From positions 16,767 through 80,766 of the IMG/VR virus record IMGVR_UViG_2558860994_000004: a stretch of 64,000 nucleotides of DNA; one strand, given 5' to 3'. This stretch comes from a virus. Lineage: Duplodnaviria; Caudoviricetes. Positions 1 through 64,000 of this stretch are shown here, in pieces. The position numbers and the translations under genes were made by a program. Each line of letters opens with the position of its first letter. Positions within the stretch are counted from its first letter, which is position 1. The notes under the pieces were generated by a model. That model was not told the DNA's origin. It did not search any database and saw nothing but the letters and a program-made list of their open reading frames with translations.

Positions 1-55
1 AGATGTGATTGATGGATATATTCAACTTATTTCCAAGGTCACTGTGGCCTAATCC

Positions 56-754
56 CTACCACTCATACTGGCCATTATCGAGCTTGTGAAAAATTTCCTG
101 TGTGTTGATAAAGGCTACTTGTGAGGGATGGCAATTATTGACCTTTGCAGCCTGTATCGCCAGATTCATTGTGGTGTTATAGGCGTTGCTATGTTGTTTT
201 AAGTCATCCAGCATTTTGGGAATGTATTCAAGCCGGTTGTCAGTTTTCTCAATGTATCTGCCAGTAACCTGGTAGATATGGGAAATTAGATAATCAGGGG
301 TAAAGCGCGGTGTTTCGTCCAGCCAGTCCACAGCGGCGTCATACACTGTTTCTGATTGGGTAGCCAGTTCATTCACCAGCATCTGACAAAGTGACCGCAT
401 CATCCAGCCGGATTCATTTTTTCTAAAATTATAATCCTCACAATAACAATAAATGATGTGTAGCTGACTAATAAACAGTGGAAACAGAATATCCACGGCA
501 TAGGTAATTTTCTCAATCATGACAGTGCTGTTTTCAACCACGGGCTGCTGTTTTTTATAGACAATCCGTTTACCTTGGGCGGCCTGCTGCACTTCATAGA
601 CTAAGCCCCATCCAAACGCGATATCAGGACTATCTTTGCCATTGTTATTTTCAGGTAGGATATCGTATGCAGCATCACATAATGCCATTAGCTCATCACT
701 GGTGCCGGAAACCCGAACGCCTAAGTTATTTGGGGTCAATGAAAGCAACAGCAT
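56..754 (-). CDS. Hypothetical protein, resembles DUF6904 family
   Basis: 232 aa ORF; N-terminal TPNNLGVRVSGT and LVYEVQQAAQGKR pattern recalled from DUF6904. Confidence 0.55.
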   Translation of the reverse strand: MLLLSLTPNNLGVRVSGTSDELMALCDAAYDILPENNNGKDSPDIAFGWGLVYEVQQAAQGKRIVYKKQQPVVENSTVMIEKITYAVDILFPLFISQLHIIYCYCEDYNFRKNESGWMMRSLCQMLVNELATQSETVYDAAVDWLDETPRFTPDYLISHIYQVTGRYIEKTDNRLEYIPKMLDDLKQHSNAYNTTMNLAIQAAKVNNCHPSQVAFINTQEIFHKLDNGQYEW

Positions 755-795
755 TGTCTATCCTCAATTTTTTCAAGAGAATATATTAATCTGAC

Positions 796-837
796 CGGAA
801 CTGCCATGTCTGGATGCTTTATTGATTCAGGCACTAT
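796..837 (+). promoter_or_regulatory. Putative late promoter (variant) for tape measure gene
   Basis: CGGAACT at 796, CACTAT at 832 (36 nt spacing instead of 35). Confidence 0.55.
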
Positions 838-865
838 TACCCTATGTTGAAATAGGGTAATACTC

Positions 866-3277
866 ATGCAAAACAATCAATCAGCCAGCGGCCTACAGTA
901 CGATGATTTAGGTTTTATTATTGGCATGAAGCGCATGGGGCGTGATATCGATAAGATTGATATCAACGTCGAAGCCATACGCAAAATACTGGAACAGGCT
1001 GCTACAGAATTTAAAGCGATTGCTGGCCAGTCTGAGCGCCAGCAGCCCTCACTAAGTGCCTATCAGCGTGCTTTACTGGATGCCACACAACGTACGGCAG
1101 TTGATTTTGAGGAACACCTTCAACGCACCATCACACCCGTTAATCAATCATTGGTTGATATGGGTAATGCCACTGAAGAATTAATAAACCTGGTTGATCA
1201 GGTGGCAAGCCAGCAGACCAGTCCTAAGCAGGCCAATAACCGCAGTACTGCAAATAATTCGGGCAATAGACCCGGACGCAGCCGTATTACGCCAAACAGC
1301 GACACGGTTGACATCGGTAGTACAGAATCGCTAAGACGTAACTTTAGCCGCCAGAATGCAGATAATGCACCAGGTGATGATGCAACCAGTGACCGTAGCC
1401 GTGATTCACGGGGCCGCTTTACTGGTGATGGTTCTGGTGATGGCCAGAAATCATTTTTTGCAAAAGTTGCCAAAGGGTTTGTTGGTGCAATTAAAGGGTT
1501 AATGCCTGATTCAAAAGGGGTGGACCCGACTGTTGATGCCATTAACGAGCTGGGCACATTGTTATCACCTGTGCGCAAGGTGGCTGGCTTTGCCTTACGT
1601 CCACTATCCGGGCTATTCAAAAGCCGTAAACGCAATGAGCCTATTCCACGAGAACAGGAACAACATAACCGACGCCAGATTAAGCTATTACAGCGTATTG
1701 CCGACAATCTGAAAGGTACACGGGCAGGCAAGCTGCTGGGCGGCGCTGGCGGCCTGCTAGGTGGGTTGTTCGGTGGTGCTGGTAAAGGCTTGGGCAAGCT
1801 GCTTAAGGGTGGTGGCAAAGGCCTGCTAAAACTGTTGAAGTTTGGCCGTGGTATTCCACTGGTAGGTACCGCGCTGGCCGCCGGTGCTTCGCTGTTTGAC
1901 TGGAAAAATCAAACCACTGAACAAAAGGGCGGTAGTGTGGGTTCGCTGGCTGGTGGTGCAGCTGGTGCGGCCTTAGGTAGCCTGCTGGGGCCAGTCGGTA
2001 CTATTGCCGGTGGTATGCTGGGTTCATGGGCTGGCGAGAAGCTGGGTACTGTGGTTGCACCATACGTCAAGAACTGGACGGATGATCTGACTAAGGCTGA
2101 TATACCAGGTCGCATTGTTTCAGCGTGGAAAACCTTTACTGATGGCTTGGGTACATACTTTAAGGAAGCCTGGGACAATATTGTTGAGAAAGGCAAAGAG
2201 ATTGCCAGTGATACCAAGGATACTGTCTTTTCAATTGCAGACTGGAGCGCATCACTTCTTGATAAAGGTCTGGCTGGTATGGGTAGTAAGGATGCTCAAG
2301 AACGGGTAAATCAGCGTGAACGTGGCGAGATTGGCTACCAGCGTAAGGGATATCAGGCCAAGACGACACAGAATGCGCCTACGCTTTGGCAAACGATGCA
2401 GGACAGCGCTAATAGTTTGATGATGCAGCCAGCTACCGGAAAATACGCGCCATTACTGGATGAAATTGCCCGAGGGGAGTCACGCAAAGGGGCGTTTGGT
2501 ACATCAGGCTATGATGCTGTTTATAGTGGTGCCACGGTTAAGCCGTCAAAGCCAATTTCACAAATGACTGTAGGCGAAGTAAAAGCCTATCAACGGCAAT
2601 TAATGAAAGCCGGTTCTACATCCACTGCAGTGGGCCGCTATCAGTTTATCCATAACAAAGGTGCTTTTGCCAAGATGGCCGCCGAGGCTGGTTTAAAGGA
2701 TAGCGATATTTTTAATAATGCTGCCCAAGATAGGCTTGCCATTCATTATATGGGTGGGGCACAACAAATAGATAAGTGGATTAAAACCGGCAACCATAAG
2801 GCTTTAACTAATAAGGTTGCTGAGCAATGGGCCAGCCAGAAAAACAGTAGAGGCTTTGGGAACTATGATGGTGATGGGTTAAATACAGCCCGGCATGGCG
2901 GCGTTGCAGTCATTCGTGACCTTAGTGAGAAAATTGCAACAAATCAGGCCACTGTTCCGCAAACTAAGGCAACTGAAATCAAGCCTGCGCAAATACCAAA
3001 AGCGACCAAGCCCATTATTACCAAAGATTCCCCTGTTTATGTCTGGCGTAAACCGGTTGAGGCAAAGGCTACTCGTTCAACCACTACAACAAATCTGGCG
3101 ACTCAGCAGGCCAGCGCTGCTCCTAAAGTTGAGTCAGTCAAAGAGCGCTTATCATCACCAGCACCTAAGGAAGTGGTTGTGGTTAATCAAAATAATGATA
3201 CGATTAGCCAAAACGTGAGCAATAGGGGCCTTGCTCATGCATTTACTGGTGGGTTAGGGATGGGGAAGCATGATTAA
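866..3277 (+). CDS. Tape measure / injection protein with lysozyme-like (lytic transglycosylase) domain, P1 Sit-like
   Basis: Gly/Ala/Leu-rich helical middle; C-terminal ES..GYDAVYSG..MTVGEV..AVGRYQFI..QDRLA..EQWAS lysozyme-like motifs. Confidence 0.8.
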   Translation: MQNNQSASGLQYDDLGFIIGMKRMGRDIDKIDINVEAIRKILEQAATEFKAIAGQSERQQPSLSAYQRALLDATQRTAVDFEEHLQRTITPVNQSLVDMGNATEELINLVDQVASQQTSPKQANNRSTANNSGNRPGRSRITPNSDTVDIGSTESLRRNFSRQNADNAPGDDATSDRSRDSRGRFTGDGSGDGQKSFFAKVAKGFVGAIKGLMPDSKGVDPTVDAINELGTLLSPVRKVAGFALRPLSGLFKSRKRNEPIPREQEQHNRRQIKLLQRIADNLKGTRAGKLLGGAGGLLGGLFGGAGKGLGKLLKGGGKGLLKLLKFGRGIPLVGTALAAGASLFDWKNQTTEQKGGSVGSLAGGAAGAALGSLLGPVGTIAGGMLGSWAGEKLGTVVAPYVKNWTDDLTKADIPGRIVSAWKTFTDGLGTYFKEAWDNIVEKGKEIASDTKDTVFSIADWSASLLDKGLAGMGSKDAQERVNQRERGEIGYQRKGYQAKTTQNAPTLWQTMQDSANSLMMQPATGKYAPLLDEIARGESRKGAFGTSGYDAVYSGATVKPSKPISQMTVGEVKAYQRQLMKAGSTSTAVGRYQFIHNKGAFAKMAAEAGLKDSDIFNNAAQDRLAIHYMGGAQQIDKWIKTGNHKALTNKVAEQWASQKNSRGFGNYDGDGLNTARHGGVAVIRDLSEKIATNQATVPQTKATEIKPAQIPKATKPIITKDSPVYVWRKPVEAKATRSTTTTNLATQQASAAPKVESVKERLSSPAPKEVVVVNQNNDTISQNVSNRGLAHAFTGGLGMGKHD

Positions 3278-3740
3278 TACTAAAACAGTGATTTACGGTG
3301 TTTTACTTAGCAGTGTGAGTATATTGGCTCATGCTGATAATAATGTTCCACAGTTTAAGGACTATCCAGCCAAGGTATACAACGGTAAACCCGCTAAATT
3401 ATTATTGAATAATCAAACTGCAAAAGTATTTAAAACACGTTTGACCGAGGCATTAAAACAAAAACCTGTCTATGCAGGCGAATATGTTTTAGCGTCTTGG
3501 GGGTGTGGCACAGAGTGTGTATTTTATACCTTCGTCAACAAAAGAACGGGCCAAGTACTTGATAAAGGTTTTGGTGGTGAAACCGGCGAAGATATTAAGG
3601 ATTTTAAGTTAAACAGTAAGCTGTTAATCACTCGTAAATCAGACTTTGATGATAATTATAATGAGGTTGGCAGTTCTACAAATTATAGTGTCGTGAATAA
3701 TGATCAGTTTAAAGTGATTAAAGCGGTAGCATCGGAATAA
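3270..3740 (+). CDS. Exported hypothetical protein
   Basis: Signal peptide; FKDYPA..KTRL..YAGEY..WGCGTEC..TGQV pattern; lower GC than flanks. Confidence 0.75.
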   Translation: MINTKTVIYGVLLSSVSILAHADNNVPQFKDYPAKVYNGKPAKLLLNNQTAKVFKTRLTEALKQKPVYAGEYVLASWGCGTECVFYTFVNKRTGQVLDKGFGGETGEDIKDFKLNSKLLITRKSDFDDNYNEVGSSTNYSVVNNDQFKVIKAVASE

Positions 3741-4453
3741 TGAATAAAAAAGTAATAATTATAACTGCCCTGATTATTGGTCTGGCAGCTTTAATCGGTG
3801 GATATCTTTATTTTATTTATACTCAGTCCTCACAGAAGGCAAATCATCAAGAAATACTCCATACGGATGACACTGGTAGTCAGGCTGTACGTGAAACAGT
3901 CCCACAGCAAAGTGAAAATACTACACCTGATGAGTCTACAGTAAGCGAAGATTGGCAAGCCGTTCATACCGAAGAAAGCTTTATGAATACTGGTATTGCC
4001 TACTTAAATCATAATGAGATTTTTCGCGGATTAATGTTCGGGGATTTAGAGAAAAATGCCCAAATTAAGGGAGTAGGCTTTGTTAATCAGATTTTTAAGC
4101 AAGATGGATATGATGTTGCCCTAATCAACTTGTTAAAAGACTCTGATAAAGACAAATGCAGTATTTCTTTTAATGGCTTGTCAGATAATTATGCTTTGAT
4201 TGCCTTTCAGCACTCCCCTAGGGTTTTAGAAGGTGATGTAATCGCCTTTAAGGGAATGGCCGACAATATAAAGTTCTCATATAAAAATGCATCAAACATT
4301 TCAAAAGAAGTGCCGGTTATTTATGTGGCTTATTACAAGGGTGGGGCTAACCTACCAGGCCTTGAACTTGAGTTTTATACGTGTGGAACCATGTTTGGCA
4401 AGCCAGCCTCTCAAGAAGATGTAAGCCGTTTTTTAGAGAAAAATAAGTTATAA
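3740..4453 (+). CDS. Membrane-anchored hypothetical protein
   Basis: 237 aa, one N-terminal TM helix, coupled to previous gene. Confidence 0.75.
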   Translation: MNKKVIIITALIIGLAALIGGYLYFIYTQSSQKANHQEILHTDDTGSQAVRETVPQQSENTTPDESTVSEDWQAVHTEESFMNTGIAYLNHNEIFRGLMFGDLEKNAQIKGVGFVNQIFKQDGYDVALINLLKDSDKDKCSISFNGLSDNYALIAFQHSPRVLEGDVIAFKGMADNIKFSYKNASNISKEVPVIYVAYYKGGANLPGLELEFYTCGTMFGKPASQEDVSRFLEKNKL

Positions 4454-4462
4454 CTAAACAAT

Positions 4463-4503
4463 TGGAACCTACCAGATTTAGCCAGACCTTAGATTGATAC
4501 CGT
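4463..4503 (+). promoter_or_regulatory. Putative late promoter
   Basis: TGGAACC at 4463, TACCGT at 4498. Confidence 0.6.
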
Positions 4504-4534
4504 GTTTGCTCAAATTTTGATTGAGTGATGCAAT

Positions 4535-5353
4535 ATGAGTTTAAATGATCTGGTTTTCTGGTTGGGCTTCATTATTGGTATTGCCCTTGTATTAATTTGC
4601 ACAGGGATTTTGCGCTATCTCAAGCCAAGTCGTACTTATGATAAACCGCCTTTTGTGCTTGAAACTTTCCCTATGCCTTCATACAGTCCATTAGAAGCAC
4701 TACGCGAAGATATCCGTAAATTGCATGGGAAATTTGATGAATTATTTAAGCCTTATGTGACCGGTTGTGAAAAATATAAACCAGGCTTAGAAGAGCTTTC
4801 TAGGAAGTGGGCAAAGCCGGAAGTTAAACCCAGTATTGTCCCTCAGACTGATTTAAAAACATCACTGGCCAAGGCTGGTTTAGATAAGCTAACACCCGTA
4901 GCAAAAACGAAAATTGCGGATCTGGATGGTGAAACCATTTATGAGGATGCAGACGGCCGCCGGGTATTGTCCCCAACTTCTGTTGAGATCAGTGGCGAGA
5001 AATACAAGCTTTTAGCAGGCCGTACCTATATGGTTGATGTTAATGAGCTGCGTACCATTGATATTGAATTCCAGGCTGGCAACCCGGCAGTTAATGGGGT
5101 AAATGGCCTAACCAATGAATTGCTGCTGGCCATTCTTATTGATCGTACGAAGGTGCTGGATAGTGAGCAGCCTTGTGATGAAAACAAGCTGGCCTTGGAT
5201 TATATGCAGTCTGCGCTTGAGTGTTTTCAGGAACGTATAAAGGTCCAGAAACATAAGCCTATTGATAATAGCGATTTGAACGAGTTGCTTGAGCAGGCAA
5301 TAGACTTATGTAAATCTAATGATGAGATGAAAAAAGAATCAAATCAACATTGA
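4535..5353 (+). CDS. TM-anchored protein with C-terminal Tad1/Acb2-like domain
   Basis: N-terminal TM; residues IEFQAG..NGVNGLTNELLLAILIDR..C.EN.LAL..MQSAL resemble Tad1 IHFQEG..GINGVNNEDL..R..CREN..AI..LQE (recalled). Confidence 0.7.
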   Translation: MSLNDLVFWLGFIIGIALVLICTGILRYLKPSRTYDKPPFVLETFPMPSYSPLEALREDIRKLHGKFDELFKPYVTGCEKYKPGLEELSRKWAKPEVKPSIVPQTDLKTSLAKAGLDKLTPVAKTKIADLDGETIYEDADGRRVLSPTSVEISGEKYKLLAGRTYMVDVNELRTIDIEFQAGNPAVNGVNGLTNELLLAILIDRTKVLDSEQPCDENKLALDYMQSALECFQERIKVQKHKPIDNSDLNELLEQAIDLCKSNDEMKKESNQH

Positions 5354-5354
5354 T

Positions 5355-5395
5355 TGGAACCAGCCTCATTGATGCCAATTTGAGCTAAGTACATT
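5355..5395 (+). promoter_or_regulatory. Putative late promoter
   Basis: TGGAACC at 5355, TACATT at 5390. Confidence 0.7.
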
Positions 5396-5396
5396 A

Positions 5397-5421
5397 GGGA
5401 CTCTTTCATAGAGTCCTTTTT
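5397..5421 (+). terminator. Intrinsic terminator overlapping late promoter start
   Basis: GGACTCT-ttcat-AGAGTCC followed by T-tract. Confidence 0.65.
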
Positions 5422-5437
5422 ATTTAGGTCAAAGATT

Positions 5438-5815
5438 ATGCGTAAATTACGAATTGGTTTAATTGGTCTTATGGTTGGTTTGGCAATTACTGCATGCAGT
5501 GATAATAACTATCACCCTACTTATAATGAAACACCAGCAACGGCACAGGCTCAACAAGGTGGCATTAATAACAATGATGTACTGGTTGCTGGTGCCGGGG
5601 CAGTAGCCGGTTATATGCTCGCCAATCGCAACAATCAGGCAAACCAGTATCACGCTCAGGATTATGGCGGTCGCTCATATCCGGCAGTCCACAAAACGGT
5701 AGTAGTGAATAAAGTGGTGAACGTATACCACAAGCCTAAACGCGCCAGTTATTTCAAGCGTTCATATTCCAGCTCACGTTCCTATAGCACCTCGCGTTCA
5801 TCCCGACGACGATAA
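5438..5815 (+). CDS. Lipoprotein with Ser/Arg-rich basic C-terminus
   Basis: Lipobox LAITAC at residue 20; ends RSYSSSRSYSTSRSSRRR. Confidence 0.75.
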   Translation: MRKLRIGLIGLMVGLAITACSDNNYHPTYNETPATAQAQQGGINNNDVLVAGAGAVAGYMLANRNNQANQYHAQDYGGRSYPAVHKTVVVNKVVNVYHKPKRASYFKRSYSSSRSYSTSRSSRRR

Positions 5816-5818
5816 CAC

Positions 5819-5859
5819 TGGAACACGCCAGCTTTTCAATAAAGTATGGTCAGTAAATT
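5819..5859 (+). promoter_or_regulatory. Putative late promoter
   Basis: TGGAACA at 5819, TAAATT at 5854. Confidence 0.65.
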
Positions 5860-5886
5860 AAGGGTTCATTGAAGGACCCTTTTTTT
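5860..5886 (+). terminator. Intrinsic terminator overlapping late promoter start
   Basis: AAGGGTTC-attgaa-GGACCCTT plus T-tract. Confidence 0.65.
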
Positions 5887-5900
5887 ATTGGACTAAAATC

Positions 5901-6047
5901 ATGCTTAAGCATTCTGTACGTCGTTCATTCCTGCAACGAGCCTTTATTGCCTTGATCAGCGTGATTGATAGGATGCAGGAAAAATTAACAACACCTACGA
6001 TAACCAAGCCACTGGAACCGCCCAGATTTAGCATAAATCCTGAGTGA
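5901..6047 (+). CDS. Small 48-aa ORF not in the ORF track
   Basis: ATG at 5901 after GGAC RBS-like site: MLKHSVRRSFLQRAFIALISVIDRMQEKLTTPTITKPLEPPRFSINPE; has its own promoter box at 5819. Confidence 0.55.
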   Translation: MLKHSVRRSFLQRAFIALISVIDRMQEKLTTPTITKPLEPPRFSINPE

Positions 6048-6053
6048 CACAAT
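6013..6053 (+). promoter_or_regulatory. Putative late promoter
   Basis: TGGAACC at 6013, CACAAT at 6048. Confidence 0.75.
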
Positions 6054-6083
6054 AAGCCCTAATGAGATATTGGGGCTTTTTTT
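6054..6083 (+). terminator. Intrinsic terminator between -10 box and start codon
   Basis: AAGCCCTAAT-gagat-ATTGGGGCTT then TTTTT and ATG. Confidence 0.7.
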
Positions 6084-7010
6084 ATGACAACGCCAAAACC
6101 AAGGGGCAGAAAGACCAAGCCGATTACTTATAACTTGCATGACCGGGGCTGGAAACACAACGGCCCTGACCGTAGCAACGTCGATATGCAGTCCATGATT
6201 CGCTTGATCAATAGTTCCGGTGTGCAGGAACTGGTTGATGAAGGCAAATTATGGGGCTACTGCGGTCATAACATTCGCCAGCGCTATGGCATGCGGCCAC
6301 CTGAAGCCATTGTCATTGAAGGCAAGATGGTTTACTTGGCACCTGCGTTTAAAACCATTGAAATTAAAGCGCATGCAAATGGTGACGTTACCCATCGTGC
6401 TGAGTTTACGACCAATGAAGCGGGTGAGTGGGCGCGTGAGCAATATCTGGCTCAGGTTGGTGGGTTTAGTACAGCGGTTAATTTTAAGCAATTTACCATG
6501 CCGAAACAGGTATCTGGTTTTTTTGGCTTTGATTATGTGCTGCAACCAAATTACACGACTAATGTTGGTGATGGCCAGCTTTATGACGGCCTGTTTTTGC
6601 CTGAGGATGTGTCAGCTGATAGTGGGGTTGCCTGTTTTGATAGTCTGACCAATGTTGAGCAGCTTGACCCGGCTAATGCTCAAATTGCCCGGATGCTAGA
6701 ACAGCAAATCTTAAGTGACATGCAGAACATCAATGCGCAATTGGGTTTGTTGCAGCATGCAGAACGTGCATATGACCATATTGAAGCCATGGCACAGCAG
6801 GAAGCGCGACGTGAACAGCGTGAGAACTTGCAGGCCCAGCGGCAGGCCGAACTGTACACGGGTATGGTTGGTGAGATTCGCTCATTTGATTCAGTGTGTG
6901 CAGAGGCAGATGAGTTGCTACAGCGCGCTATTAATCCTTATGACACCCGCACACGAACTGAACCGGCGAAGAAAAAACCCCGGCTGTTTTCATTTGGTAT
7001 GCGCTCATGA
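6084..7010 (+). CDS. Prohead (head-processing) protease, P1 Pro-like
   Basis: VQE..G.LWGYCGH..RQ..G..PE, NGDVTH..E, GGFS, FFGFDYVLQPNY motifs match recalled P1 Pro. Confidence 0.75.
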   Translation: MTTPKPRGRKTKPITYNLHDRGWKHNGPDRSNVDMQSMIRLINSSGVQELVDEGKLWGYCGHNIRQRYGMRPPEAIVIEGKMVYLAPAFKTIEIKAHANGDVTHRAEFTTNEAGEWAREQYLAQVGGFSTAVNFKQFTMPKQVSGFFGFDYVLQPNYTTNVGDGQLYDGLFLPEDVSADSGVACFDSLTNVEQLDPANAQIARMLEQQILSDMQNINAQLGLLQHAERAYDHIEAMAQQEARREQRENLQAQRQAELYTGMVGEIRSFDSVCAEADELLQRAINPYDTRTRTEPAKKKPRLFSFGMRS

Positions 7011-7816
7011 GTGCCGCCATTGCTGATCCGCTCAAGGCCATTCAGGATGCCTGGTATAAAACGCTGATTGATTTTCGGGCGTGGTACATGCCTGAAACCC
7101 AGCAAACGGCAGAATGGAAACAACGGGTACTGGGGCATGCCATTAAATCCTGCCCGGGCCGCATGATGGATGATGCCGAGGCCATGCTTGCCGAATACCG
7201 CAAAGCCCAGAATGCAGCGGTGGCTGGCGGTGCGACTGCGTTTATGCCGGTCATGTTGACGGCTACAGCCATTGTTGACCAGCCGCCCAACGTCAGCCAA
7301 CTGCCCAATGTGCCCTATTTTGTGGATGTCATTATTTCGGGCAAGCCTGCAAAAATGCGGCTCATTCCCAAGACAGTTCGCGCACAAATCGCGTTCTTTG
7401 CTACCAATCCTCACGATGCCCGTTCTATCTGTGATCAGGTGTGTGCCTACGTTACAGATGACATCAAACGTCGTATCGCCGTGCAGTTTGATTTTGGCGA
7501 CGGGATTAAGCGGCCTAGTCCATTCACCGTACTTGAAAATGAGCTTTTCCCTACGCCTGTACCCAGTGAAGCCATCAACCTGTCTATATTCACTGTTGAC
7601 GCGCAGCTGGTGGGTTATGTACCTCAGGTACTGGGCCTTGGCGGGCAGTTTGATAACACGGTGGGCAATGGATACAACCCTGACGGTTCGCCAATAGATA
7701 AGCCGCCGGTTAATGATTCAGTGGTTGTACAGGCCGATGCCTTTGACGTTGGCCATACCCGCGTGTTGGCGGATCCTGAAACTGGTATTGTGACCGTGGA
7801 GCAGCTTGATGATTAA
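7007..7816 (+). CDS. Phage morphogenesis protein (putative tail/head completion)
   Basis: 269 aa, coupled within late operon; function not recognised. Confidence 0.6.
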   Translation: MSAAIADPLKAIQDAWYKTLIDFRAWYMPETQQTAEWKQRVLGHAIKSCPGRMMDDAEAMLAEYRKAQNAAVAGGATAFMPVMLTATAIVDQPPNVSQLPNVPYFVDVIISGKPAKMRLIPKTVRAQIAFFATNPHDARSICDQVCAYVTDDIKRRIAVQFDFGDGIKRPSPFTVLENELFPTPVPSEAINLSIFTVDAQLVGYVPQVLGLGGQFDNTVGNGYNPDGSPIDKPPVNDSVVVQADAFDVGHTRVLADPETGIVTVEQLDD

Positions 7817-8351
7817 GGTGACTCCCAATGAAATTAATCCGGCTGATGAGATTGTACGCATTGATAGCCGCGTCATGGGCTTTAACGGTGAACCTGTCCG
7901 TATTCTGGCTGTTTGTTTTAAAGACACTGGGGAAATGCGGATTGAGAAAAAAGAAATTTACACCAATCTGCCGGTACCTGCGGAATTAAAGGCCAATACC
8001 ATTGTCGTGACGGACGCCATCCACCAGGTGCAAAACTGGGATATGCCGTTTAATCCTGAAAAAGACCTGGCTTCGGTTATCACGGTGTACCAGCAACGAT
8101 TCCGGGCCGGCCTGATTGATATTGAAAAATCCCTCAACCGCTATAACCCGAAAACCGTGCTGCAGGTGCGTAAGGTTGATGAAAAGGGCTTAAAACAGGA
8201 ATTTGACAGCAGCAGCTTAAACAATGGTCACGTTGCGGTATTGCTCTGCGTGTGGGCCAGCCAGCGTGTTGCGATCAGCCATAGTATTACACATGCACAG
8301 GGGATAGATGCCAAAGCCATAGATACCTCGATGTTGCCTTTTAGCATCTAG
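7806..8351 (+). CDS. Hypothetical phage protein upstream of terminase
   Basis: 181 aa ORF coupled to neighbours. Confidence 0.7.
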   Translation: MMIKVTPNEINPADEIVRIDSRVMGFNGEPVRILAVCFKDTGEMRIEKKEIYTNLPVPAELKANTIVVTDAIHQVQNWDMPFNPEKDLASVITVYQQRFRAGLIDIEKSLNRYNPKTVLQVRKVDEKGLKQEFDSSSLNNGHVAVLLCVWASQRVAISHSITHAQGIDAKAIDTSMLPFSI

Positions 8352-8359
8352 GGGGCAGC

Positions 8360-10351
8360 ATGGCGTTAAAACCCCTAAAAGACATACCTGAATGGTGGGA
8401 GCTGTGTGTACGCTACCGCTATGACATTTATGCTTTCGCGGTTGAGGCGCTGGGCATTACGCCCACATGGCAACAAGAACTACTATTTGAATCTGTCCAG
8501 TTTGATGGTAGCCGTACATCGGTTGCGTCAGGTCACGGCTGTTTTGGTAAAGGCACCAAAATCCGGCTGTTTAACGGCAAATGGAAGCGCGTTGAAAAAA
8601 TAACAATAGATGATCAGATCATGGGTAGCGATGGGATATCGCCCCGTGAGATCACCCATGTTGTGCGCGGCCAGCAGGAACTGTACCGCTTTAATTATGC
8701 CAATGGCGTCAGTCACGTTTATAACCGGTCACATATTTTGTGCCTGGTGTCGCTAGAAACAAAGAACGGCTGGAAAGCTGGCGACAAAATGGAAGTGCTA
8801 GTGTCCAAATGGCTCACATGGCCGGAAGATACCAAGCGCCAGTTTGCGGCCTACCAACTCAAGCATAAAAAATATCAGCCTGTTGCCATCACCAGTGCCA
8901 CGGCCTTAGGCGTAGGGGATTACTACGGCTTCGTGCTGGACGGTGACGCCACGTTTCTAGGCGCTGATGGCATGCTGCTACACAACACCGGTAAAACCGC
9001 CAGTGCGGGCATTGTGGCGCTCTGGCACCTACTGTTCTTTGATGAATCCATCATGATGTTTACTGCCCCGCAAATCGGGCAGCTGAAAAAACAAGTCTGG
9101 AAAGAAATCAGTATCAACCTGAGCCGCCTTAAAAGCGGCCCTTTGGCATGGCTGGCAGAATATGTCGGCTATCAGACTGAAATGGTCTACGTTAAAGGCT
9201 ATAAGGAAAAATGGCACGTCTTTGCCAAAACCGCACCGAAGCACCAGCCAACCAACTTGGCGGGGAACCATGGCGATAACTACATGGTGTGGGGTGATGA
9301 GGCCAGCGGTATTCCAGATGAAGTCTGGGACGTGGTACTGGGTGCATTAACGCATGCCGACAACCGGGCGGTGATGACATCACAGCCGACCCGTAACGCT
9401 GGCATGTTCTATGAAACACACCATGGCTTAAGTCACCGCTCAGACGGTATATGGATGGCGCTGACCTTTAATGGTGAAGAGTCGCCGCTTGTATCTGAGC
9501 AATCCCTTGAAGAGCAGCGCCAGAAATACGGCAGCCGTGATGATGCCCAGTACAAAATTCGTGTGCTCGGTGAATTTCCTGATTTAGCCGATGAATTTTT
9601 GATTACCAAGCGTATGTCAGAAGATATGTACGTTGGTAGCTCAATTTTTGAAGAGATTCACCAGTTTGGCTATGTGATTACCGTAGACGTCGGCGGCGGC
9701 GTGGGTCGGGATGATTCGGTTATTTGTGTGGGCAAGGTCTGGGGTGAAGATCAGTGGGGCGAGCGGGCAAGGCGGGTTGAAGTTGAAAAAATCCCGCTGT
9801 GTAAAAACAAGGACAATATTACTGAACTGTTTGGCATTATTAGTGAGCTGCTGGAAAATTATTCCAATGCTTTACTTGTGGTCGATGATAACGGCGCAGG
9901 TAAGGGTCTTGGCCAGTTGTTGCAACAGCATGGCATCTATTATTTGCCTGTGTATTGGGGCGGTGGCTGCTTTAACGAGGATAACCGCAAAGAGTATTAC
10001 AACAAGCGGGCGCTGGCCTATGTGTGCCTAAAACGTGCCATTGAGCATGGCCGATTCAAGATTAAAACCAACAAGTACAAAGTAAAGCTGCAAAACCAGA
10101 TTATTAAAATTCCCTATGGCTTTGATGAGCATTCACGCTACAAGCTGCTGGGTAAGGATGAAATGAAGCGTAAGGGTATCAAGTCGCCGGATATGGGCGA
10201 CGCGCTGGCGTTTTTCTTTCTTGAGAATGTGCATTACACCGAAGCGTACGAGAAAGCCGCGCTGGATGTGGATACACCAGAAGGACAGGAACAGGCCGCT
10301 AAAGCATCACGTTTTGAGCGATTAAGGCAGGCCGCACAAGAGCAATTATAA
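8360..10351 (+). CDS. terL: Terminase large subunit (P1 PacB-like) interrupted by an intein
   Basis: Walker A ASGHG/TGKT split by the intein; Walker B VWGDEASG; nuclease ITVDVGGGVGRDDS and SPDMGDALA. Confidence 0.9.
   Translation: MALKPLKDIPEWWELCVRYRYDIYAFAVEALGITPTWQQELLFESVQFDGSRTSVASGHGCFGKGTKIRLFNGKWKRVEKITIDDQIMGSDGISPREITHVVRGQQELYRFNYANGVSHVYNRSHILCLVSLETKNGWKAGDKMEVLVSKWLTWPEDTKRQFAAYQLKHKKYQPVAITSATALGVGDYYGFVLDGDATFLGADGMLLHNTGKTASAGIVALWHLLFFDESIMMFTAPQIGQLKKQVWKEISINLSRLKSGPLAWLAEYVGYQTEMVYVKGYKEKWHVFAKTAPKHQPTNLAGNHGDNYMVWGDEASGIPDEVWDVVLGALTHADNRAVMTSQPTRNAGMFYETHHGLSHRSDGIWMALTFNGEESPLVSEQSLEEQRQKYGSRDDAQYKIRVLGEFPDLADEFLITKRMSEDMYVGSSIFEEIHQFGYVITVDVGGGVGRDDSVICVGKVWGEDQWGERARRVEVEKIPLCKNKDNITELFGIISELLENYSNALLVVDDNGAGKGLGQLLQQHGIYYLPVYWGGGCFNEDNRKEYYNKRALAYVCLKRAIEHGRFKIKTNKYKVKLQNQIIKIPYGFDEHSRYKLLGKDEMKRKGIKSPDMGDALAFFFLENVHYTEAYEKAALDVDTPEGQEQAAKASRFERLRQAAQEQL
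8540..8986 (+). other. Mini-intein (149 aa, Hint domain only)
   Basis: Starts CFGKGT, ends YYGFVLDGDATF..LLHN, followed by Thr; too short for a homing endonuclease. Confidence 0.9.
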
Positions 10352-10445
10352 AAATATCCAATATGTAATTATAAATTTTAACATTAATTTACAATCAATC
10401 AGATTTTAAGGTAAATTGGTCTATAAATCTTTAATGGACATAAGT

Positions 10446-11009
10446 ATGGAATATGGACTGAGAACCCACAACTATTGTGCGTTTTATGTGGCTGAACCTT
10501 TTAACCCTTGCGCGTTAGGGGCATTCGCTACACATGATTTCTGTCATTATCAGATGTTAAAAGCATGGAAAGGAAAGGATACCACTTTCCCCTTCAGCGA
10601 TGCTCATGCTGCAACATATAGTGTGCGAGATAGTAGTGATTGGGAATCTACGCTCAAGCCTAGACTACGAAACAGACTACGCTTATCTAAAAATATTATC
10701 TTATTTTTGAGTGACTTTACTGGTAATTCAAGAGCTTTAAGAGAAGAGATTGACTATGGAATAAATACTCTAGGTCTACCCGTTATCATAATTTATCCTG
10801 AATTTGATAATATTGATAAAATTGTTGATAAGAATAATACTTTTAGATTAGCTGTGAAAAACTTATGGGCAAAATTACCAATTCTTAGAGATTCAATGCA
10901 TAAAGTACCAACATTACATTTACCTATGAAGAAAGAAACTATTAAAGATGGATTAAGTAATAGAATGTTTATGATTAACTCTAAAGGCTCACCTGCAAAA
11001 TATATTTAA
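10446..11009 (+). CDS. thsB: Thoeris ThsB-like TIR-domain protein (ORF track starts at 10416)
   Basis: DAH..YSVRDSS..LKPRLR.RL..SKNIILFLS..SRALREEIDYG TIR pattern; low GC. Confidence 0.85.
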   Translation: MEYGLRTHNYCAFYVAEPFNPCALGAFATHDFCHYQMLKAWKGKDTTFPFSDAHAATYSVRDSSDWESTLKPRLRNRLRLSKNIILFLSDFTGNSRALREEIDYGINTLGLPVIIIYPEFDNIDKIVDKNNTFRLAVKNLWAKLPILRDSMHKVPTLHLPMKKETIKDGLSNRMFMINSKGSPAKYI

Positions 11010-11020
11010 GAAGTTCACTT

Positions 11021-11860
11021 ATGGAAAATAAAGTTAAATTTTACGATAAAAAATTAATTGACGAGTTTTTGGTAAGAATTAGTACGATAAGTACGATTTT
11101 ATCCTTGGTGCTTATATTTATTTCAATTCCTGAGCAAATTAAAATTGCTTTTGGTGGAATATTTATTTTAGTTTTAATATTTATATATCAAAGAAGCTGG
11201 AGGGAAGCTAATGCTTTAAAAGATATTACTGTAAAAATTGATGAAAGTGATGTTAATATTAAAGTTGGTGATCTATTTAAAGAACCTGATTATAAAGTTA
11301 TAAGTTTTAATGAATATTTTGATACAGTAGTTGATGAGGTCTTAGTTAATGAGAGGTCTATTAATGGTATCTTTCTTAAAGAACATATAAGAATATCAAT
11401 AGATGAATTAGATAATAAAATCAAAAATTATCCATTTGAGCAAAACGAAATAATTGGTAGTAATCAAAACCGTCCTTATGGAAAGAAAACTAAATATAAA
11501 ATCGGAACGATATTTGTTTTTGAGGATTATATTTTAACCGCTTTTTCAAAGTTTGATGAGCATAATAGAGCTTACCTAACGATGCCTGAATACCTTGAAT
11601 TTTTAATAAATTTCTGGGATAAGGTTAATAAGGTATATGCACAAAAAAGTGTATCAGTACCTATATTTGGTTCTGGTATTACACGAATTAAGGAACATAA
11701 AAACATAAGTGATGAGGAATTACTTAAGATTATGATCTGGACTTTTAAAATTAGTGAAATGCGCTTTAAGTATCCTGCTAAGTTGTCCATAATTATTCAT
11801 AATGCAAAAATTAATCAAATTAATTTATTGGAAATCAAAAACACTGCAAATAGTCTTTAG
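11021..11860 (+). CDS. thsA: Type II Thoeris ThsA: two TM helices plus Macro domain
   Basis: Two N-terminal hydrophobic segments; IKVGDLF..KVISFNEYFDT..VPIFGSGITR macro-type motifs; adjacent to TIR gene. Confidence 0.85.
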   Translation: MENKVKFYDKKLIDEFLVRISTISTILSLVLIFISIPEQIKIAFGGIFILVLIFIYQRSWREANALKDITVKIDESDVNIKVGDLFKEPDYKVISFNEYFDTVVDEVLVNERSINGIFLKEHIRISIDELDNKIKNYPFEQNEIIGSNQNRPYGKKTKYKIGTIFVFEDYILTAFSKFDEHNRAYLTMPEYLEFLINFWDKVNKVYAQKSVSVPIFGSGITRIKEHKNISDEELLKIMIWTFKISEMRFKYPAKLSIIIHNAKINQINLLEIKNTANSL

Positions 11861-11876
11861 ATTTAATTATTACTTA

Positions 11877-11917
11877 TGGAACCTGCCTAAATCCTTGTGT
11901 TTGGGTGGTTCTATCAT
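11877..11917 (+). promoter_or_regulatory. Putative late promoter
   Basis: TGGAACC at 11877, TATCAT at 11912. Confidence 0.7.
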
Positions 11918-11943
11918 TGCCATAGTGAATAAATGGGTGAGCT

Positions 11944-13275
11944 ATGGCAATTCTTCAATTCTACTTAACCGATGTTGGCCGTAATGCTGGAATTGATGCA
12001 GAAAATCTTGACCTGCATGTATCATTGAGCCATATCGCGGTCGGTTCAGCTAAATACAATGGGGCAACCGCTGCCAATACAAAAACCGCCCTGACCAACG
12101 AATTGGCCCGTTATCCCTTAAATGGTGGTGGCGTTGATGCCACATCCCATACCTTACGTTTTGTTGTCAATATTGAAGCAACGATTACTGCCGATATCTT
12201 TGAGGTGGGTTTATATACCAATACTGGTGTGTTGTTTGCGGTTGCTGCTGTAACCGGCAATAGTCCATTGATTCAGCTGGTCACTAATATCGTGACCATC
12301 GTCACCATCGGCCTGACATTTGTAGATGTGGATTTTAGCAACATCCAGATCATGATTGACCCGAATACCCCTGTTGCTATTGCTCTGATGAATCAGCATC
12401 TGGCCCATCAAAACCCTCATCCCCAGTATGCCAAAAAGCTGGATTTTGATAATCATGTTGCTCAAAACGCATTTGAGCATAACAACCTTACCGCATTGAT
12501 CGCAGCAGAGGCACAAGCGCGTGCTAATGCTGATGCAGCTGAAGCCCAGGCGCGTGGCAATGCGGATAATGCATTAGAAGATGATATTTATGCATTATCA
12601 GTATCGACGGAAAATGCACTTGAGCAAGAACGACAAATTCGCGCGACTGCAATTCAAAATGAAATCAATGAGCGTGCAGCGGCAGTTTGGGAAGCAATTC
12701 GGCAGCAAAGTGTTTTTATCGCAAAATATCTGAACAATACTGAGCCGTATCTGACAAGTGAAGGTTCAGCATCAGGTACTTTTAACCATAATGTGATTGG
12801 CTATGAACTCTCTCTCGGAAGCTGTTTAAATAACCCCTATATCAATGTGGTTAACCCTTCACCCAACTACAATGTTGGGGGTATCACATTTGGCAATAAC
12901 AATAATAAAACCGGCTTTATGCTCAAGCTCAGTGGGTTCATTCAGTTTGGGTGCTTTGCAGAACAAGGTGATACCAGCTGGTCGGGATTAAGTGTTGCAT
13001 TAAGTTTCTATGATGAACACAACAATCTTCTTGCTGAAGTACCTTTAAATCTGGCTCAAGTCGCAGGCGGCTGGCCAAATAACTCTAATGTTGGCCACAC
13101 GACATACCGCTTCGACAATGGATATGACCTTTATTCATTATTTAAGCCAAACGGTTTTACACCGAATGATTTAAGACTTGCCTTAAGAGTTGCGGTATCT
13201 GTTAATTCGGATGGTGGTAGCCCGGCGCGTTCCATTTTAACCGTTGAAAAATTTGCGGTACGGTGCGTGCAATGA
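11944..13275 (+). CDS. Tail fibre protein
   Basis: N-terminal LTDVGR..LSHIAVGS..EVGLYTNTGVLFAV baseplate-attachment domain, HLAHQNPHPQY motif, coiled coil, variable C-terminus. Confidence 0.8.
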   Translation: MAILQFYLTDVGRNAGIDAENLDLHVSLSHIAVGSAKYNGATAANTKTALTNELARYPLNGGGVDATSHTLRFVVNIEATITADIFEVGLYTNTGVLFAVAAVTGNSPLIQLVTNIVTIVTIGLTFVDVDFSNIQIMIDPNTPVAIALMNQHLAHQNPHPQYAKKLDFDNHVAQNAFEHNNLTALIAAEAQARANADAAEAQARGNADNALEDDIYALSVSTENALEQERQIRATAIQNEINERAAAVWEAIRQQSVFIAKYLNNTEPYLTSEGSASGTFNHNVIGYELSLGSCLNNPYINVVNPSPNYNVGGITFGNNNNKTGFMLKLSGFIQFGCFAEQGDTSWSGLSVALSFYDEHNNLLAEVPLNLAQVAGGWPNNSNVGHTTYRFDNGYDLYSLFKPNGFTPNDLRLALRVAVSVNSDGGSPARSILTVEKFAVRCVQ

Positions 13276-13547
13276 TCAATGATTATTTAAATGCCGTACG
13301 CAACCGCATTGAGCAGCTTAAGCGGCAGGGGGATGCCAGTAAGCTCATTGTCTGGGATGTGCAGCCCGATGAGTCTATCCAGCCCGGATTGCTCAGTTAT
13401 CGGGTATATGGCACGGAAGAGCATACCAATGTGGTTAATGTGGCTTGTGGTGTGTCGGGTGTATGGGAAGTACTACCACAACAGCGAATCGCCTTACTGC
13501 AACCTGCTGAATTAATGGCACTGCGCCGTGAATATCTGGAGGAATAA
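13272..13547 (+). CDS. Baseplate/tail protein X-like small protein
   Basis: WDVQPDE..LLSYRVYG LysM-like tail X pattern. Confidence 0.6.
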   Translation: MINDYLNAVRNRIEQLKRQGDASKLIVWDVQPDESIQPGLLSYRVYGTEEHTNVVNVACGVSGVWEVLPQQRIALLQPAELMALRREYLEE

Positions 13548-13549
13548 CA

Positions 13550-14665
13550 GTGGCTAGTCCAGATGACATCAGGCGCGCGCAAAAGCAGCTTTTAGAGTCC
13601 ATCAAACGTGGTGCACGCCGTGATGTACGCTCACGCCGGGGTGCTGATACGCGCCAGCGGGCACAGGCAGAAAAAGAAGTCGAATATGACGACAGTGGTC
13701 GCAAGATTCCAAAGCCCATGTTTTTGCGTCCGGCAGATATTGCACAGGGCGAAAATTACGATGTAGAGCGGGTCTTATACACCACTTTAGGGCAAGGCAA
13801 GGGCGAGGCGCCGCGCCGCATTACCCGTGATGACATCTTGGCATTTCAGGAAAATATCCTGCTGCTGAAAGACCAGTACAGCAAAGGGATTACCCCGCAA
13901 AGTGTTATCAATCTGAGTCGTCAGGAAGATATAGACCGGGCTAATGAAGAAATTCACACGGTTGTCCCTGTTAGCCGCGAGTCAGGTTTAATTCATTTTG
14001 TCACCAATGCCGGGCCACACAGTAAAGTCGTTAATCACCATGTGGAAGTGGAGTTTTCTAACTTCAAATCTGTGGTTTTTAACATTCATAAAGAAGCGGT
14101 GAGTACCGTTAAAAACCGATTGGCGTATGGGAATTTAAAGTTTGAATGTGATTGTGGTCGGCATACCTTCTGGTATCGCTATATGGCAACTATTGGCGGT
14201 TATGGCCTAGGTCGGCAAGAGGGCGGCTTTCCCAAAGTCCGTAACCCGCATTTGTCGGGTGTGGCCTGCAAGCACGTCCTGCGCGTGATGCAATGGATTA
14301 TCTCACCTTTTGGCATCCAGTATCTTAAAAAACAGGTAGAGGCAGACCGGACAAAGCAGCTGGGTGCCCGTACCAAGCCAACGACAAAACAAACCAAGGA
14401 AATACTGGAACAGCAGGCCAATGGCGCCAAGCCCATCAAGGCCAATTTGCAGCATGCCGAGCGCGAAATGATGCGCCGTGCTGAGAAAGTGGCCAAGCAA
14501 ATGTATGCCAAACAGCTCAAGGAATTACGTGCATTAACCAAGGAATTTAACACCATGGCTGAACGCCAGGTCATGCAAAGTGCTGCCCGGCGTTTAGATC
14601 AATTGTTATCTGATGGCGTCATTAGCCAGCAGCAATATGAAATTTTTAAACGAGGGACCCAATAA
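13550..14665 (+). CDS. P1-like morphogenesis protein with SWIM-like Cys/His motif
   Basis: FECDCGRHTFWYRYMAT..FPKVRNP..GVACKHVL recalled from a P1 late protein; GTG start. Confidence 0.65.
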   Translation: MASPDDIRRAQKQLLESIKRGARRDVRSRRGADTRQRAQAEKEVEYDDSGRKIPKPMFLRPADIAQGENYDVERVLYTTLGQGKGEAPRRITRDDILAFQENILLLKDQYSKGITPQSVINLSRQEDIDRANEEIHTVVPVSRESGLIHFVTNAGPHSKVVNHHVEVEFSNFKSVVFNIHKEAVSTVKNRLAYGNLKFECDCGRHTFWYRYMATIGGYGLGRQEGGFPKVRNPHLSGVACKHVLRVMQWIISPFGIQYLKKQVEADRTKQLGARTKPTTKQTKEILEQQANGAKPIKANLQHAEREMMRRAEKVAKQMYAKQLKELRALTKEFNTMAERQVMQSAARRLDQLLSDGVISQQQYEIFKRGTQ

Positions 14666-15552
14666 TGCTTAATTCAGCAGTCAACCGGGTTGCCAATGGC
14701 CGTCGCATGGCCGCGCGCCGTGTGGTGATGACCGCGGTTTCTGGTATTCCGGCACAGGTCTGGCGTAAGCGCGTGGTTTACAACAACACGGCCAATCAGG
14801 ATGTGCCAGCGGATCCACTGTCATTTGAAGCCAATGCTGTATCGGTGTCTGATGAGCCGAACTATGCCTACGATCATTTGGGCTTTGCCTATGTGCTGGC
14901 AGACCGGTTTAACGGTGGGGCCATCCATAAAAACAAAAGCATGGTCAATCCATCGGACTTAACTATTTTTGCGCAAATTGAACTGTATGACGAAAATTTG
15001 CCAAGCAAGAGTGAGCAAATCAAGCAAATACCCACGTCACTAACTTTGAATGAAGGTGATTTGCTGGGCTTGATGATTTATGCCGGGTTTATGGTCTGGT
15101 TTGAGATTGTCGGTATGACAGGCCAGACGTTAATGGCTGATTTTGGCACAAAGTACGTGCTAAACCGCCGTGATGAACTGGGCATGCCGCCGGTCAATGG
15201 TGAAGTAGTAGAGCGTGCTGTTATCAGCTGTGGCGAGTTGATTCAACTGGAACGTGGCGAAATATTGGCGCTGTCCGTGCAGTTTAATAATGAAGCGGAC
15301 AATGAGCCTATCGCTATTACTTCTGACATGCTGATCACTGCAACAGTAAGCACGGCCAATAAACAGCTTATTGCGACGTTGCAGGCCACACCAGATAGCG
15401 ACCAGGTAAACAGCAAGGGCGAGGTGCTATTAGAGAGCCTGACAACAACGCAGGATTGGCCGCTGGGCAATGTTCAGCTTGATATTGTCTTAAAACAGAG
15501 TGATGTGGTTCTGGGTGAGCAGGTCATGTTTTTTAAGGTAGTGGATGAATGA
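14665..15552 (+). CDS. Phage structural protein (hypothetical)
   Basis: 295 aa, coupled in late operon. Confidence 0.65.
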   Translation: MLNSAVNRVANGRRMAARRVVMTAVSGIPAQVWRKRVVYNNTANQDVPADPLSFEANAVSVSDEPNYAYDHLGFAYVLADRFNGGAIHKNKSMVNPSDLTIFAQIELYDENLPSKSEQIKQIPTSLTLNEGDLLGLMIYAGFMVWFEIVGMTGQTLMADFGTKYVLNRRDELGMPPVNGEVVERAVISCGELIQLERGEILALSVQFNNEADNEPIAITSDMLITATVSTANKQLIATLQATPDSDQVNSKGEVLLESLTTTQDWPLGNVQLDIVLKQSDVVLGEQVMFFKVVDE

Positions 15553-15758
15553 CAGTTAAAGCAACGATCAACCTGACGCCACCACCACGCTGGGGCAAGA
15601 TTAAAGGCATTCTGACAGATCAACCGGATTTAAAAGCTGCCCTTGATGCAATTCATACTGAGATTGATGAGCAGCGTGACGAGCTGACAGTTTTAAATAA
15701 CGCGCTCAATGATTCAACGGATTTTGTTGGCCTGATTAATGCCACCATGGAGATTTAA
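15549..15758 (+). CDS. Small fibre-associated protein
   Basis: WGKIKGILTDQPDLKAALD motif common in phage fibre genes. Confidence 0.6.
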   Translation: MTVKATINLTPPPRWGKIKGILTDQPDLKAALDAIHTEIDEQRDELTVLNNALNDSTDFVGLINATMEI

Positions 15759-15761
15759 TAA

Positions 15762-16259
15762 ATGGCTACTTTACCGGAACTAACCGCAGCAGGGATGGTA
15801 CGCCTTGTTCAGTTACTTAAAGGTGTACGGGATGATTTAAAAGGCAAGATGGGCGACCCCGTAAACCTGAACACCAGCACTAAGGCAAACTTGGTTGCTG
15901 CGATTAATGAGGTCCATGCTGGACTAACAGGTTTATCGCAAATTGATGATAATGCTTCGTCCAGTAGTAAGACTTATTCCAGTGATAAGATTCTGGCGTT
16001 ATTGAATCAAACCAAAGCCGATATTATCAATGGGGCAAATCCTGAAAGTGATACCTTAAAAGAATTACAGGATGCCATTTTAGCAGTAGCACAGGCCGAT
16101 GCAGGACTGGTTAGTGCAATGGCTGCACAGAGTTTTACAGCCGCCCAGCAAGCGCAGGCTCGTACAAATATTGGTGCTGCATCAGCTGCGGATATAGGTG
16201 ATATCACTGGCGTAGATTTTGTGGCCACGATTAATACGGCATTTGCCAGTGGTGCCTAA
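15762..16259 (+). CDS. Phage head/tail fibre-like protein
   Basis: KANLVAAINEV..IDD..KTYSSDKI..DTLKEL..QQAQARTNIGA pattern. Confidence 0.7.
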   Translation: MATLPELTAAGMVRLVQLLKGVRDDLKGKMGDPVNLNTSTKANLVAAINEVHAGLTGLSQIDDNASSSSKTYSSDKILALLNQTKADIINGANPESDTLKELQDAILAVAQADAGLVSAMAAQSFTAAQQAQARTNIGAASAADIGDITGVDFVATINTAFASGA

Positions 16260-16261
16260 TC

Positions 16262-16825
16262 ATGAACCTTATCCAGTTAGTTCAGGCAGGGTTTACCAGG
16301 GCTGGGGAAATCTCAAAAAGCCTGCAACAAGCTATTGCGCTTAAGCAAGACAAACTGCCTACCAATGGTGCGGCAGGACAGTTTTTAGCAAATGATTTGA
16401 CTTGGAAAACACCTGCCAGTGGTGGCAGTTCCAATATTACTTGGGAAACTATTGCTGTAATGACGGGTTGGACTTCTGGTTTCAAAACAGATAACACATG
16501 GCCTTTACAATTAGGGAAAGATACTTCAGGACGAATCTATATTCGGGGTGCTTTAAGAAACACGAGTGGTAACGGTAACACAAACCCATTTCTGACTATT
16601 CCTACAGCCTATAAACTTAAAGGACTAGAGAATCTTAATGGGACTTATCCTTTATCCTGTTTAGTTTATAGTGATAATTTTGGCAACTTTTCAACATCAG
16701 CCGCACCTTATATTAAATACGTAATGTCTAGTGGCGTTGCAACCTTAGTAGGTAGTACTAGCGCTACCAATAATTACGGCTATGTATTCCCTGAGCAATG
16801 CTTGGGTTTTGCAGCTAATCCCTAG
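16262..16825 (+). CDS. Fibre-like protein with variable beta-rich C-terminus
   Basis: GAAGQFLANDLTWKTP linker then lower-GC C-terminal domain. Confidence 0.65.
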   Translation: MNLIQLVQAGFTRAGEISKSLQQAIALKQDKLPTNGAAGQFLANDLTWKTPASGGSSNITWETIAVMTGWTSGFKTDNTWPLQLGKDTSGRIYIRGALRNTSGNGNTNPFLTIPTAYKLKGLENLNGTYPLSCLVYSDNFGNFSTSAAPYIKYVMSSGVATLVGSTSATNNYGYVFPEQCLGFAANP

Positions 16826-16834
16826 GAGTAATAC

Positions 16835-17284
16835 ATGGATTTTCAAAATAAGTTTTGTGATGAGTTGCTAACCAAAATTGCTGACGCAGGTTACAAGATA
16901 GACCCAAGTGGAATTGATACTCTTATTTATGACGAAGTCGCAGTGCAGGCCATCATTGATAACTTTGAAATGCCAATGCCTGACTTAGAACCACGTCAAT
17001 TTAAACTAATGGTTGCTGGGGTTGGGCTTGTCCCCCTCATTAAAGCCGCCTTGGACATCATTGCTTTGGCTACTACAGATGAAGGTAGAGAGATGTTTAA
17101 GTCTGCTTATTCCCAATATGAAGGGGGAACAGTTTATTTTTGGGACAAATCTTTATTTGAATGGCGACGTTTATCCCCAATGTTTGAAATTCTGTATACA
17201 GATGTTTATGGGGATAATGCTCCACCTTTTACCTTAAACGAAGATGATTTGAGGGAAGCATGGATAGCAGCAAGCACACTTTAA
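16835..17284 (+). CDS. Putative tail fibre assembly/chaperone protein
   Basis: 149 aa acidic ORF directly after fibre genes. Confidence 0.55.
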   Translation: MDFQNKFCDELLTKIADAGYKIDPSGIDTLIYDEVAVQAIIDNFEMPMPDLEPRQFKLMVAGVGLVPLIKAALDIIALATTDEGREMFKSAYSQYEGGTVYFWDKSLFEWRRLSPMFEILYTDVYGDNAPPFTLNEDDLREAWIAASTL

Positions 17285-17631
17285 GACCTAGCTATAAAGA
17301 TGCAACACCGGAACAGCTTGCCAAAATCTGCAATGGTGTCGGGCCATCATGGGCACCCGCACCGATACGCAAAGCCATGACTATGCTGTCAGACTGGTTT
17401 TTTAATTCTGCCAGCTGGCAACACCATGACTTTGGCTACTACATTGGGTGCACCGAAGAAGAACGGGCAGAGTATGACCGTAAATTCTTTGAGGCCATGC
17501 TCATTGATTGCCGCCAATTACCCTGGCATAAAAAAGCCAATGGCTACAGCCTCTCATGCTGTTTTTATGCCAGTGTCCGGGTATTTGGCCGTGCCAGTTT
17601 TTACTATGGCCAAGACTATCAGCCGCTATAA
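17260..17631 (+). CDS. Phospholipase A2-like / DUF1353-like phage protein
   Basis: CNGVGP..WQHHDFGY..RAEYDRKFFEAM..FYASVRVFG pattern; start uncertain. Confidence 0.6.
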   Translation: MDSSKHTLRPSYKDATPEQLAKICNGVGPSWAPAPIRKAMTMLSDWFFNSASWQHHDFGYYIGCTEEERAEYDRKFFEAMLIDCRQLPWHKKANGYSLSCCFYASVRVFGRASFYYGQDYQPL

Positions 17632-17690
17632 TCAACTCACCAGATGAGCTGAATAATCCATTTATTCGACTCATTACTTATTCTGATCGC

Positions 17691-17731
17691 TGGAACCTGC
17701 TGCCTGAGCATGTCTGCTGTAACTGCATAAT
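17691..17731 (+). promoter_or_regulatory. Putative late promoter
   Basis: TGGAACC at 17691, CATAAT at 17726. Confidence 0.75.
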
Positions 17732-17759
17732 AACCATACTTAATACAGGTAGAACAGTA

Positions 17760-18062
17760 ATGGCTTTTTTAATTTTTAATACAACCGGTAAAAATATAGG
17801 CGATAAAGCAGTCGCAACTGAATGCACGTCTGCTATTTTTAATTACCAGGTGATTGGCGCCGGGGCAGTGGTTGAGTTTTCCGGCAGTAATAAACCGGAT
17901 GCCGATATCGACAATGATGCACACTGGGAACCGATTGTCACGGTTACAGCTGGGGTTCCTGATGATGTGCCATACCGTCAACATACCTGGGATAATATTC
18001 GTTATGTGGTCACTGCAGGGAATAACGTGGAAATTTATGTGTCCAGCGGTGTGAGTGGCTAA
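17760..18062 (+). CDS. Small beta-rich virion protein (100 aa; ORF track over-extends to 17556)
   Basis: ATG at 17760 just downstream of the promoter box. Confidence 0.7.
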   Translation: MAFLIFNTTGKNIGDKAVATECTSAIFNYQVIGAGAVVEFSGSNKPDADIDNDAHWEPIVTVTAGVPDDVPYRQHTWDNIRYVVTAGNNVEIYVSSGVSG

Positions 18063-18077
18063 TTAAACCAGGTGAAC

Positions 18078-18103
18078 AAAAGGCGCATAACAGCGCCTTT
18101 TTT
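18078..18103 (+). terminator. Intrinsic terminator
   Basis: AAAAGGCGC-ataaca-GCGCCTTTTTT. Confidence 0.75.
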
Positions 18104-18117
18104 ATGCCTGATGCAAT

Positions 18118-18158
18118 TGGAACCAGCCTCATTTAGCGTTTTTTGGCTATGTCATTCT
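18118..18158 (+). promoter_or_regulatory. Putative late promoter for major capsid gene
   Basis: TGGAACC at 18118, CATTCT at 18153. Confidence 0.7.
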
Positions 18159-18203
18159 GCATTCATTGAGTTAAAGCCAACATCGGCAAAAGGTGAATGT
18201 AAA

Positions 18204-19976
18204 ATGACCGTTTTAAGTGCAGAAATCGAAAAGGCGTATAAAGAGCAGCAGGATCAAATTGCTCAGTGCGCGAATTATTACTATGGTGGCTTTAATGCAA
18301 CTGAAATTGCTCAGTTTGACAGTATTGCCATTGCCCCTGAATCACGTCCAGACCTGGTAAAAAGCCTGTTTGATTCGATTGGTGAAGAAGGTCAGGCTAA
18401 TATTGATAATGCAGTGCGCTGGGGTGTTGAACAATATCAAGCGCGTAATGGCGGCCAATTGCCTCATCCGTCAGTCATTGCCAGTGCGTTAGGTGCAGGC
18501 CTGCAAGCAAGCACAATTAACCCTGAAAACTTAAGCAAAGCGATTGCTGGTTTCGATAGTATCAGTAACCTGCAATATGAGCAGGCCAGTATCGTGCCAG
18601 CATTGACCGTAGCGACCATTGCAAACGTCATTGCCTATGCATTGCCTATTTTTGCGCTGATTCCCAACAATAATCAGTCAGTTAAAGTGCCATTGGTGGC
18701 CATGCGCTTTATTACTGATACGGCGTTTGGTGCAATGGGTGCAGGTGAATATCTGGACGGCGAAAATGCCGCAAAACCCTATGCTGAAGGCCGCTTCCGC
18801 TTTGCAATGGCTAAAGGCGCTGGTAATACTTACAGCGTAGTTGCCCATACCTGCTATGACGACTTTAAAGCCAAAACTCCAGACACCGCTACGCCGTTGC
18901 TGCCATTCTGGTCAGGTCTGGTATCTGTAAAAATCAATGGCATGGAAGTAGGTCATACCCGTGATGACCGCCTGCTGTCTGTTGATAAAGGCCAGATTAG
19001 CCTGATTCCAAACCAGAAGGGCGTAAAAGTTGGTAACACAGTTTACAAACTCACTGGCAGCACTATCAATCTGGATACCAGCTCTATTAGTGTGACACTT
19101 GATGGGGCACTGCCTGCTGGTGCTTCTATCGAAGTGGCCTTGGTTGCCAATTTTGAAGCCCGTGACGCTAACAAGAAATTCAAGCTCAATCCGGTTGGTG
19201 TGAGCGTTGAAGCGGAATATGACTCACTGGTGGCTGCGCCATTTGCCATGCGTGTTAATGCGTCATACAGCACACAAAGCCAGCTGGCCAATGAATTAAA
19301 CCTGGGCTTTGTGGGTGCTGCATTATCAATTATGCAAGGTAAGTTCTTTTTGGAACAAACCATTCGATTGCTCAAAGAAGTGAAAGAACGCGCTGTTTTA
19401 AATGGTCGTGGCTACTTTGATATGTCGCGTGGTGTAACTGGTAATTTGTCTGCCGTTGCCAATACCACCGGTGATTTGTTTGCCGAAGTGCTCAAAGTCA
19501 TTAAGAAAGGTAAGCGTCGTATCCGCCGTGCTTCAGGTGGCGCAACTACCAGCTTTGACCTGTACGTGGGCGACAACGGTGAAATCTTCTTCACTACGCT
19601 GTCTGCTGATAAGTTCACACCGACTGGTGTCAGCTCAACGTATGGCGAAATTGTGCGTATCGGTACGCTGGCTGATGGCACCGATGTTTATCACACGCCT
19701 AATGCGCAGGGTGTTATTGAAGAGTCTGACGACAATAAGACCTTTGAAATGCTGCTGATTGGTAAAGGGAATGAGCCAGTGCGCAACCCATTGGTTGGTC
19801 ATATCCCTAACCCGCCTGTGGTACGTGAAGCGTTTGCCGATACCCGTGAGTTGGTGATGGATATTCACGGCAAAATGGCTGCGGAATTGAACCCGCTGGA
19901 ACGCTACGCTGACCAGTGTGCGGTGCTACAAGTGGTTAATGCACCAGCCATTCCATTTGACCCACCAGCCAAGTAA
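18204..19976 (+). CDS. Major capsid protein, P1 gp23-like (ORF track starts at 18072)
   Basis: LPHPSVIASAL, AFGAMGAGEYLDG..Y..RFRF match recalled P1 gp23; AAGGTG RBS before ATG 18204. Confidence 0.8.
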   Translation: MTVLSAEIEKAYKEQQDQIAQCANYYYGGFNATEIAQFDSIAIAPESRPDLVKSLFDSIGEEGQANIDNAVRWGVEQYQARNGGQLPHPSVIASALGAGLQASTINPENLSKAIAGFDSISNLQYEQASIVPALTVATIANVIAYALPIFALIPNNNQSVKVPLVAMRFITDTAFGAMGAGEYLDGENAAKPYAEGRFRFAMAKGAGNTYSVVAHTCYDDFKAKTPDTATPLLPFWSGLVSVKINGMEVGHTRDDRLLSVDKGQISLIPNQKGVKVGNTVYKLTGSTINLDTSSISVTLDGALPAGASIEVALVANFEARDANKKFKLNPVGVSVEAEYDSLVAAPFAMRVNASYSTQSQLANELNLGFVGAALSIMQGKFFLEQTIRLLKEVKERAVLNGRGYFDMSRGVTGNLSAVANTTGDLFAEVLKVIKKGKRRIRRASGGATTSFDLYVGDNGEIFFTTLSADKFTPTGVSSTYGEIVRIGTLADGTDVYHTPNAQGVIEESDDNKTFEMLLIGKGNEPVRNPLVGHIPNPPVVREAFADTRELVMDIHGKMAAELNPLERYADQCAVLQVVNAPAIPFDPPAK

Positions 19977-19984
19977 GGGCAGTT

Positions 19985-20012
19985 AAAAAGGCGCGTTGAT
20001 CGCGCCTTTTTT
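19985..20012 (+). terminator. Intrinsic terminator after capsid gene
   Basis: AAAAAGGCGCG-ttgat-CGCGCCTTTTTT. Confidence 0.8.
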
Positions 20013-20046
20013 CCCATTCAATATTCATAAAGTCAATGAGGGTATC

Positions 20047-20589
20047 ATGACAACTGAACCAAAAACTAAGCGGCAGCCCCGCACCAAAACAGCTGCGTCA
20101 ACAGCTGAACAACAGTCAGCACCATCAACCCCTGATACTGAGCAGGATAAGGTAAATCAAACGCCAGCACAGCCCAATGCCAATCCTGAGCAGCCAGCGG
20201 CAATACAGAACCAGTCAGAAGGCGCTGACAATGGCCAACAGGACAAAGCACCAGCTGATGATCCATTAACAGATGCTGAAATACAGCCAGCTGATAACAA
20301 AGGCGACGACGCATCAGCCGCTGATAAAGAGCAAGCAAGCCCGGCACCTGCGCCAGTAACTGAACCAGTTGCAGTAGCACCTGTAAAGCCAGTACATGCC
20401 TTTGAGGTGACGAATAACAGTGACCAGCGTGTATTTGAGCCTGTCACCCGTACCACCATTGCACCTGTTGAAACCAAAACCATTGAATGTATCAATGCCA
20501 GCTTTAAACAGCGTGCCTTAAGCAATTTAAAGCAGTTTCAAGCCTTAGGCCGTAATTTGGAGATTAAAGAAGATGCCAGCAGTACCTGA
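20047..20589 (+). CDS. Virion protein with Pro/Ala/Gln-rich disordered N-terminus and small C-terminal domain
   Basis: Low-complexity N-terminus; C-terminal VTNNS..EPVTRTTIAP..ALSNLKQ domain. Confidence 0.65.
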   Translation: MTTEPKTKRQPRTKTAASTAEQQSAPSTPDTEQDKVNQTPAQPNANPEQPAAIQNQSEGADNGQQDKAPADDPLTDAEIQPADNKGDDASAADKEQASPAPAPVTEPVAVAPVKPVHAFEVTNNSDQRVFEPVTRTTIAPVETKTIECINASFKQRALSNLKQFQALGRNLEIKEDASST

Positions 20590-21427
20590 TAAATACTTTG
20601 ACGGAACAAACCCAATCCTCACCATTGTTGGTGATGAGCCTACAGAGCGAGATGTCAGCATGACAAACAATGCATCAATCGTAAAAACGGAACTATTAAC
20701 CAATACTCAGCTGCCGCCCGGCCAAACAGTGCTTGTGCGGGTTAAAGGTGATATGGCATTCGACCAGATCATTTCAAATCTTGAGCAAATTAATGCCTTG
20801 GAAGGCTTTGCAGTTATTGGCGTAACCAGTGTGCCGGTAGAAGAAGAAAGCAATGACGATCCATTTACCTTTGTCAATGCTCAGTTTGGCGGTGAAAACA
20901 TACAATATACGGGTGGAACGATAGCATTTGATTATTTCAATGGTCTGCCAGCCTTTGCAATCACCACACCAGCTGCACTCAATAAATACTACACCTTTGG
21001 TCAGCCCAATTATGATATCGGTGGCGTTAATGTATTTTCAGAAGTCCTTCTGATCATTTCACCAAATAGTAACGCGCGTGATGCCTATAGTAACCGCATG
21101 GCCGGTAATGGTGGCTTTGCCGTAGACCAAACCCCGGCTAACGGTGCCAATACAGGCGTTTCAATTTCAAAAGCTGGTGCACTTAATCTCTTTACAAAAA
21201 CAGGCACTGATCTTCGTGTAACGGCACAAGTGGTTAATGATGCCGTGAACTGGTCAATTTACACTCCTGATGGTGGCATTACGGATGATTACAGTGACGC
21301 ACAGCCAGGAATCCAGAATCAGCCTTTATACTGCCATGTCATTGCGATTTTGCATCCAGAATATAGTCAGGTTGATTTGACACAAATCCGTGTACCGCTT
21401 GCTTTGGAAGGCATGGAATTAAGTTAA
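20573..21427 (+). CDS. Virion protein; N-terminal domain paralogous to previous gene's C-terminus
   Basis: MTNNA..ELLTNTQLPPG..IISNLEQ resembles VTNNS..EPVTRTTIAP..ALSNLKQ. Confidence 0.65.
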   Translation: MPAVPDKYFDGTNPILTIVGDEPTERDVSMTNNASIVKTELLTNTQLPPGQTVLVRVKGDMAFDQIISNLEQINALEGFAVIGVTSVPVEEESNDDPFTFVNAQFGGENIQYTGGTIAFDYFNGLPAFAITTPAALNKYYTFGQPNYDIGGVNVFSEVLLIISPNSNARDAYSNRMAGNGGFAVDQTPANGANTGVSISKAGALNLFTKTGTDLRVTAQVVNDAVNWSIYTPDGGITDDYSDAQPGIQNQPLYCHVIAILHPEYSQVDLTQIRVPLALEGMELS

Positions 21428-21449
21428 ACCAAGAATCCAGAAAGAATCT

Positions 21450-21476
21450 AAAAAGCAGCCAAAAGGCTGCTTTTTT
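21450..21476 (+). terminator. Intrinsic terminator
   Basis: AAAAAGCAGCC-aaaa-GGCTGCTTTTTT. Confidence 0.8.
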
Positions 21477-21490
21477 CATGCCTGAACAAC

Positions 21491-21531
21491 TGGAACCTAC
21501 CTCATTTTACCCAAAACCATGCTGACACAAT
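21491..21531 (+). promoter_or_regulatory. Putative late promoter
   Basis: TGGAACC at 21491, CACAAT at 21526. Confidence 0.75.
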
Positions 21532-21562
21532 AACCATAAGCAGTAGGCCATAAGGCAAGGCA

Positions 21563-21850
21563 ATGAACACAACAAAGATTTTAGGTGAAGCGGTCGGTGT
21601 GCAGTGGCAGGGTGTTACTGACAATACCGAAACCAATACAGTGGCCGGTTTAACGCAAGCCATTGTGATTGGCCGGTTTAAACGGGGTGAAGTTGGACGT
21701 CCCATGGTGATTACCCCAAACAATATTCGTGGTCAGCTGGGGCATGAACCTACCAATCCTTATTACATCGCTGTGCAGGCCTGTTTAGATGCTGGTGTGC
21801 CCAGTGTGCAGGTGTTACGTGTAGCTGATTCAATTCAACCTGAGGAATAA
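21563..21850 (+). CDS. Stand-alone tail sheath N-terminal-like domain (copy 1)
   Basis: VIGRFKRG..ITPNN..LG..YIAVQACLDAGV..VLRV resembles the sheath N-terminal motif. Confidence 0.65.
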   Translation: MNTTKILGEAVGVQWQGVTDNTETNTVAGLTQAIVIGRFKRGEVGRPMVITPNNIRGQLGHEPTNPYYIAVQACLDAGVPSVQVLRVADSIQPEE

Positions 21851-21856
21851 AAAATC

Positions 21857-23155
21857 ATGACGCAAATTAGACTTTCAGGTGCAGGCGTTTTATCACTAGG
21901 CGCTACAGTTAGCCCAGCGCTGGTCATTAGTGCAACGACAAAAAGCTATCTGGGTGATGATGCATCCCTTGATATCGCTTTTTTTGCGAAAGTGGCTAAT
22001 CCGCTATCAGGTGATGATATCACCGTACGTTTAACCTGGTTTGACTCAACTACAGACGATCAAATTTTTAAGATTCAGGGCACATTAAGCAATGATGAGG
22101 ATGATTTGTCATCCATTCAGGCAGTCGCTGATGCTGCGGAAATCTTTGGAGAATTTAGTCTAATTCTTGGTTCTGGCCTGATTACTGCGGTTAAAAATTG
22201 CGTGGCTTTTAATGCATACAATGGCTTAAACCGTAACAGTTTTGCATTGCCGCTTCCAAGTGATCAGCCACCACCATTTGATGCCGATCAGGTCTATGAC
22301 ATTTTAACGGCTGAAGGTGTTCGACCAGCCTATCTGGTGCTGCCGACCCTGGATGATCTGGAGCTTTACAACACGGTTTATCGTGCAGCTGACAAGCTCA
22401 ACATTCCCATGGACTGTGAGATTGACCCAACCATTACACCAGAGCAGGCTGCTGACTTGGCGCTTAATCTGGATGCACAGGATCAGCGCGTACAACTAAT
22501 TTGGTCGCCTAATATCTGCCGTCCGCGTGATGCCGTATCCCTACGGGGCCGCAAAGTACCAGCCTACGCCATTGGCGCATACCTTGGTATGAAGTTACTT
22601 CGCAATGCACGTACAACAGCAGAGGGTATCCCCAAAATTGGCGACCCGGTAGCCGGTTACGATTTTCCATTCACCATGAAAGGCCTAGAAATGCGGCCTG
22701 ACGTGGTATTTAACGAGCAAACACTGGAAATGCTGGCTAAAGCTAAAGTGAATACTGTACGCCGCATGAGTTTTGGCGGGGGTGTGCGCTTTGTTCTCAG
22801 TGATGGCTTAACCCAGCGTCAAAGCAAGAACAGTGCGCTGCGCCTGGTCAATGCCACAGAAATTGCCTGCTATACCAGCAATATAGCAACCGACATTCTA
22901 AATCGTCACATGCTTAGACGCATGAGCAGCTACTTAACTGATGCTAGCCGCGAAATTGAAGCCTTTTTGAAAAAATGTGCGGCACCTACGGTTGGCCTGT
23001 TGCAGCCTGCCGCAGATTTGGGCGGTGCGCCGTATGTATTTAGTTTAACGCCCGATGCTGACTATCCGTTTGAACGTGTTCGGCTGTATATGGCGCGTGG
23101 TATAGACGGTATGACCCGTGCTGCAATTTTTGATAAAGACATTCTTAGTAAGTAG
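21857..23155 (+). CDS. Contractile tail sheath protein
   Basis: C-terminal LAKAKVNTVRR..LSDGLTQ..LRLVNA domain typical of sheath. Confidence 0.8.
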   Translation: MTQIRLSGAGVLSLGATVSPALVISATTKSYLGDDASLDIAFFAKVANPLSGDDITVRLTWFDSTTDDQIFKIQGTLSNDEDDLSSIQAVADAAEIFGEFSLILGSGLITAVKNCVAFNAYNGLNRNSFALPLPSDQPPPFDADQVYDILTAEGVRPAYLVLPTLDDLELYNTVYRAADKLNIPMDCEIDPTITPEQAADLALNLDAQDQRVQLIWSPNICRPRDAVSLRGRKVPAYAIGAYLGMKLLRNARTTAEGIPKIGDPVAGYDFPFTMKGLEMRPDVVFNEQTLEMLAKAKVNTVRRMSFGGGVRFVLSDGLTQRQSKNSALRLVNATEIACYTSNIATDILNRHMLRRMSSYLTDASREIEAFLKKCAAPTVGLLQPAADLGGAPYVFSLTPDADYPFERVRLYMARGIDGMTRAAIFDKDILSK

Positions 23156-23170
23156 TTGGAGTAAGAAATA

Positions 23171-23962
23171 ATGATTTTTGGACATAAACGTAAAACCCCG
23201 GTGCCAGCGCTGATTGTGCCTGGCTTTGATTCTGTAGCCGTGGCGATTAGCCAGGCTGCAACCCTGACTGCCAGTGAACAACGTGAGCAGCAATCATTTA
23301 TTGAGCATGTGCGTGAACAGGCGCTGCATATCGTGTCGCATATGGCTGATACGATTATTGAAGGCAAACTAGAAGAAGGCGAGCTGCCCACTGACCTGCT
23401 GGACGGCCTGATGATCGAGGCACTGGATGGACTGGACGACGACGATAGCGACATTGAAGGCGCATTGGCCGGGTCCATTCAAGATGCATTGTCGTCTTTC
23501 GACGTGGATGATTCTGTCATCAATGAAATGTTCGGTGATAATGTCACTGCTGCCGATGCTGCGATTGAAGCTGCTGCTGCAACCATTATCGCGAATATGC
23601 CCGATGAAGGTGAACCACTGGATGAATTTGCCCGTGAATTCATCTTCGGTGAGCCAGATGACATTGAGGAGGGGTTTGACTCTATCAGTGGTAAGCGCTT
23701 GACTAAGGCACAGACTAAAGCCAAAGTCGGGGCGTTCTCGCATAAAAAAGTGGGTGGCCGTAAGGTTGCTTATAAAGGGGTACTGGCCATTCGTAAAGGC
23801 ATCAAAACCATTGTGAACAAGCGACTGCCTGGGCAGAAAATCCGTCAATCTGCTGACCAGAAACAGGCGATTAAAAAAGCCCGCCTGAAAGCACACACGG
23901 CTAATTCCATTCGCCAGCGTGTGAAATCGTTTAAGAAAGGTCGCAAGATGGGTTTGTATTAA
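23171..23962 (+). CDS. Putative internal head protein: acidic N-domain, very basic C-domain
   Basis: D/E-rich middle, K/R-rich last about 90 aa; two FDS[IV] motifs. Confidence 0.65.
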   Translation: MIFGHKRKTPVPALIVPGFDSVAVAISQAATLTASEQREQQSFIEHVREQALHIVSHMADTIIEGKLEEGELPTDLLDGLMIEALDGLDDDDSDIEGALAGSIQDALSSFDVDDSVINEMFGDNVTAADAAIEAAAATIIANMPDEGEPLDEFAREFIFGEPDDIEEGFDSISGKRLTKAQTKAKVGAFSHKKVGGRKVAYKGVLAIRKGIKTIVNKRLPGQKIRQSADQKQAIKKARLKAHTANSIRQRVKSFKKGRKMGLY

Positions 23963-23983
23963 ACTACAGCGAATGATTGCGTT

Positions 23984-24009
23984 AAAAGGCTGCTTAGGCG
24001 GCCTTTTTT
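23984..24009. terminator. Bidirectional terminator
   Basis: AAAAGGCTGC-ttag-GCGGCCTTTTTT between convergent genes. Confidence 0.75.
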
Positions 24010-24020
24010 AATTACTAGAT

Positions 24021-24212
24021 TTATTTATCTGCATAGCATTTGGTCAATACATCGTGGTAGTGCTGATTCGCTTTGTCATAAGCGGTTTTAGCTTTTTCAA
24101 TGGTTGCCTTGTCACCACTGGATAGCGACTTATCATAATTTGCCCAAGCCTTTATTCTTTTACCATGGGCCTTGCTGTATTCCTTTTGCATATCAGTCAT
24201 CATGATCTCCAA
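24021..24212 (-). CDS. Small hypothetical protein
   Basis: 63 aa helical ORF antisense to late operon. Confidence 0.55.
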   Translation of the reverse strand: MEIMMTDMQKEYSKAHGKRIKAWANYDKSLSSGDKATIEKAKTAYDKANQHYHDVLTKCYADK

Positions 24213-24215
24213 TTA

Positions 24216-24491
24216 CTAAATTTCTAAATATAACTTAGCCTGATTGTAAGCGGTATCCAGTTCACTCAAGTAATCCTGCAAATAATCTGAGCCTATCAAA
24301 TTTTTCTGATGAAAGTCGTGTGCTTCACGCTTTAAGCCTTCATAGTCCATTTCCAAAAATTCAACATAATTTCTAATATATGTCATTACTTTCCAGTCCA
24401 GATGCTTTTCATCCAAAAACAGGTTTTTACCCTTTTCTAAAATTGCTGTCGCTTTTTCCTGAGTCATGGGTTCCTGAATAATATTTTTCAC
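24216..24491 (-). CDS. Small hypothetical protein
   Basis: 91 aa low-GC ORF coupled to next gene. Confidence 0.6.
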   Translation of the reverse strand: MKNIIQEPMTQEKATAILEKGKNLFLDEKHLDWKVMTYIRNYVEFLEMDYEGLKREAHDFHQKNLIGSDYLQDYLSELDTAYNQAKLYLEI

Positions 24492-24545
24492 TTTGGAAAA
24501 TCCCTAGGGTATGTGTTTTGAATAATAAAGTCCTTTATTGTCATT

Positions 24546-24586
24546 TGGAACCATGCAGGTCAGGGTATTTTCTAAACAAGCAAAAT
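24546..24586 (+). promoter_or_regulatory. Putative late promoter
   Basis: TGGAACC at 24546, CAAAAT at 24581. Confidence 0.75.
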
Positions 24587-24615
24587 AGCCATAAGTAAAC
24601 TTAGAGTATTGTGAC

Positions 24616-25149
24616 ATGGCTGGTTTAAACCTTGCGACATTAACCAATAAAGATGCATATATTGAAAAAATCCGTGCCGCACTGGAAACCGCAACCGGGC
24701 AACAAATCCCGGCGGGTACCGTAGAGGTAGGGAAAGTCAAACGGGTGAGTGGGGTAAGCGCGGCACCTGTTACCTTTGCATTTGCTGGTGGTCAGTCATT
24801 GACCCTTTATGTACGTGCGACTGCCGATGTATTTAAGGCTGAACTCAATGGCAAGGTCATCGTCCTGTCCGGTGATTTCAGTAACGACTGGAAACAAACC
24901 TTTGACGCTGCTGTGACTGGTGTGGCCAAGCTGGTACGTGATGGCCAAAAGGCGAAACAGGCAGAAAATGCACGTCAAAAAGTTAAAATTCCGCGTGCAC
25001 CCAGCCAAAGCGTTACGGCAAAAATCAAGGAAGTGCAAGAACAGGAAGCCCAGCTTGATCAGCGTATCACTGAAAAAACTGCCCAGCGTGACCAGTTAAA
25101 AGAAAAACTGGAACAGGCCCGCGCGCAAATTGCAGCAGTGACCCAGTAA
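24616..25149 (+). CDS. hdf: Hdf-like protein (stand-alone DarA N-domain homolog)
   Basis: VKRVSGVSAAPVTFAFAGGQSLTL..ELNGK parallels DarA FKRNKVAQVAVTYDMADGQSVTI..QMNNR in this window; coiled-coil tail. Confidence 0.65.
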   Translation: MAGLNLATLTNKDAYIEKIRAALETATGQQIPAGTVEVGKVKRVSGVSAAPVTFAFAGGQSLTLYVRATADVFKAELNGKVIVLSGDFSNDWKQTFDAAVTGVAKLVRDGQKAKQAENARQKVKIPRAPSQSVTAKIKEVQEQEAQLDQRITEKTAQRDQLKEKLEQARAQIAAVTQ

Positions 25150-25159
25150 GGGAGCCATC

Positions 25160-25519
25160 ATGGAAAATTCAATATTTATTGATATTTTTTTGATTGTACT
25201 TTCCCTGTGTTATGCAGGTTTTAGCTATGGCTGGAACAACAAGAACCGGGACACCATTTTAAAACTTAAAAATGATGTGTCCTATTCAAATTTGGTGATT
25301 CTGGCACGTATCCCTTTTCTCATCATTATGGCCCTGGTGCTGGTCTGGTTGGGATTTATGTGCTCGCTACTGTATGAGTGCCTGCTGTACTGGAAGGCTG
25401 CCGGTACGGGCTGTTACCTGTTGCTGGTGCTATTTGCTGGCGTCACTACCTGGCAAATTGGGGTTGCGCAGTACTGCAAGCTCATCCTGATCCATGCCAA
25501 AAGCCGTGGACTGACCTAA
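25160..25519 (+). CDS. Membrane protein (three TM)
   Basis: Three hydrophobic segments; 119 aa. Confidence 0.65.
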   Translation: MENSIFIDIFLIVLSLCYAGFSYGWNNKNRDTILKLKNDVSYSNLVILARIPFLIIMALVLVWLGFMCSLLYECLLYWKAAGTGCYLLLVLFAGVTTWQIGVAQYCKLILIHAKSRGLT

Positions 25520-25854
25520 TGATTGTTACCCAGCACATCATTGCCATGATTGAGCATTGGCTGAGTACGCCGCCCAATGCTTACATCGGGTCCAGCTATG
25601 GCGCTCCGCTCAATGATCTGATCTTAAACCGGTTAAGTGCGCCGGTTGGCAATGCATTTATTGCCAAGATGAAAACCGATATTCCTATTTTAACCAAGCT
25701 TAGCCCGGACCAGCTTTCGCTGTATAGCGACACACAAGGCCATGAAACCCGCATTATTTATTTGCGTGTGGGGAATGTGAATATCAACCTGAATAAAGCA
25801 GCTGAAGTGCGGGCACAACTTCGCGGGGAAACTTTTGATGTTAACGCAGTCTGA
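25519..25854 (+). CDS. Baseplate wedge protein, gp25/P1 PmgA-like (ORF track over-extends to 25378)
   Basis: IEHWLSTP..YIGSSYG..KMKTDIP pattern. Confidence 0.7.
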   Translation: MIVTQHIIAMIEHWLSTPPNAYIGSSYGAPLNDLILNRLSAPVGNAFIAKMKTDIPILTKLSPDQLSLYSDTQGHETRIIYLRVGNVNINLNKAAEVRAQLRGETFDVNAV

Positions 25855-27289
25855 TTTTGAAGCCGCATTGGTTGCAACCATTACTGACCCAGAGATTCTT
25901 GAGCGATATACCGCACAGGATCCACTGGTCATTCAGCAAATCCGCTCACAGGCGGCATTTTTTAGCCTAATGGCACAGGAAATTGATATTGCAACGCTTG
26001 AGCCGTTCAATAAAACCCGTGACCGCTCAATTATTGCCGATGCCACGAATAAGGGAATATTGCCTATTGCCACGGCTTGCCAGCATATTCTGGAAGTCAT
26101 TAACCGCTCAACGGCAAGTATCACGTTAAGCCAAGGGCGGATGATAGAGGATAATAGCGGCGGGCGACCATGGCGTTTATTGCAATCCGTGACGGTGCCA
26201 GCTGGTGCTACAGGTCAGGTCGTAGTTGAACAAAGCGAGTACCGTGAAATTTCATACACGGTGCCGACCACAGAGCCTTTTCACCGTTTTAAGGTGGATT
26301 TAAAGGATGATCTGTCACTAGCCAATATCAGTGTGCGTGATACCGCTACACCAGCCAACCCATACCCGTTAAAAATTCGCTGGATGAATGCCGCAGCGCT
26401 GGATTATGCGGTCAATGTTACAACTGATAGTTTACGGCGCCTGTTTGTTGAGTTTGGTGATGATGAGCGGGCAGGGCGCACGGCACAGGCCAACCAAGTA
26501 TTTATTATTGCCTTGCTTGAAACCTATGGGGAAGTTGACGTATCGCGCTTGCGTGATGCCTCATTGCTTGATGTGCTCAGCAGTGATGAACAGCGCGTTT
26601 CCGTTCGCTTTAAATCGGGTGGACTTGTTAAACAGGGTGCAGACCCACTCAATGTGGCCCAGCTTCGCCTACTGGCCAGTTATCCGGCGCTTTATGATGA
26701 AAATGCCGTATTTTTAGAAAACTTTGATTATCTGGTACGTCAGAAATTCATGAACCGCACGCATTTTATTTCAGTCTGGAATGAAAATGTGCAGGAACGG
26801 CATTACGGCGTCACATGGCATGACATCAATCATTTGAACCTTGCCGTTGTTGCTAAAAATCCAGCGGAGCAGGCCAGCATTCAGCAGGAAATAAAGCAGC
26901 TCATTGGGCGTGCTGATAGTTTGTATCAGGATCGGATGAATATTCGGGTAGTAGCAGAAAAACCGTGTCAGGTGACTATTACCGGGCGGCTAGCTGCAGT
27001 GCATGATCTGGACACCGTTAAGGCACAGATTAAAAACCTATTGGTTGACCGTTATGGCCGTACCACCATTGTTGCAAGTCGCTGGCTGGTGAATGGCTTT
27101 AACAGTCAGGAAATGGCCACGCTGTTGCGCAATAACATTGTCGCGTTTCAGGACCGTATCAGTGATTTTTCAATCAATGTGCAGGCTGGCACCAACAAGC
27201 CGCATGAGTGGGTCTATCTGACGGCTGACAGTATTACGGTCAATCTTGAGCGAACTGCCGATTCAGTGAGCGCGCCATGGATACTTTAA
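25838..27289 (+). CDS. Baseplate wedge protein (P1 BplA / baseplate J-like)
   Basis: 484 aa following the gp25-like gene; P1 synteny and size. Confidence 0.7.
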   Translation: MLTQSDFEAALVATITDPEILERYTAQDPLVIQQIRSQAAFFSLMAQEIDIATLEPFNKTRDRSIIADATNKGILPIATACQHILEVINRSTASITLSQGRMIEDNSGGRPWRLLQSVTVPAGATGQVVVEQSEYREISYTVPTTEPFHRFKVDLKDDLSLANISVRDTATPANPYPLKIRWMNAAALDYAVNVTTDSLRRLFVEFGDDERAGRTAQANQVFIIALLETYGEVDVSRLRDASLLDVLSSDEQRVSVRFKSGGLVKQGADPLNVAQLRLLASYPALYDENAVFLENFDYLVRQKFMNRTHFISVWNENVQERHYGVTWHDINHLNLAVVAKNPAEQASIQQEIKQLIGRADSLYQDRMNIRVVAEKPCQVTITGRLAAVHDLDTVKAQIKNLLVDRYGRTTIVASRWLVNGFNSQEMATLLRNNIVAFQDRISDFSINVQAGTNKPHEWVYLTADSITVNLERTADSVSAPWIL

Positions 27290-27888
27290 ACTTTACCCGG
27301 CCGGTTGATGATCAATATGCGCACATCGGTTTGGAAACGGCACTGGTTCAGGCGTTCCACCAGGTGTATATCGAACAGTTCAGCCAGAAAATGCAGGATT
27401 TGGTTGATTATGGCGCCCCGCATATCGGTAGCCGCACGGTTATTGAAAGGTTTAGCAAACAGGACGGACTGGTTGTGTTACGCCGTCCAGTCACGTCTGA
27501 TACGTTAATGCGAGTGATTTATGCAAACTGGTCCAGTCTGGCCAGTGAACGGGGCTTGGGCTTTTTAGAATTTGTGCTGAAAATGGTCTGGGCAAATCAA
27601 TGGCAAATTATCAGGCTATGGCACAGCGTTGCACGCATCAACCAATATCCTTTGTTTTTAAGCACTGAACAGCAGGCCAATTATTTCCTGACCAGCCGCA
27701 TCATGATTAGTCTTGATGCTACGGTTAGTATTGCAGAAATAGCGGAGTTGTCGCCCATTATCCGCCGTTTGGTGCCTGCTAATATCGTGGTCAAGGTCAA
27801 TGCCAAGGCCTTAAACCGGGAAGCGGAAACCAAGGCGATTGGCGTTGCTATGGTGGGCAAGGTTTATAATGTGGTGGATTTAAGCTAA
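27277..27888 (+). CDS. Baseplate protein (gpI/gp16-like)
   Basis: ERGLGFLEFVL..RRLVPANIVV pattern after baseplate J-like gene. Confidence 0.65.
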   Translation: MDTLNFTRPVDDQYAHIGLETALVQAFHQVYIEQFSQKMQDLVDYGAPHIGSRTVIERFSKQDGLVVLRRPVTSDTLMRVIYANWSSLASERGLGFLEFVLKMVWANQWQIIRLWHSVARINQYPLFLSTEQQANYFLTSRIMISLDATVSIAEIAELSPIIRRLVPANIVVKVNAKALNREAETKAIGVAMVGKVYNVVDLS

Positions 27889-27897
27889 GCGTTCTTA

Positions 27898-28281
27898 TTA
27901 TTTTTTAGGGGGTTTGTCGTTATCGTAAACCCCTTCGATAATTAACTGGGAATCCGTTTCAAGCAAAACGCACACCTGAGCGTGATAATCCAGGTCATTA
28001 ACGATTTTGATAGCTTCTTCAACATCATCAAATTTCTTAGCCAAAATCGGAGTACGCGCATAAGCACGCTTGATCATCATATTATTTTCTTCAAATTTTG
28101 CTAGAAATTCATCTGGTTCAGGCAAATGAACCACATAGCCGTTAAAGCTAGTGTTATCAGGCAGGCCCAGTTCTTTAATCGTGTCTTTTAAATTGCGTGG
28201 CCTAAGGTCATATTTTTCAGCCAGCGTTTCAGCCTGTTTTTTTCGTTCTTCAAAATTCCCGCGTTGCTTGGCCTGACCCAT
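27898..28281 (-). CDS. Hypothetical protein (moron)
   Basis: 127 aa antisense low-GC ORF starting MGQAKQRGNFEERK. Confidence 0.7.
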   Translation of the reverse strand: MGQAKQRGNFEERKKQAETLAEKYDLRPRNLKDTIKELGLPDNTSFNGYVVHLPEPDEFLAKFEENNMMIKRAYARTPILAKKFDDVEEAIKIVNDLDYHAQVCVLLETDSQLIIEGVYDNDKPPKK

Positions 28282-28316
28282 ATTTCATACTCAATAAAAA
28301 GATTAAATATTTATAT

Positions 28317-28357
28317 TGGAACTACCCACCTTTTGCAAATTTTAAATAACGCACACT
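28317..28357 (+). promoter_or_regulatory. Putative late promoter
   Basis: TGGAACT at 28317, CACACT at 28352. Confidence 0.7.
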
Positions 28358-28386
28358 AGACGCATCAAAGCATTTCGAGAACAACA

Positions 28387-29037
28387 ATGCGTCAGTCCAA
28401 CCCAATCTTAGCTCATCAGCTGGAAGCCGATGCACAGGCCATGCTGCAACTGGGTTCCCCACTTCTATCATGTCAGGGGATGTTTGTACCGCGTGACATG
28501 CCGGAACTACGCTTTTTATTTAAAAGTGGCCCGCGTCCAATTATCACCAATAGTGATCCTGCTGAAACTCACATGGCTGGCGGCAATGTGATTATCACCG
28601 CAGGTTGCCCTGTGACCAAGTACACGGGCAATTTACAAATCATTGTGACCGAAGCTTGTCATGAGCAATTGTTCGCTGAATATATCGTGGCCAGTGGCGG
28701 GATACTGGATGTGTGCGATTTTTATGATGGGCGCGTCGATAGCTTTACCGCTGCCTACGAACTTAAAAACTGTGCAATTCGCTTTGAGCCTGGCGAATGG
28801 GATAGTGAGAGCAAATCGCAGACCCAAATCATATCCGCGCCTATTGATTACAACTACTACGGCAATTTTGCCAGCATTGGCGTCAATGGCACCGTATTGC
28901 CCGGTAAGCGCAAGGTTGAAGGCGTGGACGACCTGATTAACAGAGTTGAACGTGTAGTCCGTACGGCACAGTCTGCTACTAGCCTTGCACGTAATGCCGT
29001 CAGTGTTGGTCGCCAAATCGGTTCTTTGTTTGGGTAA
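28387..29037 (+). CDS. Tail tube protein (P1 Tub-like)
   Basis: Beta-rich 216 aa; YELKNCAI..WDSE..IDYNY resembles recalled P1 Tub. Confidence 0.65.
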   Translation: MRQSNPILAHQLEADAQAMLQLGSPLLSCQGMFVPRDMPELRFLFKSGPRPIITNSDPAETHMAGGNVIITAGCPVTKYTGNLQIIVTEACHEQLFAEYIVASGGILDVCDFYDGRVDSFTAAYELKNCAIRFEPGEWDSESKSQTQIISAPIDYNYYGNFASIGVNGTVLPGKRKVEGVDDLINRVERVVRTAQSATSLARNAVSVGRQIGSLFG

Positions 29038-29088
29038 GCAGGGACAGCATGCGGGAGTTTTCCCGCATGCCGCATAGGGTGAGTTGAT

Positions 29089-29541
29089 ATGGCCATGATC
29101 TTAAATCCTTATAACGGGACGCATTATCCAGATGCAGAGGCAGGCACAATTGAAAGTCTGGCATTGCATTTACAGCTTGAGTTGACTGGCAGCGGTTACT
29201 CATTGCTGGATGAAGATGTACTGCGCCTGTACCTCACTGAAACCCAGTATTACGCAGCGTGGGCAACCCTTGAATGCCAGAAGAAAGCGACAAGTCTATT
29301 TATATTGGATAAGGACATTGAATTAATGGCTTTTGAATGGGCCATTATTGATCCTGTTATCCGGGCACACTGCAACCTGATGCAGGCTCACTTAATTGAA
29401 GCGTGCAGTAGTCTGGGCTGGCCGGGTTTTAATTTAACAGTGACTGAAGCTGACCAGATTTATAAGGAAGAGCGTGAAAAGCTGCAAAAAGCTGCTTTTT
29501 GTGAAAAGCCTTTTAGCTTCAAAACCCTGAGCGGCCTGTAA
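29089..29541 (+). CDS. Putative head-tail/neck protein
   Basis: 150 aa in late operon after tube. Confidence 0.5.
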   Translation: MAMILNPYNGTHYPDAEAGTIESLALHLQLELTGSGYSLLDEDVLRLYLTETQYYAAWATLECQKKATSLFILDKDIELMAFEWAIIDPVIRAHCNLMQAHLIEACSSLGWPGFNLTVTEADQIYKEEREKLQKAAFCEKPFSFKTLSGL

Positions 29542-30431
29542 TGCGGATAACTTTACTGGCCAGCAACCGGAATATTTCCGCCTCTGAATTGTTGAGTTGT
29601 ACGCAGCGCTTTGACCTGACGCCAATGCCGACCCATGTTGAGTTGGTCGTACAGTCCACCGCAGAAATGGATGAGCAGCTTAAAGAAGGCCGTGAAATTC
29701 TAGTGGGTGATGTACTGGCACCATACGAACTGATTTATGTAGACCCGGTTAAATCCCAGCACATCAAGGAAGGTCGCCGTATTGGTGGTATTCCCTGTAT
29801 TGCTGCATTAGCGGGTTGTAAACGCTTGATTGAAGCTAGCACCAAGCCCGTGATTGAAACCCAGACTTCTTTTAATTCTGCGATTCGTGCTTGTGGCGCT
29901 AAAACATCGCTGGGTGATGATCTGCCTCTACCGAAATTTATCTGTTTAAAGGGCACAAGGCCATCAAATCGGCTTGCCATGTATTTGCAGCAAGAAGCGG
30001 CAGTGATGTGCTTTAGAAACAATAAAATGGCAGCAGTCAAAATTGACATGCTGTTAAACCAGAAACCCATGCTAAAGCTAGACCCCAGTGCAGTGCAATG
30101 GATAGAAAGCCAGACTCTGGAAAACATGCATAAGTCGTCGTATGTGTCTATTGATTCTGATGGGGTTACAGTTTTGGGAGAGGATACGACACTTGGGCAG
30201 CAGGTGATTCAGCGTGCAGGCCTTGATGCCCGCCAACTTAAAAACCTAGAAAAAGTCTTAATGCTGCGCGGAGTAATGATCAGGCCATTTAGTCCGACCT
30301 GGCGTGCTGGCGACGTGGTTGAGATTAATCGCAAGAAATATGTGTTTTTAACTGTGGCCCATCATGTTGCGACCGCTGCGTTAGGTGGTGCATCGGCAAT
30401 GGCTACAAAGGTTTGGCTGGCCAGCCTGTAG
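29541..30431 (+). CDS. Baseplate hub-like protein
   Basis: 296 aa; ends with AGDVVEIN..FLTVAH pattern seen in hub/gpD-like proteins. Confidence 0.55.
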   Translation: MRITLLASNRNISASELLSCTQRFDLTPMPTHVELVVQSTAEMDEQLKEGREILVGDVLAPYELIYVDPVKSQHIKEGRRIGGIPCIAALAGCKRLIEASTKPVIETQTSFNSAIRACGAKTSLGDDLPLPKFICLKGTRPSNRLAMYLQQEAAVMCFRNNKMAAVKIDMLLNQKPMLKLDPSAVQWIESQTLENMHKSSYVSIDSDGVTVLGEDTTLGQQVIQRAGLDARQLKNLEKVLMLRGVMIRPFSPTWRAGDVVEINRKKYVFLTVAHHVATAALGGASAMATKVWLASL

Positions 30432-30438
30432 GAACGAT

Positions 30439-30819
30439 ATGAATACCACAAAGATTTTAGGTGAAGCAGTTGGGGTGCAATATCAAGAAATACAAGATCA
30501 TTCTGAAACTGATGTTGGGTCAATCCTTACCAGTGCTTTAATCATTGGACGTTTTAAGCGTGGCGAAGTAGGCCGGGCAATGAATATCCATCAAGGCAAT
30601 ATTAGGGGCATGCTGGGTTATGACCCTAAAAATCTTGATTACATCGCTGTGCAAGATTGCCTTGATGCAGGTGTGTCTAGTGTGATGGTGCTTCGAGTAT
30701 CTAATTTAGAAAGTATTGAACCCGAAGAATTTAGTTTTTTAAGAGCAGAACAGTCAGACGAGCTAATCCTGTTTGACGGCGACCTATCACCTATCCTTAT
30801 TGAAAGCGGAGTTACTTAA
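30439..30819 (+). CDS. Stand-alone tail sheath N-terminal-like domain (copy 2)
   Basis: MNTTKILGEAVGVQ identical start to 21563..21850; IIGRFKRGEVGR, YIAVQDCLDAGV shared. Confidence 0.7.
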   Translation: MNTTKILGEAVGVQYQEIQDHSETDVGSILTSALIIGRFKRGEVGRAMNIHQGNIRGMLGYDPKNLDYIAVQDCLDAGVSSVMVLRVSNLESIEPEEFSFLRAEQSDELILFDGDLSPILIESGVT

Positions 30820-32306
30820 TGGCCAATCAATCCATATCCCAGCGGCCAGAAGCCACTACACTCAAAGATAATGACCTCATCCCAATTAGCCAGAAACAAC
30901 CGAATGGCAGCTATCTGACCTGTAAAGTCACTGCCGATAAGCTCAAAGGTGCATCATCGTATCAGCAGTGGTTTAACCAGAATACGTCTGAGAATACCTA
31001 CCTGACAATGCAGAGTATTCAGCAAATCCAGCAGGTATCAAATTACAATAGTATTAGCAGCTTTATTGCTGCAACTAACCTAAACAGTACTTACAACAAT
31101 TGGGCGCAGAACAATCTGGAAGTACAGTTAGGCTATTTGACTGATAGTGACTTGCTGGAACAGTTCAATACTTTTTTACAAGCCGACAGTAGCCGGACGT
31201 TTAATGATTTTCTCGTTAATCAAAACCTGTCTGCGAGCTTTAACTCATGGCTTACTGCAAACCAGTCTGATTTGTTTGCTTCATTTGCCCAGAATACAGA
31301 AGCCCTTGCTGCTTACACCAGCTATCTTCAAACCCATGCTCAAGCAACGATACAGCAGTTTTTAAGCAATATCGGTGCGCAGGACGGGTTTAATAACTGG
31401 CTAGAGGCGCGTGTTGATAAACTCACCGAAGACGCATTTAACCGCATGATGGAAGGTAAAACCAGTAAGCCCGTTCCTGCATCCAAGTTTGAAAAGTTCT
31501 GGATCAGCCTGTGCGGTATATACCAGCCATCTAGTCCGCCTGCACCCAGTGATTTATTGGTCAATGCAATTGCACTGCCCACTGATATTTTCTTTGATCG
31601 GAATGAAAAGCATCAGGTTTCTCCGATTGATGAAAATATCCCTAATTTCATGCTAACCAGTAGTACTGGTTTCTGGATCAGGGATGCAGGCCATTACACT
31701 GAAGATGGTATTCATACAGAAGAACCTATAGAGCTGACTGTTACCCCGAATGGTGACTTTGCTCCTTTTAATTGGCTTGATGCTGGCCAGCGCTTATATG
31801 TTAAAGCTGGAAGTACCCTTGAAGTTGGTTGGGCTGATACACCTGCTGCTATGGCATTAAAGACTGTGACGCTGGTTGCCAAGAAGAAAGTAGAAGTAGA
31901 GTCAGATACAGCAGTCGTGAAGTTATCGGGCTGGTTTAAGATTTATGACAGCGTCAAGGGCTGGGTGCTGATGTCAACAGCGAGTGGCGCTCTGCCTGCC
32001 ATATTGAGTCTGGGTGATGTTGCATTCTTTAGTGATAAGTTTTTATTTCAGGATTCGATGCTATCTAACTTCTTTTATAACGACTTTTCAGCCGTTGCTA
32101 CAGATTATGACCCGATATTCTATCAGCATGGCACTGTCACTATTAAGAATATGTCAGGAATTGATCGTGTGTTGACACTCGTTCCTTATAACCAGGGTAC
32201 TACCTATATCAGTTCAGTCGATGAAAACCCGAATGACCTGCCATCTAATATACAGATTAATGGTGGGGTTATTGCCATTAATCTAACCGCCAATCAGGAT
32301 GCCTAA
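30819..32306 (+). CDS. Fibre/appendage-like virion protein with helical repeats
   Basis: N-terminal ISQRP..DLIPISQ..KVT fibre-type start; repeated F/Y-N-x-W/F-L units. Confidence 0.55.
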   Translation: MANQSISQRPEATTLKDNDLIPISQKQPNGSYLTCKVTADKLKGASSYQQWFNQNTSENTYLTMQSIQQIQQVSNYNSISSFIAATNLNSTYNNWAQNNLEVQLGYLTDSDLLEQFNTFLQADSSRTFNDFLVNQNLSASFNSWLTANQSDLFASFAQNTEALAAYTSYLQTHAQATIQQFLSNIGAQDGFNNWLEARVDKLTEDAFNRMMEGKTSKPVPASKFEKFWISLCGIYQPSSPPAPSDLLVNAIALPTDIFFDRNEKHQVSPIDENIPNFMLTSSTGFWIRDAGHYTEDGIHTEEPIELTVTPNGDFAPFNWLDAGQRLYVKAGSTLEVGWADTPAAMALKTVTLVAKKKVEVESDTAVVKLSGWFKIYDSVKGWVLMSTASGALPAILSLGDVAFFSDKFLFQDSMLSNFFYNDFSAVATDYDPIFYQHGTVTIKNMSGIDRVLTLVPYNQGTTYISSVDENPNDLPSNIQINGGVIAINLTANQDA

Positions 32307-33213
32307 TATGTTCCTAATCACAACAGTATTAAGGCCCAAGCCAAAGCAGGTGATGATTGGCTGCGAGGGTGCAATAGAACTTGTGCATTTGGGCGGGTTT
32401 TATGGTTGCTGGACAGTTCTGATTAATGGCGTACCTTTAGATGTTCCACCTTACGAGGTAGGTAATGGTACGACGATTGAAAACTGGTGGAGTGAGATAA
32501 TTCAGGCAATCCGGGAAGATGGCAGGGTATCAATTAAGTATGTTGGGGAATTACATACGATCTGGAGCAATAACACGACTGAGTATGTGCGTATAGAGCT
32601 GATTGGTTTACCAAACCCTGATTCTCCGAATTTATCAGCCATCAATGATTATCCTGATGTTTCACCAGATGAATTAAACCCGACACGGTTACTTGAAAAT
32701 CCGGTGGAAAATTTTCCAGAATCATTTAGTAAGGTTTCATTCTGCCTTGCCCCTTCGACCTGTGCTGCGCAGGGTGCAGATATCATCATTAACCGTTCTA
32801 TTCCATTGCCTGCTGGAACGTATTACATGGAATACCAGCTGAACGAGGGTAACTGGCAGCGTATTGAAAAGACTTATTCAGTGCAAAAACATGCTGATGA
32901 TGTAGGTATGGATTTATTTAGAATCTTTGATGAATCCGGCTGGGCATTAATTGATACAAATGGCGGTGGTAATGGCACACTTGATGAAGATGGTCTACGT
33001 CGTCACCCGACACCTTTTGAATCATACCGGGCGAGGGCTGAAATCAGGGATGCACCGTTAGTTCCTGATATTCAGCCTGAACTGGCAATTCGTAAACCAA
33101 CAACATTGAAGTTTAGAACGTCACTGGGTACAGGTACTGATGCGGTGCAACTGTATTTCGGTGGTGATGTCGAGCTGCATGCGTGTACGTATGCATTCTG
33201 GCCCGGTCTTTAA
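32299..33213 (+). CDS. Hypothetical beta-rich virion accessory protein
   Basis: 304 aa, two related modules each ending in FCL/YAFW; coupled to previous gene. Confidence 0.55.
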   Translation: MPNMFLITTVLRPKPKQVMIGCEGAIELVHLGGFYGCWTVLINGVPLDVPPYEVGNGTTIENWWSEIIQAIREDGRVSIKYVGELHTIWSNNTTEYVRIELIGLPNPDSPNLSAINDYPDVSPDELNPTRLLENPVENFPESFSKVSFCLAPSTCAAQGADIIINRSIPLPAGTYYMEYQLNEGNWQRIEKTYSVQKHADDVGMDLFRIFDESGWALIDTNGGGNGTLDEDGLRRHPTPFESYRARAEIRDAPLVPDIQPELAIRKPTTLKFRTSLGTGTDAVQLYFGGDVELHACTYAFWPGL

Positions 33214-33263
33214 TTTAATTCTTTATCCAGCCGCCTTCGGGCGGTAAATCTTAGGACAACAAA

Positions 33264-33776
33264 ATGTTTGGTTTTCCCCGCGCTAAAATCCTGAGCTATA
33301 ACCAGAAGGCCCGGACAGCCCAGATTCATATTTATGGTATGACAGATGGGGCCAGTGAAGGTTTAGAAGCCACATTTGCTTATCCGGTTGGTGATGACGA
33401 CCTTGATACCGAACGCGAAATATTGGTCGGTGCAGACGTGTATATCTTCTTTCAAAATGGTGATGAAGGCTTACCAGTGGTCTGGAGCTACAGCAGTCAC
33501 GGTGAGGGAGCCGTTGAAGATGTGCGCCGGATCCGGCAGAAAAATATTGAAATTCTTGGGCGTGAAAATGTACTGGTTGAAGCCCCTATAGTAACAATTA
33601 AGGCCCATCTCGTGCTTGAGGGTGATTTTACTCACACAGGCGACCAGACGACAACGGGCAAGATCACAGCCACAGAAGATGTGATAGGTGGCGAAGTATC
33701 TCTTAAATCCCATCCTCATAGTGGAGTCAGACGTGGGTCTGAACAAACTGACCCACCCATGCCTACTGGAACCTAG
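33264..33776 (+). CDS. Baseplate spike (gpV-like)
   Basis: OB-fold start and C-terminal SLKSHPHSGVRRG HxH metal-binding tip. Confidence 0.85.
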   Translation: MFGFPRAKILSYNQKARTAQIHIYGMTDGASEGLEATFAYPVGDDDLDTEREILVGADVYIFFQNGDEGLPVVWSYSSHGEGAVEDVRRIRQKNIEILGRENVLVEAPIVTIKAHLVLEGDFTHTGDQTTTGKITATEDVIGGEVSLKSHPHSGVRRGSEQTDPPMPTGT

Positions 33777-33807
33777 CCCATTTCCATAAAATCCATTCAG
33801 CCAAAAT
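33767..33807 (+). promoter_or_regulatory. Putative late promoter for portal gene
   Basis: TGGAACC at 33767, CAAAAT at 33802. Confidence 0.75.
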
Positions 33808-33827
33808 AAGCCTTAAATTGGTGAATT

Positions 33828-35462
33828 TTGGCAACAAGAATGGCAGTTTCAGATGTTTTAGCAATCTTGCTCGGTGCAGGCTCCGCTGCTTCAGCACCGT
33901 CGCCTATCGTCGGGGCAGCTCAAGAAAGTATGGCGCATATGTATGACGCCGCTGCGCCATTTTCGCTAGGCACCCATCAAACCAAAAATAATAAGAAACG
34001 TACCCGCAAGGAAATCATGACCAAATGGGAGCAAATGCTTAAGTTTGCCCCTATTGCTGAAAGTATGGGAATCCATAGCACCGCTGCACTGGGTGGTGAT
34101 GAGCACACCAGCCAGCAAGTATTCATTAAGCCTGCTGAACGCCTGCAAAAAGCCGACAACCCTGTTTTAAAAGCACAGCTTGCCAAACTTGAAAAACGTA
34201 TCAAGCCGATGGAGCGGCTGATCAATCAGCATATTCTTAAACTGTGTTTTGATGCCTGCGGCTTTGGCGATTCCTATGCCCGTGTATATGGGAAAAAAGG
34301 CATTGGCGTCGTGGATATGATGTGTAACGAATACACCTATCCACCGCTGGTTTTACCGTTTGAGCAGGGTAGTAAAACGCTGGTCTATCATTTGTTGGAC
34401 GCCCGAAACTGGACGAATACCAGTTCAAAATTAGGGGCGCGACAAATGATCCGCATGAAAATGCCGCGGATTCTGCACGTTCCCCAGCATGAAATCATTG
34501 AAGGCGTGCTTGTTGCCAAGATGATGGAAGAGGACGACCCGGACAATTTGCCGCTTTTCCCAGCGCATGTGGGTGGCTCATTTTTAATTGCCATTGAAGA
34601 AATTTTTGACAATGTGATTCGTGCGCTAGCGGCAATGAATACACAGCAGGTTGCTGATGCAGTCAACCAGATGTTTTTAACCATGAACATGGCCGGTATG
34701 CCACCGGCACAGCGTGAAGCCTACAAGCAAGGGCTTGAAGGCATGTTACGTGAGCATGAACAGTTTGTTAAGAATGCATTAGATGGCGGCGAAGCACTTT
34801 ACACCACGAAATACCACGTATTGCCAACATGGGATGAAAAGCAAATTTTAAACCCGATTGGCGATATCAAGGGCCAGCGTAGTACAGCCATTAATATTGA
34901 AACTTTTATGATTGACGTACGCTTGCTTATGGGGGGCCTTGGTCTGGACCCGTCCATGGTAGGCTGGGCTGATATGTTATCCGGTGGAATAGGTGATGGT
35001 TCCGCGTCCCTGACGTATTCAAGCCAGGTGATGCGCCGTTCCATGATGATACGGCAGTCCTCAAGCCAAATGGTTAATGACTTGCTTAAAATTGACTGGG
35101 GCTATGCCTATAACGAAGATTTTGACAATGAACTGGATTATCCATGGCAAGTGGTCTTTCATTCTGATCAGACTGCAGCAGCCAATGAAATCCAGACGAC
35201 CAAGCAAACCCGCATGAATACATTGCTGATTAAGACGCAGGTCATTACCGCGATTAAAGACGCAGGGCTTAATGAAGAAAATACCGCACTACTGTTAGAG
35301 CGTGACGGGGGGATGGATTACGACGAAGCCCAGAATCTGGCTAAAGATATTACCAGCGCCCGGGAAAAAGCCTTAGAGGATGGCCAAAATCCCAATGGCA
35401 ATCCACAGGATGACAACTTAAATCCTGAACCAGAAAATGACGACGAAGAGGACGGCATTTAA
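33828..35462 (+). CDS. Portal protein, P1 Prt-like
   Basis: GLGLDPSMVGWADMLSGGIGDG and WQVVFHS match recalled P1 Prt; TTG start. Confidence 0.8.
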   Translation: MATRMAVSDVLAILLGAGSAASAPSPIVGAAQESMAHMYDAAAPFSLGTHQTKNNKKRTRKEIMTKWEQMLKFAPIAESMGIHSTAALGGDEHTSQQVFIKPAERLQKADNPVLKAQLAKLEKRIKPMERLINQHILKLCFDACGFGDSYARVYGKKGIGVVDMMCNEYTYPPLVLPFEQGSKTLVYHLLDARNWTNTSSKLGARQMIRMKMPRILHVPQHEIIEGVLVAKMMEEDDPDNLPLFPAHVGGSFLIAIEEIFDNVIRALAAMNTQQVADAVNQMFLTMNMAGMPPAQREAYKQGLEGMLREHEQFVKNALDGGEALYTTKYHVLPTWDEKQILNPIGDIKGQRSTAINIETFMIDVRLLMGGLGLDPSMVGWADMLSGGIGDGSASLTYSSQVMRRSMMIRQSSSQMVNDLLKIDWGYAYNEDFDNELDYPWQVVFHSDQTAAANEIQTTKQTRMNTLLIKTQVITAIKDAGLNEENTALLLERDGGMDYDEAQNLAKDITSAREKALEDGQNPNGNPQDDNLNPEPENDDEEDGI

Positions 35463-36040
35463 TGGCTGATCAATATGGGGTTTGGTCTGGCATGCCGATT
35501 GAAGAGGCCATCGGCTACTATGAGTCGTTGTATGCCATTGGTACGCTATCGGCCATTCATTATGGGGTAGAGTTGCGGCCCTTTGATGAAAACGGAAAAA
35601 TCGCCAAAAGCCCAGATGTGACCCTGTTTAATAACTTTTGGTTGCCGTGGCTGGCCACCAGTATTGATTTATCGGTACTGGATGCACAAAGTGATAGTGC
35701 CAAGGTCGGTCACTACCAGTTGAACTATCTCACTGGCAATGGTTCTGGTGAAATTTCCATACCGTTCATTGAAACCCGCGCTGCTGATATTTTAAATAGT
35801 GCCAAAGCCATTAAAAAAATCGTGTTTCCCAAAGATGGTACTCAGGCGGTACCCGGTGATTACCTGATGCTGATGAAAATCTTTATCTATGACAAGCACA
35901 GCCGGTCAACACGGGTTTTTGAGGTTGATCACTTAGTTGCCTTGCAAGCCGGTAGTGTGCCTCTGGATGCCTCTAATGTGAATGGCGTGGCAACAGTCCA
36001 GCTTAACTTCTTAAAGATGTTTCCCATGCTGGTTGATTGA
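35462..36040 (+). CDS. Tube-like baseplate protein (BplB-like)
   Basis: 192 aa beta-rich, ISIPFIET..VQLNFLK. Confidence 0.5.
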   Translation: MADQYGVWSGMPIEEAIGYYESLYAIGTLSAIHYGVELRPFDENGKIAKSPDVTLFNNFWLPWLATSIDLSVLDAQSDSAKVGHYQLNYLTGNGSGEISIPFIETRAADILNSAKAIKKIVFPKDGTQAVPGDYLMLMKIFIYDKHSRSTRVFEVDHLVALQAGSVPLDASNVNGVATVQLNFLKMFPMLVD

Positions 36041-36041
36041 C

Positions 36042-36082
36042 TGGAACCTGCCAGAAACCCATCATTTTTAGCCTGACACAAT
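36042..36082 (+). promoter_or_regulatory. Putative late promoter for dar cluster
   Basis: TGGAACC at 36042, CACAAT at 36077. Confidence 0.75.
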
Positions 36083-36113
36083 AAGCCCAGTATTAAAAAT
36101 AGTGGGCTTTTTT
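36083..36113 (+). terminator. Intrinsic terminator between -10 box and darA start
   Basis: AAGCCCAGTATT-aaa-AATAGTGGGCTT then T-tract. Confidence 0.7.
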
Positions 36114-36114
36114 C

Positions 36115-38064
36115 ATGCGCCGGAATATCGATATTTTCACCCAGACTCATGCACCGCATTCCAGCCGGTTTGTGGCAGGTTTTGATTCCATTAACAGCGG
36201 GTCCTGTGCAGTAGGTTTTATTGCTGGCCAATATCGCCGTATCCCGGCGCTTGTGGCTGAAACAGCGACCGATGATGACCAATGGCGAGTTGTTAATCTA
36301 AAAGGCGGTAAGGGCAATGAAGCGCATTTTGATGCGATTGCGGTACTGGGCGCGGTAGATGATCAACAGGCAGCTGATATGACGTTAATGCAGTTTGGCC
36401 GCCTATTTGATTCTGTGGCTATGGATGTGCTGACAACCAATACCAATGGCCTAATGCGCCATTTAGATACCAGCCACTACCACGCTAAACCCAGCACCAT
36501 TGCCCCATGGCAACTTAAGGCCATGCAGGACGTGATTTGTGCTGAAAAACCTATGTGGGATGACATCAATCTGGTATCCCATAAAGGCCAAACCGCCAAT
36601 TTGCTGCTGGATATGCAACGCCATGATGACCACGATGGGTTGTTATCCCAGTTTGACGGATTGCCAAATTTGCTTGAGCAGCTTGGCGTTGAAGAGCCGG
36701 GCTTTGATGCGCTCATTGTGCAGTATCAATATCTTGAAAAGCTGACCGCACAATTGCATACCGCTATGAAAAATGCGGGCAAGGCTGGTGTGCAAGTGGT
36801 GAATGTCACCGTTAGCAAGCCATTCAAGCGTAACAAAGTGGCGCAAGTTGCGGTGACTTACGATATGGCAGACGGCCAGAGCGTCACGATTCTCTTTCAC
36901 AACCCTGACAGCACACCGTCCAAACTGGCGCCAGCTGATACGCTCATTTCATGGAAAATCCAGATGAATAACCGTGATATTACTGGCGCTATTCAACCGA
37001 ACCAGGGTGAAGGTATTGCCTTACCAGTGCTGGCTGGCCGTATTCTAAAACTGGTCAATCAGAATAGTGACCGGTTTAAGCGCTACCAGGTTAAAAAAAC
37101 AGAGCAGGCGCAGGCTTTGGCGGATGCCGAACAGCGTATCACTGATAAAACCGCCCTCGATAAAGCGCTGGACGACGAAATGACTGATTTACAGCAACAG
37201 ATTGATGCAGCCCATGAGCAGGCCAAGCAACAGCAGGAACTGGCTCAGCAAAATAGCGAAGTTCTTAAGGGGCTTATGGCTGATATTGCAGCAACTGCTG
37301 ATCTGGGTGAAGCCACTACCAAAAATTACTTCTTTAAAGAAAAAGAGGTGGATGGCACCAAGTTTCATTTGTCAGTAGACCCATTTGGTGATGGCCTGAC
37401 GGTTTGTTTATCAATCATGCCTGCCACTGGCGGCGAGCAGACAGAAGAACAGGCCTTTACGCTAGAACAACTGCAAAACGGTGGTTTTGAGGAAGCTAAG
37501 GCCTATCTAAAAACACTGGATGAAAAGTTTAATCAGGCCGTGGTTGAGGATGATTCGATTCCTGCTGAAGATATTCAGTTTGTGAGAGATATCGAGGCAG
37601 GCACGGTAGACGGTCTGGCCGAAGATAATTTCAAGCGCTTATATGGTATTGCTCAGGAAACCAAAAACAATGGGGATGAGGAAACCGAAGGCGCAGCAGT
37701 TAGTGCTGCAACGGTGATGGCCGAGAAACTTAAACCTGTTGCAACTGAAAAAGGTATCTCGCTTGAGCGCCTAAATACCGCGATTGATGATGAAGATGTA
37801 CTGGAAATCCTAGATTCCATTGAAGCCTTGCAAGCTGCCCTTAATGCAGCACCTGAACCTGAGCCTGAACCAGCTGCTAACCCGGATCAGGAGTTTCTGC
37901 AAAACATCATTGCAGGCACTGTGGACGCCACAACTGTTGATATGGATCACATCATAGAACTGGGCGAGAAGTACCCAGACGATGCAGCATTCAATGCATT
38001 GTATGAGCAGGCTCTCAATGCGATTAACAAGGCTGAGCAAGAAGCCGCCAAGAGTTTGGGTTAA
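36115..38064 (+). CDS. darA: Defence-against-restriction protein DarA
   Basis: DarA_N (PFKRNKVAQVAV..DGQSVTILFHNPDSTP..DITGAIQP) and DarA_C (DQEFLQNIIAGTVD..LYEQAL) domains. Confidence 0.85.
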   Translation: MRRNIDIFTQTHAPHSSRFVAGFDSINSGSCAVGFIAGQYRRIPALVAETATDDDQWRVVNLKGGKGNEAHFDAIAVLGAVDDQQAADMTLMQFGRLFDSVAMDVLTTNTNGLMRHLDTSHYHAKPSTIAPWQLKAMQDVICAEKPMWDDINLVSHKGQTANLLLDMQRHDDHDGLLSQFDGLPNLLEQLGVEEPGFDALIVQYQYLEKLTAQLHTAMKNAGKAGVQVVNVTVSKPFKRNKVAQVAVTYDMADGQSVTILFHNPDSTPSKLAPADTLISWKIQMNNRDITGAIQPNQGEGIALPVLAGRILKLVNQNSDRFKRYQVKKTEQAQALADAEQRITDKTALDKALDDEMTDLQQQIDAAHEQAKQQQELAQQNSEVLKGLMADIAATADLGEATTKNYFFKEKEVDGTKFHLSVDPFGDGLTVCLSIMPATGGEQTEEQAFTLEQLQNGGFEEAKAYLKTLDEKFNQAVVEDDSIPAEDIQFVRDIEAGTVDGLAEDNFKRLYGIAQETKNNGDEETEGAAVSAATVMAEKLKPVATEKGISLERLNTAIDDEDVLEILDSIEALQAALNAAPEPEPEPAANPDQEFLQNIIAGTVDATTVDMDHIIELGEKYPDDAAFNALYEQALNAINKAEQEAAKSLG

Positions 38065-38076
38065 GGGGGTAAAACG

Positions 38077-38421
38077 ATGTTGACTGCATTAGAAAAAGCC
38101 AAAGCCCTTAAAGAGTTTAGAGAATTGCGCCTTAAACTGGCTGGTGATGGATTAACCGCGCTGGACAAGGCCAAATCGTTAAAGCGCTTTCGTGAATTGC
38201 GTTTGTTGCTGGGTGGACAGAATCAACCAGAAGCACAGGAACCCGCCAATAATCCGCTGTACCAGTCCATTCTGGAAGGCCGGGAAGTCACACTAGAATT
38301 GCTGGAGCAGGTCAAGGCAGAGGCCGAAAAAGACTTGAACCATCCACAGCTGATTCCCGCTGTTCTTAAACTTAAAGAGCAGGTTGAACCATTACAGGTG
38401 CATCAGAGTGAGGCGGCTTAA
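38077..38421 (+). CDS. DdrA-like small Dar accessory protein
   Basis: 114 aa between darA and ddrB-like gene as in P1; tandem repeat LTALEKAKALKEFRELRL / LTALDKAKSLKRFRELRL. Confidence 0.6.
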   Translation: MLTALEKAKALKEFRELRLKLAGDGLTALDKAKSLKRFRELRLLLGGQNQPEAQEPANNPLYQSILEGREVTLELLEQVKAEAEKDLNHPQLIPAVLKLKEQVEPLQVHQSEAA

Positions 38422-41400
38422 ATGGTGTCGAAAACGGATAAAACCGCCTTAAATCAAATTGACGTCGTTGCAAATCCCATTGCAGCGATTGATGCGATGA
38501 TTGATGCGCTTAAGCACCAGCAGCACGAAAACTACGAGTTTTTAACGGGTGAACCGGTTGCATCCATCCAGTCCGGCCAGATTAAGCCTGATGAGAAGGG
38601 TCATTACATCAAGGCGGCTGTTAACTGGTTTAGGGAGTGGATGGACAAAAATAGCCATGGGCAGGAATTTGAAAATGTGCAGCTAGGAACAATCATTATT
38701 GCGCCTAGTGGCATTAAATCAGCCATGAGTCATAAACCCCACCCAATTGATGTTCAGGCGCTACCGGCCTTGCCTTTGATTATTGAAAAAGCTGTTGTTC
38801 TCAGTAGAACAATGGATGATATGGGCAAACCATTAGAAAATATTGTGGTCGCGGCACCCATCGAAATTGACGCCAAAAAATATTATATGGTTGTTCGTTT
38901 AAGACGGCACACTGAAGATAAAAACGATAGACCCCGCTTTTATACGCAAGCGGTTACTATTGCAGAGGACATAAAAAAAGGACACATCCCTTCAGACCAA
39001 GTGACTGGGCAAAATAAATTGCTTACTCAAAATGGAGGACGTGTCCGTTTATTAAATGTACTGTATAGCGCTCTCAGTGTCAATAATCCAGCGACCAGCA
39101 TTGTTACAGGCCGTACAAACACTGTAAAAACCCCAAAAGGCACCAAACTTGATACGGTTTTTGCACTGGTTGAAGCTGACAATGTAATTGCATCACACGA
39201 TAGCACTGGCGGGACTAATCCTAAATTTCCGCAAGAATTGCAGCCGCGTGACCGTAGCCGCGAAGCCAGCCAGACATGGGTGAAAAAAACAGCGGCCAAT
39301 CTGGATCCTGATAGTCTGGGTAAAACCAGCCGTGCAGACACCGGTGCGCCGATTGTTGGTGATGACTTGATTGTTGAATCCGGGAACGGTCGCACCATGG
39401 CGATTCAATTAGCGTACGCACGTGGTACCGCAGAGGAATACCGCGCTTGGCTGGTTGATGAGGCAGAATACTTTGGATTTAAGCCTGAACAGGTTGAAGC
39501 CTTTAAGCAGCCTGTACTGGTGCGTATCCGTAAAACTGAGATTGACCGTGCCGCATTTGCAGTAGAAGCGAACCAGGATGATAAGCTGTCTTTGAGTGCC
39601 ACGGAACGCGCCAAGGCCGATGCTCGCCGTATTGATGACAATATGGCGATGCTATTTAACCCAAGCGAAGATGGGGATTTACTGGCGGCCAGTAACCAGA
39701 AATTTATACAGGCTTTTTTACAGTCCATTGGTGATACCGAAGCTGCTCAGTATATTGGAACCGATGGCAAGCCAACGCAGGCACTAGTTTTACGCATTAA
39801 AGCAGCGGTATTTAGCAAGGCTTATAAGGATGACCGTCTTTTAGAGATGGTGGCAGACCAGACCAAGCCAGACTTAAAAAATATGCTGAATGCATTAAGT
39901 GTTGCGGCGCCCAAGTTTATTGAGGCCCAAGCCATTAGCCGGTTACAAACCGAAGATTTATCCAGTCAAATTGTTGATGGTATTGAAAGTGCCACTGACC
40001 AAAAGGTTATTGATGCGATTATTGCCGCTGCAAACGTGGTGATGACCGCAAAAAATGACAACCATGACGTGACCGAGTTTGTTAAGCAGCAAGGCCTGTT
40101 TGGTGATTTACCGGATGGTGTGGCAGAGCTGGCCGTATTCCTATCCAAAAATGCCAGCAGTGCCAAAAAGATGAGTCTGTTATTCAAAGCTATGGCCAGC
40201 TTTTTGGAAAAACAGGCAATTGACCAGAGTAACAATAGCCTGTTTGGTGATCCTGAGCCGCTGAGCATGCGAGAGGTCATTCAGCATGCTGTTGGTGTAC
40301 TTGAGCAAGAATATGGCGATAAAGCCAATTTAAGCATGTTTGATGATTTAGGCTTTCTAGAGCCTAAGTTATTTGACCAGATTTTTAAGTCCTACGCCCG
40401 CACTGGGGAATGGACACCAACAAAATATCTGGAGCAAATGGATGCGTTGCGTCGTATTTTCTTTGCAAACGGCTGGGGACGTGAAAGACGTACTAACGGC
40501 TTCATGATCAAGCCTTGTGGTGAACGCAAAGTACGTCTTATTAAATATGCCGATGATGATAAATTTTTTGTCAGCATCGTTGATTTAGATGAAAAATTAA
40601 TCACTGAAATTGTAGGTTGTGATAATAAGGCCATTCCTGAAATCATTGCTGAAATTAATAAATATCTTAATGAAGATCAGCAACTATCATTAGAAAAGTC
40701 TGGCTTTGATTCGGTTGATGGCAATGATCAGATTGCTATGGTGCCTAAGGTTGATGCTAGCAATACATGGATGAATGGGCAAATCATTCCATGGTCAGAA
40801 AATCCTGAGACTGATTTTGCGCATTCCATGAAATTGCCATCTTCCGGTCAGCTTGGTGATAAGGTTTGTTTTCATGTCTGGGCAAATGAAAGTAAAGAGT
40901 CAAGGGTGAGAATAGATGCATTTATTGCAGATATTAAGTTTAAGACCAGTAAAGTATGGTATGGACTGGCCATGCGCATTGCTGATACGCGATTTGCGAC
41001 ACTGATTTACTTACCTAGTGGGACTTTTGATATTTTAACCAGTCATGAAAGTGTAGACGGTTATGATGCCTTACTCACCATGGAAGAGATATGTCGGCAT
41101 AACTGTTTGCGTACTGATATTGATAAGCAAGCCCATGAAGCCGCCACGTCACCTTACAATGATTTGCCAGAGCCGACTGAAGCACAAAAAATTTCAGGGG
41201 ATTATGTGAAGGGCAAGCTATCAATTGCGGGTGTAGATATAGCGATTGAAAATCCGGCTGGTTCTACACGCTCAGGCGTTGACGCCAGTGGAAAGGCTTG
41301 GCAAACCACGATGAAGCATCACTATGGCTACATTGAAAATACCATGGGTGCCGATGGTGATGAGCTGGATGTATTTGTTAAAACTGGTTTGAATGAATAT

Positions 41401-42006
41401 ACCGGCATTGTGTATGTCATCCGCCAGCTTGATCCAGAAAGCCTAGATTTTGATGAACACAAGATCATTATTGGCGCGTCTACATTAGAAGAAGCCCAGC
41501 AAATTTATTTGTCTAATTATGAATCGGGCTGGCAGGGGATGGGCAGTATTGAAACGCTATCCATTGAAGATTTTAGGAACAGGCTGGGTAAGACCTGGAC
41601 GCAGTTTGATTCGATTGGCCAGCACGTTGAGCCAATCACTGTTCTGAATCAGCTTATTGGCATCTTGCAGGCCAAAAAAATCACTGACCAGCAGCAGTTA
41701 ATGGAACTGCGCGAGGAAATTCGCACCAATGAGCAGACCGCCCGTTATTTGATGGGTGGCCGTAAGGGATTGTGGGGCCGCACAACCAATGCGGACAATA
41801 AACGCAGTGCTGAATTGTCAAATTTACGCCTGAAATACCAGCTGGCACTGAATCATTTTATTGCCCTGTATTCCATTGACAAGCGGGAAGCCCGTACCTT
41901 TAATTTACGCCATGGCGTCAATTCTTTTGATTCCATCGAAAATGACCAGATACACCCAGTATTTCATGCGATTTATGGGCATGGAAACCACTGGAACAGC
42001 GCATAA
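38422..42006 (+). CDS. ddrB: DdrB-like polyvalent protein: LPD3-like + ddrB-ParB + inorganic pyrophosphatase-like domains
   Basis: ELQPRDR..GAPIVG..VESGNGR (ddrB-ParB); IAIENPAGS.R..HHYGYI..DGDELDVF..DEHKII (iPPase of polyvalent proteins). Confidence 0.8.
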   Translation: MVSKTDKTALNQIDVVANPIAAIDAMIDALKHQQHENYEFLTGEPVASIQSGQIKPDEKGHYIKAAVNWFREWMDKNSHGQEFENVQLGTIIIAPSGIKSAMSHKPHPIDVQALPALPLIIEKAVVLSRTMDDMGKPLENIVVAAPIEIDAKKYYMVVRLRRHTEDKNDRPRFYTQAVTIAEDIKKGHIPSDQVTGQNKLLTQNGGRVRLLNVLYSALSVNNPATSIVTGRTNTVKTPKGTKLDTVFALVEADNVIASHDSTGGTNPKFPQELQPRDRSREASQTWVKKTAANLDPDSLGKTSRADTGAPIVGDDLIVESGNGRTMAIQLAYARGTAEEYRAWLVDEAEYFGFKPEQVEAFKQPVLVRIRKTEIDRAAFAVEANQDDKLSLSATERAKADARRIDDNMAMLFNPSEDGDLLAASNQKFIQAFLQSIGDTEAAQYIGTDGKPTQALVLRIKAAVFSKAYKDDRLLEMVADQTKPDLKNMLNALSVAAPKFIEAQAISRLQTEDLSSQIVDGIESATDQKVIDAIIAAANVVMTAKNDNHDVTEFVKQQGLFGDLPDGVAELAVFLSKNASSAKKMSLLFKAMASFLEKQAIDQSNNSLFGDPEPLSMREVIQHAVGVLEQEYGDKANLSMFDDLGFLEPKLFDQIFKSYARTGEWTPTKYLEQMDALRRIFFANGWGRERRTNGFMIKPCGERKVRLIKYADDDKFFVSIVDLDEKLITEIVGCDNKAIPEIIAEINKYLNEDQQLSLEKSGFDSVDGNDQIAMVPKVDASNTWMNGQIIPWSENPETDFAHSMKLPSSGQLGDKVCFHVWANESKESRVRIDAFIADIKFKTSKVWYGLAMRIADTRFATLIYLPSGTFDILTSHESVDGYDALLTMEEICRHNCLRTDIDKQAHEAATSPYNDLPEPTEAQKISGDYVKGKLSIAGVDIAIENPAGSTRSGVDASGKAWQTTMKHHYGYIENTMGADGDELDVFVKTGLNEYTGIVYVIRQLDPESLDFDEHKIIIGASTLEEAQQIYLSNYESGWQGMGSIETLSIEDFRNRLGKTWTQFDSIGQHVEPITVLNQLIGILQAKKITDQQQLMELREEIRTNEQTARYLMGGRKGLWGRTTNADNKRSAELSNLRLKYQLALNHFIALYSIDKREARTFNLRHGVNSFDSIENDQIHPVFHAIYGHGNHWNSA

Positions 42007-42032
42007 AAGCACCAATTACCAAGCCTTAACAT
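41992..42032 (+). promoter_or_regulatory. Putative late promoter for darB, inside ddrB 3' end
   Basis: TGGAACA at 41992, TAACAT at 42027. Confidence 0.65.
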
Positions 42033-42068
42033 AGGTCAATCTAAAAAAATACCTATGTTGAGGTCTGC

Positions 42069-45000
42069 ATGTCTGCGGTGGTTAATTTAAGTCAATTTGT
42101 GGTTACACCCTTAACTGTAATGACTGCTATTGATGCAATGATAGCGGTCTTACAGCAAGCGAATGGTCAGCATATCCCGCTGTATCAGTTTAGCGAAAAG
42201 ATAACGCCTGCTGCCCGCCAGCGTGCCAACAATGAGGCAGTTGCATTACTGCGGGCTGTCCAAAATGACGATGTAAAGCAACTTACACCAGAACAAAAAC
42301 TCATTTTATCCCGCTATACCGGCACGGGTGGCAACCTGATTGGCGAAGATGGCTTAAAGGGCAGTGCGTACGAGTACTACACACCAATGCCAGTGGCACA
42401 AGCCATGTGGGACCTATTAAAAGAACAGGGCTTTGCTGGTGGGAACGTATTAGACCCCAGCTCAGGCACTGGTATTTTTGCTGGTTGCGCCCCTGCCGAT
42501 ATCCTCATGCACAGTGTTGAACTCTCTGATATATCCGGCAATATCAATAAACTGGTCAATGATAGTGATAAGCATGCAACCACAGTGGCCCCGTTTGAAC
42601 AGGTCGCGGCCAGCACTGATGATGAAATTTTTGATGCAGTCATTACCAATGTGCCGTTTGGCACCAATGCCGACCGTGGCAAAAACAAGAACCTGGACAA
42701 TAAATATCAGCGTGACACGCTGGAAGAATATTTTATTAAGCGGTCGCTGGATAAATTGCGTCCCAATGGTTTAGCCGCCTTTATCGTTCCTACCAAAATT
42801 TTAGACAACAGCAGCTTTAAAAAGTTTCGTCAGCTGATTTTATTGCGTGCCGATCTAGTCGGCGCTTACCGCCTGCCCAATAAAGTGTTTGACGCCACTG
42901 GAGCAGATGTCACGACCGATATCATTATTCTTAAAAAATTTAACCAGGATGTCAGCGAGAAAATCACCAACCTGTATGAAAACGGTGGACTGCAAACCCT
43001 GCAAGCCGCACGGGTGCTAGATACCGATATTGTGGCCGGGCATTACTTTAAAACCTATGGCAAGTCTTACGTGCTGGGTGAAACCGTCAAGGGCAAAGGC
43101 CGTTTTGGTGAAGTGGAACGGGTAGTTAATGATGATTCATTGGCCAATATCCTAAAACTGGTGAAGCGTTTTCCTGAATCACGTATTGACTATAACTTGC
43201 TGGAAGTTACCCCCGAATTGACCGAAATTACTTTTAATGACGGTGATATTCGCCGTATCGATGGCGCCACATTCCAGATGAAAAACGGCGAGTGGCAACA
43301 GGTGATTGAACGCTTTAACGTGGATGAATCCTTATTTGCAACGCCATACGCTTTATTGTCTGGCAAAGGGGATTATCCAAAGCTGGTTGAATATGTTGCT
43401 TATTGCGCGGCCAATGCCAAGCGTCCGCCAGAATGGCTATCTATCTTTACACAAGAGGTCGAAAAGAACGCCGCTACATTTGGCTTCTGGTTATGTGTGT
43501 TGTCAGTACTGGATGCCCTAAAAACTGATAATGGCACATTTCCCTATGCAGAGCGCTATTCGGCACTAACCGCGCAAATGGTCGGTTATGCAGATGCCTA
43601 CCTTAAAAAACGCTACAAACCCAAAAATCAGGATTATAAACGCTATCTGCACACCATCAGCATTGCCTTTGATAGCAACATGCCTGATGGTATTTCACGA
43701 TTCTGGCGCGGTGATACCAGTCAACTGGCAGCCGTACAGCCACTGCATACCCAAGCTGCTTATGAAAATGCGGTGTACCGAGGTATTGCAGAAAACTGGC
43801 AAGTCGATGTAGCTGTCATTCAGCAAAGCAATCCTGATTTTGACCCAATGACTGATGACAATTACTGTATCAATCAGGATGGCAGCAAAGTCACGTTAAA
43901 GCGCGACTATTATGTTGGCAACTATCAGCAGTTTTTAACCCGGATTAACAGCCAGATTGACGCAGCAACGGATCCTGTCATTAAGGAAAAACTGATTCGG
44001 CAGAAACTGGCCGCTGATGCCATGATTCAGGCAATCGATGTTTGTAAGCTCAACTATGACCTAATGGCCAGCACCATACCGATTGAAATCAAGTATCGCT
44101 ACTTTTCAGAATTTATTGATGACAAGGTACTGATTGATGCAGACCATCGGCTAGTTTTGGATGAAAAACCGGATTCTGTTATTGATCTGGTCAAATACCG
44201 TTTAAGCGGCAGTAAGGCACTGGAAACCGGCAAGATGGATGAGGGCAATAAGGCGCTGCGCTACTTTATGCTCAACCGGATTTTTAACTCCATCAACAAC
44301 AACCAGCGTCTTTATGTGAAAACTGAGGACAACATCAACAAGGATACCAAAGCCAAGCTGCTTAAAATCCTGACCGATTATTACAATACCTTGAATGTCA
44401 GTTTTGATGCCTGGTTGAAATCCAATGATGAGTTCATGGCCCAGTTGGATCAGCAATTTAATGCCCCTGAAAACAAGGTTTTTCCGGTGCAACTGGATGA
44501 TTCACCATTAACGATTGATGGCTTTAATCCCAAAAGAGAAGGTTTTATAGCATTAAACGGCTACCAGAATGAGGAAATTCGCCGGCTGTCACGCCATTTT
44601 GCGGGTATGTGTGGTTTTGACGTGGGGCTGGGTAAAACCCTAACCGCGCTGGCTGCCATGCAGAATATGCATAATATTGGCATTAAAACCCGTACGTTTG
44701 TAGTGGTTCCCAACCATACCATCAGTAAGTGGTTTAACGATGTCAAAATGGCTTATGACTACGTAGACGATGTGCTGGTGATTGGCAGTAATCAGGGTAA
44801 ACAGGACGCCGTAGACTCCAAGTTTAATGCAGCAGATTTTGCAGCACTGACCAAGCCGGAAGGGAAGCATTATCGAAAAATCCTGATGACCGTGGATGCA
44901 TTCAATATGATTCCGCTGCGTCAGGCGACCATTGAAACCCATTTTTACCAGACTGAAGGTATTGCCACCGACCGCAAGCAGGACCGCGAAAAGCAGGACG

Positions 45001-48000
45001 GTGATTTAAGTAACCGCATCAAGAAAATCAACAAGTATGAAAGCAAGTTGCCCTATTTTGAGGATATGGGCGTTGATTCACTGGTATTTGATGAAGCCCA
45101 GCTATTCAAGAATGGCAAGGCTGGCGGCGGCCAATATGACCGTATCAAAGGCCTGTCATTGCTGGCCGAGAGTGCTTTATCGGCGCGTGCAATCAGCGCG
45201 GCCATTAAATCCTGGTATATCCGTGGCCGTAACGGTGAATTGAATGATGGCGTAGTCTTGCTGACTGCAACGCCATTTACTAACTCGCCGGTTGAGATTC
45301 TAACCATGCTGTCACTGGCAGTCGGTGATAAGGAAGCCATGCGCGAACTGGCGGGTACTTCCATTGCCAGCGTTGATGATTTCTTAAGTACCTTTGCCAA
45401 TATTGACCAGATTGAGCAGGAAAATATTGTCGGTGATCTGGTATCAGTTGATACTTTTACGGGCTTTAAAAACGTGCAGTTATTGAAGGATGGCATTCAC
45501 AAGATTGCTAATATCCAGACCGCCCGGGAGCGTGGCCTTAAAATTCCTGATGAAGAAAATCATACCGTGGTCATTGACCTGGTGGATGACGACAAGGCAA
45601 CCCTAAACCAGATGAAAGGGTTTTATGCACTGGCCAAGGAAATGATTAACGGCGGTGGTGTGATTGCCGATAAAGATACCTTTGAGGCCTATGAAGCCTA
45701 TAAGGAAATGCTTGGTGAAACGGATGAGCTACTGGCTCACCCGTTCAACCTGATTGCCCGCATGTCTGATGTGATCATGGCCGGTAGTGAAATGGGCCTC
45801 ATGCGTATTGTACCCGTTGATTTTGCCCCTGATCAGCTGGAAGCCGCGCGCAAATTGGCTGACCAGTTTAATGCCAAGAAAATCAGCATTAAGACAACCC
45901 GCCGTTTTCCGGGCGTTGATAGCGAACTAATGACAGTCAAAATGATACAGGACAATCAAGGCGAGCTAATGCCACAGTTTACTATAGGCTGCCGTGTTGA
46001 TCTGGATGATCATAATTCGCGGTTAATCCTAAATGTGGATGATGCTGGCGTCGTCGCGCAGCTGATGGAAATGATTGATAAGGCAGGCCTACAGGTCCAG
46101 CCCAAGCTATCAGCTAAAGTTTCTGCCATGGTTGAAAACTATAAGGTTGAGCAGAGTACGCCAAAGCATCAGGGCCATGCCAAACAGCTTATTTTCTGCG
46201 ACAACCTGGCGATGCAGCATGTAATCAAGCGGGCATTGGTTGCTTACTGTGGGGTGAAATCCAGCCAGATTGCCATTATCAATGCGCAAACTCTACCAGA
46301 TGGCAGCAAGGGCAGTCCTGATACAGAGCACATGCAGGAAGTGCAGGACAAGTTTGCCAGCAATGAGTTTACAACCGTCATTGCCAATAAAAAGGCTGAA
46401 ACCGGTATTGATTTGCAGATTGGTACACAGGCCATCCACCACTTAACAACGGGCTGGACACCAGACAGCTTACAGCAGCGTAATGGCCGTGGCGTACGTC
46501 AGGGCAATAAGCAGTCCAGCGTGGCAATTTACCATTACAATGCCAATGGCACCTTTGATGAGTATAAGCAGCGCCTGATTGCTGGCAAGGCTGACTGGAT
46601 TGACCAGTTGATGCAAAAGGATTCTGTTGTATCTGGAACCCTGAATGTGAGCCAGGAACTCAGTAAACAGGACTATGAGGACCTGATTAATGCTGATAGC
46701 CCTGAACAAATTGCTGCACTATTGCAGGCAAAATCTATTCGGGAACAGGCCGAGCGTGCTGCACTGGTTGCCTCCAGAACCCGCTTGCTATATGACAACA
46801 TGATCAAGGCCAAGAAACGCCCTAAACCCAGCATTGAAGGGCAAGTACGTCAGATTATGGAGGTCGATGCCAAACGGCTAGGGGAACTGATCAAGAAGCG
46901 CGACAAGGCGGCCAAGCCTGAGGTTATTCAGCGTTACACCGACCAGATCAACCAGATTGCCCAGCGCTATGATGGCTGGTTCGATGGTGAGCTGACCAGT
47001 GATATGGTGATTAAGGGCATTGAGCGAAAACGGCAATATAACCGTAGCCCAAGTTTTAGTGAATATGATATTTACCGTGAAATGCGGACTGGAAGCCATG
47101 AAATGTCACGCTGGATCCAGACCAATGCCGACACCCTGACCAATGATGTATTTAACCGTGCCCGTAGTGTGGTGAGCACAGCAGATAACATGATTCGTGC
47201 CACTGAAGAATCATTCTTGAATTATCAGGATAATGGTTTTAGTGAGGCTGATAAACAGGCCATTTTAACCGGAGAGGCCGTTTTAGATGATTTGGGCGTG
47301 CTTTGGTATGCAGGCGAGTACGTTAAGGCCATTAAAGAAAATGGCAAAACCGTTTATGGCTATGTGAAGATTGCTGAACTTAGTGATTATGGCTTTAAAT
47401 TTGGTTTTATCGGTAAGGAAATCGGTAGAACTGATACCTGCCAGAAACTAAGCCCGGATGATAAGGCCGCTGCCATTGAATATATGGTGGCCGAGGATAT
47501 GGCCGAGTGTAACACCAAAGAAATTTTTGATATCAGTGTTGCTAAGCCATTTTACGCCAGTGTTTTTCCAGAAATTTACACCATTTTGGCGGAACGTCTG
47601 GCCGGTGCGCTTCAAGAATGGAATGAGCGGACTACCCAGTATTTTGCCCGCAATCTGGTGCACCGTGCGACTAAGCGGCGCTATTGGGCTGAAGAGTTTT
47701 TACCAGAGCTAAGGTATGATAATCCCGATATTGTTAAATCTTATAACCTGGTATTTGATATTGAGGCATTTGAAGTTAATCCGCTCAATCGCAGGCCTAT
47801 GGCGGTAATCCGTAATAAGAACCTAAGGCTTTATCAAAACATCCCAATAACCCATGCCTCAGATTCTGAATTTTTTGAAAATGAACTGCTGCCTTATCTG
47901 GAAGGTGAGGCTATAGAAGTAAAAATGGATGTAGACACAGCATTTAATTTATTGAAAAAACTGCTAGGAACATCACGCCTGTTTGATATGGCATTAACCC

Positions 48001-48485
48001 GGGCCGGTTTTACCACGGCTGAATTTCAACAGTTGTATGTTGACGGGATTAGTAAGGCTGATATTCCGCAATATGTTAAAAAAGCAATTGATCAGGAAAT
48101 TGGGCACGTCATCAATAACCTTGATGAAGTGGTTGGCTGGTTTATGGTGAGCGAGGGTTATAGACATATCCGGCAACGGATTAAAATCCTGCCCGAACCA
48201 GGTGCACCTGAAGCAGCGGCGGCTGATCTGATGGAGCAGGCCAAGCGGGTAGCGATTAAAAATACCAAGGATGTACCCGTCATTGGCTTAAAATCAGTGG
48301 TGATCGGCAGGGATGGTAATAAGCTGTATGAAAACAAGGAATCATTAAAGGCTACGGTGGACTATGCCTACTGGGCAAAACGTCCAAGTATGTGGATTAT
48401 TGACCTGGAATCGTTTGCCAAGCTGATTCAACAGCCGTGGTACGATTCAACCCAGATTGAAATTGTTGAGGCAAAATACAGATGA
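42069..48485 (+). CDS. darB: DarB: N6-adenine methyltransferase + SNF2-like helicase antirestriction protein
   Basis: YEYYTP, LDPSSGTGIF, TNVPFG MTase motifs; FDVGLGKT, FDEAQ, ETGIDLQ, QQRNGRGVRQGN helicase motifs; N-terminus matches recalled P1 DarB. Confidence 0.9.
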   Translation: MSAVVNLSQFVVTPLTVMTAIDAMIAVLQQANGQHIPLYQFSEKITPAARQRANNEAVALLRAVQNDDVKQLTPEQKLILSRYTGTGGNLIGEDGLKGSAYEYYTPMPVAQAMWDLLKEQGFAGGNVLDPSSGTGIFAGCAPADILMHSVELSDISGNINKLVNDSDKHATTVAPFEQVAASTDDEIFDAVITNVPFGTNADRGKNKNLDNKYQRDTLEEYFIKRSLDKLRPNGLAAFIVPTKILDNSSFKKFRQLILLRADLVGAYRLPNKVFDATGADVTTDIIILKKFNQDVSEKITNLYENGGLQTLQAARVLDTDIVAGHYFKTYGKSYVLGETVKGKGRFGEVERVVNDDSLANILKLVKRFPESRIDYNLLEVTPELTEITFNDGDIRRIDGATFQMKNGEWQQVIERFNVDESLFATPYALLSGKGDYPKLVEYVAYCAANAKRPPEWLSIFTQEVEKNAATFGFWLCVLSVLDALKTDNGTFPYAERYSALTAQMVGYADAYLKKRYKPKNQDYKRYLHTISIAFDSNMPDGISRFWRGDTSQLAAVQPLHTQAAYENAVYRGIAENWQVDVAVIQQSNPDFDPMTDDNYCINQDGSKVTLKRDYYVGNYQQFLTRINSQIDAATDPVIKEKLIRQKLAADAMIQAIDVCKLNYDLMASTIPIEIKYRYFSEFIDDKVLIDADHRLVLDEKPDSVIDLVKYRLSGSKALETGKMDEGNKALRYFMLNRIFNSINNNQRLYVKTEDNINKDTKAKLLKILTDYYNTLNVSFDAWLKSNDEFMAQLDQQFNAPENKVFPVQLDDSPLTIDGFNPKREGFIALNGYQNEEIRRLSRHFAGMCGFDVGLGKTLTALAAMQNMHNIGIKTRTFVVVPNHTISKWFNDVKMAYDYVDDVLVIGSNQGKQDAVDSKFNAADFAALTKPEGKHYRKILMTVDAFNMIPLRQATIETHFYQTEGIATDRKQDREKQDGDLSNRIKKINKYESKLPYFEDMGVDSLVFDEAQLFKNGKAGGGQYDRIKGLSLLAESALSARAISAAIKSWYIRGRNGELNDGVVLLTATPFTNSPVEILTMLSLAVGDKEAMRELAGTSIASVDDFLSTFANIDQIEQENIVGDLVSVDTFTGFKNVQLLKDGIHKIANIQTARERGLKIPDEENHTVVIDLVDDDKATLNQMKGFYALAKEMINGGGVIADKDTFEAYEAYKEMLGETDELLAHPFNLIARMSDVIMAGSEMGLMRIVPVDFAPDQLEAARKLADQFNAKKISIKTTRRFPGVDSELMTVKMIQDNQGELMPQFTIGCRVDLDDHNSRLILNVDDAGVVAQLMEMIDKAGLQVQPKLSAKVSAMVENYKVEQSTPKHQGHAKQLIFCDNLAMQHVIKRALVAYCGVKSSQIAIINAQTLPDGSKGSPDTEHMQEVQDKFASNEFTTVIANKKAETGIDLQIGTQAIHHLTTGWTPDSLQQRNGRGVRQGNKQSSVAIYHYNANGTFDEYKQRLIAGKADWIDQLMQKDSVVSGTLNVSQELSKQDYEDLINADSPEQIAALLQAKSIREQAERAALVASRTRLLYDNMIKAKKRPKPSIEGQVRQIMEVDAKRLGELIKKRDKAAKPEVIQRYTDQINQIAQRYDGWFDGELTSDMVIKGIERKRQYNRSPSFSEYDIYREMRTGSHEMSRWIQTNADTLTNDVFNRARSVVSTADNMIRATEESFLNYQDNGFSEADKQAILTGEAVLDDLGVLWYAGEYVKAIKENGKTVYGYVKIAELSDYGFKFGFIGKEIGRTDTCQKLSPDDKAAAIEYMVAEDMAECNTKEIFDISVAKPFYASVFPEIYTILAERLAGALQEWNERTTQYFARNLVHRATKRRYWAEEFLPELRYDNPDIVKSYNLVFDIEAFEVNPLNRRPMAVIRNKNLRLYQNIPITHASDSEFFENELLPYLEGEAIEVKMDVDTAFNLLKKLLGTSRLFDMALTRAGFTTAEFQQLYVDGISKADIPQYVKKAIDQEIGHVINNLDEVVGWFMVSEGYRHIRQRIKILPEPGAPEAAAADLMEQAKRVAIKNTKDVPVIGLKSVVIGRDGNKLYENKESLKATVDYAYWAKRPSMWIIDLESFAKLIQQPWYDSTQIEIVEAKYR

Positions 48486-48943
48486 GCCGCATTACCTACC
48501 TAATCCCTGATCGTGCGGCACTGGCTGAGGTGACGGCTGGCATTAAAGCCAGCCTGACCGATAAGGGAATTGAACCAGCCAATATGCCTAAGGTCATTAC
48601 TGATACATTTTTTCGTAATGCGGCGCGGCTAAGTGCCCGTGATATTGATTTCTGGCTAGGCTTTGGCGGGTATTTGCCAGCGGTTGAATGGGTTATTGCC
48701 CAGCAAAGCGGGGAAGGCGAAGAAGAGTTTTATGCCCGCACCCAATATCCTAAAAATGTGGTTGAGGCCTACAGTGTACCTGAGGATGATTTAGCAACCC
48801 TTGCAGCTGCTGATCTGTATATGCAGCTTCACCGGGCTACCACACCAGTTGCAACAACAGTCTGGCCATTAAATGAAGAGGAAGGCCAATATATTGACCT
48901 TGCCCAGTTTGAGGCGCGGCTCAATGGAACCGTGCGCCTTTAG
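48482..48943 (+). CDS. ulx: Ulx-like protein (DarB loading factor in P1)
   Basis: Directly after darB; FGGYLPAVEWVI and LATLAAADLY resemble recalled P1 Ulx YGPYWPEIKKLL and ALTLIAATLY. Confidence 0.65.
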   Translation: MSRITYLIPDRAALAEVTAGIKASLTDKGIEPANMPKVITDTFFRNAARLSARDIDFWLGFGGYLPAVEWVIAQQSGEGEEEFYARTQYPKNVVEAYSVPEDDLATLAAADLYMQLHRATTPVATTVWPLNEEEGQYIDLAQFEARLNGTVRL

Positions 48944-48965
48944 CACAATGTGAGCGAGTAATAAT
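48925..48965 (+). promoter_or_regulatory. Putative late promoter
   Basis: TGGAACC at 48925, AATAAT at 48960. Confidence 0.65.
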
Positions 48966-48993
48966 AACCCTGTGCTTAAGCTCAGGGTTTTTT
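48966..48993 (+). terminator. Intrinsic terminator between -10 box and start codon
   Basis: AACCCTGTGC-ttaa-GCTCAGGGTT then TTTT and ATG. Confidence 0.7.
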
Positions 48994-49806
48994 ATGACCA
49001 ACAAAACAATCGCGCTGGCCACCCCGGCCAATGCACCAAAGCCCCGATTGCCCAGTAATGACACAGACCCGTTGTATGGCGTAGTTTCCAAACACAAGTT
49101 TGCTGTATTTTCTGAATGTGACAAAGATGGCAACTGGCTTGCAGACTTGCCTATCGTGGCAGCCATGCTTACCGATGGTGATAAAACCATTGAAAGTAAT
49201 TATCAGACCCCATTTGAAAACAGTAACCCAGAACATAAGATGCCAACGCTAATGGCAGCCTTGCAAACCGGTGAGTTGGTTGAGGCTATTGGCAATATTG
49301 TGGGCAGTAATGGGCTGCTACAGGCAGCAACCGATGTGCTGGATCCAGTGACGGGCATGCTTAAAGAATTTGCCAAGTCTGCCGAAGGTAAAACCAACCT
49401 GACTAAAATCAATACCACTCAGGTTTTTGTGTCCACGGCTTCTATCAGAATTAATTTAAGCCTATTCCTGATTGCCCTAAGAAACCCACTGGTTGAAGTG
49501 GAACATAAAATTGCCCAGCTGGAAGCCTGGTCTTTGCCCAAATATTTATCTAATCGGGGCTTGCTTGAGAATGTGAGCGAGAACGGGCTTGCAGAAGGGA
49601 TTTTCTCAGGGGTGGTACCGCCGTTTATTTCGATTACTTTCCATGGCAAAACCTATGCGCCTTTCGTAATTGAAAGTGTGTCGTCACCGCTTGATGCGCC
49701 GATTGATGAAAATGGAAACCGCTTAAATCTGGCTTTTAGTGTGAATCTGTTGAGCCGGGCCGCTTGGGATGCCAGTGATATCAAAAAACTGTATGGGATG
49801 GTGTAA
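48994..49806 (+). CDS. Tail/baseplate tube-initiator-like protein
   Basis: PPFISITFHGKTYAPFVIESVS..NLAFSV C-terminal pattern. Confidence 0.55.
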   Translation: MTNKTIALATPANAPKPRLPSNDTDPLYGVVSKHKFAVFSECDKDGNWLADLPIVAAMLTDGDKTIESNYQTPFENSNPEHKMPTLMAALQTGELVEAIGNIVGSNGLLQAATDVLDPVTGMLKEFAKSAEGKTNLTKINTTQVFVSTASIRINLSLFLIALRNPLVEVEHKIAQLEAWSLPKYLSNRGLLENVSENGLAEGIFSGVVPPFISITFHGKTYAPFVIESVSSPLDAPIDENGNRLNLAFSVNLLSRAAWDASDIKKLYGMV

Positions 49807-50508
49807 ATGCTGACTTTTGATGCAATACCGATAGGTCCTACGACCTATACGCCTCAGGAACTAACCATTAATGATTGCCTGAAAGTAGCTGTTGTTAGCC
49901 AGCAGCTCAATGAAAAGCGCGTGACTGTGTTTTTAAAGGGCATGCTACAGGATGATAAGTTACCCCTGAGTATTACCTGCCAAGAGCGCTATTACTTACT
50001 AATGAAATACGTGGAAAAGCAAGGCAATTCACTGTTGGCCATTGATATGGACTTATCCGCCTGTTATCTACCACCAGGCATGGAATGGAAAACCCAAATC
50101 ACCCAGAACGGGGTAACAGTACAGCAGCTTAACGGCCGTGGCGCTGAATTCTTGGAGTCAAAATGCAAGAACGCTATTGAATGGCTAGCTTGCATGATGG
50201 CACTGCAGCTGGCACATGAAAAGCATCCCGAACTGGCGGTTTTACCTGACCTTACCGTTGATGATGCCGCTTTTGAGCAGCAGTTTATGCAACGGCTGGA
50301 CTACATTAAAAAGCTGTCACAAAGCGAATTTGAGTTGTGCTATGAAGATTTTGCACCGCTGAACCAGCAATTATTTTCACTCATTAGTTTGACAGCCAAT
50401 AATAGCGGTCTGGTTATAGAAAGAGGTGCAGATGACGCGCCTGTTCGATTTCGTCCCTCTGCCGCCTTTATCCGACTCATCAAAGAACTGGACCAGTCAT
50501 TTAATTGA
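49807..50508 (+). CDS. Putative baseplate hub assembly chaperone
   Basis: 233 aa in late operon. Confidence 0.5.
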   Translation: MLTFDAIPIGPTTYTPQELTINDCLKVAVVSQQLNEKRVTVFLKGMLQDDKLPLSITCQERYYLLMKYVEKQGNSLLAIDMDLSACYLPPGMEWKTQITQNGVTVQQLNGRGAEFLESKCKNAIEWLACMMALQLAHEKHPELAVLPDLTVDDAAFEQQFMQRLDYIKKLSQSEFELCYEDFAPLNQQLFSLISLTANNSGLVIERGADDAPVRFRPSAAFIRLIKELDQSFN

Positions 50509-50539
50509 AGTGGCTGATGGTCTGGCTGAACATTGCCCA

Positions 50540-50716
50540 ATGTCCTTAAGTGAAGCCTTAAATCAGCCGATTAGCTTTGAGGCGTTTTATTATGAATCAC
50601 CCACATGGGAACAACGTAAAAAAGTGCTTAAGGCAGAAGCTGAAAAACACAACACACTGATTAAAATCGGCAACGCCATCATCAAGGGACTAGGCAATAT
50701 TGCCAACAGTCATTAA
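50540..50716 (+). CDS. Small protein (58 aa; frame open from 50426)
   Basis: MSLSEALNQPISF..; could be reached by frameshift from previous gene. Confidence 0.5.
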   Translation: MSLSEALNQPISFEAFYYESPTWEQRKKVLKAEAEKHNTLIKIGNAIIKGLGNIANSH

Positions 50717-50749
50717 CCCTTACTTACTCAAGTTTACCAATTTACCTAT

Positions 50750-50790
50750 TGGAACCTCCCTCAAAACCTAAAAAGCCCCTTCTGCATAAT
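50750..50790 (+). promoter_or_regulatory. Putative late promoter for lysis genes
   Basis: TGGAACC at 50750, CATAAT at 50785. Confidence 0.75.
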
Positions 50791-50838
50791 GAAGCCTCAA
50801 AGCAGGACGTCATAACAGCAGGGGTATAGGTTTTCATC

Positions 50839-51093
50839 ATGACTGATAGTTCAAGTGTTATAGCCGCTAGTACATCGGTTGCGAATAAAGCTACCTATAC
50901 CGGTGCTGCGACAGGGGTTTTAGGCTGGCTTACCCAGATTGATTTGTTGAGTGCCATGGGTGTGATTCTGGCAATCATCGGCTTTCTATGCAATTTGTAC
51001 TTTCAAATTCGCCGTGACAAGCGAGAGGAAATTGAAAGTGCAGCCCGCCTACGGATCATTGAAAAACAGAATCAGGTAGATAAGCATGAGTAA
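50839..51093 (+). CDS. Holin
   Basis: 84 aa, TM segments, charged C-terminus YFQIRRDKRE, overlaps lysozyme gene. Confidence 0.8.
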   Translation: MTDSSSVIAASTSVANKATYTGAATGVLGWLTQIDLLSAMGVILAIIGFLCNLYFQIRRDKREEIESAARLRIIEKQNQVDKHE

Positions 51094-51589
51094 GCGTATT
51101 TTAATAACTAGTCTTATATTGAGCGCAGCAGCTTTTGTGGGGGTAGTCCGACAGGAAGGCTACACTGAAGATGCAAAAGTACCCGTTAAGGGGGATGTGC
51201 CGACTTATGGTTTTGGAACAACCATTAAGCAAAATGGCCAGCCGGTAAAGCTCGGTGATCGAACCACGCCCGTCAAGGCCGTTGAAGATGCCTATGCCCA
51301 TCTCAGCAAGGATGAAAAGTTATTCAAGGCTTCATTGCCTAATGTGCTATTAAGTCAGGGTGAATACGATACCTACCTTGATTTTACCTATCAGTACGGC
51401 ATGGCAACCTGGAATAAATCATCAATGCGCCGTGAAATTTTGAACGGTAATTACCGCGCAGCCTGTGATGCCTTACTGAAATACCGTTATGTGGCTGGCC
51501 GGGATTGTTCCATCAAGTCCAGTAACTGCATGGGGGTATGGACCCGCCAGAAAGAGCGTCATGTGAAATGCATTGGTGCAGATGGCTAA
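51086..51589 (+). CDS. SAR-type endolysin (GH24 lysozyme)
   Basis: Hydrophobic N-terminal anchor then QEGY..DVPTYGFGTT (E-D-T triad), WNKSSM..CDALLKY. Confidence 0.9.
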   Translation: MSKRILITSLILSAAAFVGVVRQEGYTEDAKVPVKGDVPTYGFGTTIKQNGQPVKLGDRTTPVKAVEDAYAHLSKDEKLFKASLPNVLLSQGEYDTYLDFTYQYGMATWNKSSMRREILNGNYRAACDALLKYRYVAGRDCSIKSSNCMGVWTRQKERHVKCIGADG

Positions 51590-51619
51590 GTTATTGGTGA
51601 GTTAAATTCAATTGTTAAG

Positions 51620-51643
51620 AAGCCCCTTGTAAGGGGCTTTTTC
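51620..51643 (+). terminator. Intrinsic terminator after lysis genes
   Basis: AAGCCCCTT-gt-AAGGGGCTTTTT. Confidence 0.75.
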
Positions 51644-51678
51644 TTTATAATAATTAAATTTTATTCTAAATATTAATT

Positions 51679-52212
51679 ATGACCTTAGATCAAAAATTAG
51701 CATTAGCTAATGTTATTGGTACGTGGCTTGCCAGTATTGGAACAATTGCTGCTGTAATTGTTTCCTTATGGCTAGTTAGAAGAACTGGAAGGATTCAACT
51801 TAAGATTGAAAGTACAACAGCACTTATATGTCCAGATGGTCGTATGGTTCGCTGTATCGTTATTTCTGTAACCAATCTTGGGGATAGAACAGTTACTATC
51901 ACTAATATTCGGTGGAAAATTGGAAAAGGTAAATCGTTAACTGAAAACCTCCAATTTTTTAGTTTAAGTTTAGGATCGACTCAATTTCCAACAGAGTTAG
52001 AGCATGGTAAAAGTGGACACTACTTTTTAGAGTTGTTCAGGGAGGATGAACATAATTGGGAGCAACCATTTATTTTAGGTTTTGTTAAAGACTTATCACC
52101 TAAGCATCTTGATACTTTAAGGATTGAAATTAAAACTTCAATCGGGCAAATGGTTCAAGTCAGACCAGGGAAACAAGTACTAGAATTTATAAAAAACCAT
52201 AAATTTAATTAA
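51679..52212 (+). CDS. Membrane-anchored hypothetical protein
   Basis: N-terminal [21 protein letters not shown]; low GC. Confidence 0.7.
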
Positions 52213-53497
52213 CCCTTAAAATATCATTCCAGCTCGTTAAGTAGCTGGGTGATTTTCTGGTTTGTGCCATGGACCAGTTTCTATCCTTAAAGGTGCATGA
52301 TCCAATCGATACCGCATCACGGCCAAACTTGTTATTGATTTCATCAAGGGTAATGGTCAGCAGCTTGCGCTCCTGGATCTTGTCGTGGTCGGCCAGCAGG
52401 TCAGGCAGATATTTACTGTCCGGCACAATATTCATCAGGATGACACCTGCATGCTTGTATTGCATGTTGGGTTTGAATATTTGCTCCAGCCCATGCATTA
52501 CAGCCTTGTTAATCAGTAACCGGTCATCGGTGGCGTAGCTTAGGCTAACAATAATATAGGGGTGATAGTAGGGCTTTTGAAAGCGGCTGGTCTTGATGGT
52601 GATGCCAATGCTGGCACACAGCAGGTTCTGGCTGCGTAAGCGGTCAATTGCCCGCAAAACAAACAGGGTTAATGCTTCACGAAGGTCATCAATTTTTGTT
52701 ACCGGCTTGCCAAATGACCGGCTACTGATGATCTGTTTTTTATCCGGGACAGTGTGCTCAATTTCAATACAGGCAATCCCCTGTAGCTCCAGTACCGTTC
52801 GCTCCATCACCACGCTAAAGTGCTGGCGAATAAACTTGGGACTACTTAGGGTCAGGTCAAGCGCATTTAGGATATTTAGGCTGGCCAGCTTCTTGGTATG
52901 CTGGCGGCCAACGCCCCACACTTCGGATACGTCCAGGCTTTGCAACATGAATTCAAGGATTAGCGGGTCTAAATCCAGAAGGTTACACACGCCATTAAAG
53001 GCCGGATTTTTCTTGGCAAAATGGTTGGCCAGTTTAGCCTGGGTTTTACTATGGCCAATACCCACGCACACTGGAAGGCCAATCCACTTGGCAATGGTCT
53101 GGCGCATTTGCTGGGCATAATCTGCCAGATTAAACAGGTGGCTATAATCGGTCAGCTCTAAAAAGCATTCATCAATCGAATAGATTTCCTGTTCCTGTGG
53201 GCCAACAAACTGCCCAAGGATCGCCATAAACCGTTTTGACATTTCGGCATATAAAGCGTAGTTACTCGACATCACCACCACGTCATGCTGCTTGATCAGG
53301 TCGCGCACCTCAAATAACGGCATACCCATCTTGATGCCTAAGGCCTTGGCTTCAGCAGAGCGTGCAACAATACAGCCATCATTGTTGGATAGAACAACGA
53401 CCGGCCTATTATTTAAGGCGGGGTTAAAAACACGCTCACAGCTCACATAGCAGTTGTTGACATCAACCAGGGCAAAGATGCGGCTACAGGGCTGCAT
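52205..53497 (-). CDS. umuC: Y-family DNA polymerase V subunit UmuC
   Basis: [43 protein letters not shown] motifs. Confidence 0.95.
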
Positions 53498-53500
53498 ACT

Positions 53501-54112
53501 TTAACGGCCGCGCATGCATTTAAGGTTATAGACCACCACGCCCCAGATGGTCCATTCATCATTTTCGGCTGGGTAAATGTTGCTGTATTCAGGGTTTTCG
53601 GCCTTTAGCCAGACTTTGGCCGGGGTAAACTGGCTTTCAATCATCAGCCGCTTAACCGTATATTCATTATTAATACAGGCGACGATAATATCGCGGTGCT
53701 TAGCTTCAAGGCTGCGGTCTACCACCAGCTCGTCATCTACATCAATACCAGCATTCAACATGGATTTTGAGGCCACCCGCACGATAAAGGTTGCGCTCTG
53801 GTTATGAATAATATGCTGGTTGAGGTCTATACCGCGTTCGATATGGTCATTGGCCGGTGAGGGGAAACCAGCAGCGACCTTTTCAAGCGCCACTGGGATG
53901 TTATAAGTGGTCTGGGCATAGAGTGGCTTAAAGTCCAGCTTTTTAACCAGATCAGACTTAGTGCCATTAGGCGGATTGAACAGCAGCCAGTTGGTGATCA
54001 GGTTTACCTGTGATTCAGGCACCCGGATTAATACCGATTTTTCACCATAGAGTGATTTTCGGCCCGCGTTTTTTCGTGCGCCACCACGTTTCTCCAGTTG
54101 ATCGGTCATCAT
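53501..54112 (-). CDS. umuD: UmuD with N-terminal extension (ORF track starts at 54145)
   Basis: VAAGFPSPA cleavage site, SM..AGI..D.LVVDR, TVKRL S24 motifs; N-terminal RGGARKNAGRK. Confidence 0.9.
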   Translation of the reverse strand: MMTDQLEKRGGARKNAGRKSLYGEKSVLIRVPESQVNLITNWLLFNPPNGTKSDLVKKLDFKPLYAQTTYNIPVALEKVAAGFPSPANDHIERGIDLNQHIIHNQSATFIVRVASKSMLNAGIDVDDELVVDRSLEAKHRDIIVACINNEYTVKRLMIESQFTPAKVWLKAENPEYSNIYPAENDEWTIWGVVVYNLKCMRGR

Positions 54113-54140
54113 ATTTTTGATTTTGTACAAATTCAAAAAT
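54113..54140. promoter_or_regulatory. 28-bp palindromic operator abutting umuD start
   Basis: ATTTTTGATTTTGTACAAATTCAAAAAT, one mismatched pair, TTGA-N12-TCAA core. Confidence 0.7.
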
Positions 54141-54218
54141 AGCATAAGCCAACAGTAAAATTTAATTCAAGTCAGTTTTATTGATAAAGTGAATTAATCC
54201 GATGAAACAACAGTGCTT

Positions 54219-54419
54219 TTACAGGCCTGTCAGTTTGCCCAGGAACATAAGTAGCAGGCAAATGCCCAGTGCTGTGCCGACCATCAAAGCATAAAATTGC
54301 ACTGAAGCTTTCCAGTCCACGGTATTGTAAGTGCCACACTTATAGCAAACCTTGCTGAAGTCATGCAGGTTACGTCGGCAGCCGGTGCACGTGGTTTTAT
54401 AGAGTGGCCGGAGTTTCAT
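54219..54419 (-). CDS. Small Zn-ribbon membrane protein
   Basis: CTGC..CYKC plus C-terminal TM. Confidence 0.6.
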   Translation of the reverse strand: MKLRPLYKTTCTGCRRNLHDFSKVCYKCGTYNTVDWKASVQFYALMVGTALGICLLLMFLGKLTGL

Positions 54420-54431
54420 TATTTTGAATAA

Positions 54432-54602
54432 TCAATCCGGCTCAAAATTTATCATTGAATCAGCTTTTACCCTAATTTCTTTTAGGTTCAGGATCTTGAT
54501 GTTCTGGTCCAGCTGATTTTCATCAATATCATCGACTTGCAATAATTGGAGTGAGCGTTTAAGGGCCTCTAGTTTTTCTGATTTAGCATTTTTAGTTGTC
54601 AT
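54432..54602 (-). CDS. Small hypothetical protein
   Basis: 56 aa from ATG at 54602. Confidence 0.45.
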   Translation of the reverse strand: MTTKNAKSEKLEALKRSLQLLQVDDIDENQLDQNIKILNLKEIRVKADSMINFEPD

Positions 54603-54735
54603 AATAGTTTTCCTTAAAAATTGCATTTATAGCCAGTTTGCGCAATTCCGCAAGTTATCACTTGTAAATCATTTTATAGAAGAGTTTCCAAAAATGAAAA
54701 GCCCGTAAAATCGAGCTTTTTATATTTTTATTTTG

Positions 54736-55110
54736 TCAAAAGACAGCAGCCTTGATAGCAGTATAAGTCTTACTATCTGCTGTTAGCATGGCTTTACGCC
54801 CATCTTTCAACACAACAATGAAAGTTATATCTTTGCCGCGGCCACCTAATACTAAACCAGCTAATAGGCCAACAGGACCTAGAAGAACTACACCTGCTGT
54901 TCCCCATCCAGCAGCACCGCCCAAGCGAACAGCTGCTTCTTCACTGGCCAGCTCAACAGTTTGGATCATCTCTTTAGTGATTTTTTCACCACGTGGTTGC
55001 CAACCACTGGTTTTTAAATGCAAGGAACCATAGCCACTGCTGAAAATGGGAGGACTATAGCTTCCCATACCTACAAAATCCCCAGCATGCACTTTAATCA
55101 TAGCAACCAT
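54736..55110 (-). CDS. Glycine-zipper hypothetical protein
   Basis: GGAAGWGTAGVVLLGPVGLLAGLVLGG. Confidence 0.7.
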   Translation of the reverse strand: MVAMIKVHAGDFVGMGSYSPPIFSSGYGSLHLKTSGWQPRGEKITKEMIQTVELASEEAAVRLGGAAGWGTAGVVLLGPVGLLAGLVLGGRGKDITFIVVLKDGRKAMLTADSKTYTAIKAAVF

Positions 55111-55116
55111 AATATT

Positions 55117-55803
55117 TTACTCTTGAGCCATATTAAAATTCTTAATCACTTTGTATTTAATAAACTGGTTAGTCGCCTCAATGACCTCAAGCAATGCACC
55201 TTTATATCCGATAGTTTTGGACTCATTAAGATCATACTCAACATCATTATTAAAAGCAGGCCGGGCAAGGTTGGATGAAAATTCACGATAGCCAACATTA
55301 ATTTTGTTACCTACACGACCGCTATAAATAAGAGTTTGCTGGAATGAGTTCTCAGACAAAGAATCCACTTCTTGATTAACTATTTTTTCTTTTTCTATTT
55401 GGGTGCAATTCTTAGCATTAAAAACAGTAATCACACATAGCTTATTATCGGGTGTTACCATTACGGCTTTATATGGATCAGCAATAGCAGATTTTTGAAT
55501 ATTTCCGGCATTTTGAATACCGCCTATACCGTAGTAGACACCATTTGCGTCTTCACCAGTTTTAGGATAGTAACCACCTAACATTGTGTATGCAAAGCTA
55601 ATCCTAATAGGATCACTTAAAAATAAAGCAGTTCTTTTAATGAACTTACCTTGCACAAGCATCTGATCACCTACATAGGCAGTAGCCTCGCTACCAATAG
55701 GGGGCTTACTAATTTGTGTCACTGCTGGTGCATAATTATACTGTGGTGTAGCACAGCCAACTAAACCTACCCCAACTAAAACACTCCATAATAAATTTTT
55801 CAT
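55117..55803 (-). CDS. Lipoprotein
   Basis: Lipobox LVGC; C-terminal QQTLIYSG..GYREFS..ARPAF..YDL pattern common in prophage lipoproteins. Confidence 0.8.
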   Translation of the reverse strand: MKNLLWSVLVGVGLVGCATPQYNYAPAVTQISKPPIGSEATAYVGDQMLVQGKFIKRTALFLSDPIRISFAYTMLGGYYPKTGEDANGVYYGIGGIQNAGNIQKSAIADPYKAVMVTPDNKLCVITVFNAKNCTQIEKEKIVNQEVDSLSENSFQQTLIYSGRVGNKINVGYREFSSNLARPAFNNDVEYDLNESKTIGYKGALLEVIEATNQFIKYKVIKNFNMAQE

Positions 55804-55860
55804 AAATCCATACTCGTTAAAATTATGGATGAAATTTATCAGAGAAAAAGCTAAATCGCC

Positions 55861-55989
55861 ATGACAATAAAAAATCGCTTAATAGAAGCAGCTAAAGAGC
55901 TAAATATCCCATTAGAATGGGGTGGGGATTGGAAAAATTTTAAGGATGGGCCGCACTACCAGTTGCCCTGGAAGCAGTACTTAAAGTAA
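55861..55989 (+). pseudogene. C-terminal remnant of an M15 peptidase endolysin
   Basis: Translates as ..EAAKELNIPLEWGGDWKNFKDGPHYQLPWKQYLK*; N-terminal catalytic part missing. Confidence 0.8.
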
Positions 55990-56002
55990 TAAACTATTAA
56001 AC

Positions 56003-56031
56003 AAAAAGAGAGTTATTATAACTCTCTTTTT
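56003..56031. terminator. Bidirectional terminator
   Basis: AAAAAGAGAGTTA..TAACTCTCTTTTT. Confidence 0.75.
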
Positions 56032-56043
56032 GGAGCCTTTAGA

Positions 56044-56553
56044 TTAGCAGTGTACTTGAACACTATCGCATGCTTTTTGAATATCTAAAATGATTAAATT
56101 TCCATGATCTGTGTAAAACATTAGCCAATGACACTTATCTTTTATAAAGTAATCATATTCTATAAAATGCACTAAGCCATTTGCACATTCTCGTAAAGAA
56201 AGTGGTTCATTAGTACTAATATTTCCATTTATTTTAAATGAATCCCAAAAACTCTTCATTTCCATCTTATTTATTTTCTTTTTGAAATAACCAATTTGGT
56301 CCTGTATACCAATATCTAGGCTTATTTCTTTGGCATCTTGAGATCTTCTTATATTTGTCAATAGATCAACTATTATTTTCTGAGCCTGATTTGAGAGAGT
56401 GCTTAATAGTGGATCGGTTTTATCTTTATCATACTGTTCAACAAACTTCTCACTTAATTTCTTAAGCTCTTGTGCATTCTCTTTAACTAAATTTTTAAAC
56501 ATATAAAATTCCATGCAAATGTGACTGTTTTGATTTGTGTTAGATGAGTCCAT
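56044..56553 (-). CDS. Hypothetical protein with HEPN-like motif
   Basis: Helical, low GC, LSLRECANGLVH. Confidence 0.6.
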   Translation of the reverse strand: MDSSNTNQNSHICMEFYMFKNLVKENAQELKKLSEKFVEQYDKDKTDPLLSTLSNQAQKIIVDLLTNIRRSQDAKEISLDIGIQDQIGYFKKKINKMEMKSFWDSFKINGNISTNEPLSLRECANGLVHFIEYDYFIKDKCHWLMFYTDHGNLIILDIQKACDSVQVHC

Positions 56554-56617
56554 AATTTATATAACATCCATAGCGAAGTTAAGAGTATTAAATAATTTAA
56601 GAGGTGGTAATTCATTC

Positions 56618-56896
56618 TTACTGACAGTCTTTATCACAAGCCACCCCATCATTATCCCGATCCAGCCGTGTCATGCCACACCGCAAAGCACGTTGGGCAT
56701 CGGCACAGTCGGCAATATCAGCACAGCGGGTCGGTAGGTTAGAGCAGCTCTCGGTCTTTTTAGCCTTTTGACTCTTAGCCGTTTTGGTCACTGACTTTTT
56801 ATGCGTGTGCTGTCCAGTGCCAAAAGGATTTTCTGTCTGGGTGGCAGCAAAGCTGACTGTAGATAAACCAATAAGTAGGCAGCATAAGTATTTCAT
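56618..56896 (-). CDS. Excalibur calcium-binding domain exported protein
   Basis: Signal peptide; C..C..LDRDNDGVAC. Confidence 0.85.
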   Translation of the reverse strand: MKYLCCLLIGLSTVSFAATQTENPFGTGQHTHKKSVTKTAKSQKAKKTESCSNLPTRCADIADCADAQRALRCGMTRLDRDNDGVACDKDCQ

Positions 56897-56950
56897 TTCA
56901 ACAATCCATTGTTATATGATTCAGTCCTTTATACCAATGTTTGAATAAAA

Positions 56951-57313
56951 ATGCCAAGATCAGTTGATATAGCAATTAAAGTACTTTGGGCTTCATTAGT
57001 CATTAATGCGTTGTTGAGTTTACTCGGTAAAGTTATTGGAGTGGATTCACTAGGTAGTTTCATAGGTGCCCTTATCGTAACCGGCTTGTATTGTATTATT
57101 CCTTATAAACTTGCCAATAGAAGCAATGCAGCACGTTATGTCTATCTCATCCTGACCATTATCTCAGTACTAATAATGATAGCAGCAGGCAATGAAATAC
57201 CTATGTCAAATATAGATAAACTTAATGTTTATATCACTTTACCTATGAATATTTATACTTTGTATCTCCTGTTTTTCAATGATGAAGCAAAATACTGGTT
57301 CAAGAGCAACTAA
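56951..57313 (+). CDS. Four-TM membrane protein
   Basis: Four hydrophobic segments. Confidence 0.7.
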   Translation: MPRSVDIAIKVLWASLVINALLSLLGKVIGVDSLGSFIGALIVTGLYCIIPYKLANRSNAARYVYLILTIISVLIMIAAGNEIPMSNIDKLNVYITLPMNIYTLYLLFFNDEAKYWFKSN

Positions 57314-57321
57314 GATAACAA

Positions 57322-57549
57322 ATGCGCCTAACCACACTTATTTTAGTTATTTTTGGCTTCTTCCTGCTCATGCTGGTTCCCGCATTAATCATTGATTATC
57401 TACCCTGGGAAGCAGGCTATAAAGTGAGTACTCCAGAGTATGCTGGTCATGCTTATGCCCGGCAGTTGGCGTCAGTGAAGGAATGCACTATTGATCCCGA
57501 TGTGGCCCATGATGAAAGGTTTCAGCAGGGGTGTAGGGCGTTTTTTTAA
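57322..57549 (+). CDS. Small membrane protein
   Basis: N-terminal TM; C..F.QGC tail. Confidence 0.55.
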   Translation: MRLTTLILVIFGFFLLMLVPALIIDYLPWEAGYKVSTPEYAGHAYARQLASVKECTIDPDVAHDERFQQGCRAFF

Positions 57550-57557
57550 TGAAAATA

Positions 57558-57577
57558 ATGGTTCAATATTAAACCAT
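57558..57577. promoter_or_regulatory. Palindromic operator upstream of Arc-like gene
   Basis: ATGGTTCAATATTAAACCAT, 20 bp with one mismatched pair. Confidence 0.55.
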
Positions 57578-57649
57578 AAATTAAACTATTGCGGTTCAAA
57601 TAGTGGTCTGATATAGTTTCTTAACTTAATCTATTAAAAGCACACAGTT

Positions 57650-58087
57650 ATGAATGAAGACGCACAACTTAAGTTAAGGTTAACTCAGGAGTTAAAAGAT
57701 TTTATCGAGTCTGAAGCTAAGGCTAACCATCGTACTATCAATGGCGAGGTAGTCTTTAGACTTGAGCAATCTAGAGCTATAAATAAAACCAGCCAGGCTG
57801 ACGTTCGTGTCATAGATTTAAAAAATGGAAAAAGACGCTTAATTTATGGAAAGTTTATTAAGATGCTTGATGTGGATTTTTGTCAGAGCTTAGAAGGCTT
57901 AAAAAAGGATATTGAATTAGCTTTGGATGCATTGAGATATTCCTCATTCTCGCAAAGATTGGCATTTTTCAATAAAGAGGTAATTGTCTACAAGGGTAAT
58001 AATCACATTGATATAGTGGACAACGGCGAGGGTAGCCTTGGTTGGTTAAGAGTCGAAGATCATTATTCTATTGATGATGAAGATTGA
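57650..58087 (+). CDS. Arc-family (ribbon-helix-helix) DNA-binding protein with C-terminal domain
   Basis: QLKLRLTQELKDFIESEAKANHRTINGEVVFRLEQS. Confidence 0.85.
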   Translation: MNEDAQLKLRLTQELKDFIESEAKANHRTINGEVVFRLEQSRAINKTSQADVRVIDLKNGKRRLIYGKFIKMLDVDFCQSLEGLKKDIELALDALRYSSFSQRLAFFNKEVIVYKGNNHIDIVDNGEGSLGWLRVEDHYSIDDED

Positions 58088-58155
58088 ATTTAAATATCTA
58101 TCTCTCAATTAGCATGACATGCAGCAGCTTGTCGTGATAATAAGTGAGGAGCAAT

Positions 58156-58185
58156 AAAAAACCGCCTAAAGGCGGTTAATTTTTT
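58156..58185. terminator. Bidirectional terminator
   Basis: AAAAAACCGCC-taaa-GGCGGTT between convergent genes. Confidence 0.7.
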
Positions 58186-58973
58186 ATTGCACGTACTGAA
58201 ATAATTACAGGAAGCCCTAAGTCATATGGCATATCTTCTTGCACTATGTAATTAATTTTAGACTGGCGTATATCTCCAGATTTTCGCAAAAAAGTATTAG
58301 CAAAATTAACTGTATATTTTTCTGATGATAATTCTTTATGATGCGCAACAGCATCAAGCCTTGCTTTGTCTTTTGTATTCCATGATGCAATTATTGACCG
58401 ATCAACAATGTGGCAGACTCCTTCTGGTTTAAGCAAAGATTCACCTAATTTATAACAAACTTTGTGAACATTCTCCCGATAAGTAGCCATATCACTATTT
58501 TTAAAGTCTTCTAATTCTTTCTTAATATTTTTAGAAATTACTAACGGTTCAGCACCAATTAACCAGCATATTATTGCATCAAATCGCTGTGTTAAAGTCT
58601 TTAATTGAGGTTCAATATCAAAGATATTTGTATTAAGAAATACTATATTTGAATGTTTCAATTTCTCAGTTATTTCTTCGGGCGTTGTAGCTATATCAAA
58701 TGAGATATTTTTACTAGTCAGATATTTTGAAGCTTGATCAAGAAGTATGGCATTTACCTCTATAACAAGAATTTTACGATTCGGATTTCTTGCAAGAGCA
58801 TAAGTACTATATCCGGCTCCACAGCCTACTTCAATAATGAGTTCAGCACTACCTAATTGTTCCGTCATCCATTTGTACTGAGAGTTCTGATCAAGGAATT
58901 TAGAATCTTTAGACCAATGGTGAGCATATTCCTCAGTATTCATCGGTTTGCCAAGGTTTGGATTAATTTTCAT
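58176..58973 (-). CDS. Class I SAM-dependent methyltransferase
   Basis: IIEVGCGAGYST motif I, LVIEVN, FDAIICW. Confidence 0.8.
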   Translation of the reverse strand: MKINPNLGKPMNTEEYAHHWSKDSKFLDQNSQYKWMTEQLGSAELIIEVGCGAGYSTYALARNPNRKILVIEVNAILLDQASKYLTSKNISFDIATTPEEITEKLKHSNIVFLNTNIFDIEPQLKTLTQRFDAIICWLIGAEPLVISKNIKKELEDFKNSDMATYRENVHKVCYKLGESLLKPEGVCHIVDRSIIASWNTKDKARLDAVAHHKELSSEKYTVNFANTFLRKSGDIRQSKINYIVQEDMPYDLGLPVIISVRAIKN

Positions 58974-59119
58974 ATTAGATTTTTCTGTGAGTAAATTTAC
59001 ACAATAACATTTAAGTAAATTAAGTTAAATCAATAAATTACAAAAAAATTAAATTAGCGGTCGTAAACAAAATAAAAATTTCGTATGATTGCTTTAAATT
59101 TTATGTTAGATGATCAAAA

Positions 59120-60247
59120 ATGGATCGACAGATTATCGACTTGTTTGCTGGAGCAGGTGGTTTAAGTTTAGGGGCTGCTAGGGCCGGCTTTAATGTGAAA
59201 GCAGCTGTAGAGCTAGACAACCATGCTATTCATACCCACATTAAAAATTTCCCTAATTCGACTCATATCCAGCAAGATGTAAGTAAGCTATCAGGTGAAG
59301 ATCTACTTAGATTAGCAGGAATAAAAAAAGGTGAATTAGATGGTTTGATTGGTGGCCCTCCATGTCAAGGATTTAGTACGATTGGAAAGCAGCAAATTGA
59401 TGATAATCGAAATCAGTTATTTAATGATTTTTTTCGTCTTGTACAAGAAATAGAACCTAACTTTTTTGTTGCAGAGAACGTAACAGGAATTTTAAATACT
59501 AAATATGACTTTATTAGAGAAGAAGCTCTTAGCCTTGTTCAAGATAAATATATATTATTAGAGCCGATAAAAGTGAAGGCCAGTGAATATGGCGCTCCTA
59601 CCATTAGGACTCGGATTTTCTTTATTGGTATTCATATAAAAAGGTTTCCCAAAGAATTAAAAAAAACTGATTTTACACCTAGCAATGACTTAGAAAGTAT
59701 TAATGTTAGTCATGCTTTAATCGGATTACCTACCTTAATTCAACCCCTATGGTTGAGTGAAGAACAAGGTTGGCAATTGGTAGATAAAACCCAATTCCCT
59801 AAAAATCGCTTCTTTGACCGAATTATTAACTCTATTCCTAATAATATCGGGAATAACAAACTTATCGAAAGATATATGGAACAGGATTTTGTATCTGGTT
59901 GCCAAGGTACTAGGCATTCTAAAGAAGTTGAAGAAAGATATGCTAATCTACAATATGGCCAGCAAGATAAAATTTCAAAGTCTGTAAAGCTAAATCCTTT
60001 AGGTTTCTGTCCTACATTAAGAGCTGGGACAGGAAGTGATAAGGGAAGCTATCAAGCAGTTCGGCCAATTCATTATGAGCAGCCACGGGTAATCACGCCC
60101 AGAGAGGCTGCACGCTTACAAGGTTTTCCAGATTGGTTCGTATTTCATGAAACAAAATGGCATAGCTTCAGGCAGATTGGTAACAGTGTAAGTCCTATAG
60201 TTGCTGAAAAAATTCTTAAAGTGATTTTTGATGCTATGAATAACTAA
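59120..60247 (+). CDS. dcm: DNA (cytosine-5) methyltransferase
   Basis: DLFAGAGG, GGPPCQGFS, ENV, EYGAP..R.RIF, TPREAARLQGFPD, QIGNSV. Confidence 0.95.
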   Translation: MDRQIIDLFAGAGGLSLGAARAGFNVKAAVELDNHAIHTHIKNFPNSTHIQQDVSKLSGEDLLRLAGIKKGELDGLIGGPPCQGFSTIGKQQIDDNRNQLFNDFFRLVQEIEPNFFVAENVTGILNTKYDFIREEALSLVQDKYILLEPIKVKASEYGAPTIRTRIFFIGIHIKRFPKELKKTDFTPSNDLESINVSHALIGLPTLIQPLWLSEEQGWQLVDKTQFPKNRFFDRIINSIPNNIGNNKLIERYMEQDFVSGCQGTRHSKEVEERYANLQYGQQDKISKSVKLNPLGFCPTLRAGTGSDKGSYQAVRPIHYEQPRVITPREAARLQGFPDWFVFHETKWHSFRQIGNSVSPIVAEKILKVIFDAMNN

Positions 60248-60248
60248 G

Positions 60249-62120
60249 TTACTCATAGCACTTTAACAAAAAAGGTTGAATAGCAAGCCAAAAACTTTTA
60301 ATACTGTCTTTATCCCACATTAAGTCAGGAGAGTGAATAGTATTTTGTAGGTACCTAATGTTCCTATTAGTTCTTTCATTACGATTTTCATTACAGAGAG
60401 CATATATAGAATCAATATTACGTGTGTCTATTCCTGCCAATAGTCCATTAGTTTTCATATGATCTAAGCATTTTTTTATTTGCTCTCCTAAATTATTTTT
60501 AGTTACATCTAAAGTAGGGGCCTTAAAAGTCACATAATATTTACAGCTTAATTCTATAAAGCATCTAATTAGAAAAATAGAGGCCAAAGGGAAGCCACCA
60601 TCTGAATCTATTTTGATTCTGGATAATTCATTTAATAAGGAACAAAGTTTATTTTGATCCTCTGGAATATTAAAAGGAGTCTTACCATTGTACTCATTGA
60701 ATAAATAACTATGCTCTAATGTGTGAGAGGGCGTGGAGTAATTTTGCTCAAAAAGCATAAATTCACTATTAGTAAATTGATTAGTTTCATTATCATTTTC
60801 TAATTCATTTTGATTTTGTAAATTGCAATTAATTTCATTATCTATTGAAGTTAGTGGAGTATTATTATGCTCGATATGTTCAAAAGGGATATAATTTTCA
60901 TCCGGTAATCTAGTAGATGGTATAGAATAATCATCTAAAAGAGCACTGCTTTCTTTAGCAATTGGCTTGGTATCTGGTACTACTAAGTTTAAATTAAACT
61001 GCGGTGGAATTTCATTCACTAGTGGCTTATCTAAAGGTAATTGCTGTTCTGAATGAAAGAATTTTTTACCTCTTTTTATTTTTCCAGTATGTGTTCTCCA
61101 CTTCTCAGAAAAATCTTTCATAATCGGTAAAGCTTTTTTATAAATCTCATTATTTAAATCTAAATTCGATTTACTAGTGTTCCAAGGCAGCTTTGCACCC
61201 TCTCCGATAAAGCTTGCTATACCTATAAATCCAGTATGCTCAGTATGTGCTTTTGTGAACCAACCAGTATCTGATGACCAGTCATGCATTTTAATTGCTC
61301 GACCATTACAATATACAAACCAACCACAGTCATCGCGAGTGATGGTATTTTTTTTATCTTCTGTTTGTTCATATTGAAAAAGAAAATCTTTATGCTGACC
61401 AAGTTGAATATCAACTTTAACCCCTTCATATTCAAATGTATTTGAAAGTTTTTTAAAGCCACATTTTTTATTTATGGATGTTAAAACTTTTGGAGTGACG
61501 GTATTGTTAACTGTTATCACTAAACCTCTATTAATGAAAAAAGAATATCTTTTAGCTAATGAGTTAATAAAAGATTGTTCCCAGAGAGGATTTGAAAAAT
61601 CTGAAATTATTTCTTTATGTAGCTGTTGAACAACTATTTCTGTCCCAGTAATGCCAGTTAATTGTTTCTCTACAATAGGTAAATCCCAATAGTCATCATC
61701 ATTAATAAATTTGTTGGCATCAAAAAATAACTCAGAATTCTGTTTTAATGTTTCAGTTGAAATTTTACTAATTTTGCCTAATTTCAGGAGTGCACGATTA
61801 AGACCAATGCCGAAGAAGCCTATACTTGTGTTTAAATGCTCTGGATGTGAGCCAAATCTCAAGGCATTCTGTTTTAATGTGTTTAATTCAATTCCTTCAC
61901 CTATATCTTTAATTGAAAAAGATTTTTTATCAAAAATAATATCAATTTTGTAACCTTTATAGTTGTTGGGAAGTGCTTCGTTTTTATTTTCTTGAAAAGC
62001 ATCAATCGAGTTATCTATTAGATCAAAGATACACGCTTCAAGAGTAATATCTTTAGTAATACCATCGACTAAATATTTTTTTGTAGGACGTGTGTCTGCA
62101 ACTAAAGCTACTTTACTCAT
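60249..62120 (-). CDS. GHKL/MORC-like ATPase with C-terminal HEPN-like domain
   Basis: DLIDNSIDA, KDIGEGI, GFFGIGL ATPase motifs; S5-like middle; C-terminal LIRCFIE..RYLQNTIH. Confidence 0.75.
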   Translation of the reverse strand: MSKVALVADTRPTKKYLVDGITKDITLEACIFDLIDNSIDAFQENKNEALPNNYKGYKIDIIFDKKSFSIKDIGEGIELNTLKQNALRFGSHPEHLNTSIGFFGIGLNRALLKLGKISKISTETLKQNSELFFDANKFINDDDYWDLPIVEKQLTGITGTEIVVQQLHKEIISDFSNPLWEQSFINSLAKRYSFFINRGLVITVNNTVTPKVLTSINKKCGFKKLSNTFEYEGVKVDIQLGQHKDFLFQYEQTEDKKNTITRDDCGWFVYCNGRAIKMHDWSSDTGWFTKAHTEHTGFIGIASFIGEGAKLPWNTSKSNLDLNNEIYKKALPIMKDFSEKWRTHTGKIKRGKKFFHSEQQLPLDKPLVNEIPPQFNLNLVVPDTKPIAKESSALLDDYSIPSTRLPDENYIPFEHIEHNNTPLTSIDNEINCNLQNQNELENDNETNQFTNSEFMLFEQNYSTPSHTLEHSYLFNEYNGKTPFNIPEDQNKLCSLLNELSRIKIDSDGGFPLASIFLIRCFIELSCKYYVTFKAPTLDVTKNNLGEQIKKCLDHMKTNGLLAGIDTRNIDSIYALCNENRNERTNRNIRYLQNTIHSPDLMWDKDSIKSFWLAIQPFLLKCYE

Positions 62121-62402
62121 CTATAAATTCCTTCCTTATAAATATTTATTTATAACTATTCACTTTCCCTTAGCCACCGTATCCAGAAAATGATCCGGAT
62201 AGGTTAAATTCTTGGCCGTTAACCAATCATATGCACCCATCTGGCGTAGTTGTTCAATCAAGATATGAAGTATAGGATAAGTTAGTTATAACAAAAATAA
62301 GCAATTAAGCAAATTCGGAGAAATCCTAGCAATCTTTACCCTCCCTATCAAAATGAAAGCTGGAGGGATATATTAGTAACCTATTAAAGGCAGGGGTAGG
62401 TT

Positions 62403-62421
62403 GGGCACGTTCTCGGGCACG
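62403..62421 (+). repeat. GGGCACG direct repeat, candidate integrase arm site
   Basis: GGGCACG at 62403 and 62415 (12 nt period), about 100 nt inside the att core. Confidence 0.45.
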
Positions 62422-62512
62422 CAAGCTAAAAGTTGATAGCGATTAATAGGTGGTAAGCTTATGATTATGCTAAATATTAGTTAATATTAGCTGATAATAA
62501 AAACTAGCAATT

Positions 62513-62538
62513 AGAGTTCGAGTCTCTTCGCCCCACCA
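62513..62538 (+). repeat. att site: degenerate tRNA 3'-end (probably tRNA-Leu)
   Basis: AGAG-TTCGAGT-CTCT T-arm then TCGCCCCACCA; one base short of a full acceptor strand; no D or anticodon arm upstream. Confidence 0.75.
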
Positions 62539-62821
62539 TTTATACATAATAATATGCTGTTACACTACTTTATATCAGCTTCAAATCCTTAAGTACCAAG
62601 CCTTTCATGCCGATGTATGATTTTTCATACATTGACATAACTTCAAATGATAAGAGCATAGATTAAAAAAGAACTTTAGATCATAGCTAAATTTATTAAA
62701 TACTTAATTGAAAAAATTCACGATTCATGATTTCTAGCAAATTTGTTCAAGGATTATTTTTAACATACGAAAACTGTTTTTCTAAATCTTATATTTTTTA
62801 TATTTAAAATTAATGATTAAT

Positions 62822-62847
62822 AAAAAACGCCAGCATCTGCTAGCGTT
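62822..62847 (-). terminator. Porin terminator
   Basis: AACGCCAGCA-tc-TGCTAGCGTT with A-tract (T-tract on minus strand). Confidence 0.65.
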
Positions 62848-62863
62848 CTTAGAACATTGATAA

Positions 62864-64000
62864 TTAGAAGTTAAATTCCATGCCTACACCAGCATACATG
62901 CGGTCATCAACATTTTTACGGTCATCTGACTGCTGGGCAACATAACCATATGCACGGGTTTTGCTATTGAACATGTAATCAACCATGCCACCAATCTGGC
63001 TTAGCTTCACATCATCAATATTGCCGTTAAAGCTAGAGGTAGATTCTTGATATTGTGCTTTCACAGTCCAAGGTGTTTCGCTAATGTTATAAGCAGCGCT
63101 CACCAGAAAAGAATTCTCTTTATCAAAATTCCTGAATGCACCTGCTGCCACAGCTGGAACTGCAGGCGTGGTTGGAGTTGCTGGAACAGCTGCAATTCCC
63201 GCAGCAGTAGCAGCACTGGACAGGTTGGTAGGCTCTGCATTTTGGTATAGGGCATTTAAGGTGAGTCCAGTTACATTAGCCATTGTACCTAAATCCAGGC
63301 TACCCACAAGACGTATAATTTCAGCTTCTGCCTTGGCACCAACAACATTAAAAGTGCTCACGACGTTCTTATCACCAGCCAGTGCAGCATACACACCCAT
63401 GTCTTTGTTGTCGTAGACTAAAGATGCGGAAATTGCATCGCCTAAACTGTCACTTATATCACTACTGTTGCTGCCAGCCAGCTTGTTATTCTCGCCCTGT
63501 TGCAGCATCACATTAATACCAAAACCGTTTAGGGCTTTAGTGTCACTTTCTAGAGAAATAACGTTGTTTAGGCGGTTTTCACCAGCTAGTGTATTGGTCA
63601 TATCCAGAACATGGACATCATTAAATAAGTCAACTTTGCCTTGGGCATTTTTTAGGTGAGAGTCAATGCGTCCTACTTTAACAGTACCGATCATGTCATA
63701 TTTCAAACCCAAATAGCGGTTTCGCATTCCCAGATCAGTACCATCACCATCAGTGTTGACTTGCCATTCAGCCAAGTAAATTGCTTTTAAATTGTCGGTT
63801 AACGTTTCTTCACCCTTAATGCCAATCCGTGAAGCGTTAGAATTGATTTCCCATACATTGTCAGTATCGGCTTTGGTAGTTGCACTAAACTTGTCTACGT
63901 TATCAAGGGTAACGTGCAGTTTGCCATAAACTGTAGGGGCTGCCTGTACTGCGTTGATGGTCAGGGCAGATACCGCAGTCGCCAGTAACAGTTTTTTCAT
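62864..64000 (-). CDS. Host Gram-negative trimeric-type porin
   Basis: Signal peptide, PTVYGKLH..SNASRIGIKG, beta-strands, terminal Phe (MEFNF). Confidence 0.9.
   Translation of the reverse strand: MKKLLLATAVSALTINAVQAAPTVYGKLHVTLDNVDKFSATTKADTDNVWEINSNASRIGIKGEETLTDNLKAIYLAEWQVNTDGDGTDLGMRNRYLGLKYDMIGTVKVGRIDSHLKNAQGKVDLFNDVHVLDMTNTLAGENRLNNVISLESDTKALNGFGINVMLQQGENNKLAGSNSSDISDSLGDAISASLVYDNKDMGVYAALAGDKNVVSTFNVVGAKAEAEIIRLVGSLDLGTMANVTGLTLNALYQNAEPTNLSSAATAAGIAAVPATPTTPAVPAVAAGAFRNFDKENSFLVSAAYNISETPWTVKAQYQESTSSFNGNIDDVKLSQIGGMVDYMFNSKTRAYGYVAQQSDDRKNVDDRMYAGVGMEFNF

Follow-up and report, generated by a model that had tools for sequence, protein, structure and literature searches.

An F-D-S-hydrophobic motif as the probable cleavage site of the head-maturation protease in a chromosomally integrated relative of phage P1

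The tetrapeptide F-D-S-[I/V/L], and more widely F-D-[S>A,G,D]-hydrophobic, is probably the site at which a prophage distantly related to phage P1 has its head proteins recognized and cleaved by its own head-maturation protease (ORF 6084-7010). The prophage is integrated in a bacterial chromosome, and the window analyzed here is a 64-kb stretch of that DNA; the motif-bearing ORFs and sites described below lie on the + strand. A sequence-only reading of the window had proposed an Asp-directed prohead protease, and comparative evidence now supports that proposal through the conservation of the motif, the relationship of its carriers to P1 proteins and the fold of the protease. By sequence comparison the carriers are a P1 Pro homolog, the N-terminal propeptide of the major capsid protein, a P1 gp21 homolog, DarA and a DdrB-like polyvalent protein. 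The motif itself proved wider than first described: F-D-[S>A,G,D]-hydrophobic, which is the local version of an [L/F]-D-S-hydrophobic pattern seen across the family. No Asp-directed prohead protease was found in the literature searched.

All 12 FDS[IVL] tetrapeptides of the earlier reading are present and are spread over five ORFs, at 6636 and 6885 in the protease, at 18315, 18369 and 18552 in the capsid ORF, at 23225 and 23675 in ORF 23171-23962, at 36181 and 36406 in DarA and at 40705, 41605 and 41926 in the DdrB-like ORF. The remaining in-gene FDS continue, as it had also stated, as FDSS (8202), FDST (22040, sheath) and FDSN (43668, DarB). Composition gives 0.65 expected FDS[IVL] in the 19,989 aa of the window; for the five proteins (3,048 aa) the figure is about 0.1, in agreement with the earlier estimate of roughly 0.1 in about 3,000 aa. 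Within-protein shuffling (5,000 rounds) averaged 0.67 copies and never exceeded 5. No tripeptide in the window proteins is more over-represented than FDS (15 versus 2.9 expected), and FDSI leads the over-represented tetrapeptides (7 versus 0.2). The 2,721 ORFs outside the window (899,621 aa) contain 23 copies of FDS[IVL], or 0.026 per 1,000 aa, compared with 3.9 per 1,000 aa in the five prophage proteins, which are the only ones genome-wide to carry two or more copies. Within the window there was no enrichment when F was exchanged for another hydrophobic residue (7 versus 7.3 expected) or Asp for Glu (FES[IVLMA], 1 versus 0.9 expected). The sites do not reflect duplication, because the sequences surrounding them are unrelated. 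The FDSS of ORF 7806-8351 was considered as a thirteenth site and rejected, since it sits in a strongly conserved and apparently folded block (RKVD..G....FDS...NNGH.AVLL.VWA in relatives) and not in a variable linker.

The protease (308 aa) matches P1 Pro with 29.8% identity over 215 aa (blastp, E 3.5e-17), and tblastn matches include P1, P7, D6, SJ46 and others. The protease, capsid and gp21-like proteins have no Pfam match, Pfam contains no model for the P1 Pro family, and a profile search of PDB sequences returned chance coiled-coil matches only. The AF2 model of residues 7 to 154 has T4 gp21 as its best PDB match (5jbl; Z 9.3, rmsd 2.7 A, 126 residues aligned), and the next structural matches include herpesvirus proteases (Z 4.4 to 6.2); as modeled, the protease has the T4 gp21/herpes-assemblin fold. 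All 137 family members have H62 (in GHxxR), R65 and S129 (in GGFS), and 130 of them have H104; Ser129 and His62 would form the putative catalytic pair. The catalytic domain (residues ~1 to 155) is followed by a disordered linker, a long helix (196 to 260) and a C-terminal tail. A candidate first self-cleavage site, Y167-D168-G169-L170 (6582 to 6593), lies directly after the catalytic domain in a linker with pLDDT below 50 (157 to 188); at the equivalent place, right behind a conserved PNY..N segment, most family members have Phi-D-[SG]. In the same linker is the predicted site F185-D186-S187-L188 (6636 to 6647); across 27 homologs its first two residues never vary, and S187 is conserved to at least 90%. 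The predicted site F268-D269-S270-V271 (6885 to 6896), whose F268 is likewise invariant in 27 homologs, falls at the break between helices 196 to 260 and 268 to 283, with a low-confidence linker at 261 to 267. The protease would cut its own linker and tail at about residues 168, 186 and 269 and so destroy itself.

The major capsid protein (phrog_1014; hhalign probability of 94.5% against P1 gp23) most likely starts at the ATG at 18204 (18204 to 19976, 590 aa) and not at the GTG at 18072 that opens the longest ORF: homologs are 571 to 608 aa long and begin MTVLS, an RBS (aaggtga) lies upstream of 18204, and a hairpin with a T-run occupies 18078 to 18105. With the start corrected in this way, the sites are numbered F38, F56 and F117. 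In the AF2 model a helical N-terminal propeptide (1 to 113) precedes an HK97-type fold. The first site, F38-D39-S40-I41 (18315 to 18326), lies in a loop (28 to 49) and reads FDS in 50 of 52 homologs, with all three residues at least 90% conserved in alignment A2. The second, F56-D57-S58-I59 (18369 to 18380), is at the break (59/60) between helices 50 to 59 and 61 to 81; homologs either keep FDSI or, in another sub-clade, have a GFDSA copy about 5 residues downstream. The third, F117-D118-S119-I120 (18552 to 18563), marks the propeptide/mature junction within a linker of pLDDT below 50 (110 to 128), and reads GFD[S/D][IVA] or FDSL in the 52 homologs, D118 being invariant in 29 sequences. The helical scaffolding propeptide would be cut to pieces and freed between D118 and S119, a cut that would take off 118 residues and leave a predicted mature protein of 472 aa and 50.6 kDa.

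ORF 23171-23962 encodes a 263-aa homolog of P1 gp21 (28% identity, E 5.6e-7; phrog_1053). It had been described from the sequence as an acidic/basic head protein; it does carry the motif and its identity is now that of a gp21 homolog, but its place in the head is presumptive, because the P1 record labels P1 gp21 "baseplate or tail tube", a poor fit with a head substrate. P1 gp21 went undetected in P1 virions, and in the protein atlas the clusters matching the gp21-like protein are hypothetical apart from one named "putative tail tube protein". In 105 homologs, F19-D20-S21-V22 (23225 to 23236) has F in 104, D in all 105 and S in 99, with variable flanks, and F169-D170-S171-I172 (23675 to 23686), at the acidic/basic boundary, has F and D in all 105 and either S (94) or A (11). 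Cleavage would split the protein into a short leader (1 to 20), an acidic helical part (21 to 170, pI 4.1) and a very basic tail of 93 aa (171 to 263, pI 12.0).

The prophage carries the P1 Dar cargo set, with a DarA_N domain, a ddrB-ParB domain and an N6_Mtase with SNF2/helicase domains in ORF 42069-48485 (DarB); a Hdf-like match (phrog_1620) was also obtained for 24616 to 25149. DarA (36115 to 38064, 649 aa) is similar to P1 DarA (E 5e-14) and has DarA_N at residues 197 to 318 (Pfam, 4.7e-28). Besides its two FDS[IVL] copies, the FDAI, FDGL and FDAL reported earlier are real (residues 72, 180 and 197), and each either precedes DarA_N or coincides with its start. At F23-D24-S25-I26 (36181 to 36192) four relatives keep GFDS[IMV], and the leader 1 to 24 may be a removable targeting peptide. 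F72-D73-A74-I75 (36328 to 36339) aligns with FDSV, FDSI or YDSV in relatives, F98-D99-S100-V101 (36406 to 36417) with FDAC or FDAV, and F180-D181-G182-L183 (36652 to 36663) lies in an FDGLP kept in four relatives. The last site, F197-D198-A199-L200 (36703 to 36714), is directly before the DarA_N fold, and its predicted D198-A199 bond aligns with YDSI or FDSI in relatives and with L-L-E68-A69 in P1 DarA. The cryo-EM model of P1 DarA lacks residues 1 to 69, which are absent in the virion (PMC12810830). DarA would here lose about 198 N-terminal residues, for a predicted mature protein of 451 aa.

The DdrB-like protein (38422 to 42006, 1,194 aa) combines LPD3 (64 to 167), ddrB-ParB (239 to 371, 6.4e-35) and pyrophosphatase-like (InPase, 920 to 1054) Pfam domains and is 42% identical to P1 DdrB over residues 230 to 630. 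Its sites lie between Pfam domains, and the C-terminal half of this polyvalent cargo would be cut into separate modules. At F640-D641-D642-L643 (40339 to 40350) the relatives G237 and G182 keep ANLSMFD[DS], and the G237 homolog has no match to the residues that follow (642 to 879); the candidate site Y881-D882-A883-L884 (41062 to 41073) starts the block that realigns with G237. F762-D763-S764-V765 (40705 to 40716) is situated between recognized domains. F1062-D1063-S1064-I1065 (41605 to 41616) is 8 residues past the end of the pyrophosphatase-like domain, in a TW.[QE]FDS that G237 keeps, and F1169-D1170-S1171-I1172 (41926 to 41937) is a motif match. We know of no processing of P1 DdrB.

A motif of this kind could instead be an uncleaved docking or assembly peptide, a capsid-targeting signal through which head proteins bind one common pocket, for instance in a protease exosite, in the portal or on the inside of the capsid. 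Docking commonly relies on short linear motifs of disordered linkers, the protease could be tethered to the shell by the several copies in its tail, and P1 DarB is loaded via an N-terminal targeting peptide (PMC9024508). DarB, however, is the sole P1 cargo with a proven targeting peptide, and here it lacks FDS[IVL]. The motif lies where P1 homologs are cut, at the capsid propeptide junction and in the DarA N terminus (PMC9024508, PMC12810830), and also at interdomain boundaries deep within DdrB, and a small residue behind an acidic one fits the known cut sites of this fold (the Glu-Ser bond in P1, the bond after Glu in both T4 and SPN3US). Docking without cleavage therefore seems unlikely to us, and cleavage at the motif remains the preferred reading.

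The exact position of the capsid cut bears on another alternative. P1 gp23 is cut between E120 and S121, with 120 residues removed (PMC9024508), and it had been suggested that the GFDSI of the present capsid protein corresponds to MLESV of P1. The two are indeed in the same linker, but hhalign did not bear out the exact positional match: F117-D118-S119 is opposite P1 M111-D112-A113, 8 residues upstream in that linker, whereas P1 E120-S121 is opposite E126-Q127, 8 residues downstream of the D118-S119 bond. The mature protein could accordingly begin at Q127, or the protease could cut both bonds. The motif might then be an upstream specificity determinant, with the bond cut elsewhere, for example after Glu126 as in P1, or nearby; E126 is nearly invariant (at least 90% conserved), and ABMM1-type capsids have H-H-E-S-V there, resembling L-E-S-V of P1. 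The paper on Acinetobacter phage ABMM1 reports SDS-PAGE and LC-MS identification and gives no N termini. The conservation of E126 can be structural, however, because this residue begins the first helix of the mature fold in the AF2 model. A downstream acidic residue at constant distance was looked for at the other 11 sites and no regular spacing emerged, nor does the [YHQ]-E-[QSA] context recur among the other substrates. We regard cleavage away from the motif as decidedly improbable and consider a cut within it, between the Asp and the following small residue, the most likely event inside the assembled prohead. We infer the cleavage itself, the exact scissile bond and the location of the gp21-like protein inside the head.

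Conservation in relatives is consistent with cleavage at the motif. It is kept at equivalent positions although homologs are 25 to 60% identical; at aligned positions the F-D pair hardly changes, in contrast to its variable flanks, and this applies to 52 capsid, 27 protease and 105 gp21-like homologs and to the DarA relatives. In seven relatives, whose capsid proteins are 30 to 57% identical to that of the window, FD[SAGD][IVLMA] is about 7- to 80-fold denser in homologs of the five proteins than elsewhere in each phage (Fisher p 5e-5 to 1e-12, values that overstate independence because the relatives share ancestry and the window motif had served to delimit the group of five proteins in the first place). 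The Pro family spans 324 representative clusters at E <= 1e-3. Phi-D-[SAG]-Phi occurs 433 times in the C-terminal tails of 136 Pro-like proteases, compared with 41.6 in shuffles, and 29 times in their catalytic domains; the Glu version is not enriched in these tails (30 versus 36.8 in shuffles). Few family members lack strict matches, and these still have TLDSG- or LLDSS-type copies or are fusions. In Xanthomonas phage Rb1 the same protein set carries Phi-D-[SAG]. Cutting by another protease (a host enzyme or a cargo peptidase domain), or a pattern that arose from shared ancestry or composition, is very improbable indeed: the P1 record calls DdrB a "possible metallopeptidase" and possible self-processing is reportedly discussed for polyvalent proteins, but the site surroundings are unrelated, the host proteome lacks the pattern, Pfam found no peptidase domain in the DdrB-like protein of the window, and the motif tracks the Pro-like family in 136 representatives, within the proteases' own tails.

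P1 is the closest system for comparison. Homology covers the protease (30% identity), the capsid protein, DarA, DdrB, DarB, the portal and gp21, the propeptide lengths are similar (118 residues predicted here, 120 in P1), the sites of both have Ser or Ala behind an acidic residue, and the same protein set carries the motif of each lineage. The P1 analog [LMIVF][LMTIV]E[SA] occurs 13 times in the 1,834 aa of gp23, Pro, DarA and gp21 and 24 times in 27,253 aa elsewhere in P1, an odds ratio of 8.1 for a pattern that was picked after inspection of the data and is anchored on a single mapped site in the sole Glu-type lineage compared. The residue before the cut is predicted to be Asp here and is Glu in P1, a strict Phe precedes the Asp, and the DdrB-like protein carries sites whereas P1 DdrB lacks P1-type motifs. 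P1 Pro also has W128, W130 and L160 where the family has F, [ST] and N, and P1 is a plasmid prophage. From these sequences P1 appears to be a Glu-using lineage, atypical of its Pro-like family.

The prohead protease gp21 of T4 cuts at (L/I)-x-E sites, and internal proteins of T4 carry a capsid-targeting sequence. T4 shares the protease fold, N-terminal leaders that end in the motif, and the use of one motif for capsid propeptide, core/scaffold-like proteins, packaged internal proteins and protease. It differs in that sequence similarity is undetectable, the cut predicted here follows Asp and not Glu, the specificity residue is P2 (Phe) here and P3 in T4, and sites occur here inside a large multidomain cargo as well, compared with N-terminal propeptides in T4. 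In phiKZ-type systems one short motif marks capsid, core and internal proteins and the protease itself; phiKZ gp175 and SPN3US gp245 cut after A-x-E in many head and ejection proteins, and the SPN3US cuts yield N-terminal propeptides, protease self-cleavage excepted (PMC10052503). The present prophage resembles these systems in having one short motif in the capsid propeptide, protease, core/scaffold-like and packaged proteins that is rare elsewhere, and shares multiple copies per propeptide and a self-cleaving protease (PMC10052503), the latter predicted here. It departs from the Glu-before-cut pattern of T4 (LxE) and phiKZ (AxE) in its motif and in the P1 residue, an invariant Asp, and in marking internal module boundaries of DdrB. 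Herpesvirus assemblin, a very remote relation, has the same fold class, Ser after the cut and a Ser/His center (both putative here), but cuts at (V/L)-x-A-S, with Ala and not an acidic residue before the Ser.

If confirmed, these predictions would provide a cleavage rule for a large, unannotated head-protease family that lacks a Pfam model and whose sole experimental data point, the E120-S121 cut of P1 gp23, is apparently atypical, together with a natural Asp-versus-Glu pair for specificity studies in assemblin-fold proteases. Mature virion proteins and injected antidefense cargo would become predictable from sequence in the P1-like prophages of Acinetobacter, Moraxellaceae, Pseudomonas and Xanthomonas, and the delivery of a polyvalent protein as separate modules would be explained. 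A removable tag of this sort could be used to load cargo, in the manner of the T4 packaging system. To our knowledge P1 has no identified scaffold protein, and the present results, if confirmed, would suggest a role for P1 gene 21. We give somewhat less than even credence to a broader hypothesis, in which P1-Pro-type proteases as a whole use an Asp-directed code, [L/F]-D-S-hydrophobic cut after the Asp, with P1 as a derived Glu-using exception; the code would delimit exchangeable modules of polyvalent antidefense cargo, such that several proteins arise in the head from one gene product, and the gp21 family would be the missing cleavable scaffold or core of P1-like phages, leaving a 10-kDa peptide of pI 12 with the DNA.

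The window lies within a chromosomal contig (G000:C3:592063-656062) and contains a myovirus-type prophage, integrated there and distantly related to coliphage P1. In BLAST comparisons with P1, homologs of Pro, PacB, gp25/26, gp21, BplA, portal, DarA, DdrB, DarB, and PmgG were identified at 22 to 42% identity. The closest cultured phage is Acinetobacter phage vB_AbaM_ABMM1 (capsid identity, 55%), which shares the motif set described below. The large terminase (8360-10351), a homolog of PacB, matches it in two pieces, residues 1 to 60 and 208 to 623, and has a Hint/intein-like insertion with Pfam Hom_end_hint at residues 61 to 173. The tail sheath region (21563-23155) seems to be split into a 95-aa ORF (21563-21850) followed by a 432-aa ORF in which the match to the sheath profile begins only at position 116 of 531.

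The sequence-only reading had proposed that the tetrapeptide FDS[IVL] is the code of an Asp-directed prohead protease. All 12 copies that it listed were recovered, at the positions it gave, by six-frame and ORF-based scans in five ORFs, which encode the protease (6084-7010), the major capsid protein (18204-19976), and gp21-like (23171-23962), DarA (36115-38064), and DdrB-like (38422-42006) proteins; the three remaining in-gene copies of FDS are FDSS, FDST, and FDSN, as it had reported. The expectation from composition is 0.65 copy in the 19,989 aa of the window, and the count never exceeded 5 in 5,000 shuffles of the window proteins. When peptides were ranked without bias, FDS was the most overrepresented tripeptide of the window and FDSI the most overrepresented tetrapeptide. 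The rest of the genome carrying the prophage, used as a background of real proteins, contains 23 copies in 899,621 aa outside the window, and across the whole genome no protein besides these five has two. The enrichment in the window is real and highly nonrandom. The motif has sharp limits: in the window, versions in which Phe is exchanged for another hydrophobic residue, or Asp for Glu, occur no more often than expected by chance. A 181-aa protein of unassigned function (phrog_4179; 7806-8351), encoded directly upstream of the terminase gene, carries a conserved FDS[SM]; as this copy is embedded in a strongly conserved block, it is probably structural rather than a protease site.

The Asp-directed head protease remains the best-supported reading, given the sharp motif, its conservation, its location in linkers, and a protease with the T4 gp21 fold. 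We consider it quite probable that F-D-S is the recognition and cleavage site of this enzyme, with cleavage itself being predicted. The ORF at 6084-7010 is a homolog of P1 Pro whose AF2 model has a beta-rich domain (residues 1 to 152); among PDB structures this domain is matched best by the T4 gp21 capsid assembly protease (Z score of 9.3, root mean square deviation of 2.7 Å over 126 residues), and herpesvirus proteases are also among the structural matches (Z scores of 4.4 to 6.2). H62, R65, and S129 are invariant across 137 members of the protease family. R65, which follows the presumed catalytic His by three residues, might, speculatively, be a partner for the Asp/Glu carboxylate. The protease's own copies of the motif fall in a linker with pLDDT of <50 (residues 157 to 188) and at a break between two helices, and F185, D186, and F268 are invariant in 27 homologs.

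The start of the capsid gene is most likely ATG 18204 rather than GTG 18072, from which the ORF would be 44 codons too long: the homologs begin at the ATG, which has an aaggtga ribosome binding site ahead of it, and the longer ORF contains a hairpin with a T-run (18078-18105). With this start the protein has 590 aa and its three sites lie at F38, F56, and F117. Among 52 homologs, FDS is present at the first site in 50, the second is FDSI or a GFDSA copy shifted by a few residues, and the third is GFD[S/D][IVA] or FDSL, with D118 invariant. Further FDS or YDS copies have been gained and lost in the variable linker upstream of the third site, a turnover that is the behavior of a short functional motif and not of a structural core. 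In the AF2 model one site is in a loop, one at a helix break, and one in the linker at residues 110 to 128 (pLDDT of <50), which lies between the helical propeptide and the HK97-type fold. The predicted cut at the third site would remove 118 residues. P1 gp23 is cleaved between E120 and S121, as determined by Edman sequencing (PMC9024508). The sequence-only reading had equated GFDSI with MLESV of P1, a match that is 8 residues off, because hhalign pairs P1 E120|S121 with E126|Q127 of the window; F117-D118-S119 falls opposite M111-D112-A113. The final N terminus of the mature capsid protein could be S119 or Q127.

The gp21-like protein combines an acidic helical body with a C-terminal tail of pI 12. 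Across 105 such proteins both F-D pairs are invariant save for one Tyr, adjacent positions vary freely, and in the family an invariant F-D-S separates body from tail. The P1 record labels gp21 (gene 21, L022:4592-5407 in AF234172) as baseplate or tail tube. It was not found in the P1 virion proteome, an absence that fits a degraded scaffold and equally fits a nonstructural assembly factor. Since the F-D-S divides acidic body from basic tail, gp21 is absent from P1 virions, and no scaffold protein has been identified in P1, members of this family are candidates for a scaffold or core component that is cleaved, rather than for parts of the baseplate or tail tube.

Pfam confirmed the identities of the DarA and DdrB-like proteins. 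Among DarA relatives, five [FY]-D-[SAG] sites are retained ahead of the DarA_N fold. In the DdrB-like protein the sites lie outside Pfam domains, one of them 8 residues past the pyrophosphatase-like domain. The DdrB homolog in the genome of a relative (G237; L007:13085-15934) has no match to residues 642 to 879 and realigns from 880, so that the gap is flanked by FDD (640) and YDA (881) copies; other conserved junctions of the protein also bear the motif. Judging from this alignment, modules of the cargo may be swapped between phages as cassettes bounded by protease sites (40339-41073 versus G237).

Conservation of the motif at equivalent positions, seen in the 52 capsid, 27 protease, and 105 gp21-like homologs and in DarA relatives, is matched by its distribution in seven relatives with capsid identities to the window of 30 to 57%. 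In four of them FDS again ranks with the most enriched tripeptides, and its copies fall in homologs of the same five proteins. FD[SAGD][IVLMA] is ~7- to 80-fold denser in these homologs than elsewhere in each phage; the p-values are only indicative, because these phages share ancestry and the group of five proteins was itself chosen on the window. Variants at conserved sites give a working motif of F-D-[S>A,G,D]-hydrophobic. When 1.84 billion representative proteins were searched with a profile, 324 clusters of Pro-like proteases were recovered. In the noncatalytic C-terminal tails of 136 full-length representatives, mutually <50% identical, Phi-D-[SAG]-Phi (Phi, hydrophobic) occurs 433 times versus 41.6 in shuffles (maximum, 62); catalytic domains of equal total length contain 29 copies, and in the tails the Glu version is no more frequent than expected by chance (30 versus 36.8). 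The residue before Asp is Leu in 230 and Phe in 120 of the tail motifs, and the residue after it is Ser in 307, Ala in 75, and Gly in 51. The F-D-S of the window is thus a stricter local version of an Asp-directed motif that is general to the family. In Xanthomonas phage Rb1, Phi-D-[SAG] occurs in the capsid propeptide, protease tail, gp21 homolog, and portal extension. The portal of Rb1 (L023:26942-29224; 760 aa, labeled "capsid assembly protein") carries five copies of Phi-D-[SAG]-Phi (residues 565 to 733) in an extension at its C terminus, which suggests that in this lineage the portal is trimmed by the same protease.

P1 Pro is, by its sequence, an exception within the Pro-like set examined: it has MFES, LLES, and LFES copies, and W128, W130, and L160 where the family has F, [ST], and N. 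The 1,834 aa of P1 gp23, Pro, DarA, and gp21 contain 13 copies of a Glu pattern modeled on the mapped gp23 site M-L-E|S, [LMIVF][LMTIV]E[SA], and the remaining 27,253 aa contain 24 (L021/L022, AF234172); this is a lead only, as the pattern was chosen after the data were seen. This concentration places a Glu-type motif in P1 in the same protein set that has the Asp type in the window. The P1 copies are possible unmapped Pro sites, including L-L-E68|A69 of DarA, which aligns with F197-D198|A199 of the window DarA. The cryo-EM structure of P1 DarA lacks residues 1 to 69 (PMC12810830), and the L-L-E68|A69 site agrees with the first visible residue.

We infer a scheme in which the protease (6084-7010) would be coassembled into the prohead and cut after Asp in F-D|S. 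It would fragment the capsid propeptide and itself, after which the pieces could leave, trim DarA, unpack the C-terminal half of the DdrB-like protein into modules, and split the gp21-like protein, of which only the basic tail would remain with the DNA. The leaders before the first site (24 aa in DarA, 20 aa in the gp21-like protein) could have a role like that of the capsid-targeting sequence in T4. Motif-marked head processing is well known in principle from T4 and giant phages; the code proposed here differs in its predicted Asp before the cut, Phe or Leu preceding that Asp, and Ser following the cut. What would be new is this specificity and its reach across an unannotated protease family, together with the motif at internal boundaries of cargo modules and the role implied for gp21.
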